From contig CAVUAE010000001.1 in NCBI GenBank assembly GCA_963739395.1, positions 1,094,056 to 1,158,055 on the forward strand: a stretch of DNA of 64,000 nt, read 5' to 3'. The translations under genes were made by a program, and so were the position numbers. Source of the stretch: an uncultured Chloroflexia bacterium. GTDB taxonomy: Bacteria > Chloroflexota > Dehalococcoidia > Dehalococcoidales > RBG-16-60-22. Of the stretch, positions 1 through 64,000 are shown in pieces (position 1 is the stretch's first letter; each line of letters opens with the position of its first letter). The notes below the pieces were generated by a model. The model searched no databases, was not told where the DNA came from, and was given only the letters and a program-made list of their open reading frames with translations.

Positions 1-1971
1 AAAGGAGCCACCATCTTCCCACAGAATATTGGTTTGGCAAGCACCTGGCAGCCAGACTTAATCGGTCGGATAACGACGACTATCCGCCAGCAGATGAGGA
101 CCGTTGGCATACACCAGGGTTTAGCTCCGGTACTCGATGTTACCCGCGACCCCCGCTGGGGAAGAGTGGAAGAGTCTTTCGGCGAAGACCCATACCTGGT
201 AGGGCAAATGGCGGTAGCTTACGTCCGGGGGCTGCAGGGGAATGATATTAAAAAGGGTATCGTCGCAACGACAAAGCATTTTGCCGGTCATGGCTTACCG
301 GAAGGAGGACTAAACTGCGCGCCATCGCATATCCCGCCGCGTTTATTCCGCGAGGTCTATCTTTATCCTTTCGAAAAGGCGGTCAAAGAAGGCGGCGTGC
401 TCTCGGTGATGAACGCCTACCACGAAATCGATGGCATACCATGTGCCGCTTCCGAAGAATTATTAACACATATTTTACGCAACGAATGGGGATTCGACGG
501 GGTGGTGGTTTCTGATTATTTCGCTATCGCCCAGCTAATGACCACCCATAAAATCGCCGCCGACTTAAGCGATGCTGCCGCGCTGGCGCTTCAAGCCGGG
601 CTTGATGTTGAGCTACCGTTTACTAACGCCTATGGAGAGCCGCTAGTAAAGGCGGTGAAAAAAGGAAAGGTTCCTATAGCTATTCTCAACCTCTCGGTAT
701 CGCGGGTATTGACTCTTAAGTACAGACTGGGGCTATTCGAAAACCCCTACGTCAACCCGGAAGCTGTCTTGAAGGTAACCGACACGCCGGTCGACCGGCA
801 GCTTGCCCTGGAGGCAGCGCATAAGTCGATTATTTTACTAAAGAATGATAAAAATCTACTCCCGTTAAATAAAGATATCCGCAGTATCGCGGTTATCGGT
901 CCTAACGCCGATAGCCAGAGGAATCTGCTGGGGGATTATACTTTCGCTTCCCACTCCGCCTTCGAAATAAAGAAAGATGAAAAGACCGGCGATGTCGGCC
1001 TTGTCATGAAAAATTTTAAAGAAGGTATGGTCGCTACACCCAAAGTAATCAGCGTCTTCGAGGGCATCAAAGCGGCCGTCAGTAAAAATACCAAGGTTTT
1101 CTACGCTAAAGGGTGCGATGTCCACAGTAGTAATAAAGACGGCTTTAATGAAGCTATTAAGGCGGCGCGGGGAGCGGATATAGCTATTGTTGTCGTAGGT
1201 GATAAGTCTGGTCTGATGCCGGACAATACCTCCGGGGAGATGCGCGACCGGGATATGTTAGCTCTGCCCGGCGTTCAGGAGGAGATGGTAAAAGCAGTTT
1301 ATGAAACCGGTACACCTGTCGTGCTGGTGCTGGTCAACGGGCGGCCATACACGATGCAATGGTTAGCGGAAAAAATACCCGCTATCGTCAATGCCTGGGA
1401 ACCCGGCGAAGAAGGTGGACGGGCAGTGGCTGACGTGCTTTTCGGCGACTACAATCCCGGCGGCAAACTGCCTATTTCCTTCCCGCTTAACGAAGGGCAA
1501 ATACCCACTTACTACGGACACAAACCATCCGGCAGGAAGTCAGACCCATGGACGGACTATGTTGATGGAAACGCCAGGCCGCTTTATGAGTTCGGTTACG
1601 GCTTAAGCTACACTAGTTTCGAGTTTAGTAACTTAAGAATAGAGTCAGCAAAAATACCCGTCAATGGTAAGCTTAAGATAACGGCCGACATTAAAAACAC
1701 CGGTAAAAGTGAGGGCGACGAGGTGGTCCAACTTTATATTAACGATGTCGTCGCTAGCGTTACCCGACCGGTCAAAGAGCTGAAAAGTTTCGAACGCGTC
1801 CACCTGAAACCCAACGAGAAAAAGACCGTCACTTTCGAGGTTGAGGCGGAGCAGCTTGCTTTTTACAACAGGAAAATGGAACGAAAAGTTGAGCCAGGTA
1901 TTTTTAAAGTAATGGTTGGCCGTTCTTCAGCGGACATTCTTTTAGAAGGAAAATTCGAAGTCACAAGGTAA
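1..1971 (+). CDS. Glycoside hydrolase family 3 beta-glucosidase (5' end outside window)
   Basis: Frame 1 is open from base 1 (KGATIFPQNIGLASTW...), so the ORF-track start at 34 is an internal TTG. GH3 hallmarks: RDPRWGRVEESFGEDP, KHFAGHG, GVVVSDY, and a C-terminal Fn3-like domain. Confidence 0.9.
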   Translation, partial: KGATIFPQNIGLASTWQPDLIGRITTTIRQQMRTVGIHQGLAPVLDVTRDPRWGRVEESFGEDPYLVGQMAVAYVRGLQGNDIKKGIVATTKHFAGHGLPEGGLNCAPSHIPPRLFREVYLYPFEKAVKEGGVLSVMNAYHEIDGIPCAASEELLTHILRNEWGFDGVVVSDYFAIAQLMTTHKIAADLSDAAALALQAGLDVELPFTNAYGEPLVKAVKKGKVPIAILNLSVSRVLTLKYRLGLFENPYVNPEAVLKVTDTPVDRQLALEAAHKSIILLKNDKNLLPLNKDIRSIAVIGPNADSQRNLLGDYTFASHSAFEIKKDEKTGDVGLVMKNFKEGMVATPKVISVFEGIKAAVSKNTKVFYAKGCDVHSSNKDGFNEAIKAARGADIAIVVVGDKSGLMPDNTSGEMRDRDMLALPGVQEEMVKAVYETGTPVVLVLVNGRPYTMQWLAEKIPAIVNAWEPGEEGGRAVADVLFGDYNPGGKLPISFPLNEGQIPTYYGHKPSGRKSDPWTDYVDGNARPLYEFGYGLSYTSFEFSNLRIESAKIPVNGKLKITADIKNTGKSEGDEVVQLYINDVVASVTRPVKELKSFERVHLKPNEKKTVTFEVEAEQLAFYNRKMERKVEPGIFKVMVGRSSADILLEGKFEVTR

Positions 1972-1982
1972 TACTTTAAAAA

Positions 1983-3599
1983 ATGAAAAAGCCAAGGCTT
2001 GCATTAGGCCTGGACATCGGCACGCAGGGTATTTCCGCCGTTGTTCTTGACATAGATAAACGCACCAAAATTCATGAGCATTCCCTTGATTATTGCCAGG
2101 ATGCGAGGCTGAATATCTTTGGCATCCGTAAAGAAGATTACATTTTACCTTCGGAATCTGAGGGAGAAGCCAGCCAGCCGCCGTTAATGTTTTTTGCGTC
2201 GCTGGATGCCATCTTTGACGACCTTAAAAAACATATACCTTTAAAGGATATCGTCGTCGTTAACAATTCTAGTCAGCAGCATAGCCACGTCTACCTTAAT
2301 CACGAGGCGTTATCGATTTTCAAAAAATTATCGGTAGAAGCATCAGCATCATCGGACCTCGTCAACCTGCTCAAAGACAGCCTCGCATATCAGCGCGCGC
2401 CGATATGGATGACCTCGAATACTGACGAACAGGCGGAACATATCCGTAAATATGTCGGCGGTAAAGAAAAAGCCATTAAATTATGTGGTTCGGATATACC
2501 TCTCAGATTTACCGGCGTAATCATGAGGCACGTCGCCCAGCAGTATCCGGAAATTTATGCACAGACAGACAATATCCAGCTAATCAGTAGTTTGGTCACT
2601 GCTATCCTTACGGGTAATTCAAAAACGCCCATCGACTACGGTAATGCCTGCGGCATGGTGTTGATGGATTACCAGCAACAAGCATGGTCGGATATCCTGA
2701 TAAAAGCCGCTGCCGATGGATTGGCCGGAGGTGAAGAGGTTTTTCGTAGCAAACTATCGACCATCGTCTCACCCTGTACAATCTCGGGTAAGATAGCTTC
2801 GTATTTCGTGTTCAAATACGGTTTTTCCCCGATGTGCCAGATTGTTGCCGGCTCGGGAGACAATCCGCAATCAAAGGTATTGGTAGGCGGTGATTTACTC
2901 AGTCTAGGCACGAGTCTTGTCTATATGGTATCCACCGATGGAGAAACCTTTGATATGAATGGTTTTGCTAACGCCATGTATGATGGCCTGGGTAAACCAT
3001 TCATCTTTAGCTGCCGCACCAATGGTACGATGGTTTGGGACAAGCTAAGAGAAATATATGGCTTGAAAAAAGAAGAATACGAACCTGCTGAGGAGGCATT
3101 GCGCCATACGCCTGTTGGACAAAATTTATTATTTTGGCAACCAAGGGATGAGTCATTCCCTCCTTCTGGCAAAATAGAAATGGTGAGGATTGGTAATGAA
3201 AAACCTGGTCTGGGCGCTGATTATGCCGGGCTTATCGAGACCACATTGGCTTCGGTATATTATCATTCACAAGATTTTTCAAAGAACACCAAAGAAAAAA
3301 TTTACGTTACCGGTGGCGCAGTTAATAGCCGTGAAATCATACGGCGAATTGCCGCGATATGGAGTCGGCCGGTAGTGACGCTGGACGAGTGCGGAGCAGC
3401 ATTAGGGGCAGCCATCGCCGGGGCTTATGCGTTTTTAAGGACATCGCCAAAAATAGAAAATATAGAGAAATTCAACGGCTTAGATTTTACTAAACAAAGC
3501 CAGCCGATTCAGCCACGGACTGACGATGTAGTAACTTTTCATCGTCCCGGTCGCTATCTGGACATTTTTGTCAAAGAAGAAGCAAGATTGCTGGTATAA
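1983..3599 (+). CDS. FGGY-family carbohydrate kinase (xylulokinase-like)
   Basis: N-terminal LGLDIGTQGISAVVLD phosphate-binding motif, GSGDNP, and YVTGGA near the C-terminus. Follows the GH3 gene after an 11-nt gap. Substrate cannot be assigned. Confidence 0.8.
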   Translation: MKKPRLALGLDIGTQGISAVVLDIDKRTKIHEHSLDYCQDARLNIFGIRKEDYILPSESEGEASQPPLMFFASLDAIFDDLKKHIPLKDIVVVNNSSQQHSHVYLNHEALSIFKKLSVEASASSDLVNLLKDSLAYQRAPIWMTSNTDEQAEHIRKYVGGKEKAIKLCGSDIPLRFTGVIMRHVAQQYPEIYAQTDNIQLISSLVTAILTGNSKTPIDYGNACGMVLMDYQQQAWSDILIKAAADGLAGGEEVFRSKLSTIVSPCTISGKIASYFVFKYGFSPMCQIVAGSGDNPQSKVLVGGDLLSLGTSLVYMVSTDGETFDMNGFANAMYDGLGKPFIFSCRTNGTMVWDKLREIYGLKKEEYEPAEEALRHTPVGQNLLFWQPRDESFPPSGKIEMVRIGNEKPGLGADYAGLIETTLASVYYHSQDFSKNTKEKIYVTGGAVNSREIIRRIAAIWSRPVVTLDECGAALGAAIAGAYAFLRTSPKIENIEKFNGLDFTKQSQPIQPRTDDVVTFHRPGRYLDIFVKEEARLLV

Positions 3600-3707
3600 T
3601 TATTCCATAATAAAAACTATGTTGGAGGGCACTTTTAAATGGTAAATACTAAATATGGTAAGTATGTAATTAGAAAATCGGTAACAAAACCAGAACCTTG
3701 ACCAACT

Positions 3708-4058
3708 ATGGAATGGATCGGCGAAACCGATTATAAAACCAACGTCACCTTTATGATCACCCGTGTGATGGCGCCGTGCAAAATGGAAGAGTACCCCCAT
3801 TCTCACGACTTTGACATGTATTTACATTTCATTTCATATGATTATGAACATATGGATGACCTGTTCGCGGAGATAGAAATCGGTTTAGGCGAAGAGCAGG
3901 AAATGCATACCATCACCTCACCAGCCAGCGTCTATATTCCCGCCGGATTAATACATTGCCCACTTATTTTCAAAAAAGTGGATAAACCCATTATTCTCTT
4001 TCATACCAGCATTGCGTCTAAATATGTAAAAAAAGAAGATTCAATTAAAAAACCTTAG
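3708..4058 (+). CDS. Small cupin-like hypothetical protein
   Basis: PHSHDFDMYLHF and YIPAGLIHCP resemble cupin metal-site motifs. No RBS at ATG 3708. An RBS-led ATG at 3639 is in frame but separated by TGA 3699-3701 (see findings). Confidence 0.5.
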   Translation: MEWIGETDYKTNVTFMITRVMAPCKMEEYPHSHDFDMYLHFISYDYEHMDDLFAEIEIGLGEEQEMHTITSPASVYIPAGLIHCPLIFKKVDKPIILFHTSIASKYVKKEDSIKKP

Positions 4059-4099
4059 ACATTACTGGAACTGTTACCCAAAAAATAAGGAGTAAACAA

Positions 4100-5077
4100 A
4101 TGAACCCTGACCTTACAGAATTATTAGACCCCGAACTAAAAGGACCTATCAAGATGATGTTAAGCCAGATGCCGCCAACCTCTTTCGACAATCTGCCTGC
4201 GGCGCGTGCCGCTTCCAAACAAATGATGGCAGCGATGAAAAATCAGATGCCAGTCATTCCAGGTGTCATTACCGAAGACAGAATAATTCCGGGTCCTAAA
4301 GGTGCTCCCGATGTAACCGTAAGAATCTATCGTCCAGAAAAACAGACTGGTTTACTTCCTGCCCTGCTCTGGATTCATGGCGGAGGCTATATGCTCGGTG
4401 AAATCGACCAGGAAGATTTTTCAGCAAAGCAATTCACGTTAGCCGGTAATTGCGTTGTCGTATCGGTAGAATACCGATTAGCTCCGGAGAATCCTTATCC
4501 AGCTCCACTAGAAGACTGTTATGCTGCTTTGAAATGGCTAGCAGCCCATACTGATGAGTTAAAGGTAGACCGTTCACGTATCGCCATCGGGGGTGCGAGC
4601 GCTGGGGGCGGACTTGCCGCTGGGCTGGCTCTTCTGGCACGCGACCGAGCCGAAGTTGAAATTATGTTTCAGTTATTAATCTATCCCATGATTAACGACT
4701 GCAATGTCACTCCTGCTAGTGATACCTTACCTGACACCCTTTTCTGGACCAGGGAAAACAATTTAATAGGCTGGCGCTCATACCTTGGCAGTAAACCTGG
4801 AGGCAAAGGAATCTCTTACTACGCAGCGGCTTTCAGAACTACCAAATTAGAAGGACTTCCTCCGGCGTATATAACTGTGGGTGACATTGACCTGTTTGCC
4901 CAGGAAGACGTTGAGTATGCACGTAGGTTAATTGCCGCCGGCGTCCCCACCGAACTTCATGTCTATCCCGGAGGCTGTCATGCTTTCGATATGCTCATCC
5001 CTGGTGCTGACATTTCTAAACGATTTACGTCCGATATACACCGGGCGTTAAAACGGGCACTTCACCAATCAGAATAA
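4100..5077 (+). CDS. Alpha/beta hydrolase, hormone-sensitive-lipase-like esterase
   Basis: HGGGY oxyanion-hole motif, GGASAGG nucleophile elbow, C-terminal CHAFD histidine. RBS AAGGAG upstream. Confidence 0.85.
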   Translation: MNPDLTELLDPELKGPIKMMLSQMPPTSFDNLPAARAASKQMMAAMKNQMPVIPGVITEDRIIPGPKGAPDVTVRIYRPEKQTGLLPALLWIHGGGYMLGEIDQEDFSAKQFTLAGNCVVVSVEYRLAPENPYPAPLEDCYAALKWLAAHTDELKVDRSRIAIGGASAGGGLAAGLALLARDRAEVEIMFQLLIYPMINDCNVTPASDTLPDTLFWTRENNLIGWRSYLGSKPGGKGISYYAAAFRTTKLEGLPPAYITVGDIDLFAQEDVEYARRLIAAGVPTELHVYPGGCHAFDMLIPGADISKRFTSDIHRALKRALHQSE

Positions 5078-5122
5078 ACAGAATTTAAGCCTTAAAACTT
5101 TCAGAACTTGAGGGTTACGTAA

Positions 5123-5929
5123 ATGAATGTTAAGGAAGTCGTCGAAATTGTATTAACGTTAAATGGTGGAAGAAAATTTGAAAAAACCTGCGACCAGCTT
5201 ATCGAAGGCAGCTGGGAGTATCAAGTGACCGGTATTGTTACGACATTTATGGCCACCGTCGAGGTAATTCGCCGGGCAATTAAAATGGGCTGCAACCTAA
5301 TCATTACCCATGAACCAACTTATTTTACTGGTTTAGACAACACAGACTGGGTAAAAGATGACTCGGTTTATCAGCAGAAAAAGGGTTTGATTGACGATAA
5401 TAAAATATCAATCTGGCGGTACCATGACCATATGCATAGCGGTAATGAAGACCTTATTTATGCCGGATTATTAAAAGACCTGGGATGGACGAAGTATTTA
5501 AACAAAGAATTCCCATTGCCGCATTGTTATACGATTCCTGTAACAGCAGTTAAAACTTTAGTTGGCTTTTTGAAGAAGACCCTCGGCATGAAGGTTATAC
5601 AAATCGTTGGCAACTCAGATATGAAATGCAGTCGAGTCGGCATACTAGTCGGCGGAGGCAGCCTTGGACTTGGCCGTGAAGAGATGCCAGCCAAGCTGAT
5701 GAACGATCAACAGCTGGATGTGATAATCTGCGGCGAAATCACCGAATGGACATTAAGCGCCTATGTTCGTGACGCCGCGGCTTTAAGCTTCAACAAAGCG
5801 ATGATTGTTGTAGGACATGAACGAAGCGAAGAACCCGGTATGAAAGAGCTGGCTAACCGACTACAGCCACTTTTAAAAGAAATTCCGGTTCAATTTGCAG
5901 ACGCCGAAGAGCCGTTTACATATCTATAA
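5123..5929 (+). CDS. NIF3-family dinuclear metal-centre protein
   Basis: NIF3 motifs ITHEPTYF, WRYHDHMH, VVGHERSEEPG. Confidence 0.8.
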   Translation: MNVKEVVEIVLTLNGGRKFEKTCDQLIEGSWEYQVTGIVTTFMATVEVIRRAIKMGCNLIITHEPTYFTGLDNTDWVKDDSVYQQKKGLIDDNKISIWRYHDHMHSGNEDLIYAGLLKDLGWTKYLNKEFPLPHCYTIPVTAVKTLVGFLKKTLGMKVIQIVGNSDMKCSRVGILVGGGSLGLGREEMPAKLMNDQQLDVIICGEITEWTLSAYVRDAAALSFNKAMIVVGHERSEEPGMKELANRLQPLLKEIPVQFADAEEPFTYL

Positions 5930-5957
5930 AATTACTTAATAGTTATTTAACTCTACC

Positions 5958-5973
5958 TACCACTGCACGAACA
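5958..5973. repeat. Left copy of 16-nt direct repeat TACCACTGCACGAACA (orphan dnaN 3'-end remnant)
   Basis: Identical 16-mer at 8421-8436. On the reverse strand it reads ATC CCA TTG TTC GTG CAG TGG TAG (IPLFVQW*), against dnaN's MPMFVQW*. Weaker similarity extends about 8-10 nt further. Confidence 0.8.
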
Positions 5974-6057
5974 ATGGGATGTCTGCCCTTTCATGCGTAC
6001 GTTTGTTCAGGCTAATTTGAAAAAATGTAGAATATTATTAGTCCGTTAATTGATAAC

Positions 6058-8229
6058 TCAACTAGCAAATTGGCTAATATCCCTGTAAAGTTGTTTTAAA
6101 TGATGGTCGGATAAATCTATCAGAGGTTCATACATGAAGGAATTGAGGTGGATAGCTTCCGGTGTCATCATTATGACCCTAGACAATAGTTTTCTAGATT
6201 CTTTGTCTGACGGAAATTTCTTTACAAAGTTGTCGAATAGCACTCTCGTTTGATTTCCACTAATATCTACTGTAACCGCGGGGTCATTTATTTTTTTTAT
6301 GATTGCTTTTTCAGCTTTGAGCCTTATTGCGATTGACAAAACGATTTTATTCTCAAGGTTAATAGTTTCGACATTATTGAGACAACACTCATCCGCCTGC
6401 TGAAAAATAAGAGAAATTACTGTGGTATTATCTGAGGTGATTGAAGGCGCAGGCGTAAATATAGTTCCATAGATAGATGCTAAATCGTTTAATGTAATCG
6501 AGTCTGTATCTGATTTGTAATGGAGTAATGACGTTAACTTTAAATACTCATGGTTAGATCGCCCTTTAGTATATTCAATAATGTTACGCGCCATTGGTAT
6601 AGTAGCTATTAGACAATTTTTATTGCCAGGCAGTTGATCTTTCCAACGTGTAAATGGAGTTCTTAAGCAATCAGCTTGTACCAATTTCACTTCTGATTCA
6701 GACTTGATTGACATCAGGCAATTCTCCCAATATACAGGAAGTCGGCTTTGTACTGTTCTAAAAAAATCAAAGTTATGAGTTAACAATAGAATTAGAAATT
6801 TTTTGGTTTCCTCTATTTCTTTCAAGTATTCAATGATCGCAAATTTGTTTTTGTAGTCAAAAGAATCTGCGATATCATCTAATACTAGAATAGTTTGATA
6901 ATCCTCTGTCTCACGTGCTCTTATCTCGTAAATTATATCTAATATATACAAAGCTCTTTTCTCGCCTGTACTTAATACACTTAACAATTCCACTTTATTC
7001 ATCTCACAGCGGTCAGTGCCATCTATATAATTAAAAGTTATTTTAGGTGTAATTTCCTTAAGAATCACTTCTTCTTGATTAGCTACTTCAATTTCGAAGG
7101 GTACTGTAAAACGTTCTTTAAAAATATTGATAACCTCTCGCCAACGAGTTTCTTGACTTCTTGCCTTATTAACAATTGAATCTATTTGTTTTTTACCTTC
7201 CTTAAAAACCTCAAGAAAATTTTTATAAAGTTCCTTCTCAGAAATTAGATAAGAAATCCATAGTTTCTTTTTGAAAGTATCAACACTAGCCAATTCAGGT
7301 AAAATTTTCATATTGTCTAATAGGTATTGATGAAACTTACGAAGTTCAGCATTACCCATAATCTTGAAATCAATTGAATTAAATTTATCCTTAAGTTCGG
7401 GATTATTTAATATTCGGTTTTCCTCTTCGGAAATAACTGCATCAAAATCAGATTGCGATGTAATTTCTGTTTTTTTAGAAGATGAATCTGATAGTAAAAT
7501 AGCATGTTTAGCGGAAAAGTATTTATTAGCTTTTAGGTTTTTTGATACAGTAGATGCGTTGTAGTGATTGAAGCCACCCTTTCTGAAATAATTTGAACTG
7601 TCGATAATTTCATTGTATTTATCAATATAGTCACACAACAAGGAATGCATGCCTGGTGATTTTAAAAAGGGTTCAGTCTTATCATTTATTACTTCGGAAT
7701 AAAGAATATCAGCAAAATCTGACGATGATGAATTAACATTATCTTGTAGTTTTGATAATAATAATGAACTGTCATTTGATTTATCATCGAAAGCTGATAG
7801 CATTAGTTGTTCAGCGTTCTTTTTTGTATTAGAAACTTTACCAATAGCTGATAATAGAGTAAGTCTAGAACTTTCAATAGATTTTGCTGTTGATTCGTAT
7901 TGTTTCCTTAATTCTTCGTCTACAAGCAAAGTAGATATACGTTCAGATTCGTATTTTTCGTCATATGAGTCAACGACAAATATATGAAGAGGGTTTAAAG
8001 AGTTACCTGTTTCGTCTTTAATATTACATAGTGCTGTTCTTTGAGTATAAATAGCGTCTCTAGGTTCTCTTGATTGGCTAAGGTCATTAAATACTTTTGC
8101 AAGGGATGTTTTCATTGCACCATTGGGAGCATAGAGTAAGAATGAGTTCGCATTAGTAGTAGCAAAGTCAAATTCATGTTTAAGTGCTTTTATTCCATAA
8201 CAATTTTTCAAATCAACGGAAATTTTCAT
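6058..8229 (-). CDS. AAA_13-like ABC-type ATPase with long coiled-coil insert and C-terminal effector-like domain (PrrC/RloC-like architecture)
   Basis: Degenerate Walker A LLYAPNGAMKTSLAKVF, ABC signature LSTGEKRALYIL, Walker B ILVLDDIADSFD, H-loop LLLTHNFDFF. About 300 aa of helical, low-complexity sequence lies between Walker A and the signature motif. The C-terminal 200 aa contain RNIIE...H...H. Confidence 0.65.
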   Translation of the reverse strand: MKISVDLKNCYGIKALKHEFDFATTNANSFLLYAPNGAMKTSLAKVFNDLSQSREPRDAIYTQRTALCNIKDETGNSLNPLHIFVVDSYDEKYESERISTLLVDEELRKQYESTAKSIESSRLTLLSAIGKVSNTKKNAEQLMLSAFDDKSNDSSLLLSKLQDNVNSSSSDFADILYSEVINDKTEPFLKSPGMHSLLCDYIDKYNEIIDSSNYFRKGGFNHYNASTVSKNLKANKYFSAKHAILLSDSSSKKTEITSQSDFDAVISEEENRILNNPELKDKFNSIDFKIMGNAELRKFHQYLLDNMKILPELASVDTFKKKLWISYLISEKELYKNFLEVFKEGKKQIDSIVNKARSQETRWREVINIFKERFTVPFEIEVANQEEVILKEITPKITFNYIDGTDRCEMNKVELLSVLSTGEKRALYILDIIYEIRARETEDYQTILVLDDIADSFDYKNKFAIIEYLKEIEETKKFLILLLTHNFDFFRTVQSRLPVYWENCLMSIKSESEVKLVQADCLRTPFTRWKDQLPGNKNCLIATIPMARNIIEYTKGRSNHEYLKLTSLLHYKSDTDSITLNDLASIYGTIFTPAPSITSDNTTVISLIFQQADECCLNNVETINLENKIVLSIAIRLKAEKAIIKKINDPAVTVDISGNQTRVLFDNFVKKFPSDKESRKLLSRVIMMTPEAIHLNSFMYEPLIDLSDHHLKQLYRDISQFAS

Positions 8230-8265
8230 ATTAACTCCTATGTATGGGGTTGAGAGTGTGCGTGT

Positions 8266-8294
8266 ATTATGCGCTTAGTGTTAAAATACGTCAA
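8266..8294 (-). promoter_or_regulatory. Sigma70-like promoter of the ATPase gene
   Basis: Reverse strand reads TTGACG - 17 nt - CATAAT, followed by RBS TAGGAG and ATG at 8229. Confidence 0.5.
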
Positions 8295-8363
8295 TATATG
8301 GGTAAAAAGAAGCGAGTAAAAAAAGCTTACAGTGGCTCGGCTCATTATTGGTCTGAACGTATG

Positions 8364-8391
8364 TAAAAAAAGGGGAGCATTTCTGCTCCCC
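8364..8391 (-). terminator. Rho-independent terminator downstream of dnaN
   Basis: 8-bp stem GGGGAGCA/TGCTCCCC (8372-8379 / 8384-8391) with loop TTTC. On the reverse strand it is followed by a 7-nt T-run (A-run 8365-8371 on plus). Confidence 0.7.
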
Positions 8392-8419
8392 CCTCGTTTT
8401 AATCAGGCTATTTCTTTAA

Positions 8420-9553
8420 TTACCACTGCACGAACATCGGCATGACAACGTGCGTGTAATTCTCTGACCCCACCGGACTGATAAGCCCCGGACTGGAAGG
8501 ATTAGTGATTGCCAGGGATACCTGCGATTCATGGAGGACGCTTAAAACATCGGTGAGGTACTTGCCGTTGAAAGCTATTTTGGCTTCGGCGCCCTCTACT
8601 GTGGCGTCGATTTCTCCAACGTCGTCGCCGATTTCTTCCGAGCGTGCCGAGACAGCCAGTTTGCCGGGATTCTTATCGTTGCTAGGTGTCACTACCAGGC
8701 GGACGATACCGCTGCCATCGCGCGCGAATATCGAGGCGGTCTTGGTGGCACGCAGGAATTCCGCCACGCTAACTATAACCCGTGTATTATAACTCTTGGG
8801 GATAAGCTGGGAGTAGTTAGGGAAGGTTCCCTGAACAAGCTGCGAGACTAATTCCGTACTCTTTAAACGGAACAAAACCTGACTCTTGTTGGGATTTAGC
8901 GTGAGGATAACGGCTTCTTCCTGGTCGCCGATAAGCCGATTTAATTCAGCTAAAGTGCGGGCGGGGATTATAACCTCGGTCTTCTCTTTGATTTTATCTT
9001 TAACCGGCATTTTAAAGACCGCCAGCCTGAAGCCATCAGCCGCAGCGAGGGTTAAGGCGCTACCTTCGAACTGGGTGCAGACGCCGGTCAGAACAGGACG
9101 TGATTCTTCGGTAGCGGCGGCGAAGACAACCTGGTTAATCGCCTGACGTAGAGCTTCAACTTCAACCTTGGTGGTGATGCCGTCATCAACGCTGGGGATG
9201 GGAGGAAATTCTTTAGCATCGACGCCGCTGATACGCGCTTCAAAACGGGCGCACTTAAGTCCTAATGTTTTCGTCTGCGGGGAGAGATTGACCGATATCG
9301 TTTCACCGGGTAATGAGCTAACGAATTCCGTAAGCAGTCGGGCTGGCACGGTAATGGAGCCCTCTTCTTCTATTTTGGCGCCAATCCAGCAGCTGATAGC
9401 CATTTCGAGATTAGTAGCGACGAGCTTCAAACGGCCTTCATCAGTGGCTAAAAGAACGTTATTAGTAATGGGCAAGGTCGTCCTGGTAGCTACCGCTCTC
9501 CCGACGATGCTCAATCCACGGTTAAGGTTTTCCTGAAGGCAGGTTAGTTTCAT
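8420..9553 (-). CDS. dnaN: DNA polymerase III beta sliding clamp
   Basis: 377 aa. MKLTCLQENLNRGLSIVGRAV... start, three-domain clamp length, C-terminal NYTHVVMPMFVQW. Confidence 0.93.
   Translation of the reverse strand: MKLTCLQENLNRGLSIVGRAVATRTTLPITNNVLLATDEGRLKLVATNLEMAISCWIGAKIEEEGSITVPARLLTEFVSSLPGETISVNLSPQTKTLGLKCARFEARISGVDAKEFPPIPSVDDGITTKVEVEALRQAINQVVFAAATEESRPVLTGVCTQFEGSALTLAAADGFRLAVFKMPVKDKIKEKTEVIIPARTLAELNRLIGDQEEAVILTLNPNKSQVLFRLKSTELVSQLVQGTFPNYSQLIPKSYNTRVIVSVAEFLRATKTASIFARDGSGIVRLVVTPSNDKNPGKLAVSARSEEIGDDVGEIDATVEGAEAKIAFNGKYLTDVLSVLHESQVSLAITNPSSPGLISPVGSENYTHVVMPMFVQW
8421..8436. repeat. Right copy of 16-nt direct repeat (functional dnaN 3' terminus)
   Basis: TACCACTGCACGAACA is identical to 5958-5973 and encodes the last codons of dnaN on the reverse strand. 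Confidence 0.8.
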
Positions 9554-9605
9554 GGTGCACCCCCAATAATAGCTTTGGTGGACTAGTATACAACATTATA
9601 CAGGA

Positions 9606-10091
9606 CTATTCAAGCTCAATGGTGCCGCTTTTACCGCCGCTTTTTTTCACGAGGCGGATATTCTCGATTTTCATGCCGCGGTCGACGGCTTTACACATAT
9701 CATAAATAGTAAGGGCAGTGACGGCAACGGCAGTCAGCGCTTCCATCTCCACGCCGGTCTTGCCGGTGCTGGAAACGGTGGCGGTGATGCCAATTGTGCT
9801 GGTGGCTTTATCTGGCGAGAACTCAATAGAAACATTACTGATGAGAATTGGATGACAGAGAGGGATGAGGTCGGGGGTTTTTTTCGCTGCCGTGATGCCA
9901 GCTAACTGCGCTGTGGTGAGGACGTCACCTTTGGCTACCTTACCACTCTGGATAAGCTTAAAAGTGGCGGGCTGCATCTTGACCACGCCTTTAGCAATGG
10001 CTATGCGGGCGGTGTCCTCTTTAGCGCTAATGTCCACCATACGAGGTCGCCCGGCGGCATCGACATGGGTCAGCTTTGATGTCTTTTTCAT
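9606..10091 (-). CDS. moaC: Cyclic pyranopterin monophosphate synthase
   Basis: LTHVDAAGRPRMVDISAK, PLCHP, GVEMEALTAV motifs; 161 aa. Confidence 0.93.
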   Translation of the reverse strand: MKKTSKLTHVDAAGRPRMVDISAKEDTARIAIAKGVVKMQPATFKLIQSGKVAKGDVLTTAQLAGITAAKKTPDLIPLCHPILISNVSIEFSPDKATSTIGITATVSSTGKTGVEMEALTAVAVTALTIYDMCKAVDRGMKIENIRLVKKSGGKSGTIELE

Positions 10092-10097
10092 CTTAAC

Positions 10098-11081
10098 TTA
10101 GCCCCCCACCTGGGAGAAAGGACGCCCCTTATGAACGATGCCTTCGGCGAGTTGATGTCCCCTGGGCTTATTGGCGGTGGCTTTGATAATTATTTCCTTA
10201 AGCTCCTCGACGGAGGCGCCGCGGCGGAGGGGTTCGCGTAAATCTATCTCATCCTCGTGGAGAAGGCAGAGGCGGAGTTTGCCATCCGCAGTGAGGCGGA
10301 GTCGGTTGCATTGATAACAGAAATGTTCGGTAACCGGGGTAATAAAACCTACCGTGCCTTTAGCGCCCGGGAAGCGGTAGTATTTGGCGGGTCCGTTGCC
10401 TTTATCCAGCTTGTATGGCTCCATCTTGCCTAAAAAGTCGAGCCGTTTTTTCATTTCTTTGACGGGGACGATGTCGTTAAAATTAAGACTTTCACCATTA
10501 ACAGGCATATGCTCGATGAAGCGTACATGCCAGCCGTCTTCGATGGTCTTGCGGGCGAAATCGGGGAGTTCGTCGTCGTTAATGCCAGCCATAACGACCA
10601 TGTTAATTTTAACGGGGGTGAGGCCTACTTTATTGGCGGTCTCGATACCTTTAAGCGTATCCTCAAGCTCGCCGCAGCGGGTAATTTGCTTAAAGCGTTC
10701 CGGCTTAAGAGTATCTAAACTCACGTTAACGCGCACTAAACCAGCCTTTTTAAGTTCAGCGGCGTACTTGGCGAGAAGGATGCCGTTGGTCGTCAGCGAA
10801 AGGTCTTTAATAGTTTTGATGCTAGCAATCATTTTTATTAGGTCGGGTAAGCCCAAGCGCACCAGCGGTTCGCCCCCGGTAATACGCACCCTGTCAATGC
10901 CGAGTTCGGCAGCGGCTTTAACGAGGGTGAAAATCTCCTCGTAACTCAAGATGTCGACGTGGGACATCAGCGAGATGCCATCCGGCGGCATGCAATAAAT
11001 ACAGCGCAGATTGCACCTGTCTGTCACCGAAATACGCAGGTAATTGATGCGACGCTGGAATGAATCGGCAAGCTTAGTCAT
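10098..11081 (-). CDS. moaA: GTP 3',8-cyclase (radical SAM)
   Basis: CNLRCIYC radical-SAM cluster motif and C-terminal CYQCNRLRLTADGKLRLCL. Start moved to ATG 11081 (MTKLADSF...), because the longer ORF-track N-terminus has no homology pattern and overlaps the divergent gene. Confidence 0.9.
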   Translation of the reverse strand: MTKLADSFQRRINYLRISVTDRCNLRCIYCMPPDGISLMSHVDILSYEEIFTLVKAAAELGIDRVRITGGEPLVRLGLPDLIKMIASIKTIKDLSLTTNGILLAKYAAELKKAGLVRVNVSLDTLKPERFKQITRCGELEDTLKGIETANKVGLTPVKINMVVMAGINDDELPDFARKTIEDGWHVRFIEHMPVNGESLNFNDIVPVKEMKKRLDFLGKMEPYKLDKGNGPAKYYRFPGAKGTVGFITPVTEHFCYQCNRLRLTADGKLRLCLLHEDEIDLREPLRRGASVEELKEIIIKATANKPRGHQLAEGIVHKGRPFSQVGG

Positions 11082-11188
11082 GTTATGCCTTCTAATTGGT
11101 ATTATACAGGAATGAAGAGGGAGTTTACAGTTGATACGAGGAGTAAAAGAGTATAGAATGGTGCGAACAACTGAAGAGAGGAGTTTTA

Positions 11189-12169
11189 ATGGATAATCAG
11201 GGATTTGGCAAAATGCTACAGGCGTTTCACTGGGAAGAGAAAGGGATAAAAGTCGCAACCGCTCTAGCCGATAAATTCAATGAGTATCTCAAAGGCAAAA
11301 CGCCAACGGCCGAGACCGCCTGGGCGTTTTCCAGGCAACTCATAAAAGAAAAGAAAAACAGCATCAGAAACTACATAGCCCTGGTGCTATATTGCCAGTT
11401 TATCCGGAACAATGACATGTACGTCGCTTTTCTGGAACTCGTCGACGGAGGGGAAGTAAGCGATAACCTGTATAAAAAGGTCGTTAAAGTATTCGGGGAG
11501 GAAGTAAGGGACGAGGTCTTTAGTGGAACGGGCGTTGCACCATACGGGACGCCAACGCCGGATAAACCGGCTTATATTCACCCGGTGCTTAAACGACTTG
11601 AGAAAAAAATCGGGTTCAAGACCTGTAGAGAGTTTTTGTCAGGCTGCTTAAGAAACCTGCGGGCGAGAGATTATGCAGAAGAACCGGGACGATACCGCCA
11701 AGCCGGAGACATAGATAAATACCTGATACAGAAAAAAGAAGGGTTCATAGCACAACTGGAAGACTTTCGGCGCGAGGGACGCATGTTTTTCGCCCAGGAA
11801 ATCACGGCGGAAGTTATAGAACTCGTAAAGAAAAACCCGGAAATGGGAGCGGGGAAAAGGAATGGCAACATTATTTACGAGACCAAGATACCGTATATGG
11901 CCAAACAATACCTCGCCGCAACCGACCCCATTTTAAAGCGTTACTATTCCTGCCACTGTCCCTGGGCGCGCGACGCTATAAAGAACGGTGACGTAAACAT
12001 AGCCAGGAATTTGTGCTATTGCAGCGGCGGTTTCATGAAGAAATCCTGGGAAGTGATTTTTAAACAGCCCTTGAAAGTGGAAGTGCTGGAAAGCGTATTA
12101 AGTGGAGGGGAATGCTGCCGATTTGCCATCCACTTACCTAAAGAGGCGCTGGCGGGTAAGAAAAAATAA
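11189..12169 (+). CDS. Cys-rich hypothetical protein
   Basis: Long ORF divergent from moaA. C-terminal Cys cluster CHCPW...CYCSGG...GGECCRF suggests a metal site. No family recognised. Confidence 0.5.
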   Translation: MDNQGFGKMLQAFHWEEKGIKVATALADKFNEYLKGKTPTAETAWAFSRQLIKEKKNSIRNYIALVLYCQFIRNNDMYVAFLELVDGGEVSDNLYKKVVKVFGEEVRDEVFSGTGVAPYGTPTPDKPAYIHPVLKRLEKKIGFKTCREFLSGCLRNLRARDYAEEPGRYRQAGDIDKYLIQKKEGFIAQLEDFRREGRMFFAQEITAEVIELVKKNPEMGAGKRNGNIIYETKIPYMAKQYLAATDPILKRYYSCHCPWARDAIKNGDVNIARNLCYCSGGFMKKSWEVIFKQPLKVEVLESVLSGGECCRFAIHLPKEALAGKKK

Positions 12170-12333
12170 GAGACGTCAAATATTTAAATTACACTCGTTG
12201 ATATAGCTGACAATCAACCTATTTGACTTAAATTGCGGCAAAACAGGTCAAGATTATTGCGCCATCCCGTATTATACTTACTTTACGAGGTGATAATACG
12301 AACGACCGGGGAAACATAGAAGCGGCACAGCGG

Positions 12334-13212
12334 ATGCAGGACTTTATCGAACGGCACGTGACGGATCCGATAACCCTGCATATGCTGGCTAAAGCGGCGG
12401 GGTATTCGCCGTGGCATGCCGCCAGGATTTTTAAGGAACTGACCGGTAAAACACCCTTCGAGTACATCAGGGAGTTAAGGCTGTCGCGCGCGGCTGAAAA
12501 ACTCCGGGACGAAGACACCAGAATAGTCGACGTCGCTCTTGATTTCGTCTTTGAATCGCACGAAGGTTTTACCCGAGCTTTTTCCAAACAGTTCGGCATG
12601 AGTCCGCGGGACTACACGAAAAACAAGCCGCCGTTAAAACTTTTTATGCCGGAACGGATTCGTGATTATTACCTTAGACTAGAAAAAGGAGAAAAAATCA
12701 TGGTCAGTAAAACAAAAGCAAGTACGGTTTTCGTGCAGGTTATCGACCGACCGGCCCGTAAGTTGGTAATCAGGCGAGGCATAAAAGCTCCCAATTACTT
12801 TGAATACTGCGATGAAGTGGGCTGCGATATCTGGAAAGAACTTTGCAATGTAAAAGAGGCGTTGTATGAGCCTATCGGGATGTGGCTGCCGAAGAACCTG
12901 GTCAAGCCGGGTACATCAGTCTACGCGCAGGGTGTGGAAGTGCCGGAGGACTTTAATGGTAAAGTGCCGGAAGGATGCGAAATCATCAAACTAAAGCCAT
13001 GCAAGATGATGGTCTTCCAGGGTCCGCCTTACGAGGATTGTGATTTCCAGCAGGCGATAGGCGACTTGTGGGAAGTAATGAAAAGTTATAACCCAGAACT
13101 ATATGGCTTTGCTTGGGCGGATGAAGACGGTCCGAGGTTTCAACTGGAGCCGCAGGGCTATCGCGGTTATATCGAAGCCAGACCGGTAAGACAGGTAAAT
13201 AAGAAAAAATAA
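12334..13212 (+). CDS. AraC-family transcription regulator with GyrI-like effector domain
   Basis: N-terminal HTH LAKAAGYSPWHAARIFKELTGKTPFEYIRELRL and SHEGFTRAFSKQFGMSP, followed by a C-terminal domain of about 150 aa. Confidence 0.85.
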   Translation: MQDFIERHVTDPITLHMLAKAAGYSPWHAARIFKELTGKTPFEYIRELRLSRAAEKLRDEDTRIVDVALDFVFESHEGFTRAFSKQFGMSPRDYTKNKPPLKLFMPERIRDYYLRLEKGEKIMVSKTKASTVFVQVIDRPARKLVIRRGIKAPNYFEYCDEVGCDIWKELCNVKEALYEPIGMWLPKNLVKPGTSVYAQGVEVPEDFNGKVPEGCEIIKLKPCKMMVFQGPPYEDCDFQQAIGDLWEVMKSYNPELYGFAWADEDGPRFQLEPQGYRGYIEARPVRQVNKKK

Positions 13213-13213
13213 G

Positions 13214-13804
13214 TTACATCGTCATCAGAATGGCGCGGGCTTTTTCCGCTGCCCGCGCCCGGTGACTGATTAGATTTTTCTCCCTCAAGGTTAATTCCGC
13301 CATTGTTTTCTCCAACTCCGGCAGATAAAAAACGGGGTCATAACCAAAACCATTAATGCCCCTCGGTTTATCAATAATCAGTCCCTGGCAAGAGCCGGAA
13401 CCAATTTCAACTCTGCCGCTAGGTTCAGCGATAGCGATAACGCAGCGGAACTGGGCGGCGCGGTTTTTAGACGGGGCATTCTTAAGTTTAGCCAGCAGGA
13501 ACTCGATTCTTTCAGTATCGGTGGCGTTTTCACCAGCAAAGCGACTGGAACGAACACCGGGCGCACCGCCAAGAGCATCAACTTCTAAACCAGAGTCGTC
13601 AGCGAGGGTGAGTAGATTGCTGGCGGAGGCAAAAGTGGTAGCTTTTAGGATGGCATTTTCTTCAAAGGTGGCACCGGTCTCGGTAACATCAATGGTAATG
13701 CCTAAGTCGGCGAGGGTAATGATATCAAATGGGATTTTGAAAAGCAGACGGCGGTACTCACGTAGTTTGCCTTTATTATTCGTTGCCAGCAAGAGTTTTT
13801 CCAT
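13214..13804 (-). CDS. rdgB: dITP/XTP pyrophosphatase (HAM1/RdgB)
   Basis: LLATNNKGKLREY, EETGATFEENA-like, FGYDPVF, SHRARA motifs. Confidence 0.92.
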   Translation of the reverse strand: MEKLLLATNNKGKLREYRRLLFKIPFDIITLADLGITIDVTETGATFEENAILKATTFASASNLLTLADDSGLEVDALGGAPGVRSSRFAGENATDTERIEFLLAKLKNAPSKNRAAQFRCVIAIAEPSGRVEIGSGSCQGLIIDKPRGINGFGYDPVFYLPELEKTMAELTLREKNLISHRARAAEKARAILMTM

Positions 13805-13812
13805 GGCGTTCG

Positions 13813-14349
13813 CTAATATTCGATACCTTTTCTGGCTTTGATGCCTTTATCAAAGGGGTGCTTGATTTTCACCATCTCAGTGACAAGGTCGGCGGCCTCG
13901 ATAAGCTTTTTAGCAGCATTGCGGCCGGTGAGGATAAGCTCGACATGGGACGGTTTATCTTTAATAAGCTGAATTACTTCCTTCACCTTGATAAGTCCTA
14001 GATGGCAGGCGTAATTAATTTCATCAAGCATTACCAGGTCGTATTTGCCGCTGGTTATGTCCTTACGGGAGGCGGTAAGGGCGGCTTTAGCTTGGGCTAT
14101 TTCTTTGGGATTAATTTCTTTATTATTACCGATGAAGTGACGTAAACCAAAAGCGGAAACTTTAACGTTAGGGAGGGTGGCGAGAGTTTTATATTCGCCC
14201 TGAGAAAAATGACCTTTAATAAAGAAAATAACTGATATTTTAAAACCATGCCCGGCCGCTCGGAGAACCGTGCCCAGCGCGGCGGTGGTTTTACCCTTAC
14301 CATTACCGGTGAAAATCTGAACCAAGCCTTTGGCGATTTTTCGAGGCAA
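13813..14349 (-). CDS. cobO: Cob(I)yrinic acid a,c-diamide adenosyltransferase
   Basis: P-loop TGNGKGKTTAALG, VMLDEINY, ILTGRNA motifs. Confidence 0.9.
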   Translation of the reverse strand: MPRKIAKGLVQIFTGNGKGKTTAALGTVLRAAGHGFKISVIFFIKGHFSQGEYKTLATLPNVKVSAFGLRHFIGNNKEINPKEIAQAKAALTASRKDITSGKYDLVMLDEINYACHLGLIKVKEVIQLIKDKPSHVELILTGRNAAKKLIEAADLVTEMVKIKHPFDKGIKARKGIEY

Positions 14350-14374
14350 AGAACTCCTTTTTTGGGGTAGTATT

Positions 14375-14941
14375 TTAAGCTCTTTTCAAGGCTTTTGGTC
14401 TGGTGCGGAAAAAAGTGGTGATGCCGATAAGCGCCGGTAATGCTATGCCATAGCCAATAAGGATAGGCTCGACTCTAAACGCAAGGTCGACAAGGGGCAA
14501 GGCAATAAAGGTAAAAGCCATCGCGGGGGTAACATTGCGTCTCCAAATAAGAATCAGTAGAGTTGGTATAGTGAGTATCAACATCGGAATGGTAACCAGA
14601 ACATATAAAATACCTATTGTGGTGCTGACGCCGCGGCCGCCGCGGAAACCGAGGAAAATGGGCCAGTTATGACCAGCGACTGCCGCTAAACCGGCGAGGA
14701 AGACAATCGGCTGGGACATACTGACTGTTTGAGCGATGAGGATAACCGCCGAGCCTTTGACGGCATCAATAATACCAACCAGAATGCCTGCCTTAGCGCC
14801 CAACTCATGATAAGCGTTAGCCGCGCCGGCATTTTCATCGCCTATACGACGGATATCACGCCCGACGGTAATACGACCCATGAGGTAAGACGTCGGCAAT
14901 GAGCCAAGGACATAACTTAGAACAATAATAAACCAAGGCAT
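14375..14941 (-). CDS. plsY: Glycerol-3-phosphate acyltransferase PlsY
   Basis: Polytopic membrane protein with GSLPTSYL, DIRRIGDENAGAANA, GFRGGRGVST. Start moved to ATG 14941, because the longer ORF would run into the tRNA-Leu gene. Confidence 0.85.
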   Translation of the reverse strand: MPWFIIVLSYVLGSLPTSYLMGRITVGRDIRRIGDENAGAANAYHELGAKAGILVGIIDAVKGSAVILIAQTVSMSQPIVFLAGLAAVAGHNWPIFLGFRGGRGVSTTIGILYVLVTIPMLILTIPTLLILIWRRNVTPAMAFTFIALPLVDLAFRVEPILIGYGIALPALIGITTFFRTRPKALKRA

Positions 14942-14956
14942 ATTTTTATCTCTTAG

Positions 14957-15037
<81 letters not shown>

Positions 15038-15208
15038 CTGCGCTAAAGCTTCTGGCCGATAAACCGGCTTATACAAAGTAATTTTAGGTGGGTATTGGGT
15101 GGGGTGTCAAGGATAAACTGAATGCTTTAAAAAAAGATACACGGCAACACAGTCTTCATACCGGTTGCCGTGTTAAGCCAGACTAATATCAAATTTTAGA
15201 TAATGATA

Positions 15209-15577
15209 TTATTTAAAACCGCGATTTGTGTAATTCATGAAGCCGATAATGACAGCCACAATAGCGAACAGCATTTCAAAAATAAGACCAAAATCGATGA
15301 TTGAACCCTCTAGGCGGACGGCATAAATAATTGCACCGACTAATGCCAGAACGCCAACGACCATTAAGCCCAAGGCTCTGGCTTTAGCGTTGGCTAGAAA
15401 AGCGAGACCAAGGCCGAGGATAGCGGCAACACAGGACATAGCGCCCCAATTCGATGTGCCAGTAGTGCCGGCTATACCATTAAAACTGGCCCAGGGTAAA
15501 AAGATAGCGGTGAAAAGTATCATAGCGCAGATGACTAATGTAGGCATATGAGCCTTAGATTTAAAACTGATATCCAA
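15209..15577 (-). CDS. Small integral membrane protein (about 4 TM helices)
   Basis: 122 aa, almost entirely hydrophobic helices. RBS AGGAGG upstream. Confidence 0.6.
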   Translation of the reverse strand: MDISFKSKAHMPTLVICAMILFTAIFLPWASFNGIAGTTGTSNWGAMSCVAAILGLGLAFLANAKARALGLMVVGVLALVGAIIYAVRLEGSIIDFGLIFEMLFAIVAVIIGFMNYTNRGFK

Positions 15578-15768
15578 TTTTATTCCTCCTATAAACTAAT
15601 TTACTTAAAAATTCCACTCGGATTATTTTTACGATAAACACCTCCTTAGAGAGTCTTAGAAGCGTGGTATTTTTTGATAATAATAGGAATATTGTAAGAG
15701 CTTATTTTAAGCCTGTCAAGGTAACTAATAAATAAAATGATGTTTTTGCGTAAAATTATTTATGAGTA

Positions 15769-15797
15769 TTGACAAATATCTCTTTTCGTATTATTAT
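15769..15797 (+). promoter_or_regulatory. Sigma70-like promoter, probably producing a leaderless mRNA
   Basis: TTGACA (15769-15774) - 17 nt - TATTAT (15792-15797). ATG at 15804 is 7 nt after the -10 element. Confidence 0.55.
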
Positions 15798-15803
15798 GCG
15801 CAA

Positions 15804-16076
15804 ATGACGATGTCGCAGAACGATATCAGACCCAGATTCGTTAAAGGGCAGAAGGTTGTCATCAAACCCGTTAATGAAAAAGGCGCTTCCAAACGGGAAT
15901 ATGACGTTAATGAATTCGCCGGCGAAATCGGCGAAATTTCAAACTACTATTATATTAACGTGGGTATCAACCAGGTTTTCTTTCTTTATAACGTGAAAGT
16001 TGGCAAGGAAAAGAAGGAAATAACGGTTTATGAGGACGAACTAGAGCCGGTTTTGTGGGAAGAGGAAAAGAACTAG
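15804..16076 (+). CDS. Hypothetical protein (90 aa)
   Basis: Start moved from 15762 to ATG 15804 because the consensus promoter lies inside the longer ORF. Confidence 0.5.
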   Translation: MTMSQNDIRPRFVKGQKVVIKPVNEKGASKREYDVNEFAGEIGEISNYYYINVGINQVFFLYNVKVGKEKKEITVYEDELEPVLWEEEKN

Positions 16077-16135
16077 GTTTTTAAGCGCGGCTAGTCAGGG
16101 GAAAAGGCAAACCGCGTTTTTTTGTTTAAAAAATT

Positions 16136-16211
16136 TGGAGGCGACGGGCGGATTCGGACCGCCGAATAGGGGTTTTGCAGACCCCCGCCTTAACCACTTG
16201 GCCACGTCGCC
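16136..16211 (-). tRNA. tRNA-Cys (anticodon GCA), CCA encoded
   Basis: Reverse strand GGCGACG-TG-GCC..GGC-G-GGGGT-CTGCAAA-ACCCC-TATTC-GGCGG-TCCGAAT-CCGCC-CGTCGCC-T-CCA; a perfect cloverleaf. Confidence 0.92.
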
Positions 16212-16298
16212 CTTCAAAGTGAAGCTTCAGGGTGAACCTTGACGTCTTTTATTCTATGATAAATCAGCTTACGATGCAATGTTTCATATAGTATCGTC

Positions 16299-16601
16299 TT
16301 AAAGGCGCTGGGTGAGGAACCACTGCCTGAATTCTGGGTGTTTCATGTTAGTGCCGCGGTCGAAATAGATTTCATACATCTCGCCCTCTGCGGTTTTGAC
16401 GCGATAATAATTGCGATGGCGACGTGTCCGCCAGGTCTTACTGGTCTCACTGGGCGCGAAGCCAAAATCTGGCCATGACTCCAGCACTTCGGTAATTATG
16501 TATTCACGCTCTTTAAACTTGAAAGACACAGGTACTTTAGCTTCAGTTTCTCCACCTCTCGTGATAACCTCTATCTTTTGACCGAAATAGCGTTCTGGCA
16601 T
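16299..16601 (-). CDS. Hypothetical protein
   Basis: ORF-track frame. The likely start is MPERYFGQK at 16601, since the longer form adds a hydrophobic stretch with no RBS. No family recognised. Confidence 0.45.
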   Translation of the reverse strand: MPERYFGQKIEVITRGGETEAKVPVSFKFKEREYIITEVLESWPDFGFAPSETSKTWRTRRHRNYYRVKTAEGEMYEIYFDRGTNMKHPEFRQWFLTQRL

Positions 16602-16729
16602 AAGTATTATTATGCTAACGGCGGCAAGGCTGAATGTCAACGTTTAATTTGCAGACTAATTCGTATATCTGTTAATCTAGGGCTGTAAGGCTTCGACCTG
16701 AAGGGGTCTCCTGAATAGGAGGTGCCGCG

Positions 16730-17767
16730 ATGAAACAAACCTATGCTACCGCCGGCGTGAATATCGACCTGAAGTCAAAAGTTATTTCCCAAATCGGCAA
16801 GTACGCCCGCGCTACCTTGCGTCCCGAAGTTTTAAGCGGGGTGGGGTTTTTCGGGGGACTTTTCGAGATGAAGGGCTATAAAAAGCCGGTCATCGTTTCC
16901 AGCGTGGACGGCGTGGGCACGAAGCTAAAGATTGCCGCCGTCTTGAATAAATACGATACGGTCGGCAAGGACATCGTCAGCCACTGCGTCAACGACATTT
17001 TCACCTGCGGCGCCGAGCCAATTTTCTTTTTGGACTATATCGCCGTTGGCAAGGTAGTGCCAAATAGGCTGGAAGCTGTTGGTAAAGGACTGGCGGAAGC
17101 CTGCAAAGAATTAGGCTGCGCGTTAATCGGCGGCGAAACAGCGGAGATGCCGGGCGTTTATAAAGGCGACGACTTCGACCTGGTGGGGTTCGTGGTAGGG
17201 GTAGTGGAAAAAGACAAGATAATGATGGGTAAGGATATTAAGGCGGGGGATGTGATAATCGCTTTGCCTTCGAATGGACTGCACACCAACGGATATTCGC
17301 TAGCGCGTAAGGTCTTCGGGGAAACAGCCAAGGATTTAAACAAAAGATACACAGAGCTGGGTGGGACTGTTGGTAATGTGCTGATGAAGACGCATATCTG
17401 TTATTATAACCAGCTAAAACCTTGGCTGAAAGACATTAAGGGGCTGGCGCATATTACAGGCGGGGGAATCGTGGGCAACCTGCCGCGCACTTTGCCCAAA
17501 GGTCTTGCCGCCAAACTCGATAGCAAGAAATGGAAAGTGCCGCCCATTTTTAACTTGCTTAAGAAAAACGGTGATGTCGATATTCAAGAAATGTACCGCG
17601 TGTTCAACATGGGCATCGGCATGGCGGTTATTTGTGCGACGGAGAATGTAAAAAAGCTGACCAAAGCTCTACCTGAAGCTAAAGTAGTGGGGGAAGTTGT
17701 TAAGCAAAAGGGAGAAGCGCGGGTAATTATCGACGGGCGGGGCTACCGGCAGGATAAAGTGGCATAA
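16730..17767 (+). CDS. purM: Phosphoribosylformylglycinamidine cyclo-ligase (AIR synthetase)
   Basis: DGVGTKLKIA, GGETAEMPG, HITGGG motifs. RBS AGGAGG upstream. Confidence 0.95.
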   Translation: MKQTYATAGVNIDLKSKVISQIGKYARATLRPEVLSGVGFFGGLFEMKGYKKPVIVSSVDGVGTKLKIAAVLNKYDTVGKDIVSHCVNDIFTCGAEPIFFLDYIAVGKVVPNRLEAVGKGLAEACKELGCALIGGETAEMPGVYKGDDFDLVGFVVGVVEKDKIMMGKDIKAGDVIIALPSNGLHTNGYSLARKVFGETAKDLNKRYTELGGTVGNVLMKTHICYYNQLKPWLKDIKGLAHITGGGIVGNLPRTLPKGLAAKLDSKKWKVPPIFNLLKKNGDVDIQEMYRVFNMGIGMAVICATENVKKLTKALPEAKVVGEVVKQKGEARVIIDGRGYRQDKVA

Positions 17768-17768
17768 G

Positions 17769-19205
17769 CTAAACCTTGTTAAACTCTAGTCGCAGTATAT
17801 TTTTCGTTTCAGGTCTAACTTTATACCGTTCATCAATACGATAACCGACTACCCAGATAATATCATCATCGGCGCAAACAATGGGGATATTGCGGCGCCA
17901 GGCTTGTGGGATTCTAGCGTCAATCATAAAAATATTAAGTTTCTTAGTCTGCGCCATGCCCAGCGGCTGAAAACGGTCGCCGTTTTGACGACGGCGGACG
18001 GATAGATTCTTCACCATTCTATCAAGGTCGAAGCGAGCGGAAAATTTATCAGGTTTTCCTCCCCAGCCTTTACCCCCCGCCTTTTTTTCGATAGCGGCAT
18101 TTATTTTCCAACCGCAAAATGACGTTTTACCGGGGATTTTTAGCTTAACTTTACCCGATAAAGAAGGGAAAGGACAAAGCGATACGGTTGCCGGCGCCAG
18201 AACGTAGTTATTATATTCTATCGTGAAATTAAGTCCAAAAGGCAGCCCGATAATTTTACCCGCGGGCTTTTTCAGAGACTCGATAATATCTTCGATGTGA
18301 CTGGACTCGATATCTTTGAGACTTCCCAGCAGTGATTCGATAGAAGACCGAAGAATTTGACGCTGCAGGGCGGGATGTAAAGCTAAAAAGTCTTTCTTTT
18401 TAATGGTGACCGATTTTTTACCGACCTGGACTATATTTTTAACAACACTATTTATTTCTTTTTCGATGAAGTCGAGGTCACCAGTAGCGGTGTGGGATAG
18501 GCGTTGTAGAGCTTGTTTAATTTGCGGATTATATTTACGGAGTAAGGGCAGCAGATGGAGGCGGATTTTATTGCGGAGAGGTTGGGTGGATAAATTGGAG
18601 GCATCGAGGCGGGGCGTAAGCTTGTGGTCGCGGCAATAGGTAACAGTTTCTTCGCGGTTCAAATCTAAAAGCGGTCGGATTACAGTAAGGCTGCCGCCAG
18701 AAACATTTAACTTGTTTAATGAAGAAAGTCCGCGCAGTCCTTTCGTCCCACTACCGCGGATTAGATGCATAAGCATCGTTTCGATATGGTCATCGGCGGT
18801 ATGACCTACAGCTACTTTCGTCGCACCCAATTTATCCGCAATGCTGGTAAGAAATTGATAGCGTACTTCACGCGCGGCTTCTTCCAGAGAAAGACGGTGC
18901 TGCTTCTGGTAAGACTTTACATCACGGGAGGCGATGGTGGCGGGGATACCAAGTTTTTTCGCGAGATTGGCAACATAACGAGCATCGGCAACCGAATCTT
19001 TACCACGTAACTGATGGTTCAGGTGGGCGACATGCAGGTCAATATCTAACTCATGCCGCAGGGTAGTGAGAATATGCAGTAAGCAAACGGAGTCAGGTCC
19101 GCCGGAAACCGCCACGACCAGCCGTTCATGGGGCGAAACTAGTTTATTTTCTTTAATAATTGCCAGAACTCTTTGTTCCGGTGAAGGAGTTTTCGCGGTT
19201 GGCAC
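17769..19205 (-). CDS. tilS: tRNA(Ile)-lysidine synthase
   Basis: PP-loop VAVSGGPDSVCLLH, HLNHQLRG, C-terminal TilS domain. Confidence 0.92.
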   Translation of the reverse strand: MPTAKTPSPEQRVLAIIKENKLVSPHERLVVAVSGGPDSVCLLHILTTLRHELDIDLHVAHLNHQLRGKDSVADARYVANLAKKLGIPATIASRDVKSYQKQHRLSLEEAAREVRYQFLTSIADKLGATKVAVGHTADDHIETMLMHLIRGSGTKGLRGLSSLNKLNVSGGSLTVIRPLLDLNREETVTYCRDHKLTPRLDASNLSTQPLRNKIRLHLLPLLRKYNPQIKQALQRLSHTATGDLDFIEKEINSVVKNIVQVGKKSVTIKKKDFLALHPALQRQILRSSIESLLGSLKDIESSHIEDIIESLKKPAGKIIGLPFGLNFTIEYNNYVLAPATVSLCPFPSLSGKVKLKIPGKTSFCGWKINAAIEKKAGGKGWGGKPDKFSARFDLDRMVKNLSVRRRQNGDRFQPLGMAQTKKLNIFMIDARIPQAWRRNIPIVCADDDIIWVVGYRIDERYKVRPETKNILRLEFNKV

Positions 19206-19222
19206 CTGTATCTTCCGCCTTT

Positions 19223-19870
19223 CTAACTGGTCTGGAGGATGAGTTTGCTGCGGTGTATAGCATCGGGGTATTTTTCAAAACCTAGGGCGGCGGTGACCTG
19301 CTCCGGTCTACCGGTGCCGCTAGCGTCGCAGCGCAGCCGCATACCGATGGTGCAAAAACCTTTACGCCATTCGGTAAGCCAGAGGTCATCGATCAAAGCG
19401 CGGAGGTCATACTTACGGAGTCCGGTGTCGCGCTGGTGCTGCCAGGGAAGGGTTTCTTTATCCAGCAGGGAGTTTATTGACGACTCGATTTCGTCCTTAC
19501 TATTTTCCGTGGCGACAGAGACGTTGTATTCCACTTGCCGGACCTGGGACTGCAGGGAGGGAATCGTGAGGGGAGTATTAAAAACGCCGCTGATGGTGAT
19601 GCCGCGCGGCAACTGCTGACTGACGGTGGCGGTAAAGGCATGGGGCGTCATGAATTTATCCAGCATAATGTCCATCAGCTCGACCTCGCTGGTGACGCCC
19701 ATAGCTAAAGCGAGCGCCAGGGAAATGCGGGGGTGCGGATTAAAACCCGCCGAGTAAGACAGGGCGATGCCGGCACGGTTAAGCGCCCGCTGCCATAACC
19801 GTATTAAGTCGAGGTGGGAGATATACTTAATTTCTTCCCCGCGACTGAACCTGATACGTAAACGCTGCAT
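19223..19870 (-). CDS. Radical-SAM-linked protein (TIGR03936/DUF2344-like)
   Basis: MQRLRIRFSRGEEIKYISHLDLIRLWQRALNRAGIALSYSAGFNPHPRISLA matches my recollection of this family. Confidence 0.65.
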   Translation of the reverse strand: MQRLRIRFSRGEEIKYISHLDLIRLWQRALNRAGIALSYSAGFNPHPRISLALALAMGVTSEVELMDIMLDKFMTPHAFTATVSQQLPRGITISGVFNTPLTIPSLQSQVRQVEYNVSVATENSKDEIESSINSLLDKETLPWQHQRDTGLRKYDLRALIDDLWLTEWRKGFCTIGMRLRCDASGTGRPEQVTAALGFEKYPDAIHRSKLILQTS

Positions 19871-19951
19871 AATAATAAATACTCCGAAAGAATGATAACA
19901 GCACTATATGGGGGTGTCAAAGAGAGTGGCAGAGGCGATAATTAGTTAAGA

Positions 19952-21112
19952 TTATTCATGAACCAGCAATGGATGTTGAGTGAAGAACCATCCTGGCCAT
20001 AAGCCTACAGATTCACTATATAATTTCGCCAGTAGTAGTTTGCCATCAACGTTAATCTGGATATCAGTAAATTGTATATTCCATGATTCCTTTGCTGAGG
20101 CAGCTATCCCGGCAGGGTCTTCAATACGCTCCTTTAAGAGCGAGACGTTCGCCTGGGCATTAGTGTCACTTTCATGATAAATAACTAAGGCGGTGTAATA
20201 TCCCTTTTCATCTTGACCAACACCAAAGCCGGAAGTGAGAAAATGTTTAAGCAGCGGACCGGGATTATCTATTTCAATGTCCTCTGGGCCGACGGTTTGA
20301 GATTCATCTCCCATAATGGCGGTGTAAGTGCCCAATCTGAATAATCCCTCGGCTAAAGAGGCGTACTCCGGCAGGTCGGCCAGACTATGACCTTGATTTT
20401 GACTGGCATCAATCATTAGCTTAACAGCCTCTACCGAAGGACCATAGAACAAATACTTATCGGTAACTGCCAGGGGCATAGCACGGCCTAACTCATCAAT
20501 ATGAGGAGGCAGCAATCTTGTAGTAAGGTGGTTCTGTAAACCATCGCCCCAGCTATGGATGGTAATGCCGCGATATTCTTCGGTAGTGTAATCCTCTTTT
20601 GCCCAAGAAGGCCATTCATCTTGATGGCTTAAGGTATCTTTGGTGGCTTGAGGGTCGAATCTACCGATAGCGGCAACTCCTATTTTCGGTGTCATGCCGA
20701 ACTGGATTTCTGCATCGACACAAGTGACATCATAGCCGATGTATTCTTTCCTATTAGTTTCCTTAATTATTGGTTCAAAGGCGAAACGTCCATAGCCGGT
20801 AATATATGAGCCTGATGCCGCTGCCATCATCACGATATCATCCTTATTAACCGCGTTGTACATATCCTCCGGCTTGGTTAAGACGATACCGGCATCTTTA
20901 TAGATACGGGCGTAATCAAGGAGGGTGAAAGAAAAAGGCATGCCTTCGCCCACCGCGGACGCTGGCACCAGATTAAGGAGTTCCATGAAAGTATTGGATG
21001 TTTCGGTTTCAGAACTCCCGTCGCAGCTAGCGAATACAGGTAGAATTAATATCAAGACGCTCAAACAAACCAGGAGACATAGGCAATGACTTAGTATCTT
21101 TTTCCTAATCAT
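19952..21112 (-). CDS. Secreted lipoprotein, function unknown
   Basis: Start chosen at MIRKKILSHCLCLLVCLSVLILILPVFASCDG, a signal peptide with a lipobox-like FASC. Confidence 0.6.
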   Translation of the reverse strand: MIRKKILSHCLCLLVCLSVLILILPVFASCDGSSETETSNTFMELLNLVPASAVGEGMPFSFTLLDYARIYKDAGIVLTKPEDMYNAVNKDDIVMMAAASGSYITGYGRFAFEPIIKETNRKEYIGYDVTCVDAEIQFGMTPKIGVAAIGRFDPQATKDTLSHQDEWPSWAKEDYTTEEYRGITIHSWGDGLQNHLTTRLLPPHIDELGRAMPLAVTDKYLFYGPSVEAVKLMIDASQNQGHSLADLPEYASLAEGLFRLGTYTAIMGDESQTVGPEDIEIDNPGPLLKHFLTSGFGVGQDEKGYYTALVIYHESDTNAQANVSLLKERIEDPAGIAASAKESWNIQFTDIQINVDGKLLLAKLYSESVGLWPGWFFTQHPLLVHE

Positions 21113-21167
21113 GGCAATGGAAATTATAAGCCCAGAGTGATGAGAAGTCAATAGAAAAGAACCTTAA

Positions 21168-21236
21168 ACCATACCGGTGAAAACCGGAATCCAGTAAAAA
21201 CAGGTAATAACTGGATCCCGTTTTTCAACGGGATGG
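21168..21236. repeat. Structured intergenic repeat, copy 1
   Basis: CCATACCGGTGAAAACCGGAATCCAGT...ACTGGATCCCGTTTTTCAACGGGATGG, forming three small hairpins. Second copy at 37105-37172. Confidence 0.8.
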
Positions 21237-21266
21237 GGTTGAGGGAAAAAGGGGAGGATAAAACGA

Positions 21267-21608
21267 TTATTTTTGTGAAGTTACACTTTTTGATTTAGCG
21301 TATAACTCTAGAAGTTTGAACATCTGATCAAGATGAAACTGAATTCTGCCATTCTCATAATCTGGAATTTTACTAATGATAAATCCGGGTTTTCCCTTAT
21401 TTTTTCCACCTATGCCAAATCGTTGTTCTTTGTCTTTAAGCGCCATTTTGTTTATATAATCGAGTGTTTCTCTAGCTGCAATACTTAAAGCAGTGGAGTA
21501 CATCTGTTTATAAAGCTTATCAATCTCTCCCTTATCAAATAGTTTCTTAATATTTAAGCTCAAGTTTCCTATGATATTTTCTACTATGTTTATTCTAGGT
21601 GAAACCAT
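21267..21608 (-). CDS. AT-rich hypothetical protein (113 aa) immediately downstream of nrdJ
   Basis: Starts 10 nt after the nrdJ stop on the same strand. Codon usage and composition differ visibly from nrdJ. No recognisable motif. Confidence 0.55.
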   Translation of the reverse strand: MVSPRINIVENIIGNLSLNIKKLFDKGEIDKLYKQMYSTALSIAARETLDYINKMALKDKEQRFGIGGKNKGKPGFIISKIPDYENGRIQFHLDQMFKLLELYAKSKSVTSQK

Positions 21609-21618
21609 ATTTTACCTC

Positions 21619-24219
21619 TTAGCACTTCGTATACCCGCAAGCCGGGCAGTGGTAGCAGCCTTCCTGGAAAACAAGCAGATTTTGACATTCCGGACATTGT
21701 TTTAACTGCCCGACCATGGTTTTTGAAAGTCCATAGTCCTCGGTCTTGGGCTTATCGCCGCCGTTGATGTGCTTTTCCAGTACGCTGGCAATAGCATCGG
21801 CGCAAGAAAGGATAGACTTACCTTGTTCCCAAGCAATAGTAGGGCAGCGAATACCGCGCAGCTGCTTTACTACCTGAGCCACATCTACTCCTGAACGTAA
21901 GGAAAGAGAAATTAGGCGGCAAATAGCTTCTAGTTGTGCTGATGCACAACCGCCGGACTTACCGAGGGTGGAAAATACCTCAAAGATGCCCTTGTCATCG
22001 TAATTAACAGTAATATATAAAGAGCCGCAGCCGGTATTGACCTTGGTTGAAGTCCCTTTAATTTCAGTAGGTCGCTTGCGCGGGGTACGGCTGACGGGGT
22101 CTTCGGCTGGTTTTTCTGGTTTTTTGCCGGTGGTCAGCACCTGGCTATCCCGCGAGCGGTCACGGTAGATAGTGATGCCTTTAAGTCCTTCTTCATAAGC
22201 GAGCATGTAAGCGTGGGCGATATCATCACGGGTGGCGGACTGGGGGAAGTTGATAGTTTTGGAGACGGCGTTATCGGTCGAGCGCTGGAAAGCCGCCTGC
22301 ATTTTCACATGCCATTCCGGGGTGATTTCATGGGCGGTGACGAATACACGCTTAATATCATCGGGTACATTCTTGATGTCGGCTAAATGCTCGCCTTCCG
22401 CCAGCTTTTTCATCAGTTCGTCGGAGTAAAAGCCGCCTTTTTTCGCTGCGTCTTCAAAATAGGGATTTACCTCAACGAAGGGCGTACCGTCGAGAACGGT
22501 TTTAGTGTAACTCAAAGCAAAGAGAGGTTCGATGCCGCTGGAACAGCCGGCAATCATGCTTAAGGTGCCGGTGGGGGCGATGGTGGTGCGGGTGGCGTTG
22601 CGTACTTTAGGTCCGTTAGGCACATCATAAATACTGTCCTTAAAAGCCGGGAAAGTACCCCGCTCCTTTGCCAGCTCTACCGAGGCTTTAAAGGCTTCCT
22701 CACCGATAAAACGCATTAGTTTTTCTGCAACGTCAAGCGCTTCCTCGGAGTTATACGGCACGCCAAGCATCACCAGCATATCGGCAAAGCCCATGATGCC
22801 CAGGCCGATTTTACGCGTCTTTTTAGTCATTTCCTCTATCTGGGGCAGGGGGAATTTATTAACATCAATAACATTATCCAGGAAACGGATGGCTGTTTTA
22901 ACTGTTCTCGCTAGCTTGGGGTGGTCGATTTCGTAGCCGCCGCCCTTCTTTTTCATCATGCGGGAGAGGTTAATAGAAGCCAGGTTACAGGACTCGTAGG
23001 GGAGTAGAGGCTGCTCGCCGCAGGGGTTAGTGCTTTCAATTCTACCGAGATGCGGCGTAGGATTAGCCTCGTTAATGCGGTCGATGAAGATAATCCCAGG
23101 GTCTCCCGTGCGCCAGGCCATGTCCACGATTTTTTCGAAGACCACTTTAGCGTTGAGCTTGCCGGTGACCTCTTTAGTATGGGGATTGATTAATTCATAA
23201 TCGGCGCCTGCCTTGACCGCTTCCATATAGTCCGCTGTCAAAGCCACAGAGAGATTGAAATTAGTCAGCGCGGTCATTTTTTCTTTAGCGGTGATGAACG
23301 TCATAATATCGGGATGATTGATGTTCAGGATGCCCATGTTAGCGCCCCGCCGCGTACCACCCTGCTTGGTGACGTCGGTGACGGTATCGAAGGCGCGCAT
23401 GAAGGAAACCGGTCCGCTGGCGACGCCGCCGGTAGAGCCGACCACATCGTTTTCCGGGCGAAGACGGGAGAAGGAAAATCCCGTGCCGCCGCCGCTTTTA
23501 TGAATAAGCGCGGTGTATTTCACGGCGTCAAAAATAGACTCCATGGAGTCTTCGACAGGGAGGACGAAGCAAGCGGAAAGCTGCCCCAGCTTTTTACCAG
23601 CATTCATCAACGTGGGAGAATTAGGGAGGAATTCCAGATTGTACATCAGCTTGAAAAAGTCATCTTCAACAGATTTAGCATTAGCTTTAGGACTATAAAT
23701 TAACTCCGCGGCAGCGATGGCTTTGGCTACCCGTCGGAACATTTCTTCCGTTGTTTCTATAATTTTACCTTTGCTGTCTCTTAATAAGTAGCGTCTTTCC
23801 AGCACCTGTCGAGCTGTGTCGGTCAGGCCATTAGCAGTGATTGTGTCTTTAGGATTTTTTACTTCGGTTTCGGTGTCCATTTCGGCTTTGACCTCCTCTA
23901 CTGGCGTTGGTACTGGTTCCGCTTGGGGTTTTTCGGCATTAAGCACTTCCATCACCATGGCTTCGATTTCCGCTTCGGTGGGCATTCTGCCGTGGGGAGC
24001 CTGGCGAGAATGTCGGTCCACCAGTTCCTCCATGCCCGGCAAAGTGGGCAATGCTTGCGACTGCGCTCTTTCCAGTCGCTCAATAACCTGCCCTGTCAGT
24101 TTTTCCACGAGCTTACGGTCGCGGATACCCATGGCGGCGGCGTTATCGAAGACGATGCGCGCTATCTGACTTCGATTAACGGAAGAAGCGTTCCTCTTGC
24201 CGGCGTGATTATTCAACAC
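21619..24219 (-). CDS. nrdJ: Class II (adenosylcobalamin-dependent) ribonucleotide reductase with an N-terminal extension of about 140 aa and a C-terminal Zn ribbon
   Basis: LERRYLLRD, SACFVLPVEDS, NPCGEQPLLPYESCNLASINL, TIAPTGTLS, C-terminal CPECQ...CYHCPACGYTKC. GTG start with AAGGTAGGAG RBS. Confidence 0.93.
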   Translation of the reverse strand: MLNNHAGKRNASSVNRSQIARIVFDNAAAMGIRDRKLVEKLTGQVIERLERAQSQALPTLPGMEELVDRHSRQAPHGRMPTEAEIEAMVMEVLNAEKPQAEPVPTPVEEVKAEMDTETEVKNPKDTITANGLTDTARQVLERRYLLRDSKGKIIETTEEMFRRVAKAIAAAELIYSPKANAKSVEDDFFKLMYNLEFLPNSPTLMNAGKKLGQLSACFVLPVEDSMESIFDAVKYTALIHKSGGGTGFSFSRLRPENDVVGSTGGVASGPVSFMRAFDTVTDVTKQGGTRRGANMGILNINHPDIMTFITAKEKMTALTNFNLSVALTADYMEAVKAGADYELINPHTKEVTGKLNAKVVFEKIVDMAWRTGDPGIIFIDRINEANPTPHLGRIESTNPCGEQPLLPYESCNLASINLSRMMKKKGGGYEIDHPKLARTVKTAIRFLDNVIDVNKFPLPQIEEMTKKTRKIGLGIMGFADMLVMLGVPYNSEEALDVAEKLMRFIGEEAFKASVELAKERGTFPAFKDSIYDVPNGPKVRNATRTTIAPTGTLSMIAGCSSGIEPLFALSYTKTVLDGTPFVEVNPYFEDAAKKGGFYSDELMKKLAEGEHLADIKNVPDDIKRVFVTAHEITPEWHVKMQAAFQRSTDNAVSKTINFPQSATRDDIAHAYMLAYEEGLKGITIYRDRSRDSQVLTTGKKPEKPAEDPVSRTPRKRPTEIKGTSTKVNTGCGSLYITVNYDDKGIFEVFSTLGKSGGCASAQLEAICRLISLSLRSGVDVAQVVKQLRGIRCPTIAWEQGKSILSCADAIASVLEKHINGGDKPKTEDYGLSKTMVGQLKQCPECQNLLVFQEGCYHCPACGYTKC

Positions 24220-24252
24220 AGCTCCTACCTTAATAACAGCAATTCCATTTAT

Positions 24253-25080
24253 CTATCCATCTAAAAAAGAAAGAGATACAATATATCTATTTACTCCGTA
24301 CCCAAACCCTTTTATTTCAGAAGGGAAACGTTTTTTCCCCTTACCGAACTTATATTGTAAATCTCCCTTTAGCAGTGTATTGAAATTGTAGGCATCATGT
24401 AATATAGAGGGTGGATTTACGTTTTTATTTAATGGTGAAAATAAAGTATTACCAATCTTTTTCTTCTTAGGCCATGATAACTGAAGTGAATTTGGTTGGT
24501 TTTTACGTGGTGTCCATTTTGAAACATAACAAGGTTTTTGACTAGTTTCAGAGACTCTTATTGCAGCTGATTGTATTGAGACTTTGAATAAATCAGCCAA
24601 ACGCTCAATAGATTGTATTGACGTTCCTAGTTCATCTAAGTATTTGCTAAACACTGATGTTGGCATCAATAACTCTGTGGCAGCCTCATCACATAGTTTT
24701 TCTACGACTTTAGAACGTTTTCTTTGTACAACTTGCGGATTGAATGTCCTGTGTTCAATAGTATTTATATATTGTTCCAATTTTAACGCACTATATAATA
24801 AATGTCCGATTTCATGGGCACAAGAAAAATTTTGTCTTACCAAAGGGTCATTTATATTTAGTTTTATTTTAGATCCACTATCAAATCGTAGAAGGACACC
24901 TCCAGATTTACCCGCTTTGCCAAGGTCCGTTTTTTCAATGCTTTGAACTCCAACTAAAGAAGCATATTCTTCTGATAAAAATGGTGGGTTATCATGCCCT
25001 CTTTTGGCTATCAACTCGGTTACAAGCTGTCGCGCCCGTTCAATAATTAGTTCAGAAGCTGTTTCTAACTTAATAACCAT
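24253..25080 (-). CDS. ImmA/IrrE-family (COG2856-like) zinc metallopeptidase with an uncharacterised C-terminal domain
   Basis: HEXXH motif in FSCAHEIGHLLYS, followed by the downstream EAATELLMP typical of ImmA/IrrE. About 95 aa of unknown C-terminal sequence. AT-rich. Confidence 0.75.
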   Translation of the reverse strand: MVIKLETASELIIERARQLVTELIAKRGHDNPPFLSEEYASLVGVQSIEKTDLGKAGKSGGVLLRFDSGSKIKLNINDPLVRQNFSCAHEIGHLLYSALKLEQYINTIEHRTFNPQVVQRKRSKVVEKLCDEAATELLMPTSVFSKYLDELGTSIQSIERLADLFKVSIQSAAIRVSETSQKPCYVSKWTPRKNQPNSLQLSWPKKKKIGNTLFSPLNKNVNPPSILHDAYNFNTLLKGDLQYKFGKGKKRFPSEIKGFGYGVNRYIVSLSFLDG

Positions 25081-25082
25081 AA

Positions 25083-25421
25083 TTACTTTTCGTATTTTGA
25101 CATATAGTCGTTTATCTGCTGCTCTTTTAAAGGAATGAGTTTCTTCATTTCTTCATCCATTACTAAGTCAATAGGATCTTTGTTTTGTCTTCCTTCTACT
25201 CCATATAGAGCTCGGATAAGACTCTTACGTTGGGCATCATTTGTTGTTTTACGTGGTTCATGTATACAACTGTGTAGCACTTCTTTTAAGGAATAAGGAA
25301 GATAATCATATTTTTTTATTGGTATTTTATAATACCCGAACCACAGTCTAATGTCTTGCCATAACGTTCTTTTTGTGATTTGCCTATGTGTCTTTTTATT
25401 GATAAATTCTTCTATCTCCAT
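25083..25421 (-). CDS. AT-rich hypothetical protein (112 aa), partner of the ImmA-like gene
   Basis: Its stop lies 2 nt from the ImmA-like start. RBS GGAG before ATG 25421. No obvious HTH seen by eye. Confidence 0.55.
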   Translation of the reverse strand: MEIEEFINKKTHRQITKRTLWQDIRLWFGYYKIPIKKYDYLPYSLKEVLHSCIHEPRKTTNDAQRKSLIRALYGVEGRQNKDPIDLVMDEEMKKLIPLKEQQINDYMSKYEK

Positions 25422-25465
25422 GTTTCACTCCAGACAAGATATTACATGCTTTATTATTATAACAT

Positions 25466-26002
25466 TCATCGCCGCTTCCTCCGCGGGGGCTTTGTCTTTT
25501 TTACAGGCATTTCGTCTTGCTTAAAGAGGGGGAGCTGGTCGGCGGGGGGTAAAGGGGCATGGTCGGCGAGGTCATCCACTTCTTCCTTGAGCGTAGTGAT
25601 ATCTTCAAACTCGCGATAAACGCTGGCGAAGCGGATATAAGCAATATGGTCAGTCTTTTTAAGTTTTTGCATAACAAGGTCACCGATATAAAAACTAGCA
25701 ATTTCGGCATGGCCGGACTGATAAAGCTTGCCTTCTATTTCGTCAACGAGCTTATTTACAGTACCGGAGGGTAGAGGTCTTTTTTCGCAGGCTTTACGGA
25801 TGCCCGCTAGTAACTTCTCGCGGTCGAACTCCTCACGGCGTCCATCCTTCTTAATGACAAAAAGACTGGCGCGCTGCAAGCGCTCGTAGGTGGTGAAACG
25901 CAAGTCACACCGCAGACACTGGCGTCGGCGGCGGACACCGTCGTTCACGTCGCGCGAGTCGATTACCTTGGAGTCGTTATAGCCGCAGAAGGGGCAGTTC
26001 AC
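25466..26002 (-). CDS. nrdR: Transcriptional repressor NrdR (Zn ribbon + ATP-cone) with an extended basic C-terminal tail
   Basis: CPFCGYNDSKVIDSR...RRRRQCLRCDLRFTTYE Zn ribbon, followed by an ATP-cone. GTG start with GGAGG RBS. Tail ...PVKKTKPPRRKRR. Confidence 0.93.
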   Translation of the reverse strand: MNCPFCGYNDSKVIDSRDVNDGVRRRRQCLRCDLRFTTYERLQRASLFVIKKDGRREEFDREKLLAGIRKACEKRPLPSGTVNKLVDEIEGKLYQSGHAEIASFYIGDLVMQKLKKTDHIAYIRFASVYREFEDITTLKEEVDDLADHAPLPPADQLPLFKQDEMPVKKTKPPRRKRR

Positions 26003-26012
26003 CTGCCGACCT

Positions 26013-26067
26013 CCACAAATTATTGTATCGAGGTCTATAATTTACCACTACAGGTTGTGTTTGTCAA
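26013..26067 (-). promoter_or_regulatory. nrdR operon promoter with two tandem NrdR-box-like palindromes
   Basis: Boxes CCACAAATTATTGTAT (26013-26028) and CCACTACAGGTTGTGT (26045-26060) each match about 12/16 of the remembered consensus acaCwAtATaTwGtgt and are spaced 32 nt apart. Reverse-strand TTGACA (26062-26067) - 17 nt - TAAATT (26039-26044) overlaps box 2. Confidence 0.5.
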
Positions 26068-26157
26068 TGGGGTCTCACGTGTGAAACATGTTAAAATATT
26101 ATTAAAATTTTTACTTTACCGCAATACCGCAATAGGCTATGATTATTTTGAAGAAAA

Positions 26158-27474
26158 ATGATGAACTACCAGCAAGCTCTGGACTATTTATTGAAGTTCG
26201 CTGATTATGAGCGCCTGCCGCGCTCGGGAATTGTGTGGGACCTGAAGCGTATCGAACGACTGCTGGCAAGACTGGATAATCCGCAGAACTTCGCGCGGTC
26301 GGTACATGTAGCGGGGACGAAAGGGAAGGGCAGCACTTCTGCGATGATAGCGTCGATTTTGCATAGTGCCGGTTATAAAGTGGGACTTTATACCTCCCCC
26401 CACCTCCTCTCTTACACAGAACGCATACAAGTTAACGGCAAGCCCATCGCCGAGGCAGACTGGGCGAAGCTGGTTGAAATTATACAGCCGCATGTCGAAG
26501 CGGAGAATGCGCTGGGCGACCTCGGGCAATTAACGACTTTTGAAATTTTTACGGCGATGGCGTTCCTCCATTTCCAGCGAGTGAAGGCGGACTGGCAGGT
26601 GCTGGAGGTGGGCTTAGGGGGACGGCTCGACGCCACGAACGTAATCCAGCCGCAGGTGTGCGTGATAACGTCCATCAGCTTCGACCACATGGACGTACTG
26701 GGGGATACGCTGGCGAAAATAGCCGGGGAGAAATGCGGCATCATCAAGCCGGGGGCGGATGTCGTGACCGCGCCGCAGTTCCCGGAAGCTCTAGAGGTCA
26801 TCAAGCGGGTGTGTACGGAAAAGAACGTCCGCCTGATAAAAGTGGGGCAGGACGTTACATGGGAGAGGGTTGGCTTTAATCAAAAGGGGCAGAGTTTCCG
26901 CGTGAAGGGACTGAAGGGAAAATATAAGTTAAGGATTCCACTGCTGGGTTTGCACCAGCTGGAGAACGCCGCCAATGCCGTCGCCGCCGCGGAACTGCTC
27001 CAGGAAAAAGACGCGAAGATATCATCCAAAAACATCGCCGAGGGACTAGCCAAAGTGGACTGGCCGGGTCGCTTACAGGTCTTGAGGAAAAAGCCGTGGG
27101 TCGTCGTCGACGGGGCGCATAACGCTTACTCGATGAAGCGACTGGTCGAGGCGATAGAGGAGTATTTTAAGTACGACAAGGTGAAGCTGATTTTAGGGTT
27201 CGGGGCGGATAAAGACATAGCGGGCATGGCGGCGGAGGCGGCGGAATTAACGAGCGACATCATCCTGGTGGCGTCCAAGCACCCGCGGGCGGTAAAGGCG
27301 GAGGCTTTAGTAGCCGAGTTCCAGAAGCACCGGGTGACGCCGCGCTTGGCGGAGAGCGTAAAGGACGCGATGAAACTGGCGCTGGGGGAGGCGGGACCTA
27401 AAGACCTTATCTGCGCGGCGGGGAGCATCTTTGTGATTGCCGAGGTGATGGAGGGATTTAAAAACCCTCTCTAA
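26158..27474 (+). CDS. folC: Bifunctional folylpolyglutamate synthase/dihydrofolate synthase
   Basis: HVAGTKGKGST P-loop, GLYTSPHL, LEVGLGGRLDATN, DGAHN motifs. Confidence 0.92.
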   Translation: MMNYQQALDYLLKFADYERLPRSGIVWDLKRIERLLARLDNPQNFARSVHVAGTKGKGSTSAMIASILHSAGYKVGLYTSPHLLSYTERIQVNGKPIAEADWAKLVEIIQPHVEAENALGDLGQLTTFEIFTAMAFLHFQRVKADWQVLEVGLGGRLDATNVIQPQVCVITSISFDHMDVLGDTLAKIAGEKCGIIKPGADVVTAPQFPEALEVIKRVCTEKNVRLIKVGQDVTWERVGFNQKGQSFRVKGLKGKYKLRIPLLGLHQLENAANAVAAAELLQEKDAKISSKNIAEGLAKVDWPGRLQVLRKKPWVVVDGAHNAYSMKRLVEAIEEYFKYDKVKLILGFGADKDIAGMAAEAAELTSDIILVASKHPRAVKAEALVAEFQKHRVTPRLAESVKDAMKLALGEAGPKDLICAAGSIFVIAEVMEGFKNPL

Positions 27475-27541
27475 CTCTCCCTTTACAAAAGGGAGAGGAT
27501 GAATTTTTACTCTTTCGTAAAGAGGAACCAAGGGAGTTTTT
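27460..27541. repeat. Direct repeat A flanking the DUF559 gene
   Basis: AAAAACCCTCT..CTCTCCCTTTACAAAAGGGAGAGG...CTCTTTCGTAAAGAGG.A.CAAGGGAGTTTTT contains two hairpins. A near-copy lies at 27897-27985. Confidence 0.8.
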
Positions 27542-27896
27542 ATAAATTGTTAAGCTTTTGTTCAATTACTTCAATTACACCATCAATATTGTTGAATATA
27601 TCTATATTCGTGAACCTTAGAACTGTTAATCCCATACTCTCTATAAACTCATCTCTGATCCAATCGTATTTTTTTGTATTGTTGGAAAAATGTTGTCCAC
27701 CATCTACTTCAACCACTAACATTGCTTTATGGCAATAGAAGTCAGCAATATATTCTCCCAAAGGCTTTTGACGTGAGAACATAAAACCTTTTAGCTGTTT
27801 CATCCTAAGCTTAGACCACAATAATTTTTCAGCATCTGTCATGTTGTTTCTAAGTTCTTGGGATAGCTGCTTCAATTTTGGGTTATATAGATGCAT
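27540..27896 (-). CDS. DUF559 (Vsr-like endonuclease fold) protein
   Basis: LRNNMTDAEKLLWSKLR...GFMFSRQKPLGEYIADFYCHKAMLVVEVDGGQH matches the DUF559 pattern. Confidence 0.85.
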   Translation of the reverse strand: MHLYNPKLKQLSQELRNNMTDAEKLLWSKLRMKQLKGFMFSRQKPLGEYIADFYCHKAMLVVEVDGGQHFSNNTKKYDWIRDEFIESMGLTVLRFTNIDIFNNIDGVIEVIEQKLNNL

Positions 27897-27985
27897 AAAA
27901 ACCCTCTTTTGTCTCCCTTTAAAAAAGGGAGAGGTAATTCCTTTTCCGTCTCCCTCTTTCGTAAAGAGGGATAAAGGGAGTTTTT
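27897..27985. repeat. Direct repeat B flanking the DUF559 gene
   Basis: Same two-hairpin unit as 27460-27541, in the same orientation. Confidence 0.8.
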
Positions 27986-27990
27986 CTAAC

Positions 27991-28014
27991 GCCGAGGTGA
28001 TGGGGGGGTTGAAA
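27991..28014. repeat. Second copy of the folC 3' terminus
   Basis: GCCGAGGTGATGGGGGGGTTGAAA against folC's GCCGAGGTGATGGAGGGATTTAAA at 27439-27462 (21/24 identical). The two copies bracket repeat A, DUF559 and repeat B. Confidence 0.75.
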
Positions 28015-28023
28015 CATGCAAAA

Positions 28024-28926
28024 TTACTTCAGTCCTAACGGAAGATAATTAGCTACAAATCGATATGTATCTGCACCTGAATCCGTAGTTTCAATTTTAT
28101 TATGGAAAAATGAATGAATAAAATTTATTGTTGAATCATTTATATTATAGGTTGTACCAAGAATTCTTTTATTTGATAAATCGGCATTATTAATAAGTAA
28201 TTTTAGAGTTGTTTGATCATACCCAAAACCTATAAACACAAGATTAAAAGCATCTCTTATTGCTGCTTGAGCATCACGGAAATCATTTGTATCATCTAAC
28301 CGATCTGATGTAATTCTGATACCTTCCGCAGCATTTTTAAGTATTCCCGCAACACTAAAACTCTCTCCGTAGTTTATTTCTGGATAACGGCCAAGACTTC
28401 CATGAGCATGTATAATTTTAAGAGTAGCTAGTTTTTGCGTGGCATGTTGGGTTAAGTCATCTGGGCAGTTATACTGTATATTTTTGTGTAAAAAGTGTTC
28501 TAGTGATCTATCGTAATTTAAAGTAACAAACACAATATTATTCGCATTTGGTTTATTATTTTCAAAATCTAACACATTGTATAAATGACTATACCAATCT
28601 TTTTGAGGAAATAAATAATCTGTTCTTTCGAGAGGTAATAATGTATAGGCTATTGCATATGCACCGATTTCTCTAAATTTGCTCTTTTTTTCAAGAAATA
28701 TATCTATTGTTGGATAACTAGTGTATTTTAAAGCTTCAGCGAAATTGTCGGCAAGTAAATTGTCAAATTTATTATGTGCAAGAGTATTAACGTGATTTAT
28801 ATTGATTCCAGAGATCATTATGGTTTTAAGTTCTGTACCTAATGGTAGGCCATAAGGTTTACTCGCTCTAGCCCCAAGAACAAATACTGTCTTTTTATTA
28901 AGATCGATTGGTTGTATTTCTACCAT
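28024..28926 (-). CDS. Stand-alone SIR2-like (SIR2_2 / ThsA-type) protein, putative NAD+-consuming effector
   Basis: Four blocks are collinear with the ThsA SIR2 domain: VFVLGARASKPYGLP (GAGxS loop), VTLNYDRSLEHFL (TTNYD), IIHAHGSL (catalytic His), VFIGFGYDQTTL. Very AT-rich. ATG 28926 lies 3 nt after the ribD stop, with SD GGAGGAG inside the ribD 3' end. Confidence 0.7.
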   Translation of the reverse strand: MVEIQPIDLNKKTVFVLGARASKPYGLPLGTELKTIMISGININHVNTLAHNKFDNLLADNFAEALKYTSYPTIDIFLEKKSKFREIGAYAIAYTLLPLERTDYLFPQKDWYSHLYNVLDFENNKPNANNIVFVTLNYDRSLEHFLHKNIQYNCPDDLTQHATQKLATLKIIHAHGSLGRYPEINYGESFSVAGILKNAAEGIRITSDRLDDTNDFRDAQAAIRDAFNLVFIGFGYDQTTLKLLINNADLSNKRILGTTYNINDSTINFIHSFFHNKIETTDSGADTYRFVANYLPLGLK

Positions 28927-28929
28927 TTT

Positions 28930-30015
28930 TTATCTCCTCCCCTCCACCACAATATCCACCCCGCTCTTATAAACCTTCTCAACCTTTAACTTATAAGCCT
29001 TAGCTAAGTCCGTAATATTAAGCTCGCCGACGGCGTCGGTGCCTTTGCCCAAGATTTTGGGGGCGATAATCACCACCACCTTATCCGCCAAACCCAGTCT
29101 TAAGAAAGAGGTAATCACCTCCCCGCCCCCCTCCACCAAAAGCGACGTGATTTCACGCTCGCCTAGAGATTTCAACAGTTTTTTTAAGTCCATTTTATCC
29201 TGACTATCCGGCGGGATAATTAAGACCTCGATGCCCATCTTTTGCAGGGCGGCGAGCTTGGCTTTAGTCGCATGGGTAGTGGTGGCAACGATAGTTTTGG
29301 CTTTATTTTGGTTTTTCAGCACCTTAGCGTCGAGGGGAATCCTTAGCGTGGAGTCCAGAACTATGCGGAGTGGATTTCTGCCTTTGACTAGTCGCGTGGT
29401 CAGCTCGGGGTTATCTTTTGTCACCGTGCCTGCGCCGACTAAAATAGCGTCGTTAGTAGCGCGTAGTTGATGCGCCAGTTTCTGGGACTCCGGGGAGCTA
29501 ATCCAGCGTGAGGAGCCTTTAGCGGTGGCGATGCGCCCGTCCAGCGTCTGCGCCCACTTAAGCGTGACGTAAGGGATGCCGGTAGTACGGTGCTTGATAT
29601 ACTTTTCGTTCAGAACAAGGCAGTCCGCCTCCAGCACGCCAACCGTCGTCTTAATCCCCTTCTGGTTCAGGAGTTTCACACTTTCGCCGCGCATCTTGGG
29701 GTCGGGGTCAAGCATGCCGATAACTAAACGCCCGATTTTACTTTTGATAATGGCGTCGGTGCAGGGTGGGGTCTTGCCGTAATGGCGGCAGGGCTCTAAA
29801 GTAACGTAAAGCGTCGCTCCGGCAACGGATTCTTTAGCTTTTTTAAGCGCATCCACCTCCGCGTGGTCGAGTCCAAAGGCGTGATGATACCCCTCCCCGA
29901 TAATCCTCCCGTCCTTCACGATGACGGTGCCCACCATAGGATTGGGGGAGGTTTTGCCCAGTCCCTTACGCGCCAGCTTTAAAGCCAGCCGCATGTATTG
30001 TTCGTCATTAACCAT
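28930..30015 (-). CDS. ribD: Riboflavin biosynthesis deaminase/reductase
   Basis: HAEVDAL and TLEPCRHYGKTPPC deaminase Zn motifs plus a C-terminal reductase domain. Start moved to ATG 30015 (MVNDEQYMRLAL...), because the longer ORF merely translates the tandem repeat. Confidence 0.92.
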   Translation of the reverse strand: MVNDEQYMRLALKLARKGLGKTSPNPMVGTVIVKDGRIIGEGYHHAFGLDHAEVDALKKAKESVAGATLYVTLEPCRHYGKTPPCTDAIIKSKIGRLVIGMLDPDPKMRGESVKLLNQKGIKTTVGVLEADCLVLNEKYIKHRTTGIPYVTLKWAQTLDGRIATAKGSSRWISSPESQKLAHQLRATNDAILVGAGTVTKDNPELTTRLVKGRNPLRIVLDSTLRIPLDAKVLKNQNKAKTIVATTTHATKAKLAALQKMGIEVLIIPPDSQDKMDLKKLLKSLGEREITSLLVEGGGEVITSFLRLGLADKVVVIIAPKILGKGTDAVGELNITDLAKAYKLKVEKVYKSGVDIVVEGRR

Positions 30016-30027
30016 AGTGAGGCTATT

Positions 30028-30160
30028 ATAACGGAAAATGGTGAGTCTGTCGAACCATAACGGAAAATGGTGAGTCTGTCGAACCATAACGTAAAGAGGT
30101 GAGCCTGTCGAACCATAACGTAAAATGGTGAGCCTGTCGAACCATAACGTAAAGAGGGGA
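30028..30160. repeat. Tandem repeat, 29-nt period, about 4.5 copies
   Basis: Unit ATAACG[G/T]AAA[A/G][T/A]GGTGAG[T/C]CTGTCGAACC starts at 30028, 30057, 30086, 30115 and 30144, with no spacers. Confidence 0.9.
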
Positions 30161-30238
30161 GAATGCTAAAAAGCAAACGTCAAAGTTGCGTATGGTGAGG
30201 CTGATTTGTTAAAATTAATGTTTGGATTACGTTTACAC

Positions 30239-30314
30239 GGGCCGTTAGCTCAGTTGGTAGAGCAGTGGACTTTTAATCCATTGGTCGCAGGTTCGAATCC
30301 TGCACGGCCTACCA
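30239..30314 (+). tRNA. tRNA-Lys (anticodon TTT), CCA encoded
   Basis: GGGCCGT-TA-GCTC..GAGC-A-GTGGA-CTTTTAA-TCCAT-TGGTC-GCAGG-TTCGAAT-CCTGC-ACGGCCT-A-CCA. Confidence 0.93.
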
Positions 30315-30348
30315 AAGTTTCCAATAAAAAATCGCGAGTTATATTTAT

Positions 30349-31338
30349 TTACTTTTTAGCAATCGGCATCAGCGGCACCTTAGGGTCGGGGAAGCCGGGT
30401 CCCACAAAAGAGAACACCAACGATAAAGCCATATCGTCGATACGCTGGAAATCCATTTGTTGCACGGTCTCCGGCACAGGATACTGCCAGTTCATCTGTC
30501 GAAAAGCTTGCCCTATCATTATTCCTGAACCATGTAACTCGCTCGCATGGGTGACGCAATAAGCCATGGCCGCCCCGCCATCCTCGGCGGGGATACTCGC
30601 TGTATAACCGGGCATGGCGGGCATCTTAAAATCTTTGAATCTCTTTTTAAATTCCTCCATCATTTCCGGAGTTATCGCCGGTACACTGCGGGGCATACCG
30701 ACGCCCGCCGGAATGAAGGTAAAGACGGAAACGCCTGTTTTTTCTGCCGATCCCAGTTCATTTGCCAGCGACTTCATGAGGGAAGAAGCGGCGGCTTTGG
30801 TCGCGCAGTAGGTAGCCGGTCCCACCGGGGAGCAGAAAGCTGTTGCCGAAAAGGTTACCACGCCGTGATGTCTTTCCACCATACCGGGCACGAAAAGCAG
30901 TATGCCGATAAGCGTGCCGCGCGCCGCTATCTGATATTGGCGGTCTAATTTATCGACCGTGGCTTGTAATACCGGAGTGCCGAGGGACATAATCATGGCG
31001 TTGTTCACCAGGATGTCTACCTTACCGAACTTTTCAAAAGCCTTATCCGCCATGTTTTTCATTGAGGCTTCATCGGAGACATCGGTTTTTACAAAAAGCG
31101 CTGTCCCCGGTTTGTTCTCGCTGTTAATGAGGTCTTCGACGTATTTCCCTTCTTCCGGGATGACGTCGGCAATCACAACTTTAACCCCCAGCCATGCCAG
31201 GCTACGCGCTACACCCACCCCAACGTTACCTGCCCCGCCGGTAACTACCGCTACGTCGCCAGCTAGGGCATCTTTTTTTAAACCCGTTTTGTCCATACTA
31301 AGTGGAGCAATGCGCAATCTTTCATTCATATCTACCAT
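30349..31338 (-). CDS. Short-chain dehydrogenase/reductase family oxidoreductase
   Basis: TGGAGNVGVGVA cofactor motif, NNA, YCATKAA (YxxxK). Confidence 0.85.
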   Translation of the reverse strand: MVDMNERLRIAPLSMDKTGLKKDALAGDVAVVTGGAGNVGVGVARSLAWLGVKVVIADVIPEEGKYVEDLINSENKPGTALFVKTDVSDEASMKNMADKAFEKFGKVDILVNNAMIMSLGTPVLQATVDKLDRQYQIAARGTLIGILLFVPGMVERHHGVVTFSATAFCSPVGPATYCATKAAASSLMKSLANELGSAEKTGVSVFTFIPAGVGMPRSVPAITPEMMEEFKKRFKDFKMPAMPGYTASIPAEDGGAAMAYCVTHASELHGSGIMIGQAFRQMNWQYPVPETVQQMDFQRIDDMALSLVFSFVGPGFPDPKVPLMPIAKK

Positions 31339-31472
31339 ATTAATACCTCCGTCAAACGATTCTATAAATAAAATTATCCAGATTTTAGCATCTTTCGAGA
31401 ATAAACGCCAACTCTAATGATTTAGTAATCGTCCTGTACAACCTACCAAAGCTCCTCAAGACTTTTAATCCC

Positions 31473-34046
31473 CTAAAGCGCTACCCGCTGTTTATTCCGG
31501 TTCACAAAGTACTTAACGACCTCGAACCATAAGACGCTTACCAAACCGGATCCGACACCGATAAGAACATCAACCGCGGTTAGGATTTCAAAGTGGAAGA
31601 GGTCGCGAAGCCAGGGCACGTAAATCACCAGCCCGAGGAAGACGATGGCGGAGACAAGAATCCACCTTAAGGCGATGTTGCGGGCGCGGAAGCTCGCTAT
31701 TATCGACGTCGACCAATTGCGATTGGTGAGAATCAAGCCGAGGTTGGCGATGACGAGGGTGGTGAAAGTGAGAGTGCGCGCTTCGGCGTCGCCGAGGTTA
31801 AACACCAGGCTTAACTTATAAATCGCTAAAGTAATAGCGAGGACAATAGCGCCCTGCAATAGGCTCAAGCCAACTGTTCTGCCATTGAAAAGCGGTTCCT
31901 TACGGTCGCGGGGAGGGCGGCGCATTATGTTAGACTCTTCTGGCTCCGCCTCAAAGGCAATAGAACAGGCGGGGTCGATAATCAGCTCCAGAAAGACAAC
32001 GTGTACCGGGTATAAGACAAGGGGCCATTGAAACAAAACCGGTATTAAAGAGAGTCCGGCAATTGGCACATGTATCGCCAGGATATACGCCATAGCTTTA
32101 CGGAGATTATCAAAGATGCGCCTGCCTAAGCGTATGGCTTTTACAATGGAAGACATATCGTCATCCAGCAAGACGAGGTCGCCGGCTTCACGGGCGACAT
32201 CAGTGCCCCTGCCGCCCATAGCAATGCCGATATTGGCGGCTTTTAGAGCGGGGGCATCATTAACGCCGTCGCCGGTCATAGCGACGATTTCGCCGTTAGC
32301 CTTGAAGGCGTTGACCAGACGCAGCTTTTGCTCCGGTATAACGCGGGCGAAGATATTGACCGTCATAATACGCTTTTTCAGTTCTTTATCAGTCATTTTA
32401 TTTAGCTCGGCGCTGGTAATGACCTTATCCGGCTCCTTTAAGCCTATCTGCTGCGCGATATTCTGGGCGGTAATAGAATAGTCGCCGGTAATCATCACTA
32501 CACGGATGCCGGCGTTATAGCACTCTTTTATCGCCTCTGGTACGGAAGGACGAATTGGGTCGGCAAAGCCTATCAGCCCCAGGAAGTCGAAATTAAAGAC
32601 GTGCTGATTACCCGGCAGCGCCGTCTGTTTAAAGCTGGCTTTAGCCACCCCCAGCACTCTTAGTCCCTCGCCAGCCATCTCGCTTATTCTATCGTGAAGC
32701 TCATGCGCCCGTTTAGCATCGAGGTGGCAAAGGTCGATAATGGCTTCGGGGGCGCCCTTGGCGGCGATAACGTAGTCCTGCCGTTCACGTGACTGCCAGA
32801 CCCGCGATAGTGCCATCAGCTCCCGCGATAGAGAGTATTCCTTCATCAGCTCCCAATCGTCATGCAAGTGCTCGGTGAGGGTGGGATAGTTTTCGCCTAA
32901 CTCCCATAAAGCCTTTTCCATGGGGTCGAAGGGGTTGGTCTGGCTGGCAAGGATGCTGAACTCAATCAAACGATGGAACTTTTCCGGCGGGGACTCTTCA
33001 AGACTCCCCTCGATACCGAAAAACTCGCCAGAAGCGAAAATCTTACTCACGGACATGCGGTTGATGGTCAGGGTGCCGGTTTTATCGACACAGAGGACGG
33101 TATTCGAGCCGAGGGTTTCAATAGCCGCTACGCGGCGGGTTAATACCTGGCTTTGCGAAATGCGCCAGGCGCCGATTGCCAGGAAAATCGTAAGCACTAC
33201 GGGGAACTCCTCCGGCAGGATAGCCATCGCCAGGGTGATGCTCGCCAGCAGTCCGTCCAGCCAATTACCGATGGTGAGACCGTAAATGACTGCTAATATA
33301 ATACAAAGCGACACGGCAATCAGGGCGATATTGCGGACGAAACGACCAGTTTCTTTCTGGAGGAGCGTTTCCTCCGTCTCGATGTTTTGCAGGGACTTGC
33401 CGATACGCCCGAACTCGGTATGGATGCCGGTGGCGGCAATACGCGCTATTCCCAGTCCGCTGACAACCAGCGTGCCCGAATAGATAAAGGGCGATTGGTC
33501 ACCGCCGGGGCGTTCCATTTTCCTTGCCTCGTCAAGGCATTCCAGCTTGTGCACGGGGACGGATTCACCGGTGAGAAGTGATTCTTCAACCATCAGGTTA
33601 TTGCATGCCAGCACAATACCATCCGCCGGCACGCGGTCACCCTCCGAGAGAACGACAATATCGCCACACACCACCTCGCGTCCGGCAATTCTCCTGGTGG
33701 TACGGTCGCGGATGACCATGGCGCGCGGACTGGAAAGGTCGCGCAGAGCCTCTAGAGTACGCTCCGTTTTACGCTCCTGATACAGGGTAATGCCGAGAAT
33801 AACACCGACGAAGAAAAGCAGTAGCAGAGCTTCTTGGACATCGCCGAGAATCATGTAGATGACGCCGCCGGCGATGAGGAGCAGCAGCATTGGTTCACGC
33901 ACCACACTGAAAGCGATAGCGAGAAAACTGCGTTTTTTGGCGGAGGGGATTTCATTAAAGCCCTCGCGCTTAAGCCTTTCCGCCGCCTCTTTCTCCGAGA
34001 TGCCGTTAATCAGGTGCAGCTTATTCAAATCATAAATATTATCCAT
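31473..34046 (-). CDS. Cation-transporting P-type ATPase (type II, Ca2+/Mg2+-like)
   Basis: LTGESVP, CVDKTGTLT, MITGD, TGDGVNDAPALK, about 10 TM helices. The start could be ATG 34046 (GGGA 9 nt upstream) or 34058. Confidence 0.9.
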   Translation of the reverse strand: MDNIYDLNKLHLINGISEKEAAERLKREGFNEIPSAKKRSFLAIAFSVVREPMLLLLIAGGVIYMILGDVQEALLLLFFVGVILGITLYQERKTERTLEALRDLSSPRAMVIRDRTTRRIAGREVVCGDIVVLSEGDRVPADGIVLACNNLMVEESLLTGESVPVHKLECLDEARKMERPGGDQSPFIYSGTLVVSGLGIARIAATGIHTEFGRIGKSLQNIETEETLLQKETGRFVRNIALIAVSLCIILAVIYGLTIGNWLDGLLASITLAMAILPEEFPVVLTIFLAIGAWRISQSQVLTRRVAAIETLGSNTVLCVDKTGTLTINRMSVSKIFASGEFFGIEGSLEESPPEKFHRLIEFSILASQTNPFDPMEKALWELGENYPTLTEHLHDDWELMKEYSLSRELMALSRVWQSRERQDYVIAAKGAPEAIIDLCHLDAKRAHELHDRISEMAGEGLRVLGVAKASFKQTALPGNQHVFNFDFLGLIGFADPIRPSVPEAIKECYNAGIRVVMITGDYSITAQNIAQQIGLKEPDKVITSAELNKMTDKELKKRIMTVNIFARVIPEQKLRLVNAFKANGEIVAMTGDGVNDAPALKAANIGIAMGGRGTDVAREAGDLVLLDDDMSSIVKAIRLGRRIFDNLRKAMAYILAIHVPIAGLSLIPVLFQWPLVLYPVHVVFLELIIDPACSIAFEAEPEESNIMRRPPRDRKEPLFNGRTVGLSLLQGAIVLAITLAIYKLSLVFNLGDAEARTLTFTTLVIANLGLILTNRNWSTSIIASFRARNIALRWILVSAIVFLGLVIYVPWLRDLFHFEILTAVDVLIGVGSGLVSVLWFEVVKYFVNRNKQRVAL

Positions 34047-34148
34047 GATAATTCCCATAAAGAAACCCGCAGGACGGTCAGTCCCACGGGTTTGTTCTCC
34101 GTTGCTTGAGCCCGGCTCTCCTCAATGAGGGCCTGTTCTGAACTCTAA

Positions 34149-34178
34149 TATTTTAACTTAGGATGGGAGAAGTTGTCA
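34149..34178 (-). promoter_or_regulatory. Putative promoter of the P-type ATPase gene
   Basis: Reverse strand TTGACA (34173-34178) - 18 nt - TAAAAT (34149-34154), followed by a leader of about 100 nt containing the hairpin AAACCCG...CGGGTTT. Confidence 0.4.
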
Positions 34179-34223
34179 ATCAGGATTAGCACGGGTTTTT
34201 GTTATGACCTCACCCCCTTTAGT

Positions 34224-34249
34224 TCCCCCTCTCCGTATACGGAGAGGGG
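34224..34249. repeat. Perfect 26-nt palindrome CCCCCTCTCCGTATACGGAGAGGGGG
   Basis: Lies just downstream of the flavoprotein gene stop, so it is a probable transcript-end hairpin. It shares the CTCTCC/GGAGAG core with the hairpins flanking DUF559. Confidence 0.6.
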
Positions 34250-34267
34250 GTTAGGAGGAGAGGTTAA

Positions 34268-34876
34268 TTATTTTTTGGGTGGTAATGGAGGAGGCGCCCA
34301 AGAACCCGACGTGGGTTTGGTCGTTAGCCATTTGCCAGTCATCTCTAACATGGGTATCTTAACGTCGATATTCTGACGTCGCACCTGTATCATGTCCACC
34401 ACGTCGAAGCCGCAGGTCTGGAGGACGCGCTCAAGAGTAGCGGACGAGGATACCGTGCCATTGCCAGAACCACCGGCATAGGATATACCGATAGCGGGCG
34501 TGCCACCACCCATAGGGAAGCCGGGACGTGGAGCGGCGCCGGGTTTAAAAAGAGTACGGCGGAAGCGGTCGAGGAAACAGCGCATACTCTCGCTTAAGTC
34601 ACCGAAATAGACCGGATTAGCGAAGACAAGGACGTCGGCGGCTTTCACTTTAGCGATGATTGACGCTAAATCGTCGTCGATAATACAGCGGCTTTCCCTG
34701 CGGCAGAGTCCCCAGCCATCGGGGTCGCACTGGCGGCAACGCTCCAGTTTAAGCTCGGTGAGGAAGATTACCTCCGATTTACCTTTGCCGGCAGCGATGC
34801 CTTTCTGGATGGCTTTGATACAGCTAGCGGTCTGCCCCTCGCGGTTGCGGCTGCCGGATATTATAAGAACGTTCAT
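34268..34876 (-). CDS. NADPH-dependent FMN reductase / iron-sulfur flavoprotein-like
   Basis: MNVLIISGSRNREGQT flavodoxin-like start, Cys cluster CRQC...C, VFANPVYFG. Confidence 0.75.
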   Translation of the reverse strand: MNVLIISGSRNREGQTASCIKAIQKGIAAGKGKSEVIFLTELKLERCRQCDPDGWGLCRRESRCIIDDDLASIIAKVKAADVLVFANPVYFGDLSESMRCFLDRFRRTLFKPGAAPRPGFPMGGGTPAIGISYAGGSGNGTVSSSATLERVLQTCGFDVVDMIQVRRQNIDVKIPMLEMTGKWLTTKPTSGSWAPPPLPPKK

Positions 34877-34923
34877 AGGATACCTCCACGGACATTATAT
34901 AAAAGCATTATATCACGATATTG

Positions 34924-36138
34924 CTAAATCTTCTCTATCACCAGCAGGCTATAGCCCCGCCGCCGCTCTCGCGTTTTTATACGGAGCAATTTTTTAGATT
35001 CTATATAGTCGGCGAGGCGGGTAATGGCGGTGGAGCCGGAAGATAAAATAATAATACCTTTATCACTTAGGTTAGCGGTCATCTGGTCGATAGCCATAAA
35101 AGAGGCTTTTTTGCCTTCCTCTTCACGTATCGAGCCGATAAAGAGGTCGTTTTTTTCTGTGGGATTCAAGTCTAAACCAACTTGATGCAGGATGTTAATG
35201 CTTTCGGGAAGACAACTATTTAAAACAAGATTACGCTGTGAATATCGAAGAGCCAACAAGTCCCTATCAATAAGGGTTATTGATTTAGGTTTTAATAATT
35301 TCCATAGTGCTACGGCAATATGCCCCTGACCGGGGTTAAGGACTACAGCGTTTTTGGTTTGTTTACTCCCCACTTCCCTTAAAGCGTTTATTATCATTTC
35401 AGTACCGTAACTTAAAGAGTCGAACTCCGGCAAGCCATTAGCCGTCTGAATTTGGTACTCCAATTTTCCCAGGCTTATGGTGATTTCATCGCGGTGATAG
35501 ATGCCACGTTCTAAAGAATTTTGGGTGGGCAAAGGCGGGGTTGTTGCGTCAAGGAATCTGTAATGAAAAACTGTATGTCGCGCCTGATTATTCTTAAGTA
35601 TAACCTCCGTTCCGGGAGTATCTTTTAGAATTTTAACTATCTTCTCTTCCAGCGGGGCAACGACCACTATCGTTATAATTCCGCCAGGCGCTAGATAATA
35701 ACGTGCCTCCCGTAAAAGGTAGGTGATTATCGTTTCGCCGGCATGGTCGGGGATGTTGCATACCATGAGGTCGAAGTCGTTTCTTTTGACGTCGTCGTAA
35801 CCTAAGCTACCGTAGATTTCTATATCAGTTAGTCCATTAAGCACTGCGTTTTGCCGTGAATATTCCACTGCCAGGGCATCTCTATCGAATAGGTGCACAG
35901 TACTATCGGGGTAGAGGTTTTTAAGCGTGAGACCTAAAGGACCGTAACCGCAACCGACGTCCAAAATACGTTGACAGGAAGGATAGTTAGAGTCAACGAT
36001 AGTACGCAAGAGGAACTTCGTCCCGCTATCAATATCGTGGGCGCTGAAAAGTTGCTGGGAAGTCTTAAACTGTAGGCCTTTCCCCCCGGCGCGAAAACTC
36101 ACTGTTTTATGATAAAAGACGTCCGTGTGTATTGGCAC
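34924..36138 (-). CDS. Tandem-domain class I SAM-dependent methyltransferase (RsmC/RlmG-like)
   Basis: ILDVGCGYGPLG motif I and VCNIPDH (NPPxH-like) in the N-terminal half; a degenerate second MTase-like half. Confidence 0.7.
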   Translation of the reverse strand: MPIHTDVFYHKTVSFRAGGKGLQFKTSQQLFSAHDIDSGTKFLLRTIVDSNYPSCQRILDVGCGYGPLGLTLKNLYPDSTVHLFDRDALAVEYSRQNAVLNGLTDIEIYGSLGYDDVKRNDFDLMVCNIPDHAGETIITYLLREARYYLAPGGIITIVVVAPLEEKIVKILKDTPGTEVILKNNQARHTVFHYRFLDATTPPLPTQNSLERGIYHRDEITISLGKLEYQIQTANGLPEFDSLSYGTEMIINALREVGSKQTKNAVVLNPGQGHIAVALWKLLKPKSITLIDRDLLALRYSQRNLVLNSCLPESINILHQVGLDLNPTEKNDLFIGSIREEEGKKASFMAIDQMTANLSDKGIIILSSGSTAITRLADYIESKKLLRIKTRERRRGYSLLVIEKI

Positions 36139-36153
36139 AATATTTAACCAATG

Positions 36154-37017
36154 TTATTTTAAATAATTCGACGCAATCAAAAAACCGATAAGGCAACTGA
36201 TAGCGATAGGGGGTAAAGCGGGCATGGGCTTACCCTTTAACCAGTATCTTTGTATAACGAAGGCGCCGATTAATCCGATGATGCCGAAAGCACCGGTGAG
36301 AATGGCGGCATTCATGTTATAGAAGAAATAGACGGAATTCGCCAGCATTAATGGAAAGCCGATATCCCCTCCACCCAGGATGGTATGCTCGCGTTTATCC
36401 GCCGCTTCATTTTTCAATTCTCCAACTTGCACTGCCTGTATGCCGAGTTTCAGGTCACTGGTTTTCTTGGGGAAGATAAAAGCGGGTAGAGAAGTCGCGC
36501 CGGAAAGTTTATCTGCCATCCAGACCATCAGACCGAAACGCACGGCAAGAACATCGTAGATAGAGATAATCAGCATAAAAATCATGAACGTCCACGGTGA
36601 AAGTATATATCCAAAAATGGCGCCGGCGGCAGCCAGGGCTATTAGCAGGAGGATATCATGCAGCCAGATTTTTGACCATAGTAACCAACCAGTGCCGGCA
36701 ATCAACGCTAAGGCATATGATGCGGGGTCGGGCATGAAAAAGATGGTGACAATGAATACTCCCCAGGCAAACATTAAAGCGAATAATATACGGAAGAAAA
36801 AACGAAGTTTATTCAAGGGAATAAAAAAGAGGATAACAACCACGACCACCACCACCCCGAAAAAGTAGAGTAAAATTGGCCAGAGCGAAACATCAGGGGA
36901 GACGATTTGTTGTTCTTCGACGAATACTTTTTCATAGGTGGCGATAAAAAGTGAAAGCGCCAGCGCCACCGCCATCACCATGATACTCCAGAGGTAGGGT
37001 CCGATTTTAAATTTCAT
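36154..37017 (-). CDS. Presenilin/signal-peptide-peptidase-like intramembrane aspartyl protease
   Basis: Polytopic protein with all three family signatures in order: IYDVLAV (YD), LGGGDIGFP (GxGD), MPALPPI (PAL). Confidence 0.75.
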   Translation of the reverse strand: MKFKIGPYLWSIMVMAVALALSLFIATYEKVFVEEQQIVSPDVSLWPILLYFFGVVVVVVVILFFIPLNKLRFFFRILFALMFAWGVFIVTIFFMPDPASYALALIAGTGWLLWSKIWLHDILLLIALAAAGAIFGYILSPWTFMIFMLIISIYDVLAVRFGLMVWMADKLSGATSLPAFIFPKKTSDLKLGIQAVQVGELKNEAADKREHTILGGGDIGFPLMLANSVYFFYNMNAAILTGAFGIIGLIGAFVIQRYWLKGKPMPALPPIAISCLIGFLIASNYLK

Positions 37018-37104
37018 GCTTATTTCAATATATATGATAGGTTATGATTTTACAATTAAGGTGGTGTCGTTTGGATTGAACTTTGTTTACGCACTTCTTT
37101 CAAG

Positions 37105-37172
37105 CCATTCCGGTGAAAACCGGAATCCAGTCATGTGCCATATCAACTAGATCCCGGCTTTCGTCGGGATGG
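37105..37172. repeat. Structured intergenic repeat, copy 2
   Basis: CCATTCCGGTGAAAACCGGAATCCAGT...CTAGATCCCGGCTTTCGTCGGGATGG; compare 21168-21236. Confidence 0.8.
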
Positions 37173-37315
37173 TTTGTGGTAAATGGGGGACAAGGTAGTA
37201 AGGTGGGGTTTTCAGTTAGATATAAAAAGTATAAGTGATTGGCGGTGTAACTCAAACAAGCCAATATAGTATAATAATTACGTCACTTTTTCACGTAAAT
37301 TTCACGGAGGCAATC

Positions 37316-39163
37316 ATGGCTCATGGATACATGGAGAAGATACTATGGGTGGATTTAACTAAAGGTAGATTTAATGAAGAACCGCTTGATGAAAATATCG
37401 CGCGGCAATTTATTGGGGGTTATGGGGTTGGGGCTAGAATACTTTTCAGTCGTATGAAAGCGGGTGTTGACCCGCTCGGACCGGATAATATCCTTGGCTT
37501 TACCACGGGTCCGTTAACCGGCACGCAGGCTATCTCCGGCACTCGTTACACGATAGTTGGCAAATCGCCTTTAACAGGCGGCTGGGGCGACGCCAACTCC
37601 GGCGGGCATTTTGGGGCTTTTTTAAAGTTTGCCGGCTATGACTTCGTGTTTTTCACGGGCATTGCTCCCAAGCCGGTTTATCTCTTTATCGATAATGGCA
37701 AAGCCGAACTTAAGGATGCCGGACACCTCTGGGGCAAGGATACATATGATACCGAGGATATGATAAGAGCGGAACTGGGCAAGGACACGGAAATTGCCTG
37801 TATCGGACCGGGCGGAGAAAAGCTGTCACTCATCGCCGGCGTGGTGCATTTAAAGGGCAGCGTTGCCGCACGTTCTGGGCTTGGAGCGGTCATGGGGTCG
37901 AAGAAACTAAAAGCCGTGGCGGTAAAGGGCAATATGAAAGTGCCTGTTTATGATGAACAAGCCGTTAAAGACTTAAGGAAAAAATACCTGGCTTCGCTGG
38001 GTGGGCACGTCAGCATCCTGCGGAAATTCGGCACGACGTTTACCACCGCCAGCAGCATTGAAGCTGGTGATTCGCCGGTGAAAAATTGGGGTGGAACGGC
38101 GATTAATGATTTTCCGAATGCCGCTACGTTGGGCGGCGAAGCGGTTGATGAAAGACGCTTAAAACATATCGCTTGCTGGCAGTGTCCGGTCGGCTGCGAA
38201 GCCACGATGAAAGAGGGCACCGGTGAATATAAATACGCTGCCGGTTCTTACCGTCCCGAATATGAGACCATCGCCATGCTCGGCAGCAATTGCTTGAACA
38301 GTAACATCGATTCGATTATAAAAGCCAACGATATCTGCAATCGCCTTGGCATTGACACTATTTCCGCCGGCGCGGTTATTGCCTTCGCCATGGAGTGCTA
38401 CGAACATGGACTAATCACGAAAAAAGATACCGACGGCATTGACCTGACATGGGGCAACCATCGGGGGTTGGTAGCCATGACCGAGAAAATAGGTTTACGC
38501 CAAGGTTTCGGCGATATACTGGCGGACGGCGTGAAGGTTGCCGCGCAAAAGATAGGCAAGAATGCCGCGGATTATGCGATGCATGTCCACGGACAGGAAG
38601 TGCCTGGGCATAATCCTATCGCTACTTCGGCGATGGCGACGACTTATCTCACTAACGCCACCCCGGCACGTCACACCCAAGGGTCGGAGGAGCACCATAA
38701 CCCAGGATTATTGCCGGATATCAACCGTCAGCTATATGCAGGCAGGGGGGAGGCGCATGCAAAGGGCAGCAACTTCCAGCACGCATTGATGTGCTCCGGC
38801 ACCTGCCTTTTTGTGAACTCGGCTTTCCCGGATACCCATGGCATTGCCAATTTCATACAACCGGTTACCGGCTGGGATGTTACGACCGACGACCTGGTGT
38901 TTATTGGCGAGAGAATCGAAAACATGCGCCAGGCTTTCAATTTGCGGGAGGGTATCGACCTGACGAAATTCACAATATCCGGTAGATTGCTCGGCAAGCC
39001 GCCACACAAAGCTGGCGCGTTAGCTGGTGTAACGGTGGATGACGAAACGATGATAAAGGACTACTATAAAGTGATGCAGTGGGACCCCGTTACGGGCAAA
39101 CCGGGCAAAAAACGAATGCAAGAACTGGGATTGGGAGATGTGGCGGCGGAACTGGGACTTTAA
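37316..39163 (+). CDS. aor: Tungsten-type aldehyde:ferredoxin oxidoreductase
   Basis: ILWVDLTKG start, AOR N-domain, [4Fe-4S] ligands CWQCPVGC...C. Start moved to ATG 37316, which has RBS GGAGG. Confidence 0.9.
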   Translation: MAHGYMEKILWVDLTKGRFNEEPLDENIARQFIGGYGVGARILFSRMKAGVDPLGPDNILGFTTGPLTGTQAISGTRYTIVGKSPLTGGWGDANSGGHFGAFLKFAGYDFVFFTGIAPKPVYLFIDNGKAELKDAGHLWGKDTYDTEDMIRAELGKDTEIACIGPGGEKLSLIAGVVHLKGSVAARSGLGAVMGSKKLKAVAVKGNMKVPVYDEQAVKDLRKKYLASLGGHVSILRKFGTTFTTASSIEAGDSPVKNWGGTAINDFPNAATLGGEAVDERRLKHIACWQCPVGCEATMKEGTGEYKYAAGSYRPEYETIAMLGSNCLNSNIDSIIKANDICNRLGIDTISAGAVIAFAMECYEHGLITKKDTDGIDLTWGNHRGLVAMTEKIGLRQGFGDILADGVKVAAQKIGKNAADYAMHVHGQEVPGHNPIATSAMATTYLTNATPARHTQGSEEHHNPGLLPDINRQLYAGRGEAHAKGSNFQHALMCSGTCLFVNSAFPDTHGIANFIQPVTGWDVTTDDLVFIGERIENMRQAFNLREGIDLTKFTISGRLLGKPPHKAGALAGVTVDDETMIKDYYKVMQWDPVTGKPGKKRMQELGLGDVAAELGL

Positions 39164-39167
39164 TAGG

Positions 39168-40628
39168 CTATCGGCTTAATTTCTGAATAATTTCGCCCTT
39201 ATTATCACGGATAACTACCTCTAAAGGCATCTGACCGGGGAGGGTATGGGTAGCGCAGCCCATGCAGGGGTCATAGGGACGGAAAGCCATTTCCACCATG
39301 TTGAGCAAACCTTCAGAAGCCGGCTGTCCTTTTTTGATTAAGCTCTGGGCGGCTTTCTTAATGGACATGTTCATCGCCGGGTAGTTATGCGCCGAGGCGA
39401 CAATCATGTTGACTTTCTGGATGATGCCATTTTTATCAGTCTTATAATGATGGATGAGAACACCGCGCGGCGCTTCGACAATGCCGATGCCTTCATCTGG
39501 GGTGGCAGTGGGGATAGTACGGACATCGGGACTGGTTATTTCTTTATCACGGCAGAGTTCTAGCAGGCGCTCGGAAGCATAAAGAAGCTCGATGAGTCGC
39601 GCCCAGTGGAAAGCCATGGTGGCGTGAACCGGTTTACCGCCGAGGGTCTTATACATTCTTTCGTATTCCGTCTGGGCTAGCGGCGTCGCCATCCCGTCGG
39701 CGGCGTTAAGGCGGGCTAAAGGACTAACGCGGTAAATGCCGCTGTCTTTACCTTCCACAAAACCTTTCCAGCCGACTTTTTTCAGGAAGGGGAATTTCAT
39801 ATAAGTCCAGGGTTCGGTGTGCTCGGCGATATAGTACAGATACTGGTCGGCTTTGAATTTGACAACTTCTTTGCCATCCTGGTCGACCAGACGTAAAACG
39901 CCGTCGTAAAAATTCACTTTATTTTGAGCGTCCACCAACCCCATATAATAACTTTTCATGGTGTAGATATCGCCGGTGACGAGAGCTAAATATTCTTTAT
40001 TGCTTAAAACGACGTCGTTAAAGAGCTTGAGACTAAACTGGGCAAAGTCCACCAACGATTTGGCTTTATCCTCGAAGTCCTTGCGCTCCTCCTCGTTAAT
40101 CGACTTACTCATGCCGCCGGGAATGCCGCAGACGGGATGGGTAGCTTTGCCGCCGATGGTCGCCTGGATACTTTGAGCGTAAGCGCGATGCTTAATGACC
40201 TCACCGCCTATCTTAAGTCCGACTTTATTCACTACGCCGAGTATATTTCTTTGTGCCGGGTCGCTCATGGGACCGACAACAAAGTCCGGGGCGGAGAGAG
40301 CGTAAAAACAGGCGATATGGGAGTGGATGATATGGGCGCAATAAAACAATTCGCGTAATTTTTTAGCGGTAGGCGGTGGGTCGACATGGTAGACGGCATC
40401 AGTGGTTTTCGCCGAAGCCATGTGGTGCGCGCCGGGGCAGACGCCGCAGATACGGGGCACGATGCGTGGCATTTCTTCCACCGGACGACCCTCGCAGAAT
40501 TTCTCAAAACCGCGTAGTTCCGGTATCTGAAGATAAGCATTTTCCACGTCGCCAGCGGCATTGAGAAATATCTCTATCTTGCCGTGTCCTTCAAGTCGGG
40601 TAATGGGGTCGATGCTAATTTTCACCAT
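39168..40628 (-). CDS. mvhA: [NiFe] hydrogenase large subunit, group 3c (Mvh-type)
   Basis: RLEGHGKI, RICGVCPGAHH, C-terminal DPCMGCATH. Confidence 0.92.
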   Translation of the reverse strand: MVKISIDPITRLEGHGKIEIFLNAAGDVENAYLQIPELRGFEKFCEGRPVEEMPRIVPRICGVCPGAHHMASAKTTDAVYHVDPPPTAKKLRELFYCAHIIHSHIACFYALSAPDFVVGPMSDPAQRNILGVVNKVGLKIGGEVIKHRAYAQSIQATIGGKATHPVCGIPGGMSKSINEEERKDFEDKAKSLVDFAQFSLKLFNDVVLSNKEYLALVTGDIYTMKSYYMGLVDAQNKVNFYDGVLRLVDQDGKEVVKFKADQYLYYIAEHTEPWTYMKFPFLKKVGWKGFVEGKDSGIYRVSPLARLNAADGMATPLAQTEYERMYKTLGGKPVHATMAFHWARLIELLYASERLLELCRDKEITSPDVRTIPTATPDEGIGIVEAPRGVLIHHYKTDKNGIIQKVNMIVASAHNYPAMNMSIKKAAQSLIKKGQPASEGLLNMVEMAFRPYDPCMGCATHTLPGQMPLEVVIRDNKGEIIQKLSR

Positions 40629-40640
40629 ATAATAAATCCT

Positions 40641-41603
40641 TTAGCTCTTAGGGAGTCTTTTTCTCTTTAAGAGTGATTCTGCCATACCAAAGCGGTAGAA
40701 AGTTCCCGCTGGGTCGACCACTTCCTCTAACATTTTATTAATTTCTTCGGGGGTTTCTCCCTGATAGATGGAAGCGATAGCGCTTAACATCTTGGCGCCC
40801 TGGTCGGCAACACCTTCCGGCGGACCGAAACAGCCGCGACAGGGCATATTGGCATTAACACAGCTCATCCCGCAGCCGCCGCGTGTGGCAGGACCGCAAC
40901 AAATAATTCCTTGTTCCAGTAGACATTTCTTGGGGTCGGTGATAATTTCATGGGGGCGATAAAACTTGGTTATCTTCTTATTTTCTTTAATACGGTCGCA
41001 GTCGTCACAGCAGGTTTTGTCGGAAGCAATTATCGAGCCAACTTTTGGTAATTTGCCCGTGGCATAAAGGTCAACCAGCTTTAAAATAAGGGTTACGGGC
41101 GGAGGACAGCCGGGAACATAATATTCCACCGGTACCACCTGCGCCAGTGTCTTTACGGTATCAAATAATTCAGGCAGTTCCAATTCGCCCTCGTTTACTT
41201 TAGTTTCAACCTGCGGTAAGATTTTTTTCTCATTATTGTTGGAAGTGATTTCAATATAAACCCGTTGTAATATATCGTTACGCGTGGTGAAATTTGCCAG
41301 TGCCGGGATGCCGCCGAGGCAGGCGCAAGCGCCGAAAGCTACCAGCACTTTAGATTTTTGGCGTAAGAGTTTGGCGAGTTCTTCCTGTTCGGTGTTGCGG
41401 ATAGCGCCGTTAAACAGGCATAAGTCGATGCTTTTATCCTGCATTTCTCTAATGTGGTGATATTTAAAGTCCATGGCGATGGGCCAGAGGATGACGTCAA
41501 CCAGGTTGGCGATATCCAGTATTTTCTCGTTCGTATCGAGGATAGCCATATCGCAGCCGCCGCAGGAAGCCGCCCAATAGATTGCCAGTTTCGGTTTAGC
41601 CAT
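40641..41603 (-). CDS. mvhG: [NiFe] hydrogenase small subunit (Mvh-type)
   Basis: WAASCGGCD, GACACLGG, and C-terminal Cys clusters. Start at 41603 (MAKPKLAIYW), overlapping the mvhD stop; 41618 is possible. Confidence 0.88.
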   Translation of the reverse strand: MAKPKLAIYWAASCGGCDMAILDTNEKILDIANLVDVILWPIAMDFKYHHIREMQDKSIDLCLFNGAIRNTEQEELAKLLRQKSKVLVAFGACACLGGIPALANFTTRNDILQRVYIEITSNNNEKKILPQVETKVNEGELELPELFDTVKTLAQVVPVEYYVPGCPPPVTLILKLVDLYATGKLPKVGSIIASDKTCCDDCDRIKENKKITKFYRPHEIITDPKKCLLEQGIICCGPATRGGCGMSCVNANMPCRGCFGPPEGVADQGAKMLSAIASIYQGETPEEINKMLEEVVDPAGTFYRFGMAESLLKRKRLPKS

Positions 41604-42018
41604 TGGCGCCGTCTCCATTCCTGTCGAAGGGTCCCAGCTTCCTTACCTGCTCCGTCATTTCATTAACGAGGGCGGCAAAAAGGTCGCCCTCCGAGGCTGA
41701 TATCCATTCCAGACGCACCCTTTCATCTTCAATGCCGAACTGCGCTAGCATTTTCTTGAGGAGGGGCATACGCCGGGCGGTCTTTTTGTTGCCGTCCTGA
41801 TAATGGCAGTCGCCGATATGGCAGCCGCAAACGAGGACACCATCGGCACCCTGCTTAAAAGCTTCTAATATAAATGTTGGCTCAACGCGACCGGAGCACA
41901 TGACGCGTACTATCCGGACGTTAGGAGCATATTTTTTCCGCGATGTGCCAGCGAGGTCAGCCCCGGTATAGGAGCACCAGTTGCAGAGGATACCCACAAT
42001 CTTGGGTTCGAAGCTCAT
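41596..42018 (-). CDS. mvhD: Hydrogenase/heterodisulfide reductase linker subunit MvhD
   Basis: ILCNWCSY, MCSGRV, VCGCHIGDCHY motifs. Confidence 0.9.
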   Translation of the reverse strand: MSFEPKIVGILCNWCSYTGADLAGTSRKKYAPNVRIVRVMCSGRVEPTFILEAFKQGADGVLVCGCHIGDCHYQDGNKKTARRMPLLKKMLAQFGIEDERVRLEWISASEGDLFAALVNEMTEQVRKLGPFDRNGDGANG

Positions 42019-44024
42019 GACAGCACCCCCTCGATTTCCGCCATGATTTCTTCAGTGGTAAAGTGCCTGCCTTTGATGGCGCCGCTGGGGCAAGCTGCGA
42101 CGCAGGTGCCGCAGCCTTTGCAGAGAGCCTCGTTAACTCGGCAGACCTTTTTCTCTTCATCGAAGCTAATGGCTTTATAAGGACAGAGGTCGATACATAT
42201 TTTGCATCCAGAGCATTTTGCCTCGTCGATAACAGCGATGGCGGCTTCAATCTCGACCTTGCCTTTAGCGATTAGTGCCAGCACCCGAGCCGCTGCGGCC
42301 GATGCCTGGGCGACGGTATCCGGGATGTCCTTGGGACTCTGGCAACAGCCGACGATATAAACGCCGTCCGTGGTGGTAGCCACGGGGTCAAGCTTGGGGT
42401 GTTTTTCCAGCAAGAAGCCATCGGCTTTGCGACTCAACGTTAAAATCCTGGCGAGTTGTTCGGTATCGGGGCGGGGCTCAAGAGCGCAACTTAAAATAAC
42501 CATATCTACGGAGAGACGCCGATTACGGCGTACCAGCGTGTCTTCCACCATGACTACCAGCCTGCCTTTTTCTTCGGGAGTTTCAGTTAAATCAGTAACC
42601 TCGGCAGCCTTGCCGCGGATAAAGTTAACCCCTTCCTCCTGTAAGCGCTCGTAGAACTCTTCGTAGCCGGAGCCGGCACAGCGCATATCGATATATAGCT
42701 GGTAAACTGCCGCCTCTGGCAATTTCTCCCGCAATAAATGGGCAAACTTAAGCGAGTACATACAGCATACCCGCGAGCAATATTTATGATAATTAGTATC
42801 GCGGCTGCCGATACAGTGCAGGATAGCGACAGTCTTCGGCTCGGAGCCGTCTTTAAGTACCACCTTGCCGCCGGTGGGACCGGAGGCGTTGGTCAGTCTT
42901 TCGAACTCCAAGCCGGTATAAACATTATTTAAGCGACCGTATCCCAGCTGGTAAATCTTGGCGGGGTCGAACTGTTGGAAACCGGTAGCGACGATAATGT
43001 TGCCGATTTCAATTTCTATAATTTCATCTTTTTGGTCAAAATTAATGGCTTCCGCCTCGCAGCCGAGTTGACCCTGCTTGGGGATGCCTTTTTGACATAA
43101 GCGGCAGACATCTTTCTTGCCTTCAGCCAAGCCTTTAAGGTGACGGCAGTTCTTAGCGTCTATAATAGCTTTATTGGGGACGGCGTAAGGGGAGGGGATA
43201 TAGATAGCCTTGCGCTTGCCCAAGCCGCAGTCGAACTCATTGGGCACGGAGGTGGGGCAAATTTCAGAGCAGCGCCCGCAGCCGGTGCATTTGACCGAAT
43301 CGATATATCTAGCCTTTTTCTTGATTTTAGCCTTGAAGTTGCCGATATAGCCGGATAATTCGACTAGCTCGCTGTAAGCTAATAAGTCAATATTACGATT
43401 TTGTCCGACGCTGGTCATCTTGGGCGTTAGAATACAGGCGGCGCAATCAAGGGTGGGGAAGGTTTTATCGAACATCGCCATATGTCCGCCGATGCTGGCA
43501 TCTTTTTCCAGAAGGTAAACCTTATGACCTGAATCGGCGATTTCTAAAGCCGCCTGAATGCCCGCCACCCCTCCGCCAATGACGAGCGTAGAGGGATTCA
43601 TGGCTACTTCTTTGGTTTCCAGAGGCTCTTGTAAGGCAACGCGGTGGACGGCGGCGCTGACCAGGGCTTTGGCTTTTTCCGTCGCCATATCTTTATCAGT
43701 ATGCACCCAAGAGCACTGCTCGCGGATATTCGCCATTTCAAAAAGGTACTGATTTAAACCGGCATCCTGGCAGGCGCGACGGAAAGTAGGCTCGTGCATC
43801 CGTGGCGAGCAGGAGGCGACGACGACGCGGTTCAAACCCAGTTTTTTAATATCCTCTTTTATCAGGTTCTGGCCGGGGTCGGAGCACATGTATTTATAGT
43901 CGCGCGCAACCGCAACGTTAGGTAGACTGCGGGCGAATTCGGTTACTTTGGAGCAATCGACAATGCCGGCGATATTGCTGCCGCAGTGGCAGATATAAAC
44001 ACCGATTTTTGGCTCCATTTTCAC
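42015..44024 (-). CDS. hdrA: Heterodisulfide reductase subunit A (FAD, multiple Fe-S)
   Basis: VIGGGVAGIQAALEIA FAD motif; ferredoxin motifs CTGCGRCSEICP, CSGCKICIDLCP, CKGCGTCVAACP. Confidence 0.92.
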   Translation of the reverse strand: MKMEPKIGVYICHCGSNIAGIVDCSKVTEFARSLPNVAVARDYKYMCSDPGQNLIKEDIKKLGLNRVVVASCSPRMHEPTFRRACQDAGLNQYLFEMANIREQCSWVHTDKDMATEKAKALVSAAVHRVALQEPLETKEVAMNPSTLVIGGGVAGIQAALEIADSGHKVYLLEKDASIGGHMAMFDKTFPTLDCAACILTPKMTSVGQNRNIDLLAYSELVELSGYIGNFKAKIKKKARYIDSVKCTGCGRCSEICPTSVPNEFDCGLGKRKAIYIPSPYAVPNKAIIDAKNCRHLKGLAEGKKDVCRLCQKGIPKQGQLGCEAEAINFDQKDEIIEIEIGNIIVATGFQQFDPAKIYQLGYGRLNNVYTGLEFERLTNASGPTGGKVVLKDGSEPKTVAILHCIGSRDTNYHKYCSRVCCMYSLKFAHLLREKLPEAAVYQLYIDMRCAGSGYEEFYERLQEEGVNFIRGKAAEVTDLTETPEEKGRLVVMVEDTLVRRNRRLSVDMVILSCALEPRPDTEQLARILTLSRKADGFLLEKHPKLDPVATTTDGVYIVGCCQSPKDIPDTVAQASAAAARVLALIAKGKVEIEAAIAVIDEAKCSGCKICIDLCPYKAISFDEEKKVCRVNEALCKGCGTCVAACPSGAIKGRHFTTEEIMAEIEGVLS

Positions 44025-44027
44025 TCC

Positions 44028-44903
44028 TTAAATAAACTTTGCCAGGGCTTTTTTCACCGGCACGATGCTGGTTTTTAGTCCCAGGTCTTTTTCATCGAGA
44101 CCGAAAGCCACACCCATCAACTGGGTAAAGAACAGGACTGGTAAATGATAATTGGTCTTATATTTCCGGTTTACCATCGCTTGATAAGCATCTACATTCA
44201 GCTGGCATAGCGGGCAGCCGGTAACCATTACTTCCGCCCCGTTACTGACGGCTGATTCCAACAGCTTTTTTATCAACTCCAGCGATGCATCTTCCTCGGA
44301 AATAATGAGAGAACCGCCACAGCAGGCGCTCTTGAACGGGAAGTTCACAGGTGTTGCCCCTAGAGCTCTAACCAGTCTATCCATATACCTGGGGTTTTCA
44401 GGGTGGTCACGTCCGAAAATAGGGCGTACTTCCTGGCAGCCGTAGTAGCAAGCCACTTTTAAATCTGTCAGGCTCTTTTTAACTTTATTCATAACGGCTT
44501 CGTAGCCGACATCATTGACGTAAACATCGAGCACCTTGCGCACTTTGACTTTACCGGTGTAGGTAAGGCCGCCAGCCGCTAAAGCCTCATCTACTTCTTT
44601 TTTTACTTTAGGATACTCATGCAGGTACTGATTGGTGCGACTTAAAAATACGTAGCAGGAACTGCACGGAGCGATTAAATCGCCATTCATTTTCTCCGCC
44701 AGCGCCAGGTTGCGGGCGCAAACGGCAAAGGAAGCCTGTTCGTGAAGGGTATCATAGGGTACGGTGCCGCAACAGTTCCAATCCGGGATTTCCTTGAATT
44801 CTAAATCCAATACCTTATTTACGGCATTAATCGACCAGTCGAATGCCCGGCCGAAGCCTTCAGGAGAGAGGCCGCACCCTGGAAAGTAAGAATACTGTTT
44901 CAC
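44028..44903 (-). CDS. hdrB: Heterodisulfide reductase subunit B (two CCG domains)
   Basis: CCGTVPYD and ACCGGSL CCG motifs, plus YYGCQ. Confidence 0.9.
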   Translation of the reverse strand: MKQYSYFPGCGLSPEGFGRAFDWSINAVNKVLDLEFKEIPDWNCCGTVPYDTLHEQASFAVCARNLALAEKMNGDLIAPCSSCYVFLSRTNQYLHEYPKVKKEVDEALAAGGLTYTGKVKVRKVLDVYVNDVGYEAVMNKVKKSLTDLKVACYYGCQEVRPIFGRDHPENPRYMDRLVRALGATPVNFPFKSACCGGSLIISEEDASLELIKKLLESAVSNGAEVMVTGCPLCQLNVDAYQAMVNRKYKTNYHLPVLFFTQLMGVAFGLDEKDLGLKTSIVPVKKALAKFI

Positions 44904-45466
44904 CAGGTACCTCCGTTAGACTCCGCTTTTTTAATGATAGCCTTAAGTTGCTTGATGCCCTCCGGCTTCATTTTGTCTATTTTTATTGATACACGTTTAT
45001 GCAGGAATAAATTGATGGCTATGGGAAGCATTGTTAGTGCCTTAAATGGATTGGTGCGCAGGTAGTAGCTGACCATCATCCAAAGTTCGGATATTCGCCC
45101 GCCTCTAAGGATAAATCTATTAAAGCCCTTGTACATCCTCGGTGTGGTGGTGTGTTTATTAGTGATATTGCTGCGAGCGGAAAGACTTTCTAAAACATGC
45201 ATCAAACGGGTTATTTTGACATCTCTGGGGCAGCGTACGACACATAAATAGCAGGAAAGGCAGAGCCACATGCTATTGGCGGATAGTACTTTTTCCCGCA
45301 TGCCGGCCCGTGCCATAGCGATGAGGTGAGAAGGGGAATAATCCATCTTATAGGCATTAGGGCAGGAAGCTGTGCAGGTGCCGCACTGGATACATACTTT
45401 TATATCTTCCCCGCCTGGTATCGAGCATATTTCATCGATAAACGTAGCTTTTTTAGCTTCGGGCAT
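44900..45466 (-). CDS. hdrC: Heterodisulfide reductase subunit C (2x[4Fe-4S])
   Basis: CIQCGTCTASCP and CLSCYLCVVRCP. Confidence 0.9.
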   Translation of the reverse strand: MPEAKKATFIDEICSIPGGEDIKVCIQCGTCTASCPNAYKMDYSPSHLIAMARAGMREKVLSANSMWLCLSCYLCVVRCPRDVKITRLMHVLESLSARSNITNKHTTTPRMYKGFNRFILRGGRISELWMMVSYYLRTNPFKALTMLPIAINLFLHKRVSIKIDKMKPEGIKQLKAIIKKAESNGGTW

Positions 45467-45639
45467 TAAGTTCTCCCTGAAGAACGGTATATAAAAAGGT
45501 TTTCCTTATTGTTTCCCTATTATTAATTATAGTATAAAAGTGTCACAAGTTAAATAACAGGTAGAAAATACCTAATTTAAAGGCTTTTTGATATCCGGTA
45601 GGCAGAATCATAGCTATGAGCAAGCAACCATACGCAACG

Positions 45640-45668
45640 TTGACCGGAAAATATGCCGATGGTACAAT
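45640..45668 (+). promoter_or_regulatory. Sigma70-like promoter of the moaD-like/selenoprotein unit
   Basis: TTGACC (45640-45645) - 17 nt - TACAAT (45663-45668). Confidence 0.5.
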
Positions 45669-45694
45669 ATTTTCACCATCGAGGATATTAGGCT

Positions 45695-45976
45695 ATGTTT
45701 AAAGTCGTGATACCGATGTACGGTCTACGCCGCGAAATTACGGAAAAACGCGAGGTTGAAGTAGAACTGCGCGATGGGGCGACGATGTCGGAGGTAATCG
45801 CGGCGATGAAAAAGCAAATACCTTCCTTGGAAGGGCCGGTTATCCGCCGCGGTGAAAACCGCCTCGTCGAGCAGTACAAATTTAACGTCAATGGTAAATT
45901 TTACTTCGATGGTCAGGATTTCGAATTGCATAAGGGCGACCGCATTGCGTTACTGGTGCCTATGACCGGCGGATAA
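45695..45976 (+). CDS. MoaD/ThiS-family ubiquitin-like sulfur carrier
   Basis: 93 aa ending ...RIALLVPMTGG (C-terminal Gly-Gly). Confidence 0.8.
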   Translation: MFKVVIPMYGLRREITEKREVEVELRDGATMSEVIAAMKKQIPSLEGPVIRRGENRLVEQYKFNVNGKFYFDGQDFELHKGDRIALLVPMTGG

Positions 45977-46025
45977 ATTTCATCATTTAATAATTTAAGT
46001 TTAGTGTCTACTAAAGGAGTATATT

Positions 46026-47711
46026 ATGGCGGAAAATAAGTTAACCCCTACTTACGAAGTGCTAAGTCCCTGGGCGGAAGCCGACCCCATTCCACTAAAA
46101 GGTCTTTCACCACGACTGGATAAACTGGACGGCAAGAAAATCGGCTTACTATGTAATAATAAGCGCGCCGCCCCTCTTATTCTTGATGTGACGGAAGCGC
46201 TAATTAAAGAAAAATTCCCCACCGCCAAGATTAGTAAATTCTTCGCCCGTTCATTCTCCGTGTCCTCTCTAGAAAAGGACAGGGAAGGGGAGTTTGACGA
46301 CTGGCTCAAGGGAGTGGATGCGGTTATCGCCGCCGTGGGCGACTGAGGGGCATGTACCAAGTACCTTGTGTACGACGCAATTTATATCGAGGCTAAAGGC
46401 AAACCCACAGCAACCTATGTCTTCGAACATTTTCATAACGACGCCATGTCCGCGGCATCCAGTAAAGGCATGCCGGTAATTAGAGTTGTGCCGGAGAACA
46501 TCGTCTCCGAGTCCACCGTCGAAGAGGATATCGAAGCCGCCGTTAAAAAAGCATTTAGTAACGTCCTCGCTGTTTTAACCAAACCGTTGACCGACGAGGA
46601 AAAAGCGCCCAAGCGCCGCGAACCGGAGAATCCGCCACGCCTTATTTTCAAGGGCACCCTAGCGGAGATTAACAGGTTTTTCTACCAGCGAGGCTGGACA
46701 GATGGTCTCCCCATTATCCCTCCCACCGAAGAAGCTGTTGCCGAAATGATGACCGGCACCGACCTTCCCGCCGACCACCTGGTAGAAAAGCTGGAACCAC
46801 GCTTGGGCAAAGCCACGGTTGAGAAAATAGCTATAAATGCCGTTATGGCGGGCTGTCTGCCGACCTATATACCATTACTCATCGCTGGCGTACAGGCTTT
46901 AGCGTCAAACCCTGTCTGCGGTATGATGGCAGCCAGCACCGGCTCATTCTCGCCCTTCTGGTTTATTAATGGGCCTATCGCTAAAGATATCAACCTCCGT
47001 TCGACCTATGGCGCCGCCAGTCCGGGTGATATCGCAAATGCTTCCTTCGGGCGGGCGATGGGTTTAATAACAAAAAACATCCGCGGCATCCGCAAGCAAA
47101 TCGAGGATATGGGCGTCCTGGGTAATCCCGGCAAGTACTCCTTTGTAACAGCGGAAAACGAGGAAAACAGCCCCTGGGAGCCTTTTCATGTCGAGCGGGG
47201 CTTTAAGAAAGAAGACAGCACCCTTTCCCTGATGTTCCCGCAGTCTTACCAGCAGATGATGCCCTTCGGTACGGACGCTAAAGGCATACTGGCGACCGTA
47301 GTTGGAAGTCTTGTGCCGGCGCGTATGGGTGCTTTCGGTTTACTGCTAACCCCCACCAACGCCGGTTCACTGGCTAAAGATGGCTGGAGTAAGAAAAAGG
47401 TTAAAGAGTATATCATTAAAAACGCCGTCGTGCCCGAGGGTTATTATAAAAGGCTCGGTCTGGACGACAGCAAACCTTTCGACCGTGGTAATGTAGTGAT
47501 AACCGGCGCGGCAAATAAAGATGCTATTCTAGTGCCCAACCCACGCGACCCCGACCCCGTGCAGATTTTTGTTTACGGCGGCTTTGGCTCATGGATGGGC
47601 TTATTGCAGGGCGGTCCCCCACCGATTACTAAAAAGGTAGAGCTACCGAAGAACTGGGCGCAGCTCGTTAAAAAATACAAAAACGTCGTGCCTAATTACT
47701 TAAGATACTAA
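46026..47711 (+). CDS. Putative selenoprotein (UxxC motif): ORFs 46026-46346 and 46368-47711 joined through in-frame TGA 46344-46346
   Basis: The two ORFs share one frame, separated by TGA plus 7 sense codons. Readthrough gives ...VDAVIAAVGD-U-GACTKYLVYDAIYIE.... The downstream ORF has no RBS. A candidate hairpin lies at 46354-46373. Sec use is shown by fdhA in this window. Confidence 0.6.
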
Positions 47712-47760
47712 GTTTACAGCCTAAATACATAGCTAAAAAGAGAGGGAACGTCCCCCTTTT

Positions 47761-49026
47761 TCAGTGTTGGCTTTCTATCCAGGCTGTGATGTCATCGACT
47801 ACGGTCTTGGCGACATTGCCGGGCTGCTGATATTCCGAAGGGGTTGATTTACCAGTGCCGCTGATGAAAAGATGGTTGAGGTCGGGGTATGTTTTATAGG
47901 TGATATTTTTCTTCTCCTTTAGGCCGTCGACCCACGCGTTGAAGTCCTTCATAGTAACCTGATAATCTCTTTCTCCTTGAAGGATGAACATTGGCACGGC
48001 TAAACTCATAGCTGTAGCGATTACGTTATATTCCGCCAGGTCCTCCCAGTAAGCTTTACCCGCCCCCATAACAACCTCGCCTTCTCTGATATCCAGCTCT
48101 TTAATTTTTTTTACTTGTTGTTCGATGGCTTTAATCTGTACGGCTACGCTAGTGTTGGGTGTCCCGGCCAGAGAAGCCAGGTAGTTATATTGGTCCAAGA
48201 TAGCGTCGCCTAGATTTCTCGTAAGTCCGGCGAGGATAATTAAACCTTTAATCCGGCCGTCTTGAGAGGCGATTCTGGGGGCAAGCATGGCACCCAGACT
48301 GTGCCCCAGGACGTAGATACGCTGGGTATCGATCCCTTTGGTTTCAGCAAGCAGAGTAACACCAGCCAGTGCGTCGTCAATGGTCTCTTCTTGCACAGTC
48401 AGAGAATTGATAGTAGCGGCTGTTTCTTGAGGATATTGCTTGGTCCTTTTTTCATAACGGAGTACAGCGATGTTCCTGGAAGCCAAGCCCCAGGCAAGGT
48501 CCTTGAAGGGCTTATTAGCGCCCACAGTCTCATCCCTGTCATTGGGACCGGAGCCGTGCACCAGTACTATAGCCGAGAAGGGTCCTTCACCTTTAGGCAT
48601 GGATAACGTCGCTGGTAAAAGCCATTTACCAGTTCCGATAGTAACCTCGGTTTCGGTAAACAAGTCGGCATCAGCATACTCAGGAGGGCTGTAGTTTGGT
48701 GCAGCACTTGAGGGCCGGAAAAACAAACCGGCTATTTTCTTTTCGGCATTGTAGGTTAGCTGAATATCGAGCGCTGCTTTGCCAAATTTGCAGGTGACAA
48801 ATACCAGTGCAGAGTCATTCATTTGACTGGTTCTGGTACCGATAACATTCTCGAAAGTGCCTACTTGAGAAATTATGGCATTCCATATCTCTTGAAGCTT
48901 AGCAGGTGGTACTTGTTCTGACATGGTTTTGTCAAAGAATTCTACCGCCTTCTCGAATTGTTTTTTCACTACAAGGTTCACCCATTCTACAGCCTGTTGT
49001 TCCAGCTGGTTCAAATTATTCTTCAT
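47761..49026 (-). CDS. Alpha/beta hydrolase with N-terminal helical domain
   Basis: VLGHSLGA nucleophile elbow, HGSGPNDRDE, C-terminal DLNHLF. Confidence 0.8.
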   Translation of the reverse strand: MKNNLNQLEQQAVEWVNLVVKKQFEKAVEFFDKTMSEQVPPAKLQEIWNAIISQVGTFENVIGTRTSQMNDSALVFVTCKFGKAALDIQLTYNAEKKIAGLFFRPSSAAPNYSPPEYADADLFTETEVTIGTGKWLLPATLSMPKGEGPFSAIVLVHGSGPNDRDETVGANKPFKDLAWGLASRNIAVLRYEKRTKQYPQETAATINSLTVQEETIDDALAGVTLLAETKGIDTQRIYVLGHSLGAMLAPRIASQDGRIKGLIILAGLTRNLGDAILDQYNYLASLAGTPNTSVAVQIKAIEQQVKKIKELDIREGEVVMGAGKAYWEDLAEYNVIATAMSLAVPMFILQGERDYQVTMKDFNAWVDGLKEKKNITYKTYPDLNHLFISGTGKSTPSEYQQPGNVAKTVVDDITAWIESQH

Positions 49027-49253
49027 CTAATTCTCCCTTCCTGCGGTATATGGTTGACAACCCATTCTATTTTTAAAAAGTTTTAAGACAGCGAGGGATA
49101 ATTTTCTTTTTATTACAAATACTATCATAATATTCAAACCACATATATTCAAGCTGTTTTTAGAGTATCCGGTTTAACCACGTCCCAGCCGATAAGCCGG
49201 TTAGGCGGTACTAAGTCAACCGCCCCTTTTTATTTTGATTATAATGTTCAGTG

Positions 49254-49282
49254 TTGACAAAACATATTGAAAGTATTATAGT
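49254..49282 (+). promoter_or_regulatory. Promoter-operator copy 1, upstream of the GbsR-like regulator gene
   Basis: TTGACA-AAACATATTGAAAGTAT-TATAGT. Nearly identical to 50170-50198. Confidence 0.6.
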
Positions 49283-49311
49283 GTTCATTAGTAAGAATAT
49301 GGGAGGATATT

Positions 49312-49770
49312 ATGGATATTTCTAATGCCGAACGAAGTTTTATCGAAGAAGTTGGGGTGGTTTTCGAGCAGACTGGTCTACCGAGAATGGTCGGCAGGCT
49401 TTTCGGCTGGCTGCTTATTTCCGACCCTCCCTATCAATCCCCTGGCGAATTAGCCGAGGTATTACAAGCCAGCAAAGGCTCCATCAGCACTTCCGTCAGG
49501 TTAATGACACAGCTAGGCTTTATCGAACGGCATGTTATTCCCGGTTCGCGTCACGACCATTTTCGGTTACAAAAAGACGCTATTCAAAAAGTCATTAAAC
49601 ACGGCTTAGAACAAGAGATAACGATGTTCAAGGCACTCTCGGAACGCAGCCTTGAAATGATGAAAGATATACCAGCGAAAAGAAAAACCTGGCTTAAAGA
49701 AATGCAGAGTCGTTATACCTACCTGGAAAAAGCCTTCCCGGCTCTGTTAGAGAAATGCGATAGCGAGTGA
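49312..49770 (+). CDS. GbsR/MarR-family winged-helix transcription regulator
   Basis: GLPRMVGRLFGWLLISDPPYQSPGELAEVLQASKGSISTSVRLMTQLGFIER fits the GbsR-type wHTH pattern. Confidence 0.75.
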   Translation: MDISNAERSFIEEVGVVFEQTGLPRMVGRLFGWLLISDPPYQSPGELAEVLQASKGSISTSVRLMTQLGFIERHVIPGSRHDHFRLQKDAIQKVIKHGLEQEITMFKALSERSLEMMKDIPAKRKTWLKEMQSRYTYLEKAFPALLEKCDSE

Positions 49771-49804
49771 AACAGGTTTCACGTTTTTAGGTACCCCCGG
49801 ATTA

Positions 49805-50059
49805 TTAGTGATACTTGAGTTTTAAATATACCAGAAACAGCGCGCTGATAAGCGGTAGTATATTCATATAAAGTACATAATACTCTGGCTTTGTAATCCC
49901 ATATAAAATTAGAAAAAGCGATTGCGCCGAAACGAAATACAAAAACATCAAGGATAGGTCCGTCGTTTTTTTAGTGGTAAAGCTCCGGTAGGCTTGGGGG
50001 ATAAAGCGGACCGAAGTGAATATCCCGGCTATCACCCCGAAAATTGACGCCAAATCCAT
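49805..50059 (-). CDS. SemiSWEET / PQ-loop family transporter (3 TM)
   Basis: 84 aa, three TM helices, RFIPQAYRSFTTKKTTDLS PQ-loop motif. Confidence 0.8.
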   Translation of the reverse strand: MDLASIFGVIAGIFTSVRFIPQAYRSFTTKKTTDLSLMFLYFVSAQSLFLILYGITKPEYYVLYMNILPLISALFLVYLKLKYH

Positions 50060-50169
50060 ACTTACTCTCCTTGTTAATACTAGTGGTTTTATTCTTACTT
50101 GTAGTATAATCTCTCCTGCGTTAGGTATTCAACAAAACCTTTATAGCCAAATATTTAATCAGTATAGTA

Positions 50170-50198
50170 TTGACAAAACATACTAAAAGTATTATAAT
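50170..50198 (+). promoter_or_regulatory. Promoter-operator copy 2, upstream of the SPFH gene
   Basis: TTGACA-AAACATACTAAAAGTAT-TATAAT. The spacer contains the palindrome ATACT-AAA-AGTAT. Confidence 0.6.
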
Positions 50199-50230
50199 AT
50201 ATAAAAATAAAGAAAAAGGAGGATAAAAAA

Positions 50231-51094
50231 ATGTACTGGATTTATATCGTAATAGGTGTCATTCTTTTACTGCTTCTGCTCTCGTTAAGGACGGTCAGAC
50301 CCGTTAACCGCGGTCTGGTGGAAAGGTTTGGTAAATATAATAGGTTCGTGATGCCAGGCCTGCTCTTCCTTATTCCCTTCGGCATCGAAAGGCTCCTCAG
50401 GGTCAACATCACGGAAATGATGGTTGATGCCGGTGGGCAGGAAATTATAACCAGAGACAGTCTGAACGCCCAGGTGGATGCCCAAGTTTACTTTAAGGTA
50501 AAATCCGACGAAGAAAATGTGAAGGCTTCCGTGTACAATGTCTATAACTACAAGATTCAGATAGTAGCCCTAGCCAGAACCACCCTAAGGAACATAATTG
50601 GTACGATGAACCTGATGGAAGCCAATAGTGAGAGAGGCAAGATAAACAAATCCCTCTATGACCAACTCACTGTTGAGACTAAGAGTTGGGGAATTGAAAT
50701 CGTCAGAACGGAACTGAAGGAGATCAATCCTCCAGGAGGGGTGCAGGAGGCAATGAACAACGTTGTCGTTGCTAATAACCAGAAAATAGCAGCTGTTGAC
50801 TTTGCAACTGCTACTGAAACGAAGGCAGATGGTGAGAAGAGAGCCAAGATCAAGCAGGCTGAAGGGGAGAGGCAAACTCTTATCCTAAAGGCTGAAGGTG
50901 AGGCGCAGGCTATCAAGCTGGTTAACGAGGCAGCCAACAAGTACTTCATCGGCAACGCTCAAACGTTACGGAAACTAGAAGCGGTAGAAAAATCTTTAAC
51001 TACCAATTCCAAGGTAGTGCTGCCAGCTAGCCAAAGCCTGGTGAACGTCATTGGTGATTTAGCCGGTATAAGCAATAAAAAGACGGAAAAATAG
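50231..51094 (+). CDS. SPFH/Band-7 (stomatin-prohibitin-like) membrane protein
   Basis: N-terminal TM helix, then RTVRPVNRGLVERFGKY, an SPFH core, and a C-terminal coiled coil (AEGEAQAIKL). Confidence 0.88.
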   Translation: MYWIYIVIGVILLLLLLSLRTVRPVNRGLVERFGKYNRFVMPGLLFLIPFGIERLLRVNITEMMVDAGGQEIITRDSLNAQVDAQVYFKVKSDEENVKASVYNVYNYKIQIVALARTTLRNIIGTMNLMEANSERGKINKSLYDQLTVETKSWGIEIVRTELKEINPPGGVQEAMNNVVVANNQKIAAVDFATATETKADGEKRAKIKQAEGERQTLILKAEGEAQAIKLVNEAANKYFIGNAQTLRKLEAVEKSLTTNSKVVLPASQSLVNVIGDLAGISNKKTEK

Positions 51095-51117
51095 AACGAT
51101 ACAACGACAAGAGAAGT

Positions 51118-51146
51118 AGAGGGGGCGTTAAGTCCCCCTCTTTCGC
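51118..51146 (+). terminator. Terminator-like hairpin after the SPFH gene
   Basis: AGAGGGGG-cgttaagt-CCCCCTCT followed by TTCGCTT; the T-run is weak. Confidence 0.5.
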
Positions 51147-51166
51147 TTCATAAATTATTATAATAA

Positions 51167-52417
51167 TTAAGTTCGATTTAAAACTTGAAAGCCATTTCCT
51201 CGAGGAAGATAGTTTAATTCAAATGAACTTGGTAAAGGATTTTGAGCATTGTTATTCCTAATACAAAACAGTTGCCACCACAGTGTTTGATTCGAATCAT
51301 TGGGATTGATATTTTTCTTTTGAATTATTTGGTGCCATATAACAACGCCACTCACTAAGGGTGCGGATTTTAGAGCTTGAGCTATACTTTGACCGAGATT
51401 GAAAAACTGATTTAGACCGTAGAAATCGGGCGTGTATAAATAAATCACAGCAGGAGAGTTTTGTGTCAATTGTTTACGTGCATCATTAATAAGGTCATAT
51501 ATGGCATTAACATGATCAGGGGTTATTTCAAAATGTACGACAACAACTTTAGGATTTCGGTAATAAATTAAACCATTACGATTTTCCTTGTGACATTTAT
51601 GGCATATTCCTACATAAGTAGTTTGATTACCTACACCACAATTAATCATAAAATTCCTAATTGGCTCAGGAACATGTTCTTCTGGACCGAAAGGTTCGAA
51701 TGCGGTTGTTACTATATCTTTATCGTTAGGTAAGAGAATAGTTGTTTCAACTTCGAAGCTACCAATAGAACAAGAAAAAGCCTCACCTTTTAGTAATAAT
51801 GCCTCTATACTTCTCACAAGATTAGGGATGACAGTTTTATTTGGTATTTGTTTTGTTGATATATATATCCCGTAATTAGTAGTTGAGTGGTCTAATAAGG
51901 AACTAACAAGGGAAATTATTTCTGAACGCATATCATCAATCAGAATAAATTGTGGTGTTATAATGTTTCTTGCTTTACATTCGATATATGCAGGAAGTCC
52001 TCCAATAGATATTTCAAAGTCAGGCGTGGCTGATTTACCAGCTTTTAATGAAATAATGGGTTGTTTTAGTATATTTACGTAAGACCAAGCAACTGTTGCT
52101 TCTATTTCCGTAGCACAAAATTCCGCAATGGATTGTTTTGACCGTTTTATAAGTTGGTTAAAGAAGACATCATCGGTGATAACTTTTCCATCTGAACGAC
52201 GAGTCGGAAAATTAGATAATTCTCGCATAATCTTGGAGAAACTCAAAGCCCTTACTATATCTTGATTTACACTCGGATCTTTAGACGCATATAGAGCGCG
52301 TTTTAAGGGATGCATTTTTTCTTTGCAGTTATTGTTCCACTGTGGACCAAGCTGTACTTTCAGCCATTTTAAGAGAGTATTTACATCGGCATTTTCAGTA
52401 TCAATTAAGTAGTTCAT
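51167..52417 (-). CDS. AT-rich orphan protein with a PD-(D/E)xK nuclease-like motif
   Basis: 416 aa. E(x)n...TPDFEISIGGLPAYIECKARN fits the E...PD...ExK pattern. The rest is unrecognisable. Flanked by AT-rich non-coding DNA. Confidence 0.5.
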   Translation of the reverse strand: MNYLIDTENADVNTLLKWLKVQLGPQWNNNCKEKMHPLKRALYASKDPSVNQDIVRALSFSKIMRELSNFPTRRSDGKVITDDVFFNQLIKRSKQSIAEFCATEIEATVAWSYVNILKQPIISLKAGKSATPDFEISIGGLPAYIECKARNIITPQFILIDDMRSEIISLVSSLLDHSTTNYGIYISTKQIPNKTVIPNLVRSIEALLLKGEAFSCSIGSFEVETTILLPNDKDIVTTAFEPFGPEEHVPEPIRNFMINCGVGNQTTYVGICHKCHKENRNGLIYYRNPKVVVVHFEITPDHVNAIYDLINDARKQLTQNSPAVIYLYTPDFYGLNQFFNLGQSIAQALKSAPLVSGVVIWHQIIQKKNINPNDSNQTLWWQLFCIRNNNAQNPLPSSFELNYLPRGNGFQVLNRT

Positions 52418-52639
52418 TAATATCTATTTTATATGGTAAAAAATAAAAAATAAATATGATTTTCTCATCTTCCTTATGATTTTTTAGTAGTTAACTTAAA
52501 TAATTAAAATTTTCTCATCAGGGTAAAAACATTCTAGCAGTGTACTTCAGTGGGTGCAAGAGAAACGTTCTTATCACGAAAAGCTAGATTGGCTTGCGGT
52601 AAAAGTCGGTATAGTTTAAAATGTTAGCATAATTGAATA

Positions 52640-52740
52640 TTGCCACTAGGGGAGCTGAATGGCTGAGAGTTCCCCCGATGAAGTCGGGGGACTGACCCTT
52701 TGAACCTGAACTCGGTAATGCGAGCGTAGGGAAGTGAAAA
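52640..52740 (+). promoter_or_regulatory. TPP (THI-box) riboswitch aptamer
   Basis: CACTAGGGGAGC...GGCTGAGAG...ACCCTTTGAACCTGAACTCGGTAATGCGAGCGTAGGGAAGTG matches the conserved THI-box core. Confidence 0.88.
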
Positions 52741-52742
52741 CC

Positions 52743-52785
52743 AAAACCAGAAGTAGGTTCCCCTTAAGCTTCTGGTTTTAATATT
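52743..52785 (+). terminator. Riboswitch expression-platform terminator
   Basis: AAAACCAGAAG...CTTCTGGTTTT stem, then TAATATTTTT. RBS AGGAGG and ATG 52802 follow. Confidence 0.7.
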
Positions 52786-52801
52786 TTTAGGAGGCGCGAA
52801 T

Positions 52802-53863
52802 ATGGCTGACATGCCGGAAATAGGTAAAATATCCCCGGAAATTTTTAGCGAGTTAATTTATCCGCGGCTGGGCGCGAAAAGCAAAAACATCTTGGTGGGA
52901 CCGCAGCATGGCGTGGATGTAGGCATTGCGGAAATAGGGGGCAAGGCGGTATCATTCACCACCGACCCCGTTTTTATCGTGCCGGAATATGGTTGGGAGA
53001 GAGCCGCCTGGTTTGCTATCCATATCATTGCGTCGGACTCCGTTACCAGCGGGCTTAAGCCTAAGTTCTTAAGCATCGACCTTAACCTGCCGATGGAGAT
53101 GACGAAAAAACAGCTGGAGATAACTTGGGATATCATTCACCGCGAGTGTGAAAAAATGGGGATAGCGGTAATCACCGGTCATACCGCCCGCTATGAAGGT
53201 TGCCATTATCCGATGGTCGGGGGCGCTACTCTTATTGGCGTTGGTGAACTTGATGAATACGTTACCCCTAAATTCTGTAAAGCCGGCGACAAAATAATCA
53301 TTACCAAAGGTCCGGCCATCGAAGCGACTGGCATTTTTGCCGCGATGTTACCTGGTGTCATTACCGAAAAATATGGTACGGAGCTTAACCATAAAGCTCA
53401 ACAGGTCTTTTATAAAATGACCGTCGTCGAGGACGCCATAACCGCGGTCAGTGTTGGCGTTCGGGATAAGGGTGTTACTGCCATGCACGACGCTACCGAG
53501 TGTGGCATTTGGGGCGGATTATACGAAATCGCTCAAGCCTCGGGGTTAGGCGTGAGGGTGGAAAAAGAAAAAATCGTGGTTGAGGAATCAGTCGAAGAGG
53601 TTTGTCGTTTATTCGGCATCGACCCTTATGCCTCTATCAGCGAAGGTACATTGATAATTGCCTGCAAAGAACGTAAAGCTGCGTCGGTAATCGAAGCGCT
53701 GACGCAAAAGGGCATTAAATCATCAATCGTCGGCAAGCTGACGCAATCGGACAAAGGCATGGTGTTAGTAGAAAACGGTAAAGAAAAGAAGCTGGAACAC
53801 CCCATTGTTGACCCGTTCTGGCGGGCTTTCTACGGGGCGCTGGAGAAATATAAGACCACTTAA
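52802..53863 (+). CDS. PurM/HypE/ThiL-superfamily (AIR-synthase-related) protein under TPP control
   Basis: GVDVGIAEIGGKAVSFTTDPVFIVP and AVITGHTARY resemble the HypE/ThiL N-domain ATP-binding pattern. Sits directly behind the TPP riboswitch. Confidence 0.7.
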   Translation: MADMPEIGKISPEIFSELIYPRLGAKSKNILVGPQHGVDVGIAEIGGKAVSFTTDPVFIVPEYGWERAAWFAIHIIASDSVTSGLKPKFLSIDLNLPMEMTKKQLEITWDIIHRECEKMGIAVITGHTARYEGCHYPMVGGATLIGVGELDEYVTPKFCKAGDKIIITKGPAIEATGIFAAMLPGVITEKYGTELNHKAQQVFYKMTVVEDAITAVSVGVRDKGVTAMHDATECGIWGGLYEIAQASGLGVRVEKEKIVVEESVEEVCRLFGIDPYASISEGTLIIACKERKAASVIEALTQKGIKSSIVGKLTQSDKGMVLVENGKEKKLEHPIVDPFWRAFYGALEKYKTT

Positions 53864-53895
53864 TTAAGTTAAGCAATCCTATTTGTTCTACGTCT

Positions 53896-54007
53896 GTCAT
53901 CCTGAGCGAGGCGAAGGATCTCGGGGTGGTGTTGTTTTCCTTTCGTAGAATGTGTTTATCCTCCGCCGCCCCGAGATTCTTCAGTCGCTTTGCTCCTTCA
54001 GAATGAC
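53896..54007. repeat. Long imperfect inverted repeat (intergenic repeat family)
   Basis: The left arm GTCATCCTGAGCGAGGCGAAGGATCTCGGGG pairs with the right arm CCCCGAGATTCTTCAGTCGCTTTGCTCCTTCAGAATGAC. Confidence 0.75.
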
Positions 54008-54090
54008 AAACAGGGCGCAATGAGATAAAAGTCATTTCCATTAGCCTCGGCATAAGATTATGCTTATAATGAGTGTTGGAGAAAGTATGT

Positions 54091-55275
54091 ATGAACAAAG
54101 TATATTTGGATAATACTGCCGGCGCGCCCGTTCTCCCGGAAGTTAAACAGGCGATGTTGCCTTATTTTGGAGAAATTTTTGGCAACCCCCAGTCTTTACA
54201 TGATTGGGGTGATACGGCGCGGCAAGCTGTGGATAATGCGCGGGAAAAGGTAGCCAGTCTTATCGGCGCCAGTCCTGAGGAAATTATATTTACCAGCGGC
54301 GGCACCGAGAGCAATAATCTAGCTGTTAAAGGTATTGCATTGGCTCAGCAGTCTAAGGGCAAACATGTGGTGGTCTCCGCAATAGAACATTTTTCAGTCC
54401 TGCACTCTGCCAGAACGTTAGAAAAATGGGGCTTCGAGGTTACCGAGGTACCGGTAGATAAATACGGCGTCGTCAATCCCGATGATGTGAAGAAAAGTAT
54501 TAGAAAAGATACCGTTCTGGTTTCTATCATGCACGCCAACGGCGAGATAGGCACCATTGAGCCGATTAAAGAAATCGCGGCCATCACCCGGGAAATGAAA
54601 ATCTCTTTACATACAGACGCCGTTGCGACCGCGGGGACAATACCAGTCAACGTTAACGATCTTGACGTGGACGCTTTAAGCTTGGCCGGCAACCAGTTCT
54701 TCGGCCCTAAAGGAACCGGCGCTTTGTGGGTGCGCAAGGGTTTGAGGCTGATGCCTCTCCTCGATGGCGGTATACAAGAAGGTGGGCGTCGGGGTGGCAC
54801 TGAAAATGTGCCGGGCATTGTCGGATTGGGTGTAGCGGCGGAAATCGCGGCGGCGCAAATGCAGTCCCGGATAAACCAGCTGACGCCTATGCGCGACTAT
54901 TTACTCGATGAGTTGCCGCGCCGGGTCGGGCATGTGGTAGTCACCGGTCATCAGCAGAATCGTTTGCCAGGGCATGCCAGCTTTTGTGTGGAGTTCATCG
55001 AGGGGGAAGCCATGCTGATGCTCTTAAACAGCAAAGGCATCGCCGTTTCCAGCGGTTCAGCCTGCACCTCGCGGGCGCTTAAGGCGTCCCATGTGCTTAT
55101 AGCGTTAGGTCTTTCTCATGAAATTGCCCAGGGCTCGATACTCTTTACCCTGGGGTTGGATAACACTAAAGTAGATATTGAATATGTTCTGGAGACCATG
55201 CCACCAGTCGTTGACAGGCTGCGGAAAATGTCTCCGCTCTATGATAAATACGTAAAAGCTGACAAAGGAGGATAA
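54091..55275 (+). CDS. nifS: Cysteine desulfurase (NifS/IscS type)
   Basis: [26 protein letters not shown], catalytic SSGSACTS. Start at ATG 54091. Confidence 0.92.
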
Positions 55276-55276
55276 C

Positions 55277-55663
55277 ATGCCGGTATATAACGAAAAAGTA
55301 ATGGACCATTTCATGAACCCGCGTAACGTGGGTGAAATTGAAAACCCGGATGGCGTCGGTGAGGTAGGTAATCCCGTCTGTGGGGATATGATGACCTTCT
55401 ATATCAAGGTCAAGGACAACAAACTCGCAGATGTTAAGTTCAAAACCTTCGGATGCGGGGCGGCTATTGCTGTTTCAAGCATGGTCAGTGAGATGGCCAT
55501 GGGCATGACGCTGGAAGAAGCGATGAAACTCACTCCCGCAGCGGTGGCGGACAACCTGGAAGGGCTGCCTCCAAATAAGATGCACTGCTCCAATCTAGGC
55601 GCCCAAGCTTTACATGAGGCAATCAAACAGTACCAGGGCAAGCAAAAAAAGAAGCTGAAATAG
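55277..55663 (+). CDS. iscU: Fe-S cluster scaffold (IscU/NifU N-domain)
   Basis: GNPVCGDMM, FKTFGCGAAIA, MHCSNLG cluster-ligand motifs. Confidence 0.92.
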   Translation: MPVYNEKVMDHFMNPRNVGEIENPDGVGEVGNPVCGDMMTFYIKVKDNKLADVKFKTFGCGAAIAVSSMVSEMAMGMTLEEAMKLTPAAVADNLEGLPPNKMHCSNLGAQALHEAIKQYQGKQKKKLK

Positions 55664-55798
55664 ACAACAGCCAGGATACCGCTAAAGATGAAGCTCATAC
55701 CTGCCCCTATTGTGAAGAAGAGATAGCTGACGCAGCTTTCCCATACTGTCAGGCCTGCACTATAAAAGACAAGGAAACCGTAGACGGAGGCTAGAGAT

Positions 55799-56299
55799 AT
55801 GGCGAAGCAGGAAAAGACCACCAAAAAAGAAAAAATGACCATCGTCGTCTTCAGCGGCGAACTGGATAAAGCCCTGGCGGCTTTTATACTGGCGACCACC
55901 GGCGCTAGCATGGGGATGGATGTCAGCATGTTTTTCACCTTCTGGGGATTGAATATCCTTAAGAAAAACAAGGGTGGGCCGGGTGGCAAGGGGATACTGA
56001 AAAAGATGCTCAACTTTATGAACCGGGGCGGTTCAAAACGGTTAAAGCTCTCGAAGTTCCATATGTTTGGCATGGGCACGGCGATGATGAAGAAGTTCAT
56101 GAAGGAAAGCCACCTGCCTTCTATCGACGAGTTCATCCAGATGGCAAAGGACATGGGTGTGAAAATGGTTCCTTGTTCCACATCTTGTGGGGTGATGGGC
56201 TTGGGTGAAGGCGCCTTCCGTGAAGAGGTTGGCAGCCTGGCCGGTGCCGCCTTTTTCCTGAACGAAGCCCGCCAGTCCAAAGTGACCCTATTTATTTAG
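55799..56299 (+). CDS. DsrE/DsrF-like sulfur-relay family protein
   Basis: MTIVVFSGELDKALAAFILA...FFTFWGL pattern, and adjacency to tusA. Confidence 0.6.
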   Translation: MAKQEKTTKKEKMTIVVFSGELDKALAAFILATTGASMGMDVSMFFTFWGLNILKKNKGGPGGKGILKKMLNFMNRGGSKRLKLSKFHMFGMGTAMMKKFMKESHLPSIDEFIQMAKDMGVKMVPCSTSCGVMGLGEGAFREEVGSLAGAAFFLNEARQSKVTLFI

Positions 56300-56315
56300 T
56301 TGTGAGGAGCGAAAT

Positions 56316-56546
56316 ATGAAAGCAGACCAGACTTTAGACTGCGTGGGTTTGTATTGTCCCATGCCTATCGTGAAAACGGCGCAGAAAATCAAAGAGCTTA
56401 AGACAGGTGAGGTGTTGGAGGTGATGGCTGATGATAAAGGCATCAAGCAAGACATGCCCGCCTGGGCGCAGGCTACGGGCAACGAATTTTTAGGTGTAGA
56501 AGAATCTAACGGAGAAATTAAAGTTTACGTTAGAAAGAAAAAGTGA
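56316..56546 (+). CDS. tusA: TusA/SirA-family sulfurtransferase
   Basis: LDCVGLYCPMPIVK (CPxP motif); 76 aa. Confidence 0.88.
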   Translation: MKADQTLDCVGLYCPMPIVKTAQKIKELKTGEVLEVMADDKGIKQDMPAWAQATGNEFLGVEESNGEIKVYVRKKK

Positions 56547-56623
56547 TAATTGAATGCCGTTCGTGACGTGAAAAAAGAGGGGGCAATAAAAAGCCCCCTC
56601 CAATTATTTCTACTAGTTAAGTT

Positions 56624-57967
56624 TTACATTATCGGCATGTATTTCTTGAGTTCATACTCGGTAACTTGCGTGCGGTATTCGTCCCATTCTTTTTTCTTGT
56701 TTTCAATAAAGGAATTGAAAACATGCTCACCGAGGGCTTCTCGCACTAGTTTGCTGCCTTCCGTTAACGTGATAGCTTCGTCCAGGCTGCCCGGAAGCAT
56801 ACTGATGCCGTGTTTTTTCCTTGCTTCGGCACTCATTTCGTACACATTTGCCTCGATAGGAGCTGGAGGGGTCAGGTTATTCTTGATGCCATCCAAACCG
56901 GCGGCTAACATGACGGCGAAACAGAGGTAAGGATTACAGGCAGGGTCGGGCGACCGGAATTCAATGCGCGTGGCTTTTTCACGTCCAGGGCGATATTCCG
57001 GCACACGGATTAGGTCGGAACGATTACGCCTTGCCCAGGAGAGGTAAACGGGGGCTTCATAACCCGGTACCAGACGTTTATAAGAGTTGACCCATTGATT
57101 GCAGACGGCAGTAATCTCCGGCGCGTGCTTAAGCAAGCCAGCGATATAACTCTTGGCTTCCTTGGAAAGGCTATAGGCATCCTTGGCATCGAAGAAAGCG
57201 TTTTTCTCGCCCTTGAATAATGATTGATGCACATGCATACCGGAGCCATTGATACCGAAGACCGGCTTAGGCATAAAGGTGGCGTAAACGCCATTCTTTA
57301 GCGCAACCTCCTTAACCACCAGGCGGTAGGTCATCACGCTATCTGCCATGGTGAGAGCATCCGTATATCTCATATCAATTTCGTGTTGGCTATTGGCGAC
57401 CTCATGATGAGCATATTCCACACCAATGCCCATTTTTTCCAATTGGATAACGGTATCCCGTCGTAACTCGATAGCAGCGTCGTGGGTGGTAAGGTCGAAA
57501 TAGCCACCTTGGTCAAGGAACTCAGTGCTGTTGCCGTCTTTAAAATAGAAGTATTCAAGCTCGGGTCCGACGTAGTAGGTATAACCGAGGTCAGCTGCTT
57601 TTTTCAGGTTCTTTTTCAGGACATAACGGGGATCGCCTTCAAAAGGCTGACCTCCCGGCATGAGGACGTCACAGAACATGCGGGCGGTAGCGCGATGGTC
57701 TGGCGGATTCCAGGGCAACAGCTGCCAGGTATCCGGGTCGGGCATGGCGACCATATCACTTTCATCGATACGGGCGAACCCCTCTATCGAAGAACCGTCA
57801 AAACCCATCCCTTCCTCTAATGCCCCTTCCAGTTCTTCAACGGTAATAGCGAAACTCTTGAGTATTCCTAGAATGTCGGTAAACCAAAGCCAGATAAATT
57901 TAACATCATGCTCCTTAGCCATCTTGAGGATGTACTCATTGGCTTCGGCTTTACTCCTTTTCTTCAT
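56624..57967 (-). CDS. glnA: Glutamine synthetase type I
   Basis: FDGSSIEGF, GINGSGMHVHQSL, NRSDLIRVP motifs. Confidence 0.95.
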   Translation of the reverse strand: MKKRSKAEANEYILKMAKEHDVKFIWLWFTDILGILKSFAITVEELEGALEEGMGFDGSSIEGFARIDESDMVAMPDPDTWQLLPWNPPDHRATARMFCDVLMPGGQPFEGDPRYVLKKNLKKAADLGYTYYVGPELEYFYFKDGNSTEFLDQGGYFDLTTHDAAIELRRDTVIQLEKMGIGVEYAHHEVANSQHEIDMRYTDALTMADSVMTYRLVVKEVALKNGVYATFMPKPVFGINGSGMHVHQSLFKGEKNAFFDAKDAYSLSKEAKSYIAGLLKHAPEITAVCNQWVNSYKRLVPGYEAPVYLSWARRNRSDLIRVPEYRPGREKATRIEFRSPDPACNPYLCFAVMLAAGLDGIKNNLTPPAPIEANVYEMSAEARKKHGISMLPGSLDEAITLTEGSKLVREALGEHVFNSFIENKKKEWDEYRTQVTEYELKKYMPIM

Positions 57968-58206
57968 CGCTCCCTCCTAATACGCCGTTATAACAACATT
58001 TAACCAATAGATATTTACATTATACACCTAATTATTAACGACAGGAATATGCCCTGTTTATAAATGATTTTGTTTATATATTTTACGTTTATGATAAGTT
58101 TGAATTCGATATTAACAAAACGTTTAGAGAATTTATGAAAATATTTATGATCTGTTTACTTTTTTACGAATAATATTAATTGAAATATCTAACTAATAAA
58201 ACTCTT

Positions 58207-59019
58207 ATGAAAAGACGCATTATCAGGCGAGTCAGGTCTGTCAGTTCAGCGGCTGGTGTCGCTCAAGGTCAACCGGGGGGATTGAAGTTATTAACCAATG
58301 ATATTTTGAAACAATTCAATCCTTCCATACTTGGTTTGGGCGATGTTAATACACCTTGTCAGGAAATAGAAGCCATCGCCGCCGTATTTGACCTCTCCGG
58401 TTTTACCACATTTTGTAATCAGGTTGATGCTTATTTGGCTATCCCATCGTTTCTCAATAATTTCTTCGAATGGCTTTTTGGCAGTATCGTCTATGGTCTC
58501 ACTGATGAGGAAGGCAATCGCACTTATTTTTGGGCAGACCTGCCGATACTTGTAAAATTCACTGGCGACGGCATTCTCGTTGTTTGGAACTCCCATAAAA
58601 TGAAGGAAGACCAAATTTGCCGTTTAGCTGCCACCCTTTACAATATCTGTAATGCCTACCGACAGGATTTTTATCCCCAGATAAACAGCATAGTTAATAA
58701 ACCGCCAACTGTACTCCGCTGCGGTTTAGCGAGAGGGAAAGTTTTTAGCGTAGGCAATGGCAACGATTATATCGGTCATTGTATTAATACTGCTTCAAGA
58801 CTTTCAGGTCTCACTCCTTTAACTATTTGTTTCCCCCACCGCGGATTTGCGGTACAGGAATATATGCCTCCGGAATATGCGCGGCTTTTTGTGTTAAAGA
58901 ATGTTGCTATCCGCGGCGTCGGTGAAGACGAGCGGATATGGGTAGTTAAAGAAGAATTTGATAATTTGTCGGAAAGAAACAAGGCTATGTTTCGCAGCTC
59001 TGAAAGCGTGACTGTATAA
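58207..59019 (+). CDS. Minimal class III nucleotidyl cyclase (cyclase homology domain only)
   Basis: Metal Asp motifs AVFDLSGFT and KFTGDGILVVW, RCGLARGKVFSV, and the transition-state motif GHCINTASRL. No sensor or TM domain. The start could be ATG 58207 or TTG 58180; neither has a good RBS. Confidence 0.7.
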   Translation: MKRRIIRRVRSVSSAAGVAQGQPGGLKLLTNDILKQFNPSILGLGDVNTPCQEIEAIAAVFDLSGFTTFCNQVDAYLAIPSFLNNFFEWLFGSIVYGLTDEEGNRTYFWADLPILVKFTGDGILVVWNSHKMKEDQICRLAATLYNICNAYRQDFYPQINSIVNKPPTVLRCGLARGKVFSVGNGNDYIGHCINTASRLSGLTPLTICFPHRGFAVQEYMPPEYARLFVLKNVAIRGVGEDERIWVVKEEFDNLSERNKAMFRSSESVTV

Positions 59020-59057
59020 GCAGCCGCTATCCGACTGCGAGAAAAAGGGGAACGACA

Positions 59058-60197
59058 ATGGTTAATAGTTTAGAAAAAACAGGATTTAGAAAAATATTTC
59101 CAGGCAACACCGAGCGGGATAATATCATGCGTTTAGAGTTGCTTTGTGGCGCTGACAAAGAAACGGAAAATGATACGCGGTTGTCGGATTTGCTGGAACA
59201 GGTTATCATGATGACCCAGCGTACGCTTAATGCCGAGGCGGCTTCGGTGCTTTTATTCAGGGATAATGACCAGGAGTTATATTTCGAAGCTGTTACTGGT
59301 CCTGTCGGCAAAGCGTTGCGGCAAGTAAGATTAAGCTCTCAATACGGCATTGCCGGTCAGGTAGTACGCACCGGCAAACCACTGATTGTAAATGATGTTA
59401 CTCGTAGCACGAATTTTCATAAGGTCATTGACGATACTACCGGTTTTTATACTAAATCGTTGGTTTGCGCCCCTCTAAGCATCGGTCGTAAAGTTCTTGG
59501 CGTAATTGAAGTGCTCAACAAATGCGAAGGAAGAACTTTCGACGAGGATGATATGGAAACCGTTGTTTCCGTGGCTAATACTACCGCTATGGCGGTTGAA
59601 AATACCCGAATCCGCCAAACTTTAATGGAAGCCTACAAAAATACCATTGTGGCGCTGGCGGCAGCTGTTGATGCCAAAGACCCTTATACACGGGGTCATT
59701 CTGAAAGAGTAATGGGATACGCATCCAAGGCTGGCATAGTGCTTTCCTTCTCTGCTGATGAGATAGAGACGCTGGAATACGCAGGCATCCTCCATGATAT
59801 TGGCAAATTAACTATTGATTCCAGTGTGTTGACCAAGTCTGAACCTTTAACATCAGGAGAATGGGAGATAATGCGTACCCATCCAGTTACCGGGGCGGAC
59901 CTTTTAAGAGAGATTCCTTTTTTGGAAAATGCTGCCGAGCTTGTGCTTAGCCACCATGAAAGGTACGATGGCACGGGTTATCCCAAGGGACTAAAAGGTG
60001 ACGATATACCCTTAGGCGCCCGCCTCATTGCCGTGGCTGAAGCTTTTGACACCATGACTACCGACCGGGCTTACCGCTCGGCTTTGCCTATTGATATAGC
60101 CGTTAAAGAGCTCAACATTTGCGCCGGCACTCAATTCTGTCCTATGGCGGTTAAAGCCTTAATTGAAGGACTACGCCTCAACGAGTGTGGCAAGTAA
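59058..60197 (+). CDS. GAF-domain HD-GYP phosphodiesterase
   Basis: GAF core (AEAASVLLFRD...GIAGQVVRTGKPLIVNDV...VLGVIEVLNK), then HD-GYP motifs GILHDIGKL and SHHERYDGTGYPKGL. Confidence 0.85.
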   Translation: MVNSLEKTGFRKIFPGNTERDNIMRLELLCGADKETENDTRLSDLLEQVIMMTQRTLNAEAASVLLFRDNDQELYFEAVTGPVGKALRQVRLSSQYGIAGQVVRTGKPLIVNDVTRSTNFHKVIDDTTGFYTKSLVCAPLSIGRKVLGVIEVLNKCEGRTFDEDDMETVVSVANTTAMAVENTRIRQTLMEAYKNTIVALAAAVDAKDPYTRGHSERVMGYASKAGIVLSFSADEIETLEYAGILHDIGKLTIDSSVLTKSEPLTSGEWEIMRTHPVTGADLLREIPFLENAAELVLSHHERYDGTGYPKGLKGDDIPLGARLIAVAEAFDTMTTDRAYRSALPIDIAVKELNICAGTQFCPMAVKALIEGLRLNECGK

Positions 60198-60452
60198 ATT
60201 GAGCTAGAGTCACCCGCACTTCAGAGTAACAATCTCTACCATAGCTTTAAGGTATCTCTTTTTGCCATTTTTACTTTCCCTTTGATAATTTCCGTTGTGC
60301 TCCTATGTATTCCAGCTTGAAATAAATACCGCTATTTGGTAATAATAGGTAGGGAATTTTCCTTTTATAGTACGACGGCCAGTTTGGCTTGCCTTTTCCT
60401 CTGAAACTGCGCCGCTTTCTCACGCAGAGAGGACAGTTTAGCGAGGGACATA

Positions 60453-60968
60453 ATGAGCGTTAAAGAAGACAGTACAAGCACGAAAATAGCCAGTCTGCCG
60501 GATGAAAAAGATATTACGGATGCCGTAGCTAAGGTACTGTCATCTTATAAAGGAGAAAAAGCCGAATTAATCCCTATCCTGCAGCAGGTGCAGCAGAAGC
60601 TAGGTTATTTGCCGCTAGTGGCAATGAAAAGTATCTCCAGTTTTGTCAGAATGCCGGAAAGCACCGTCTTCGGTGTGGCAACGTTCTACGCCCAGTTCAA
60701 ATTCAAGCCTGTGGGACGCAACATTATTAAGGTCTGCCGCGGCACGGGCTGCTATGTCAAAGGGTCGCCGCGTATCCTCGAGGAATTTGAAAAACAGCTT
60801 GGCATTAAAGACGGCGGCACCACCAAGGACATGGAATATTCACTGGAAACAGTCGCTTGCTTTGGTTCTTGCGCCCTGGCGCCCGTCGTCGTCGTTAATG
60901 ATAGGGTGTACGGTCGCATGACGCCGGAAAAAGCCAGGGAGCTGATTAAGGTCAAGGGGACGGCATGA
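60453..60968 (+). CDS. nuoE: NuoE/HndA-like [2Fe-2S] subunit
   Basis: CRGTGCYVKG ... CFGSCALAP cluster motifs. Confidence 0.88.
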   Translation: MSVKEDSTSTKIASLPDEKDITDAVAKVLSSYKGEKAELIPILQQVQQKLGYLPLVAMKSISSFVRMPESTVFGVATFYAQFKFKPVGRNIIKVCRGTGCYVKGSPRILEEFEKQLGIKDGGTTKDMEYSLETVACFGSCALAPVVVVNDRVYGRMTPEKARELIKVKGTA

Positions 60969-62881
60969 ATTTTGAAGAACTAAAAAAGAAAGCCGAAAAG
61001 CAGTGGCAGGCAGCGCAAAAAAGCGCTAAGACCCGTATTAATATTGGTATGGGCACTTGCGGTATTGCTGCCGGCGCTGAAGCCGTTCTGGCTGCCCTCC
61101 AGCAAGAGTTAAAAAAGAATAATCTTGAAATGGATATTATTCAAGTTGGCTGCATCGGTTTTTGTTATGCCGAGCCGATAGTGGAAATAACCAAGCCCGG
61201 CAATGCGAGCATTTTCTATGGCAACTTAACACCGGAATTGATGGCGGAAATCGTCCGCGACTATCTTGTCGGTGATAATCCGCGTCCCGACCTGGCTCTA
61301 GGTTATCGCGGCGAAGGCTCAAGCGACGGAATTACTCCACTAGCCGAGTCTCCCGTATTTAAACCTCAAGTGCGTCTCGTTATGCGTAACTGTGGCAATA
61401 TCGACCCCTCATCTATCGACCATTATATCGCTAACGGCGGATATTCCGGACTCCAACGTGCTCTAAAGATGAAACAACAGGAAATTATTGATGAAATTAA
61501 AAAGTCGGGACTCCGCGGTCGGGGCGGTGCCGGCTTTCCTACCGGTAATAAGTGGCAGTTCTGTCATGATGCCAACGGCTCGCCGAAATATATTATCTGT
61601 AACGCCGATGAAGGCGACCCTGGCGCTTTTATGAACCGCGCTGTTTTGGAGGGCGACCCACACGCTGTGCTGGAAGGTATGCTCATCGGTGCTTATGCCA
61701 TCGGCGCCTCCGAGGGCTATATCTACTGCCGTGCCGAGTATCCGCTGGCTATCCAGCGTCTTATGAATGCCCTGGAACAAATGAAAAAGTATGGTTTATT
61801 GGGCGAGAATATCATGGGCTCCGGTTTCAATTTCCATATCAAGATAAAAGAAGGCGCCGGAGCTTTCGTCTGTGGCGAGGAGACGGCGATGATGGCTTCC
61901 ATCGAAGGCGCCCGCGGCATGCCCCGCCCCCGTCCGCCCTTCCCGGCGCAGTCCGGACTCTGGGGCAAACCGACCAACATTAATAACGTCGAGACATGGG
62001 CGCATGTTTCGGCCATTATGCAGAAAAACGCAACTTGGTGGTCGGCTTATGGCACTCAAGGCAGCAAAGGCACCAAGACATTTTCGCTGGTGGGTAAAGT
62101 CAACCGCACCGGCTTAATTGAAGTGCCGATGGGTATCACCCTGCGCGAGGTTATCTTCGGCATCGGTGGCGGCATCTTCGGTGATAAAATATTTAAGGCT
62201 GTCCAAACCGGCGGGCCCTCCGGCGGCTGCCTGCCAACCAGCTTCCTCGATACGCCGGTAGATTACGAAACACTGGCACAAGCCGGCTCTATCGTGGGTT
62301 CCGGCGGCATGGTCGTTATGGACGAAGACAACTGCATGGTGGATGTCGCCCGTTATTTCCTCACCTTTACCCAGCTGGAGTCCTGCGGCAAGTGCATCCA
62401 GTGTCGCTGGGGCACCAAGCAAATGCTGGATATTTTAAACGATATATGTGCCGGCAAAGGTAAACCCGGCGATATCGACTTGCTGCTGGAAGTTGGCGAT
62501 GCAGTGAAAAACGGCTCGCTTTGCGCACTCGGCGGCACGGCACCTAATCCGGTACTCACGACTATCCGCTACTTCCGCGATGAGTATGAAGCTCATATTA
62601 ATGAAAAACGCTGTCCGGCGCTGGCCTGTAAGGCGCTGGTCCAATATTATATCGACGCGGATAAATGCATCGCCTGCGGCGCTTGCGCGAAAGTTTGTCC
62701 CGTCACCGCGATTACCGGCGCCAAGGGTATGGTGCACGTTATCGACCAAAGTATATGTATTAAGTGCGGCAGCTGCTATGATGTCTGCCCTAAAAAGGTT
62801 CGCGCAGTGACTAAGGTCTCCGGCGAGCCTATCAAAGCTCCCGACAAGCCTATCCCGATAAAAGGTAAGGCCAAGCCATGA
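60965..62881 (+). CDS. nuoF: NuoF/HndC-like NAD(P)H-binding flavoprotein subunit with extra Fe-S domains
   Basis: GLRGRGGAGFPTGNKW, ESCGKCIQCRWG, C-terminal CIACGACAKVCP and CIKCGSCYDVCP. ATGA overlaps link it to both neighbours. Confidence 0.9.
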   Translation: MNFEELKKKAEKQWQAAQKSAKTRINIGMGTCGIAAGAEAVLAALQQELKKNNLEMDIIQVGCIGFCYAEPIVEITKPGNASIFYGNLTPELMAEIVRDYLVGDNPRPDLALGYRGEGSSDGITPLAESPVFKPQVRLVMRNCGNIDPSSIDHYIANGGYSGLQRALKMKQQEIIDEIKKSGLRGRGGAGFPTGNKWQFCHDANGSPKYIICNADEGDPGAFMNRAVLEGDPHAVLEGMLIGAYAIGASEGYIYCRAEYPLAIQRLMNALEQMKKYGLLGENIMGSGFNFHIKIKEGAGAFVCGEETAMMASIEGARGMPRPRPPFPAQSGLWGKPTNINNVETWAHVSAIMQKNATWWSAYGTQGSKGTKTFSLVGKVNRTGLIEVPMGITLREVIFGIGGGIFGDKIFKAVQTGGPSGGCLPTSFLDTPVDYETLAQAGSIVGSGGMVVMDEDNCMVDVARYFLTFTQLESCGKCIQCRWGTKQMLDILNDICAGKGKPGDIDLLLEVGDAVKNGSLCALGGTAPNPVLTTIRYFRDEYEAHINEKRCPALACKALVQYYIDADKCIACGACAKVCPVTAITGAKGMVHVIDQSICIKCGSCYDVCPKKVRAVTKVSGEPIKAPDKPIPIKGKAKP

Positions 62882-64000
62882 TGATTACATTAACGATTGA
62901 CGGCGTAAAAGTTTCGGTGCCTCAAGGGACTACCGTGCTGGAAGCCGCCCTTAAGGCTGGCGTCTATATCCCCACCCTCTGCTACGACGCCGACCTTAAG
63001 CCTTATGGAGCTTGCCGTCTCTGCATCGTGGAGATTGAGAAAATGCGCGGTCTGCCTCCTTCCTGTACCACCGAGGCGACTGAAGGCATGGTCGTCCACA
63101 CCGAAACGCCCGCTGTGAATCGTTCCCGCCGTATAACCATGGAGCTTATTATGGCGAACCACCAGGGCGAATGCCTGACCTGTTTCAAGAATCAGAACTG
63201 TGAATTGCAAAAAGTGGCGCGCTACCTCGGCGTCGATGAGACGCATTATAACCGACTCCGTAAGCGAACGAGAGTTGTCCCCGTTGATGATAGTAACCCC
63301 GCCTATGTGCGCGACATGAATAAATGTATCCTTTGCGGGCGTTGTTGGCGCGCCTGCCACGAAGTAACCGGCATCGACGCGATTGACATGTTATATCGCG
63401 GGGATGTGGCTACGGTCGGCGGACTGGGGGATAAACCCATCTTAATTTCTCGCTGCGAGACCTGCGGCGAATGCGTTGCCCGCTGTCCCACGGGCGCGCT
63501 GACTTTTAAAGAGAGTCGTCTCGTCACACGTGAGGTCAAGACCACCTGCCCTTACTGCGCGGTGGGCTGTCAGGTTTACTTGGGCATTCGCAGCGGCGAG
63601 GTTATTAGCGTCCGTGGGAATAAAGAAGGACCATCTAATCAAGGACATCTCTGCGTTAAAGGGCGTTTCGGCGTGGCGGATTTTATCCATCATAAAGACC
63701 GCCTCACCACTCCCCTGATTAAAAAGAACGGTAAGTTTGAAAAAGCTAGTTGGGATGAAGCTCTTAATTTAGTAGCCAGTAAACTTAAAACTTTTAAGCC
63801 TTATGAGGTCGGTGTCGTTTCCTCGGCGCGGAGTACCAACGAGGCTAGTTATTTAATGCAGAAGTTCGGACGGGCTGTTCTGCATACCAATAACGTCGAC
63901 CACTGTGCCCGTCTTTGACATGCTCCTACCGTGGCCGGTCTGGCCACCACCTTCGGCTCCGGGGCGATGACCAATAACATCGACGACTTCGCTAATGCCA
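62878..64000 (+). CDS. fdhA: Formate dehydrogenase alpha subunit, selenocysteine-containing (3' end outside window)
   Basis: NuoG-like N-terminus (CRLC, CILCGRCWRAC, CETCGECVARCP), MopB start TTCPYCAVGCQV, HLCVKGRF. In-frame TGA 63916-63918 in [27 protein letters not shown]. Confidence 0.9.

Follow-up and report, generated by a model that had tools for sequence, protein, structure and literature searches.

How did a 2.4-kb AT-rich islet carrying an ATPase gene come to lie behind dnaN in this member of the Dehalococcoidales? The initial annotation of the window, by which we mean the whole 64,000-nucleotide stretch of DNA that was analyzed, noted that a 16-mer, TACCACTGCACGAACA, occurs at 5958 to 5973 and again at 8421 to 8436, and read the DNA between the copies as cargo integrated site-specifically into the dnaN 3' end and since fixed behind an att-like scar. 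The features on which our analysis rests are as follows.

5957 to 5981, minus strand: distal core CATCCCATTGTTCGTGCAGTGGTAG, a displaced second dnaN end reading IPLFVQW*, recognized from the repeat and the site profile.
5982 to 6007, minus strand: element-side arm (P arm) AACAAACGTACGCATGAAAGGGCAGA, given on the dnaN strand, site-profile positions 3 to 28, not derived from dnaN.
5961 to 8300, minus strand: block with homology to the cargo-side end of an intact element with a large serine recombinase (LSR) (L082, 5160 to 7496; blastn, 79.7% nucleotide identity).
6058 to 8229, minus strand: cargo gene for a 723-aa ABC-type ATPase of PADLOC family PDC-S46, GC content about 0.33 (PADLOC, AlphaFold2, Foldseek).
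8266 to 8294, minus strand: sigma-70-like promoter match ahead of the ATPase gene, TTGACG-17-CATAAT (10 of 12 positions).
8365 to 8391, minus strand: intrinsic-terminator-like hairpin GGGGAGCAGAAATGCTCCCC plus T-run, 26 nt past the dnaN stop (sequence scan).
8420 to 8444, minus strand: proximal core CATGCCGATGTTCGTGCAGTGGTAA, the last seven dnaN codons plus stop, attB/attL-type, matching site-profile positions 29 to 53 only.
8420 to 9553, minus strand: dnaN, the DNA polymerase III beta clamp (377 aa) and target gene (Pfam and NCBIfam matches).

A search of the whole window with two mismatches allowed returned both copies of the 16-mer and no third, so the sequence is no common repeat. As first proposed, the right copy falls within the final codons of a genuine dnaN; the gene scores 299.7 bits against TIGR00663 (cutoff, 137.65), matches all three beta-clamp domains, and encodes a product unaltered by the insertion, still ending in MPMFVQW*. 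The left copy indeed reads IPLFVQW*, and the islet is thus bounded on both sides (8420 to 8444 and 5957 to 5981) by a direct repeat of the target-gene 3' end, with dnaN intact. Similarity had been described as fading after 24 to 26 nt, and the site profile places the limit at about 25 nt, matching 25 nt at dnaN (8420 to 8444) and 51 nt at the left copy (5957 to 6007); the left copy is therefore accompanied by 26 extra conserved bases. These arm bases had been missed in the initial annotation. The GC profile agrees with the description of the islet, with values of 0.29 to 0.36 across 6000 to 8400 against 0.45 to 0.55 on either side, and 0.33 for the islet against 0.47 for the whole window; the 723-aa ATPase gene is present between the copies.

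The ATPase is missing from the closest genomes, whose dnaN is 95%, 92%, and 91% identical, and colinearity with the window breaks off at or just past the dnaN stop: the alignment stops at 8420 in L001 (dnaN 95% identical), at 8414 in L003, and at 8364 in L002, where it continues through the terminator hairpin. We saw neither a vertically inherited ATPase in relatives nor a compositionally normal setting for it, the gene being AT-rich in four different contexts, and the islet combines absence from close relatives with deviant composition, both of which speak for a foreign origin. The order moaC-dnaN is kept in most of 80 relatives. No clean empty site, with dnaN directly joined to the NIF3 flank, was found among the genomes compared, since each has its own sequence downstream of dnaN.

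Insertions at the dnaN end recur in at least 32 of 80 Dehalococcoidales species genomes. A second dnaN end lies 0.2 to 6.8 kb downstream, always in the same orientation, in 21 of the 80 (L030 has a third as well). Every insert closes with such a second end, ahead of which stands a conserved arm of about 26 nt that is not dnaN sequence. An alignment of 21 distal sites shows that inserts in many genomes share this arm at their outer boundary; its pattern occurs in at least 120 metagenome contigs, and the window's own arm is found again in L082, L130, and L156, where it marks the far end, and in L119, where it adjoins the LSR. The dnaN ends in all 80 genomes match the site profile at positions 29 to 53 only, like the window's proximal core. 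The distal core and P arm together form an attR/attP-type site, and so the att character ascribed to the left copy stands, whereas a full site with a conserved arm is more than a scar. A prophage remnant was rejected, as the arm pattern had 0 matches in viral contigs and viral LSR relatives were at most 36% identical.

In relatives, LSR genes adjoin this same dnaN position, which answers the question of whether the att-like sequence accompanies integrase-bearing elements. In many insert-bearing relatives, an LSR gene is convergent with dnaN and its last codons overlap those of dnaN on the opposite strand; in others, just a remnant of that gene is left. LSR genes in which Resolvase, Recombinase, and Zn_ribbon_recom domains were identified adjoin dnaN in L023, L040, and L079, as do LSR coding sequences cut by the contig end, which fell outside the domain scan (L006, L028, and L029), and LSRs in L223 and in the complete Dehalococcoides mccartyi genome CP179927.3. 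An LSR stands next to one att site in L023, L040, L079, L082, L130, L156, L223, and L224. LSR 3'-end remnants adjoin dnaN in 8 further loci, 4 of which (L030, L053, L062, and L063) also have an arm-bearing distal site. The last seven LSR codons in intact elements are the antisense of dnaN's last codons, and 75 of the 120 closest LSR homologues have the resulting ...T[SW]A* C terminus. In the islet and the 64-kb window, no LSR gene or remnant of the dnaN-element family was detected (tblastn, E < 1e-3), in keeping with the earlier statement that no recombinase is left. We therefore infer the role of a recombinase at this locus from the relatives and regard the window unit as a recombinase-less derivative, not an autonomous element.

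The metagenome contig L082 carries a dnaN end, an LSR, five small genes, the same ATPase, and the same arm site. Further complete integrated elements (L130, L156, and L107) have a dnaN end, an LSR, and an arm-bearing site, and L125 holds a similar LSR element flanked on the left by sequence other than dnaN. In addition, L119 is a circular-assembling contig of 7,574 bp with an exact 99-nt terminal overlap, although this circularity could also come from two identical tandem copies. It carries arm, core, and LSR in the attP form, with the LSR open reading frame reading through the arm, which there constitutes the C-terminal tail of the recombinase. The integrated-state LSR loses a tail of about 10 to 40 aa and ends in ...T[SW]A*; tail conservation is poor beyond ...[GA]CL....

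Based on these comparisons, we conclude that the islet is very probably a recombinase-less cassette of LSR-borne integrative elements that enter the last dnaN codons in Dehalococcoidales. The original reading, site-specific integration into the dnaN 3' end, is supported by the LSRs adjoining that position and by the intact L082 element with the same ATPase and outer site. The attP of such an element consists of two parts, the conserved arm (about 26 nt) and, after it, a 25-nt copy of the dnaN end; strand exchange would probably occur near the CC of ATG/CC/G, at the left edge of the shared core. Insertion leaves dnaN with an intact end, and the displaced end plus arm becomes the far boundary. 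As attB and attP have the same right half, namely the dnaN end, an attB-like site would be regenerated beside dnaN upon each insertion, which would explain tandem arrays. The window keeps only the distal portion of such an element, comprising the promoter, ATPase gene, arm, and core, with a terminator between dnaN and the retained block; the cassette may have lost its recombinase module or may have come without one via an LSR acting in trans. With two intact sites here and cognate recombinases widespread in the clade, mobilization in trans is possible, and the cargo need not be fixed as first proposed.

Against this main reading count the missing LSR, the lack of a clean empty site, and the flank after the dnaN stop, which is unlike the recombinase-side flank of L082; a simple internal deletion would not give such a flank. 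The hairpin in this flank also occurs 18 to 29 nt past 16 dnaN-type cores and 10 arm-bearing sites. It had been taken for an islet terminator now serving dnaN; the hairpin is there, but it resembles the native terminator that follows dnaN in relatives without an insertion, making the left boundary less simple than first assumed. Likewise, the TTGACG/CATAAT match proposed as the ATPase gene's own promoter is present, within the block common to the window and L082, but promoter-like matches in the AT-rich stretch are no more frequent than in shuffles, so it is weak evidence for a promoter.

How the recombinase-less form arose can be read in two ways. We give close to an even chance to the possibility that core-right, terminator, ATPase, and arm moved as a recombinase-less unit by means of another element's LSR. 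Arrays of up to five arm-bearing sites about 1 kb apart (median spacing, 979 nt), with LSR pieces behind only 6 of 121 such sites, favor this route, as do related cassettes at differing array positions in different contigs and the higher identity between the window and L082 in the cassette (79.7%) than in the dnaN 3' ends (only 71.9%). The shared right half of attB and attP means, moreover, that hybrid sites may stay substrates. On the other hand, attL × attR recombination needs a directionality factor in canonical LSRs, and we know of no canonical LSR that performs it without one. Mobilization in trans has already been proposed for ssrA islands without an integration module and for pseudo-SCC elements. 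It is possible, but to our minds rather doubtful, that an L082-like element instead integrated here and that a later deletion took the recombinase and module, leaving an immobile relic. LSR 3'-end remnants beside dnaN in 8 genomes demonstrate that such decay occurs, L082 is a complete element with the same ATPase and with the arm at its far end, and the window lacks an LSR. Both window sites are intact, however; the bases after the stop are a native-looking spacer and terminator, not the L082-type flank (GTAGGCACGAATCAG...), and the layout of core, terminator, cargo, and arm site common to five loci suggests a recurring cassette form, not random deletions.

Small, often single-gene cassettes, each with a terminal conserved site of about 50 nt and arrayed by a fixed platform, could also suggest an integron-like or Xer/dif-like system in which a tyrosine recombinase acts on folded attC-like or dif-like sites. 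We consider this highly improbable. In a motif screen of all loci, the recombinases adjoining dnaN were LSRs only, with no tyrosine recombinase; the folding of the distal site does not exceed that of shuffled sequences (z = +0.66 and +0.63 for the two strands); and the site, which LSR genes overlap, is conserved in sequence, not structure. An IntI-type recombinase with attI by the window's dnaN was rejected, as there is no tyrosine recombinase and the neighbors are moaC and moaA (Pfam). Least credible of all is a chance repeat beside an ATPase gene that came by an unrelated route, e.g., homologous recombination or prophage decay. Exact 16-nt direct repeats are indeed expected about 0.5 times per 64 kb (mean, 0.47 pairs in block shuffles) and the window has 10, and hence the significance of this one comes from its position and the comparative data, not from its length. 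Yet the 16-mer is exactly the dnaN end, its copies bound a compositional islet, it is extended by an arm known from 121 other sites, and the same cassette and arm lie inside the LSR element L082. A bolder version of the preferred LSR-based reading, which we offer tentatively and hold to be unlikely, is that the dnaN end may be the platform of an integron-like gene capture run by LSRs, with the window islet a live cassette, not a scar. If so, recombinase-less cassettes of about 1 kb would stay excisable and reinsertable by any resident LSR, each insertion would regenerate attB by dnaN and place an attP-like site at the opposite boundary, and the LSR would swap its own C terminus between the free and integrated states.

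The architecture of the dnaN-end elements parallels that of ssrA islands and of staphylococcal SCC. Dehalococcoides ssrA islands have a serine recombinase of about 500 to 540 aa on the reverse strand beside attL, lie between the target gene and a direct repeat of about 20 to 25 bp of its 3' end, and carry a brief conserved motif of non-target sequence immediately upstream of each repeat; they occur in tandem with variable cargo, some without an integration module ("cis-mobilizable"), and the analogy to SCC has already been drawn for them (McMurdie et al. 2011, PMC3146451). The dnaN elements share with these islands the order, LSR size and position, repeat type, upstream motif, and tandem and module-less forms, a likeness of architecture. 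Unlike them, they target the protein-coding dnaN, not the tmRNA gene, their recombinase reading frame overlaps the target's last codons antisense and spans attP, and many units are only about 1 kb. Their module genes also differ: a Rep_trans-like protein was seen among them (in PHROGs, an endonuclease-type match to this gene was the only one), whereas the DsiA/ParB/Mom set was not detected. SCCmec and pseudo-SCC elements are staphylococcal, reside at rlmH/orfX, and are moved by CcrAB or CcrC. With these, the dnaN elements have in common LSR insertion in the 3' end of a housekeeping gene that is not inactivated, flanking direct repeats, tandem accretion, and recombinase-less beside recombinase-bearing cassettes; they differ in phylum, target gene, and recombinase subfamily and are far smaller (about 6 to 9 kb, with cassettes of about 1 kb). 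Like integron cassettes, dnaN arrays consist of small, functionally diverse units with a terminal recombination site by a chromosomal platform, but they have no IntI and no attC-like hairpin, their sites are conserved in sequence, and some cassettes have their own promoter. In mycobacteriophage BPs, as Broussard et al. are said to have described in 2013, attP reportedly lies within an open reading frame and integration changes the C terminus of the protein. The dnaN elements likewise have attP inside a reading frame and swap a C terminus on integration, but in their case the gene that changes is that of the recombinase.

The cargo ATPase matches PDC-S46 nearly end to end (E = 6.1e-262; 869 bits; residues 2 to 720 against model positions 3 to 717 of 719) and has about 4,182 homologues across phyla. 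An AlphaFold2 model and Foldseek indicate a Rad50/SMC-like ABC ATPase head with a helical insert. In Pfam, the protein has no match above threshold (sub-threshold SMC_N only) and none to AAA_13 at E ≤ 1; in four homologues (P0013, P0014, P0040, and P0057), AAA_13 scores 38 to 57 bits (gathering score, 36), covering the ATPase C-lobe only. The gene may thus be compared with PrrC/RloC-type ABC-ATPase nucleases (AAA_13), as RloC presumably has the same type of head and insert. The C-terminal domain is modeled with a pLDDT of 89 and has no significant structural match in the PDB, its best matches by probability being HEPN proteins at nonsignificant values (2q00: 0.77, E about 1). Residues R548, N549, H570, and H694 are invariant and E552 is near-invariant among homologues, and R548-x3-E552...H570 resembles what we take to be the PrrC triad. 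The cargo could combine ATP-driven sensing by the head with a coupled effector function in the C-terminal domain, and we consider it a candidate single-gene anti-phage system. Our literature search found no papers on PDC-S46, and defense activity is therefore a prediction only.

With the dnaN elements, the ssrA islands are joined by a second system of site-specific islands in Dehalococcoidales, defined by a sharp target (the last 25 nt of dnaN), a recognizable attP arm, and a cognate recombinase family. As this family also occurs in cultured Dehalococcoides mccartyi, the system is open to experiment, and it adds a natural LSR/attB/attP set of unusual geometry, in which the recombinase reading frame spans attP. 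The insertions explain frequent breaks of MAG contigs at the dnaN end in this order, and a scan for arm plus core provides a simple marker for accessory genes (defense, heliorhodopsin, and transporters) in streamlined genomes. Other cargo of dnaN elements is often defense-related, including type II, IIG, and IV restriction systems and ParDE, and cassettes also carry heliorhodopsin and transporters. At least three insertion contexts have the PDC-S46 ATPase itself as mobile cargo, and this strengthens its standing as a candidate defense gene; a closely related ATPase gene, 81.6% identical at the nucleotide level, adjoins tRNA-Lys in L081.

The window contains the 16-mer TACCACTGCACGAACA twice, at 5958-5973 and at 8421-8436; no further copy exists in the 64 kb at ≤2 mismatches, so it is not a common repeat. 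As the initial annotation had it, the right copy forms the final codons of dnaN (8420-9553, minus strand; 299.7 bits against TIGR00663, with all three beta-clamp domains found), and the left copy reads as a second dnaN end, with the translation IPLFVQW-stop confirmed. The islet between them is AT-rich (GC, 0.29 to 0.36 at 6000-8400 versus 0.45 to 0.55 on either side), and the ATPase gene and promoter match described within it were both located:

8365-8391, minus strand (that of dnaN): hairpin GGGGAGCAGAAATGCTCCCC followed by a T-run
8294-8266, minus strand: match to TTGACG-17-CATAAT
6058-8229, minus strand: 723-aa open reading frame (ORF), the ATPase gene
Minus strand, between the 723-aa ORF and the distal site: spacer of 50 nt

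Exact-sequence look-ups returned no identical record for the window dnaN or ATPase. Block shuffles predict 0.47 pairs of exact 16-nt repeats per window, and ten were observed. An exact 16-nt repeat alone is not improbable; the case stands on its position and on comparison across genomes.

We compared dnaN loci across 80 species-level genomes, each of them a MAG of the Dehalococcoidales type whose dnaN is 75 to 95% identical. In nearly all of them, and in the window, moaC precedes dnaN; downstream, no gene is conserved across the 80 genomes, and the commonest family is a recombinase. The NIF3 and esterase genes that lie beyond the islet in the window follow dnaN in none of the 80, and therefore the comparison of the nif3-dnaN junction with relatives gave no clean empty site. 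A second dnaN end in the same orientation was found 0.2 to 6.8 kb downstream in 21 of the 80 genomes (locus L030 has a third copy), with the GC content of the intervening DNA consistently below that of the core genome. Counting either a second dnaN end or evidence of a large serine recombinase (LSR), at least 32 of the 80 genomes have insertions at the dnaN end. The cargo between copies is not related between genomes and includes radical-SAM, tubulin/CetZ-like, FG-GAP, beta-lactamase-fold, and short-chain dehydrogenase (SDR) proteins, a glycosyltransferase with GH26, a MalT/LuxR regulator, an ArsP permease, parts of an Opp-type transporter, and heliorhodopsin. Two single-gene cassettes between a dnaN end and an arm-bearing site encode the heliorhodopsin (L076, 5562-6362; Pfam E=6e-96) and the tubulin/CetZ-like GTPase (L026, 9219-10454), which are unusual cargo for a Chloroflexota mobile cassette.

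At least 12 of the 80 contigs stop at the dnaN stop codon or no more than about 40 nt from it (L008, L017, L021, L024, L025, L036, L044, L052, L061, L065, L069, and L077), eight of them inside the last codons of dnaN, which is the effect that a variable or repeated junction has on assembly. Such breaks are a practical means of recognizing the hotspot in assembled contigs.

The outer copy had been described as the scar of a dnaN end. The repeat of the dnaN end stands, but the copy is more than a scar, since a conserved arm makes it a full site. When we built a site profile from the distal copies, every dnaN end matched it at positions 29-53 only (25 nt, the core), whereas distal copies matched positions 3-53; the extra ∼26 nt are not derived from dnaN. 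This arm, AACAAACGTACGCATGAAAGGGCAGA at 5982-6007 in the window, is conserved across genomes, with a few variants, and a scan recovered its pattern in at least 120 metagenome contigs. The pooled loci contain at least 96 dnaN-type cores and at least 121 arm-bearing sites with a full core. Among the matches listed, contigs carry up to five arm-bearing sites, and successive sites are separated by a median of 979 nt (10 to 90% range, 256 to 3,704 nt).

Some arrays are tightly packed. L043 has a dense array of three 0.3- to 0.6-kb units at 1209-2691, L187 has 8 site hits within 14.7 kb, and in L193 and L136 dnaN is followed by 5 arm-bearing sites without an intact recombinase gene, with only a short, weak LSR-like fragment left in L136. 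Several sites in dense arrays are truncated soon past ...CCSATG. Arm-bearing sites also occur on the opposite strand several kilobases upstream of dnaN (L022, 3279-3316, and L024, 5379-5413, both minus), so sites of this family are not found exclusively downstream of the gene.

In a motif screen of the loci, serine recombinases of 510 to 570 aa were the only kind of recombinase near dnaN. They lie directly downstream of and convergent with it and have Resolvase, Recombinase, and Zn_ribbon_recom domains (Pfam). Their C terminus, ...T-x-x-[QR]-T-[SW]-A-stop, is the antisense of the last dnaN codons, with the stop TGA opposite the TCA within GTC ATG. Full or contig-cut LSR genes abut dnaN in L006, L023, L028, L029, L040, and L079, and 3'-end remnants do so in L022, L030 (twice), L053, L062, L063, L068, L072, and L080; in L030, L053, L062, and L063, a remnant at the near end is accompanied by an arm-bearing site at the far end. 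In L040 (5201-5349) and L223 (11514-11638), the LSR ORF extends at least 40 codons into dnaN antisense (545- to 553-aa forms) because dnaN there has GTA ATG or similar instead of GTC ATG and offers no stop. The enzymes also occur in cultured Dehalococcoides mccartyi, as a cluster of 52 LSR sequences (WP_011929270.1). In the complete D. mccartyi genome CP179927.3, a 504-aa LSR gene overlaps dnaN by 26 nt, and an arm-bearing site 8.8 kb further on is followed by another recombinase-type flank. Other D. mccartyi strains have only remnants of 60 to 332 aa. The initial annotation's observation that the islet lacks a recombinase extends to the whole 64-kb window, in which no member of this LSR family was detected.

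The window's ATPase and arm occur together in an LSR element on the metagenome contig L082, where the ATPase homologue P0004 shares 76% protein identity with that of the window:

L082 2-133: dnaN end
L082 108-1643, reverse strand: recombinase
L082, between recombinase and ATPase: five small genes, one Rep_trans-like
L082 5234-7399: ATPase
L082 7448-7500: arm-bearing site with degenerate core
L082 7531-7583: second arm-bearing site

Positions 5160-7496 of L082 align with window positions 8300-5961, spanning promoter region, gene, arm, and core, at 79.7% nucleotide identity, whereas the dnaN 3' ends of the two are only 71.9% identical; the cassette has therefore moved between lineages. Complete integrated elements of 6 to 7 kb (dnaN, recombinase, cargo, arm-bearing site) are also present in L130, L156, and L107, and L125 has a comparable element flanked on the left by sequence other than dnaN. 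The ends of contig L119 (7,673 nt) overlap exactly over 99 nt, so that the contig assembles as a 7,574-bp circle, which also carries genes for an Mrr-type restriction enzyme and a Rep_trans-like protein. Its recombinase gene directly follows arm plus core, and the ORF continues through both (...TIEQTWACLPFHAYVWAV..., 538 aa). We interpret L119 as the attP configuration from its sequence, although two identical tandem copies would give the same assembly. Among the best 120 database homologues of one enzyme, 75 LSRs end in ...T[SW]A-stop and nine continue as ...[GAQR]C[LT]..., the translated arm; the former ending marks the integrated state. We read the arm as coding because of the direct read-through in L119 and the nine database LSRs, and not from periodicity, as variation across 13 arms was 36/29/36 by codon position, with no 3-nt signal of coding constraint.

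These comparisons identify the end of dnaN as the putative attB and the arm plus the same 25-nt core as the putative attP, which the recombinase gene crosses. After insertion, the dnaN end is perfect and the displaced end lies behind the arm at the far boundary. Exchange probably occurs near the CC of ATG|CC|G, because to the left of it distal copies have the element base (ATC CC) while dnaN retains ATG, and because similarity fades soon beyond it in truncated secondary sites. attB and attP would have their entire right half-site, the dnaN end, in common, so that the dnaN-side junction would still be attB-like and the far junction attP-like. An attB-like junction would permit repeated insertion beside dnaN, with older units pushed outward, and in principle any unit between a dnaN-type core and an arm-bearing site could also be excised. 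Integration would exchange an LSR C-terminal tail of 10 to 40 aa for ...[SW]A-stop. The distance of the motif ACGCA[CT]G from the CC is 8 nt in dnaN, where the motif is degenerate across genomes, versus 14 nt in the arm. In LSR attP half-sites, the zinc-ribbon motif is shifted outward, and the spacing here may recall this, as a lead only. The dnaN site has modest dyad symmetry (z=-2.0), in part particular to the window, and we did not use this symmetry as evidence.

A terminator had been noted inside the islet. The hairpin is present, but its flank resembles that of native dnaN rather than an element: the 55 nt past the window dnaN stop are unlike the recombinase-side flank of L082, 16 dnaN-type cores have the same hairpin 18 to 29 nt past the stop, and it is included in the alignment of the window with L002. 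The order core, terminator, cargo, arm-bearing site is common to five loci. We slightly favor arrival by mobilization in trans, in which a recombinase-less cassette would bring along a dnaN end plus terminator of its own. Decay in situ of a complete element ranks slightly lower. One internal deletion in an element like L082 does not yield this layout; an additional rearrangement is a possible alternative source of it. Integron, Xer-type, prophage, and chance readings each fail specific tests. An attC-like fold of the distal site was rejected because the site folds no better than shuffled sequence, and a prophage was rejected because the arm pattern had zero matches in viral contigs and the LSR relatives there are distant (at most 36% identical).

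The architecture closely matches that of the ssrA-specific genomic islands of Dehalococcoides, which have a reverse-strand serine recombinase next to attL, 20-bp repeats of the target 3' end each preceded by a conserved non-target motif, and tandem arrangements in which some islands are without an integration module (PMC3146451). Their authors likened that system to staphylococcal SCC (PMC3146451), a comparison that applies equally to the dnaN elements. What is new is that the target is an essential protein-coding gene, which the recombinase reads in antisense, that the recombinase ORF spans attP, and that ∼1-kb units are abundant. Searches of the literature outside subscription journals returned no account of integration at dnaN. 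The window feature is well explained; a serine-recombinase cassette platform at the dnaN end is a testable and more novel possibility.

The 723-aa cargo protein has a full-length match to the PADLOC candidate family PDC-S46 (E=6e-262), for which the same literature yielded no relevant or experimental work. Its sole Pfam hit is a subthreshold SMC_N, and some homologues pass the AAA_13 threshold over the ATPase C-lobe. The ∼4,182 homologues are scattered among Chloroflexota, Desulfobacteraceae, Bacteroidales, Ignavibacteria, Dojkabacteria, and Methanosarcinales. An AlphaFold2 model (pLDDT 87) is similar to heads of the Rad50/SMC type with a helical insert as well as to Lamassu and retron Ec83/IA ATPases (Foldseek E=2e-5 to 1e-3 across its matches), with low TM-scores because the protein is multidomain. 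Neither the ATPase sequence nor its alignment profile produced a significant hit in searches of PDB sequences. A helical domain of its own is formed by residues 500-723 (pLDDT 89); a fold search with this domain against the PDB gave no significant match, the highest-probability ones being HEPN proteins at E of about 1. In the homologue alignment, R548, N549, H570, H694, and N696 are invariant and E552 is nearly so, and these residues mark a likely active site. Walker A includes K40, and Walker B includes D451 and D452. On the best reading, the gene is a mobile single-gene defense candidate whose product combines a sensor head driven by ATP with a C-terminal effector, perhaps a nuclease.

The ATPase gene has a GC content of 33 to 35% in all four contexts examined, and in L084/L085 it lies near a tyrosine-integrase fragment. 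In L081, a homologue 81.6% identical in nucleotides to that of the window ends beside tRNA-Lys(ttt) (10200-10457), with a 17-nt partial tRNA-Lys repeat, GACACCCTGATTAAAAG, directly past its stop, which looks like a different integration hotspot with the same cargo.

Other repeats and accessory DNA were observed in the window. The exact 16-nt direct repeat CTCTTTCGTAAAGAGG (27510-27525 and 27954-27969) brackets a 118-aa DUF559/Vsr-like endonuclease ORF (27540-27896) that may be another small inserted unit. Tandem ∼29-nt copies of ...CTGTCGAACCATAACGTAAAGAGG... at 30028-30160, just upstream of tRNA-Lys(ttt) (30239-30314), have the motif GTAAAGAGG in common with the 27510 repeat. Near the DUF559 ORF are genes for a CapP/ImmA-like metallopeptidase (24253-25080; PADLOC capP, E=3e-23) and a weak SIR2-like protein (28024-28926; E=1e-7); these genes and an AT-rich stretch at 48 to 54 kb with an orphan 416-aa ORF (51167-52417) may be further accessory or defense DNA. 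The 22-nt exact repeat CCGGTGAAAACCGGAATCCAGT occurs at 21174-21195 and, 16 kb away, at 37110-37131, and neither copy attains an Rfam gathering score. One lies between two minus-strand ORFs (19952-21151 and 21267-21608), a few hundred bases downstream of an 866-aa ribonucleotide-reductase-like gene, and the other is upstream of a 642-aa ORF at 37235.

Follow-up and report, generated by a model that had tools for sequence, protein, structure and literature searches.

Probable multiple origins of AT-rich gene islets beside housekeeping genes in a Dehalococcoidales genome, with the 3' end of dnaN as a putative attachment-type site

When strongly AT-rich genes lie directly behind housekeeping genes several times in a small genome, does this reflect one route of insertion or several? 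The question is raised by a 64,000-nt stretch of DNA (the window; positions count from its first base) from an uncultured member of the Dehalococcoidales, whose streamlined genome of 1.79 Mb is assembled in two contigs. Members of this order have tiny, streamlined genomes and are mostly uncultured, and what is known of their gain and loss of accessory and defence genes comes mainly from Dehalococcoides and its ssrA islands. Within 23 kb, AT-rich genes follow dnaN, nrdR, nrdJ and ribD, which the initial annotation read as a lineage-specific route by which small cassettes integrate at gene 3' termini and piggy-back on housekeeping transcription. We consider it probable that the four junctions are simply four of about 108 AT-rich accessory islets of one or two genes each, and that these four arose by at least three routes: an attachment-type site at dnaN, a module bound to nrdR/nrdJ, a palindromic element (U) at folC, and slots exchanged without scars.

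A computed composition profile bore out the GC drop that had been described. In 400-nt windows GC content fell to 0.29-0.36 at 6000-8300, 21200-21600, 24200-25400 and 27400-28900, against surroundings of 0.45-0.58, and the six cargo genes had GC contents of 0.31-0.35 compared with 0.51-0.56 for their hosts. Domain searches agreed with the earlier naming of dnaN, nrdR, nrdJ, ribD, folC and the ImmA-like, SIR2-like and DUF559 genes, but not with AAA_13 for the ATPase, which gave a weak SMC_N match in Pfam. The same-strand spacing of 2-44 nt that had been claimed was found, as ORF coordinates, for most junctions (nrdR to orf112 44 nt, orf112 to ImmA 2 nt, ImmA to nrdJ 33 nt, ribD to SIR2 3 nt), but SIR2 and DUF559 are separated by 127 nt. 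These last two genes lie between the convergent ribD and folC and are thus "behind" both. Features are collected in Table 1.

Table 1. Features of the four junctions and their flanks (window coordinates)
Feature	Position	Strand	Remarks
NIF3-like gene	5123-5929		convergent; stop 25 nt before distal pseudo-dnaN end
Distal pseudo-dnaN 3' end, CATCCCATTGTTCGTGCAGTGGTAG	5957..5981	-	repeat of dnaN end; reads IPLFVQW-stop
Element-side arm beside distal repeat, ACGCATGAAAGGGCAGACAT...	5982..6016	-	common to G018 and G097 islets with other cargo
PDC-S46 ATPase, 723 aa, ABC/SMC-type, GC 0.32	6058..8229	-	sole cargo of dnaN islet
Promoter-like site TTGACG-17-CATAAT ahead of ATPase gene	8266..8294	-	consensus match only, 10/12
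dnaN terminator hairpin GGGGGGAGCAGAAATGCTCCCC, then T run	8372..8391	-	sequence
Proximal repeat copy, last 25 nt of dnaN, CATGCCGATGTTCGTGCAGTGGTAA	8420-8444	-	repeat search
dnaN (sliding clamp)	8420..9553	-	Pfam DNA_pol3_beta domains 1-3; GC-normal host
orf113, GC 0.31	21267..21608	-	begins 10 nt past nrdJ stop
nrdJ, class II ribonucleotide reductase	21619..24219	-	start codon and ribosome-binding site from module end
ImmA/IrrE-type M78 peptidase	24253-25080	-	PF06114 E=5.7e-14; CapP-like E=2.6e-23
orf112	25083-25421	-	no family in Pfam, PADLOC, PHROGs, NCBIfam
orf112+ImmA module, GC 0.32-0.35	24253..25421	-	
Old nrdJ start remnant, first 10 nt, behind nrdR	25460-25469	-	
nrdR	25466..26002	-	domain search
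folC, Mur-ligase family	26158..27474	+	convergent with ribD; proximal repeat copy 27439-27462
U copy of palindromic element	27459..27545	+	provides last four codons and stop of folC
DUF559, Vsr-like nuclease fold, 118 aa, GC 0.33	27540..27896	-	domain search
U' copy, ~90-nt palindromic REP/MITE-like element	27897..27989	+	
Pseudo-folC 3' end, AEVMGGLKHAKLLQS-stop	27991..28038	+	overlaps last codons of convergent SIR2
SIR2_2-domain protein, 300 aa, GC 0.31	28024..28926	-	starts 3 nt past ribD stop
ribD	28930..30087	-	start probably over-called; tandem repeat at 30028-30153

A genome-wide scan gave no sign that AT-rich genes dock behind GC-normal genes more often than ordinary genes do. ORFs with a GC content below 0.38 were counted as AT-rich, using gene calls from a custom greedy ORF caller rather than a trained gene finder. 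By this measure 130 of 1838 ORFs were AT-rich, falling into 108 runs, 91 of which consisted of a single gene. Placement on the same strand behind a GC-normal neighbour was found for 66/90 AT-rich genes (73%) and 1017/1361 ordinary genes (75%; Fisher p=0.80), and the median gap was wider for these AT-rich genes (68 nt versus 27 nt, genome-wide). Islets did not avoid divergent, promoter-side gaps (18.5% versus 13.6%), and 3.9% of 23-kb windows of this genome held at least four islets. Same-strand "docking" of AT-rich genes is what ordinary gene order predicts. The sight of foreign genes lodged directly behind essential ones thus largely follows from compact gene order, a point that guards against over-reading elsewhere.

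The 3' ends of dnaN and folC had both been reported as duplicated, and we found both repeats. At dnaN the copies at 8420-8444 and 5957-5981 are identical over the 16/16 positions of the core, with the stop codon in register. They enclose a single module, not an array, whose ATPase gene begins 190 nt beyond dnaN on the same strand. This spacing, the terminator (hairpin at 8372-8391) and a promoter-like site matching the consensus are as previously described. Since a terminator and then a putative promoter of its own precede the dnaN cargo, these genes do not in general piggy-back on housekeeping transcription. The ATPase matched the PADLOC profile PDC-S46 along its full length (E=6.1e-262, residues 2-720 on profile positions 3-717 of 719) and also PHROG 38705; it is a PADLOC candidate defence gene, and a role in defence may be read from this match. 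No PDC-S46 gene was present downstream of dnaN in 12 relatives. Homologs with 33-42% identity were found in other phyla, and one with 66% identity in the Dehalococcoidales MAG L051, where it does not adjoin dnaN. We considered joint movement of cargo and attachment arm and rejected it, as the L051 homolog shares the coding region only and has no dnaN core nearby. No recombinase was detected in or near the dnaN islet of this genome. The terminator hairpin follows the proximal copy here and the distal copies in many relatives, suggesting a secondary rearrangement.

We found the same design in other genomes of the order, most of the relatives compared being fragmented MAGs. A pseudo-dnaN end at the far edge of an insert was present in 9/12 relatives as well as in this genome (10/13 close genomes), on the same strand and 0.13-2.4 kb downstream, each bounding different cargo (insert GC 0.37-0.50, dnaN 0.50-0.62). 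The sequence 3' of dnaN was different in every genome compared. The exact 18-mer ATGTTYGTNCARTGGTRR occurred in 110/151 genomes of the order, with at least two copies in about 49, while the reversed 18-mer, used as a control, was found in none of the 151. Pairs or arrays of the 18-mer on one contig and strand were common (contig G109:C1 holds four copies), and arrays at dnaN were seen in G011, G020, G046 and G109. In 18 genomes of many families the repeat began 17-26 nt ahead of the last base of the stop codon. With one exception, the pairs ended within a few nucleotides of the stop; this exception, G146, has a repeat that extends 117 nt past the stop and is longer than a simple core. Beside the distal repeats we recognised three arm families that recur across genera with differing cargo. 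A shared mobility gene was looked for and rejected, as no relationship links the cargoes of about 20 dnaN islets and of the seven 3'-duplication islets. Among these cargoes are a nuclease/phosphatase-fold protein, lipoproteins, a tubulin-like CetZ, FG-GAP, NYN and FRG proteins, a TRAP transporter and a cyclophilin. Only one of 23 dnaN loci carried a recombinase, the 6.3-kb insert of G121, which encodes a PF00589 tyrosine integrase and a phage replisome organiser; homologs of this integrase were found in 31 genomes of the order, none on dnaN contigs. On these sequence comparisons, the dnaN end proves to be a recurrent, putative attachment-type insertion site across the whole order.

We propose that a family of integrative elements, present across the order, would use the last ~25 nt of dnaN (CATGCCNATGTTYGTNCARTGGTRR) as its attachment site. 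Their integration would leave dnaN intact and place an element-derived arm and a second core copy at the far edge of the insert. The islet studied here would be a relic, or a cis-mobilisable module without recombinase, carrying PDC-S46 under its own promoter behind the dnaN terminator. Features expected of a genomic island, namely a distal direct repeat, constant boundaries and a conserved arm, are present at dnaN; a recombinase of its own is missing in this genome. Our literature search yielded no paper connecting dnaN with integration in this group.

Among the closest known systems are the ssrA islands of Dehalococcoides mccartyi, which enter a single-copy essential gene at its 3' end and have at their distal edge a ~20-nt direct repeat, preceded by a conserved motif that does not belong to the target gene (McMurdie et al. 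2011, PMC3146451). They are low in GC and can form tandem arrays, and some modules without integrase are read as cis-mobilisable. The concept of cis-mobilisable elements (CIMEs) appears in PMC3146451 and PMC5704250. The dnaN islets resemble them in the essential-gene 3' end, distal repeat, conserved arm, arrays, low GC content and integrase-less modules. They differ in that the target is a protein gene, the core ends at the stop codon and the inserts are mostly 0.1-9 kb with one to few genes; moreover, this genome has no DsiB/CcrB-type serine recombinase, and the only recombinase in dnaN inserts is a tyrosine integrase. In E. coli, e14 and phage 21 integrate inside the 3' end of icd and supply a replacement end, as complete prophages with integrases. 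Here too a coding end is duplicated and the copies differ mostly at synonymous sites, as if one came from another host lineage, but the inserts are single-gene modules without integrase. In Streptococcus thermophilus, ICESt1 and ICESt3 undergo accretion at the fda 3' end, and CIMEs, integrase-less and bounded by attL-/attR-type repeats, are regarded as mobile only with the help of a related element. Our modules likewise lie without integrase between repeats of a housekeeping gene 3' end, but this genome holds no helper element.

The nrdR/nrdJ insert is of another kind. In 18 relatives the gap between these genes is 26-62 nt, with an overlapping ATGA (nrdR stop/nrdJ start). ImmA homologs were found in about 10/151 genomes; all five examined sit between nrdR and nrdJ, and at least three of them retain an nrdJ 5'-end remnant. 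With orf112 and ImmA between nrdR and nrdJ in 6/6 genomes examined, we regard the pair as a site-bound module. It duplicates the 5' end of nrdJ and not a 3' end. The module would be tied to the overlapping stop and start codons, would provide nrdJ with a new ribosome-binding site and start codon, and would necessarily be transcribed with the nrdR-nrdJ operon. The M78 peptidase has no adjacent HTH repressor partner, orf112 matching no family, and no tyrosine recombinase was seen near the insert. An integron origin was also considered but not retained: the downstream junction GTTGAAT fits GTTRRRY but the upstream one does not, neither an array nor IntI is present, and the 33-nt tail between ImmA and nrdJ, inspected by eye, contains direct repeats instead of an attC-like inverted repeat.

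Comparison across relatives, which the initial annotation had suggested, showed the dnaN end to be recurrent and the cargo behind nrdJ and ribD to vary, but gave no duplicates of the latter two ends. Behind nrdJ, co-oriented ORFs of at least 10 families were present in 12/19 genomes; behind ribD, 11/12 genomes had such ORFs, of at least 8 families. No 3'-end duplicates were found in these 19 and 12 genomes. Among 150 genomes of the order, a single orf113 homolog was found, at the corresponding slot of G005, and a single SIR2 homolog, with 33% identity. PDC-S46, SIR2 and orf113 are missing at the same loci in 12-18 relatives and are nearly absent among the 150 genomes. The ribosome-binding sites of SIR2 and orf113 lie inside the host gene ends. 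Co-transcription with the host is plausible for the orf112+ImmA, orf113 and SIR2 cassettes. Both 3' slots have the marks of turnover hotspots, with conserved flanks, varied cargo and neither mobility gene nor repeats, and SIR2 and orf113 would most simply have been exchanged by recombination in the conserved flanks. Recombinase-free turnover or core defence hotspots between core genes have reportedly been described by Oliveira and colleagues in 2017 and by the groups of Johnson and of Hochhauser in 2023. The nrdJ, ribD and folC/ribD slots are similar in their conserved flanks and differing, often defence-related cargo without mobility genes, but they hold only one or two genes and, in a very small genome, lie base-tight behind essential operons or within them.

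At folC, positions 27439-27462 match 27991-28014, from where an open tail runs to a stop at 28036-28038. The cargo is on the opposite strand to folC. Six relatives from the genus also have DUF559 between folC and ribD, and duplication of the folC end was seen in two genomes, this one and G008, which has a 165-nt U-type element between ~28-nt folC-end repeats. A REP/MITE-like U element probably inserted into the folC 3' end, duplicating it, and two copies now flank DUF559. An Rfam scan of the window matched only three tRNAs and a TPP riboswitch, leaving U unmatched. In relatives U copies abut stop codons; in this genome they adjoin AT-rich genes. U is like REP/BIME extragenic palindromes and MITEs in its length of about 90 nt, inverted termini, internal hairpins, many copies and location at gene 3' ends; it differs in the 13-28-nt coding-end duplications that flank it at folC and in the two direct copies that bracket DUF559.

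Elsewhere in this genome, five more protein genes have frame-keeping pseudo-3' ends beside inserts, four of which have a GC content of 30-41%. The tmRNA gene and several tRNA genes also have duplicated ends beside inserts, with four extra copies of the tmRNA 3' end. Integration at gene 3' termini, as first proposed, does therefore occur in this lineage (dnaN, folC, the five genes, tmRNA, tRNAs), but it does not unite the four junctions in one route. The pseudo-ends keep frame and stop, and their differences are mainly synonymous (pckA 5/5 coding differences, etfA 6/8), suggesting that the two copies come from different lineages; target-site duplication with later decay was rejected on the same observation. 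The cargo and the gene with the duplicated end often lie on opposite strands, as in the GNAT and dnaC-like cases. We found no serine recombinase (PF00239) in this genome. PF00589 had eight matches, none of them near the islets of the window or closely similar to the G121 integrase. The homologs of that integrase here are Xer-like only, with 24-27% identity, and a resident integrase acting in trans was rejected.

We weighed three other explanations. A single lineage-specific mechanism, inserting cassettes at housekeeping 3' termini where they rely on host transcription, would account for the dnaN and folC duplicates, for the further protein-gene, tmRNA and tRNA cases and for the tight placement of SIR2 and orf113 (gaps of 3-10 nt, ribosome-binding sites within the host end). 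It is nevertheless quite unlikely: the nrdJ and ribD ends lack duplicates, the ImmA module is cargo-specific and duplicates a 5' end, and the cargo at folC and in the GNAT and dnaC-like cases is on the opposite strand. The strand and gap statistics, the islets at promoter-side gaps and the putative separate promoter of the dnaN cargo also argue against it. That the AT-rich genes are native, either fast-evolving or weakly expressed, or that the pattern is a product of MAG mis-assembly, appears highly improbable. DUF559 is indeed conserved in its gap across the genus and the ImmA module might be an ancestral one that was lost many times, but the patchy distribution of PDC-S46, SIR2 and orf113, the PDC-S46 relatives in other phyla and the base-precise junctions inside operons, with repeats, speak for acquisition, and the same architecture recurs in independent assemblies, the present one having only two contigs.

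Exchange of all islets among related strains, through homologous or homology-facilitated illegitimate recombination with conserved core genes as anchors, with pseudo-3' ends as by-products or short portable homology arms and no site-specific machinery, fits the scarless nrdJ and ribD slots, the scarcity of recombinases in islets, the ever-changing sequence behind dnaN, the movement of cargo without arms (L051) and the synonymous-type divergence between copies. We judge it unlikely, since illegitimate joins should scatter whereas the dnaN boundaries are constant over many families. The non-dnaN arms beside the distal core are conserved across genera, tandem arrays exist, one insert carries an integrase with a phage replication gene, and the same design is documented for the Dehalococcoides ssrA islands (PMC3146451). 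A broader reading, which we put forward tentatively and consider rather unlikely, is that in Dehalococcoidales the final ~25 nt of essential genes (dnaN above all, then folC, recO, pckA, etfA, tmRNA and tRNAs) serve as portable attachment or homology sites, at which single accessory or defence genes are swapped by recombinases acting in trans or by host recombination. If so, cassettes would circulate in a dispersed, integron-like economy that has no resident integrase, and the conserved arms would be functional recombination sites, possibly with an outward promoter.

Under the favoured reading of several routes, the dnaN end would be a second, order-wide integration site and could provide a sequence tag for strain-variable cargo in metagenomes. 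It would explain the frequent breaks of MAG contigs just after dnaN, and, for a group that lacks genetic tools, would offer a candidate pair of attachment site and integrase from which to build them. The position of the ImmA-type protease module, between nrdR and nrdJ in every genome examined and found nowhere else, points to a possible regulatory link with the control of ribonucleotide reductase.

The window corresponds to positions 1094056-1158055 of contig C1 in its genome (G000; two contigs, 1.79 Mb, 46.5% GC). In a computed composition profile, GC minima of 0.29-0.36 were found at 6000-8300, 21200-21600, 24200-25400 and 27400-28900, with the rest at 0.45-0.58, which bears out the strong AT-richness that the initial annotation had given to the cargo genes. 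Its gene labels also agreed with the ORFs and families that we found, the GC-normal hosts being dnaN, nrdR, nrdJ, ribD and folC. Over its whole length the 723-aa ATPase behind dnaN belongs to PDC-S46, a PADLOC candidate family (E=6e-262); Pfam gave this protein a weak SMC_N match and nothing more. By its closest PDC-S46 match, the genome belongs to the Dehalococcoidales. The remaining cargo comprises an M78/ImmA-type peptidase with the orphan orf112 before it, the orphan orf113, a SIR2_2 protein and a DUF559 protein. By ORF coordinates, the same-strand gaps in the four junctions are 190, 44, 2, 33, 10, 3 and 127 nt. The AT-rich pattern is genuine, and the cargo genes in it are foreign or, at the least, accessory. 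At 15400-16100, a further AT-rich patch (GC 0.34) between tRNA genes contains a pair of small orphan ORFs (table); it showed no repeat of a tRNA 3' end.

Tight, same-strand docking of cargo behind core genes had been taken as a special pattern, a claim that did not survive genome-wide statistics based on ORFs from a home-made greedy longest-ORF caller. GC below 0.38 was found in 130 of 1838 G000 genes, which make up 108 runs, 91 of one gene each, so that AT-rich islets occur about every 16 kb. AT-rich genes shared the strand of a GC-normal upstream neighbour in 66 of 90 cases, as against 1017 of 1361 for ordinary genes (p=0.80), and their median gap behind such a neighbour was wider (68 nt vs the normal 27 nt). 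The orientation and tightness of docking are thus not special, and compact gene order yields the same arrangement. Four or more islets were contained in 3.9% of 23-kb windows. Convergent gene gaps were enriched in islets (28/108 vs 13.1%, p=3e-4), and no depletion of the 108 islets was seen at divergent, promoter-side gaps.

Coordinates of repeats, elements and minor features (window positions unless prefixed C1)
Feature	Position	Strand or orientation
dnaN, last 25 nt	8420-8444	
Distal repeat of dnaN end	5957-5981	
folC end segment	27439-27462	
Repeat of folC end segment	27991-28014	
Stop of open tail running on from folC repeat	28036-28038	
U copy flanking DUF559	27459-27545	direct
U copy flanking DUF559	27897-27989	direct
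Other U copy	C1:183918-183987	
Other U copy	C1:997891-997958	
Other U copy	C1:1163056-1163180	
tRNA gene flanking AT-rich patch	14957-15037	
Orphan ORF in AT-rich patch	15209-15577	minus
Orphan ORF in AT-rich patch	15762-16076	plus
tRNA gene flanking AT-rich patch	16139-16211	
399-aa ORF	19952-21151	
Strong promoter-like site	21151-21123	
29-nt tandem repeat upstream of ribD	30028-30153	
Promoter in last 29-nt unit	30053-30025	
Region of second dnaN-like ORF, outside the window	C1:1434450-1440551	

Integration at the 3' end of dnaN is real, recurrent and apparently undescribed; a literature search found no report of dnaN as an integration site. The duplicated host 3' ends seen in the initial annotation at dnaN and folC both proved genuine (table). 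At dnaN the stop codon of the distal copy is in register, the copy reading IPLFVQW-stop and dnaN itself MPMFVQW-stop. The order moaA-moaC-dnaN is kept across the genus, the sequence downstream of dnaN is different in each genome, and the ATPase is absent there from all genus relatives compared. A same-strand pseudo-dnaN end, that is, a displaced copy of the gene end, was found 126-2336 nt downstream in 9 of 12 relatives (two copies in G011), bounding cargo that differs per relative and has a GC content below that of dnaN.

The core repeated from the dnaN end is CATSCCNATGTTYGTNCARTGGTRR. The exact 18-mer ATGTTYGTNCARTGGTRR was present in 110 of the 151 genomes of the order (89 genera), with at least two copies in about 49; many of these pairs or arrays share one contig and strand, and the reversed 18-mer was found in 0 of 151 genomes. 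In the 18 genomes compared, 17-26 nt separate the start of the repeat from the end of the stop codon; with one exception, every pair has its other boundary no more than a few nt away from that end. Several pairs are perfect, among them 28/28 in the relative G018 and 25/25 in the relative G001. Directly upstream of the distal core lie arms of non-dnaN, element-side sequence, in three families that different genera share. That of G000 belongs with the arms of G018 and G097, whose islets carry as cargo an FG-GAP protein and a SIR2-like protein.

A recombinase was found in one of 23 dnaN loci, where a 6.3-kb insert (genome G121) carries a PF00589 tyrosine integrase and a phage replisome-organiser gene. 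Homologs of this integrase are present off the dnaN contigs in 31 other genomes, many of them at contig ends; G000 contains neither a close relative of it nor a serine recombinase. Most relatives compared are fragmented MAGs, and their contigs often end 0.2-1.5 kb downstream of dnaN (G013, G001, G016, G017, G005, G007, G023), as expected if this were a strain-variable site that breaks assemblies. In the ssrA islands of Dehalococcoides, a conserved non-target motif adjoins a ~20-nt repeat of the target 3' end, and there are tandem arrays as well as integrase-less modules that have been interpreted as cis-mobilisable (PMC3146451). The dnaN islets closely match this design, with another target and with a tyrosine integrase as the sole recombinase seen.

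Some 55 nt upstream of the core, the family-A arms (loci L028, L031, L130, L023, L128) contain an extended -10 box that faces outward, TGGTATAAT or TGGTAAAAT, and three of the five copies have the dnaN terminator hairpin behind the core. Box and hairpin could give a ~100-nt transcript, or the box could drive downstream genes. Elsewhere (table), G000 has another dnaN-like ORF, a divergent one of 399 aa with about 31% identity; it adjoins one intact and one broken tyrosine recombinase gene and may belong to a mobile element with its own sliding clamp.

For each G000 gene, the last 39 nt together with the 6 nt that follow were searched for in the next 8 kb. At a score of at least 16 there were 21 matches downstream, 11 upstream and none with the reversed query. 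With tandem paralogs set aside before counting, seven cases had an insert between the host gene and a pseudo-3' end that kept frame and stop (hosts dnaN, folC, an etfA-like gene, pckA, a GNAT gene, a dnaC-like gene and recO). Integration at 3' ends is thus also found at folC and a few other genes. Insert GC was 30-35% in four cases and about 40% in two, and the cargoes are mutually unrelated. Decay of a target duplication was considered as the source of the pseudo-3' ends and is ruled out by the mismatches between the two ends, which are mainly synonymous (5/5 coding differences in pckA, 6/8 in the etfA-like gene) and indicate that the copies descend from orthologs of different lineages. The tmRNA gene has four extra 3'-end copies in G000, and several tRNAs likewise have extra copies.

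At folC the duplication involves a further element. The convergent folC and ribD genes are 7 nt apart in G018 and separated by 0.3-7 kb of varying content elsewhere, with DUF559 in the gap in six relatives and SIR2 in G000 only. DUF559 in G000 is flanked by copies of U, a ~90-nt palindromic REP/MITE-like element with inverted termini AAAAACCCTCTC...AAGGGAGTTTTT and two internal hairpins, which matched no Rfam family. U has about five full copies in G000, mostly adjoining AT-rich genes, and touches the stop codons of folC, ribD and nrdJ in relatives. The last four folC codons and the stop come from U in G000, and the displaced folC tail lies beyond the copy U', and overlaps the SIR2 gene at its end. 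G008 has a single U-type element of 165 nt in the same place, between ~28-nt folC-end repeats. The presence of U at the folC end in both genomes ties the folC duplication to U insertion. Upstream of ribD lies a 29-nt tandem repeat (4.3 copies), each unit of which is, on the minus strand, a degenerate promoter (TCGACA-17-TATGGT), the last being near-perfect (TCGACA-17-TATAAT). For the 385-aa ribD ORF, the called start (30087) probably lies too far upstream; the real one is likely near 30013.

The nrdR/nrdJ junction has a different structure. In 18 relatives nrdR directly precedes nrdJ (gap 26-62 nt by tblastn, overlapping ATGA). In G000, nrdR is followed by a leftover of the old nrdJ start (its first 10 nt) and then by a 1.2-kb orf112+ImmA segment, whose end provides nrdJ with a new start codon and ribosome-binding site; both edges bear an imperfect ~12-nt repeat (TGTT..AATAAT). 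Of the 151 genomes, about 10, from nine families, encode an ImmA homolog (45-52% identity). Each of the five homologs examined is placed between nrdR and nrdJ, which rules out random cargo, and at least three have an nrdJ 5'-end remnant behind nrdR. This constant position ties the module to the junction. Judging from the gene layout, the module would have to be transcribed with the operon, and a regulatory link of the ImmA-type protease with NrdR would be one idea.

Behind nrdJ, 12 of 19 genomes have a co-oriented ORF that begins no more than 58 nt from the stop. These ORFs come from at least 10 unrelated families, and G005 alone has an orf113 homolog, in the same slot. Behind ribD, such an ORF begins within 98 nt in 11 of 12 genomes (at least 8 families). 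SIR2 and orf113 are nearly absent among 150 genomes of the order, and no pseudo-3' end was found at nrdJ or ribD in any genome examined. These are scarless turnover slots, of the type known as recombinase-free hotspots. The model of a single route, in which cassettes integrate at host 3' termini and ride on housekeeping transcription, is therefore only partly right: the route holds for dnaN, folC and a few other genes and does not account for the nrdR, nrdJ and ribD junctions. Riding on host transcription is contradicted for the cargo of dnaN, which is closed by a clear terminator hairpin, with a promoter-like site preceding the ATPase gene; for three cassettes, dependence on the host transcript is plausible.

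The nrdJ-DUF2344 slot that holds orf113 is also occupied by a 399-aa ORF of normal GC (0.45), which has no family match and no homolog in the loci of 18 relatives. A strong promoter-like site (11 of 12; table) suggests that the true start of this ORF is further downstream.

Follow-up and report, generated by a model that had tools for sequence, protein, structure and literature searches.

We found that the gene at positions 6058 to 8229 of the minus strand of the window (the whole stretch of DNA analyzed, 64,000 nucleotides) codes for an ABC ATPase that ends in a helical domain (P0001) and that, judging by its profile matches, is an ordinary member of PDC-S46, a known family of candidate defense proteins. 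On balance we favor the prediction that it is a self-contained and horizontally acquired protein acting against phages or other mobile elements, built as an ABC-ATPase switch plus a fused effector. The head is that of the lineage of PrrC and RloC, suicide enzymes that cut tRNA, although the protein is a member of neither family. It has one unusual and invariant substitution in the P-loop, and the first two helices of the C-terminal domain align with PrrC, followed by a long extension with invariant residues of its own.

The open reading frame comprises 723 amino acids plus the stop codon and is open on the minus strand only, the plus-strand reading being ruled out since it is full of stop codons. 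An initial annotation of this DNA had described the frame together with a series of motifs, and the frame proved real, with every quoted motif present. That annotation gave no strand.

Family membership and distribution

The PADLOC model of PDC-S46 (PDLC05023) matched the protein with an E value of 6.1e-262 and 869 bits, residues 2 to 720 aligning on positions 3 to 717 of the 719 in the model, and PHROG 38705 matched it with an E value of 2e-192. The protein is like the other members of PDC-S46 in its length, its single-gene organization and the association of the family with defense genes and mobile elements, and only its surroundings set it apart: it lies at the 3' end of dnaN, in an islet of 2.4 kb that has no other cargo. 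PDC-S46 is listed in PADLOC as a "guilt-by-embedding" candidate for phage defense; the candidate single-gene defense system proposed in the initial annotation thus belongs to a family already catalogued, and for the same reason this copy adds little when taken alone. The PDC set consists of candidates, genes that were found embedded in known defense systems (Payne et al., bioRxiv 10.1101/2024.01.29.577857). A search of the literature, including papers on the PDC set, found neither an experimental test of PDC-S46 nor a mention of the name.

Homologues were found in at least 584 species of more than 20 phyla, including archaea and CPR bacteria, and also on 29 plasmids and in one phage record. 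The family keeps 40 to 45% identity across phyla and a constant length. Its genes are borne on islets, plasmids, and integrative elements, beside restriction-modification and other defense genes; the neighbors include type II and type III restriction-modification genes, Mrr, Vsr, IetA-like genes, and PLD, as well as toxin-antitoxin genes, integrases, and resolvases. No neighbor family recurred in more than 6 of the 80 loci compared, and PDC-S46 is a single-gene family without an obligatory partner gene.

The islet beside dnaN

The gene sits in an islet with a GC content of about 31% (30 to 34%), versus 45 to 52% in the flanks. The 3' end of dnaN is duplicated here as a direct repeat (D2). The right copy (8414..8444) is the functional end of dnaN and reads MPMFVQW followed by the stop codon; the left copy (5951..5981), at the far edge of the islet, reads IPLFVQW followed by a stop on the minus strand. 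Both copies are 81% identical (25 of 31 positions) with an exact core of 16 nt, the left one having diverged and the right one being closer to the dnaN ends of genomes of the same genus. A GC-rich hairpin followed by a T-run, detected by a sequence scan at 8372..8391 on the minus strand, is likely the dnaN terminator and parts dnaN from the islet gene. None of 60 related genomes, among them those of 17 species of the same genus, carries the gene. Because of the low GC content, the duplicated dnaN end, the absence from these 60 relatives, and the wide phyletic spread of the family, we conclude that the gene was acquired horizontally.

The neighbors in the window are NIF3, an esterase, dnaN, moaC, and moaA. 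The dnaN genes of the same genus are 79 to 85% identical at the DNA level, and the genes downstream of them are different (rfb-type instead of NIF3); a clean empty site was not demonstrable in these genomes.

The islet contains no integrase or other mobile gene, and no restriction-modification or other defense gene was found in the ten neighboring ORFs scanned, in line with the initial annotation, which had reported no restriction-modification genes nearby. The lack of an adjoining defense gene weakens the defense reading itself. An islet so bare, with a left repeat that has diverged, would also suit an inert relic, i.e., the stranded cargo of a decayed mobile element, no longer expressed or useful. 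However, the frame is intact and keeps all the residues that are invariant in the family, with just four departures from the 90% consensus of the homologues, all of them conservative, and a GC content that still differs widely from the host's suggests a recent arrival. The gene also has its own predicted expression signals (8235..8294, minus strand), a promoter-like TTGACG-17-CATAAT at 8294-8266, which comes from a consensus scan only, and an AGGAG ribosome-binding site at 8239-8235, located 5 nt ahead of the ATG (8229). Hence, we regard a relic as improbable.

The ATPase head and its helical insert

The protein has the split ABC layout that the initial annotation had recognized, and the Walker A Lys, the signature, the Walker B, the D-loop, and the H-loop are all present, with a single deviation, a Met in place of a Gly. 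The Walker A motif, YAPNGAMKTS, occupies residues 33 to 42 (8104..8133, minus strand). The C-terminal lobe of the head, supported by conservation, hhalign, and Foldseek, spans residues 376 to 518 (6676..7104, minus strand) and contains, on the same strand, the signature LSTGEKRAL (residues 419 to 427, nt 6949-6975), the Walker B and D-loop ILVLDDIADSFD (residues 447 to 458, nt 6856-6891), and the H-loop THNFDFF (residues 484 to 490, nt 6760-6780). In an alignment of 51 homologues, 43 to 79% identical to the protein, Y33, N36, M39, and K40 of the Walker A are invariant, and so are G422, E423, D451, D452, S456, D458, and H485 in the remainder of the head.

The Walker A had been called degenerate in the initial annotation. 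The canonical Gly before the Lys is indeed missing, but "degenerate" is the wrong word, since both M39 and K40 are invariant across the family; judging from the alignment, the Met (YAPNGxMKTS) is a family trait and not a product of decay. The near-universal Gly-Lys rule of P-loops is broken in every PDC-S46 member examined, and the leading Ala of the motif is also the state found in PrrC (YAFNGVGKT). With a Met before the Lys of the P-loop, some disturbance of nucleotide binding would be expected, and the head may differ from a normal hydrolase.

Between the two halves of the head there is an insert of approximately 280 amino acids (residues about 98 to 375; 7105..7938, minus strand), delimited by AlphaFold secondary structure and conservation and mostly helical in the model (mean pLDDT, 89). 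It forms a helical cap borne on two long helices (residues 105 to 133 and 332 to 358), and the cap holds the invariant motif YFRKGxFNHxNA (residues 214 to 225). A CxxC was sought between residues 90 and 400 and was found in none of the 51 homologues, so the lack of a zinc hook remarked on in the initial annotation extends to all of them.

Profile comparisons place the head in the AAA_13 (PrrC/RloC) lineage, with a Rad50/SMC-like fold, as had been proposed for this stand-alone ATPase. Aligned with hhalign, the ATPase matched RloC-like proteins at 94.7% over residues 317 to 497 and PrrC at 84%, the latter alignment being collinear from the Walker B to a PF motif and on to RNLIE. The Pfam model AAA_13 (PF13166) covers the protein on model positions 392 to 580 only, with 30.8 bits, below its gathering cutoff of 36 bits, and hmmscan of the protein does not list AAA_13; 19 of the 51 homologues match the model at E values no higher than 0.01, with 36 to 57 bits in the eight that were examined. 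By these scores the protein is a borderline outlier of AAA_13. The PDB was also searched by sequence, using as queries the protein itself and the profiles of the family and of the C-terminal domain, and nothing better than an E value of 0.1 was returned. In Foldseek searches, the head matched those of Rad50 and SMC proteins (E value, 1e-5), the best structures for the whole protein were the heads of Rad50, SMC, condensin, and cohesin, and the heads of PtuA and LmuB were also among the matches.

Taken with weak matches to SMC_N (Pfam) and RecF (NCBIfam), the frequency of the family on plasmids and integrative elements, and the position next to dnaN, these structures could point to a role outside immunity, as an SMC/Rad50-like DNA-maintenance or addiction protein serving the carrier elements in partition, repair, or stabilization. 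However, the protein has neither a long coiled coil or hinge nor a kleisin or nuclease partner, no partner gene is conserved, and its closest profile relatives are PrrC and RloC, which are defense ATPases, and not SMC or RecF. Moreover, the neighbors of the family are restriction-modification and other defense genes instead of partition genes, and the adjacency to dnaN is explained by the insertion scar. A maintenance or addiction function seems very unlikely to us, and we retain that of a defense ATPase.

Among characterized proteins, the anticodon nuclease PrrC shares with P0001 the YA-x-NG-x-x-KT P-loop, the DD Walker B with an SxD D-loop, the THN-x-x-F H-loop, and a C-terminal helical domain that directly follows the head and in which a PF motif precedes R-N-[IL]-[IL]-E and an invariant His ends the next helix. 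On the other hand, P0001 is much longer (723 versus about 370 to 400 amino acids, from the 280-residue insert), has Met and not Gly before the P-loop Lys, and lies outside a type I hsd locus, whereas the control PrrC adjoins hsdS. It also has no equivalents of H295, H315, and R349-x2-N352-x3-H356 of PrrC, and carries about 150 extra C-terminal residues. The PADLOC HMM of PrrC (PDLC02360) gave no match to P0001 at E values up to 1, while its E values were 1.8e-146 for a true PrrC and 2.2e-10 for an RloC-like protein.

RloC and the RloC-like proteins (PADLOC PDC-S06, e.g., P0243) resemble P0001 in having an ABC head, a long helical insert, and a C-terminal helical domain, and the RloC-like proteins are the best profile-profile match of its ATPase, with a nearly identical H-loop region, LTHNFxFFRxV. 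In contrast to P0001, they have the CxxC zinc hook (the RloC-like set shows no variation at C275 and C278), and their C-terminal domains and those of PrrC align with each other in hhalign, whereas that of P0001 is not aligned with theirs.

The C-terminal domain and its possible activity

Residues 519 to 723 (6061..6675, minus strand) form an all-helical, family-specific domain, defined by AlphaFold and profile searches, that we consider a candidate effector. Modeled alone (205 amino acids), it reached a pLDDT of 87 and a pTM of 0.86. Searches of Pfam and PADLOC with 23 homologues each returned noise or PDC-S46 itself, and no nuclease family, nor any HEPN family of Pfam, was matched by HMM. A search with the profile of the domain retrieved 1262 representatives, and among the best 150 of them the domain was always C-terminal and no other architecture appeared, all being members of the PDC-S46 family or fragments.

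A region that aligns with PrrC is IPMARNIIEY...LTSLLHYK, residues 545 to 572 (6514..6597, minus strand), supported by conservation and by its hhalign alignment to LRNILEK of PrrC. It overlaps the stretch ARNIIEYTKGRSNHEY...LLHYKSD (residues 547 to 575), in which R548-N549-x2-E552 is followed by T566-x3-H570-x-K572. Among the 51 homologues there is no variation at R548, N549, and H570, and at least 90% keep E552. The initial annotation had named Arg, Glu, and His residues in this stretch, offering their lack of conservation as grounds for rejecting its proposal, and they turned out to be conserved. It had also likened them to the Arg-x3-Glu...His triad of PrrC. This holds in part: with the alignment anchored on the ATPase, residues 545 to 572 fall on LRNILEK with a high posterior, and the PF motif is followed by R548-N549-x2-E552 at the position of R320-N321-x2-E324 of EcoPrrC, in which all three named residues are indispensable for toxicity (PMC3025547). 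The likeness ends with the first two helices of the domain. No counterparts of the HEPN-half motif R349-x2-N352-x3-H356 or of His295 were found, the position equivalent to R349 being variable and no His following the PF motif.

When the domain was isolated, hhalign against a diverse profile of PrrC nuclease domains gave a score of 14.2 and an E value of 0.25, which is noise, versus 26.4 and 0.0017 for an RloC-like protein used as a positive control. Earlier scores of 18.5 (PrrC) and 20.1 (merged PrrC/RloC) were rejected as evidence: they looked comparable to the 18.9 of the positive control, yet they were reached by 3 to 4% of column shuffles, were exceeded by a reversed profile, and collapsed with the more diverse PrrC profile, with which the control improved. 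Of the PrrC/RloC-like C-terminal module proposed initially, what stands is the collinearity of the first two helices with PrrC, and what falls is the similarity of the domain by itself. Such a module is a lead and not a finding, and a nuclease is a plausible reading of the sequence. The wording "variant type" used in the initial annotation is fair, considering the miss by the PrrC HMM, the noise-level similarity of the domain, and the absence of counterparts of the HEPN motif and His295.

Structural comparison of the domain with the PDB and BFVD by Foldseek yielded nothing at an E value of 0.001 or better. The only compact matches were three HEPN domains, all-helical like the query, 2q00_A (probability, 0.82; target-normalized TM, 0.54) and two of HepT, 6m6u_G (0.54 and 0.50) and 5yep_C (0.33 and 0.45), at nonsignificant E values of about 1 to 3. 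The catalytic motif of HEPN RNases is defined as Rx4-6H (PMC3710099), and in the alignment of homologues there is no conserved Arg 4 to 6 residues before H570 or H694. The approximately 150 amino acids past the PrrC-like start have instead their own invariant residues, K628, R636, Q660, H694, N696, E701, and D705. The most conserved stretch of the domain, TPEAIHLNSFMYEP (residues 689 to 702; 6124..6165, minus strand), in which H694, N696, S697, F698, M699, E701, and P702 are invariant, is also the one modeled with the lowest confidence (pLDDT, 48 to 60 in the models of both the whole protein and the separate domain).

A domain matching no known family or structure, without the HEPN motif, with noise-level similarity to PrrC in isolation and with so long an extension, might belong to a defense protein whose C-terminal domain is not an RNase, having either a new effector chemistry (e.g., DNA or nucleotide targeting) or a sensor or protein-binding role, and a loop that is highly conserved but modeled with low confidence is what one would expect of a segment that takes on order only when bound to a partner. 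However, the dense invariant Arg, His, Lys, Glu, and Asn residues are more typical of a catalytic site, RN-x2-E is collinear with the residues essential in PrrC, and no compact fold match was obtained outside the HEPN domains, so we consider such a protein rather unlikely. Were the domain a sensor or binding module, the damage would be done by the ATPase itself or by recruited host factors.

With the switch and fused effector that we favor, two heads would dimerize head-to-tail upon nucleotide binding, as in PrrC, and an infection cue sensed by the insert or by the head would free the C-terminal domain to act as a toxic effector. Its activity would most probably be that of a metal-independent RNase using R548, N549, and E552 with H570 and/or H694, and its action would stop translation and abort the infection.

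As a tentative extension, PDC-S46 could possibly be a pan-prokaryotic lineage of ABC-NTPase-gated ribotoxins, the third beside PrrC and RloC, combining the Arg-Asn-x2-Glu half-site of PrrC with a new module and a Gly-to-Met nucleotide-gated switch. In such a lineage, the Rx6H half of HEPN would be replaced by H570, K628, R636, H694, and N696 of a larger helical module, and the head with its obligatory Gly-to-Met P-loop would work as a nucleotide-gated switch and not as a conventional hydrolase. The family merits experiment, being widespread and well conserved, with a broken P-loop rule and a conserved effector-like domain to which no fold is assigned. If it protects against phages, it would be among the commonest uncharacterized single-gene immune proteins and a natural test case for the rebuilding of PrrC-type switches.

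The same general logic, in which a sensing ATPase is coupled with an effector, is found in PtuA (Septu and retron systems) and LmuB (Lamassu), which have a Rad50-like head similar to that of P0001 (Foldseek matches 9n6b, 8eea, and 9ux7), with sequence similarity limited to the ABC motifs. In those systems the effectors are separate proteins, whereas in P0001 the presumed effector is fused to the ATPase.

Family, distribution and genomic setting of P0001

Of the two strands at 6058-8229, the plus is closed and the minus holds an ORF, whose 723-aa product, P0001, contains all of the motifs quoted in the initial annotation: the Walker A YAPNGAMKTS (residues 33-42), the signature LSTGEKRAL (419-427), the Walker B and D-loop ILVLDDIADSFD (447-458), the H-loop THNFDFF (484-490) and the stretch ARNIIEY...LLHYKSD (547-575). 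The PADLOC model of the phage defence candidate PDC-S46 covers the protein end to end (E 6e-262), as does PHROG 38705 (function unknown), and there are only four departures from the 90% consensus of the family. The P0001 gene belongs to PDC-S46, is intact and was acquired recently, and the family gene is absent from 60 relatives of the source genome, including 17 species of the same genus. The PDC set comprises 145 candidates, genes embedded in known defence systems and described as untested (preprint 10.1101/2024.01.29.577857); a literature search found no paper naming PDC-S46, and two later PDC surveys do not mention it either. With Pfam, P0001 matched SMC_N alone, below threshold. For AAA_13, the family proposed earlier, P0001 scores 30.8 bits against a cut-off of 36; 19 of its 51 aligned homologues do match AAA_13, and its head belongs to the PrrC/RloC lineage.

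A word-based search with P0001 retrieved more than 4,000 relatives, the best 120 of them mostly of ~720 aa. The profile of the C-terminal domain (C-domain, residues 519-723) alone matched 1262 cluster representatives, and the domain was always at the C-terminal end among the 150 of these that were listed. In a scan of one genome per species we found at least 584 carriers (40-50% identity) in more than 20 phyla, including archaea, CPR bacteria, cyanobacteria, actinobacteria and firmicutes; 29 plasmids and one phage record carry members of the family as well.

In the window, the gene lies alone in an islet next to dnaN, with a GC content of 30-34% across the gene versus 45-52% in the flanks. A second copy of the dnaN end, its final seven codons plus stop (8414-8444), lies at 5951-5981, and the two repeats, which have a 16-nt exact core (TACCACTGCACGAACA), bracket the 2.4-kb low-GC stretch exactly. 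Between dnaN and the islet gene there is a GC-rich hairpin with T-runs on both sides (GGGGAGCA-TTTC-TGCTCCCC, 8372-8391) that is likely a bidirectional terminator. Considering the repeats, this hairpin and T-run at the end of dnaN, and the promoter-like site and AGGAG preceding the P0001 ATG, the gene is a self-contained cassette inserted at the dnaN 3' end, with no integrase left. Of the two copies, the right one (8414-8444) is functional and more similar to the corresponding ends in relatives; the duplication is an att-like scar without an integrase.

The ATPase head and its helical insert

The AlphaFold model of P0001 is confident (pLDDT 89), and in a structure search it matched the heads of Rad50, SMC, PtuA and LmuB. 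Profile-profile comparison of the head gave a probability of 94.7% with RloC-like proteins (E 6e-8, residues 317-497) and of 84% with a diverse PrrC set (E 8e-6). Both P0001 and the PrrC/RloC lineage have Y-A-x-N-G in the P-loop, DD in the Walker B, S-x-D in the D-loop that follows it, and LTHNFxFFR. On these sequence comparisons, the ATPase is a relative of those of PrrC and RloC, tRNA-cutting suicide enzymes with a C-terminal nuclease. The Walker A had been described as degenerate; across the 51 homologues, the Met that precedes the P-loop Lys never varies, nor do K40, D451, D452, D458 and H485. This conservation means that the site is under selection and that the P-loop is a variant and has not decayed.

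The absence of a CxxC zinc hook was confirmed: none of the 51 PDC-S46 homologues has CxxC in the insert, whereas it is invariant in the RloC-like set. In the insert cap, the motif YFRKGxFNHxNA (7555-7590, minus strand; residues 214-225) is almost invariant family-wide and adjoins a small beta-hairpin (residues 244-256); it may serve the sensor part as a binding site for a ligand or for nucleic acid.

The C-terminal domain compared with PrrC, RloC and HEPN

Residues 519-723, when modelled alone, give a helical domain with high confidence (pLDDT 87, pTM 0.86). A family search of 23 homologues with Pfam and PADLOC gave no match to the domain besides PDC-S46, and a structure search of PDB and BFVD gave none at E 0.001 or better; among the PDB matches, three HEPN domains alone were compact (probabilities 0.82, 0.54 and 0.33, all with E of ~1 or more). 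The positive control for PrrC was a textbook member from Herpetosiphon llansteffanensis (Chloroflexota; locus L011, 86-2196), encoded immediately downstream of a type I hsdS (PADLOC PrrC, E 1.8e-146); the comparison set also included one RloC-like AAA_13 protein and 19 diverse PrrCs from Pseudomonadota genomes.

In an alignment anchored on the ATPase, P0001 is collinear with PrrC past the H-loop, through two terminal strands and a PF motif, and IPMxRNLIEY falls on PrrC FNxLRNILEK with high posterior. EcoPrrC R320, N321 and E324 are essential for toxicity (PMC3025547), and their counterparts R548, N549 and E552 are fully or almost fully conserved. The other half of the PrrC site, R349-x2-N352-x3-H356, corresponds to the HEPN Rx6H motif (PMC3710099); neither this nor His295 has a counterpart in the PDC-S46 family, which has T566-x3-H570-x-K572 instead, followed by ~150 more residues with their own invariant K628, R636, Q660, H694, N696, S697, E701 and D705. 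The isolated C-domain scored 18.5 against a first, low-diversity PrrC alignment (positive control, RloC-like against PrrC, 18.9), a value that we discarded as evidence for PrrC because 4% of column shuffles reach it and the reversed profile scores higher. Against a diverse PrrC profile the score fell to 14.2 (E 0.25) while that of the control rose to 26.4 (E 0.0017), so that comparisons of the isolated domain with PrrC gave no significant signal. At the sequence level, the PrrC-like signal is thus confined to the ATPase-anchored alignment. The C-domain shares with the PrrC nuclease at most the first two helices and Arg-Asn-x2-Glu, and it lacks the other sequence features that define PrrC, RloC and HEPN. 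For the PrrC/RloC-like C-terminal module originally suggested, the aligned and conserved Arg-Asn-x2-Glu is in favour; the absence of the HEPN motif and of His295, and the non-significant score of the isolated domain, are against.

TPExIHLNSFMYEP (6124-6165, minus strand; residues 689-702), where conservation within the C-domain is highest, has the lowest confidence in both AlphaFold models (pLDDT 48-60), and may take on an ordered structure only once bound to a partner, to a substrate or to the second protomer. Two of the 51 homologues (P0053 and P0057) carry a four-Cys insertion between the PF and RN motifs, e.g., CRELACDRSSCTHRVC, which may be a zinc knuckle beside the putative active site.

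Gene neighbourhoods and proposed function

None of the ten ORFs scanned around the P0001 gene is a restriction-modification (RM) gene, as initially noted; those on one flank include genes for a GH3 glycosidase, an FGGY kinase, an esterase and NIF3, and those on the other include dnaN, moaC, moaA and the gene for an AraC-type regulator. Across 80 genome loci of PDC-S46 homologues we found no fixed partner, with no neighbour family in more than six. The commonest neighbours were DUF2130 (five loci), type III and type II methyltransferases, Mrr and Vsr, together with HpaII- and DpnII-type endonucleases, IetA-like ATPases, resolvases and integrases. In individual contexts, the homologue is flanked by a type III RM system on one side and by an AAA gene paired with an S8-peptidase gene on the other, shares an integrative element with an adjacent type II RM pair, or is plasmid-borne with toxin-antitoxin genes next to it. 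These surroundings are those of a stand-alone defence-island gene. We infer that P0001 is most likely an NTP-gated, single-chain defence protein of the abortive-infection type, fused to a toxic effector that may be an RNase.

The DUF2130 gene directly adjoins the homologue at five of the 80 loci and also at two loci from an exact protein look-up, one of which is the same contig as L028 (L006, 6697-7950; L106, 9233-10510; L028, L039, L051, L089 and L094). It is mostly on the same strand as the homologue, with a short gap, and could be an optional partner or else a defence gene in its own right; in L106 it is followed by a gene for a PLD-type nuclease.
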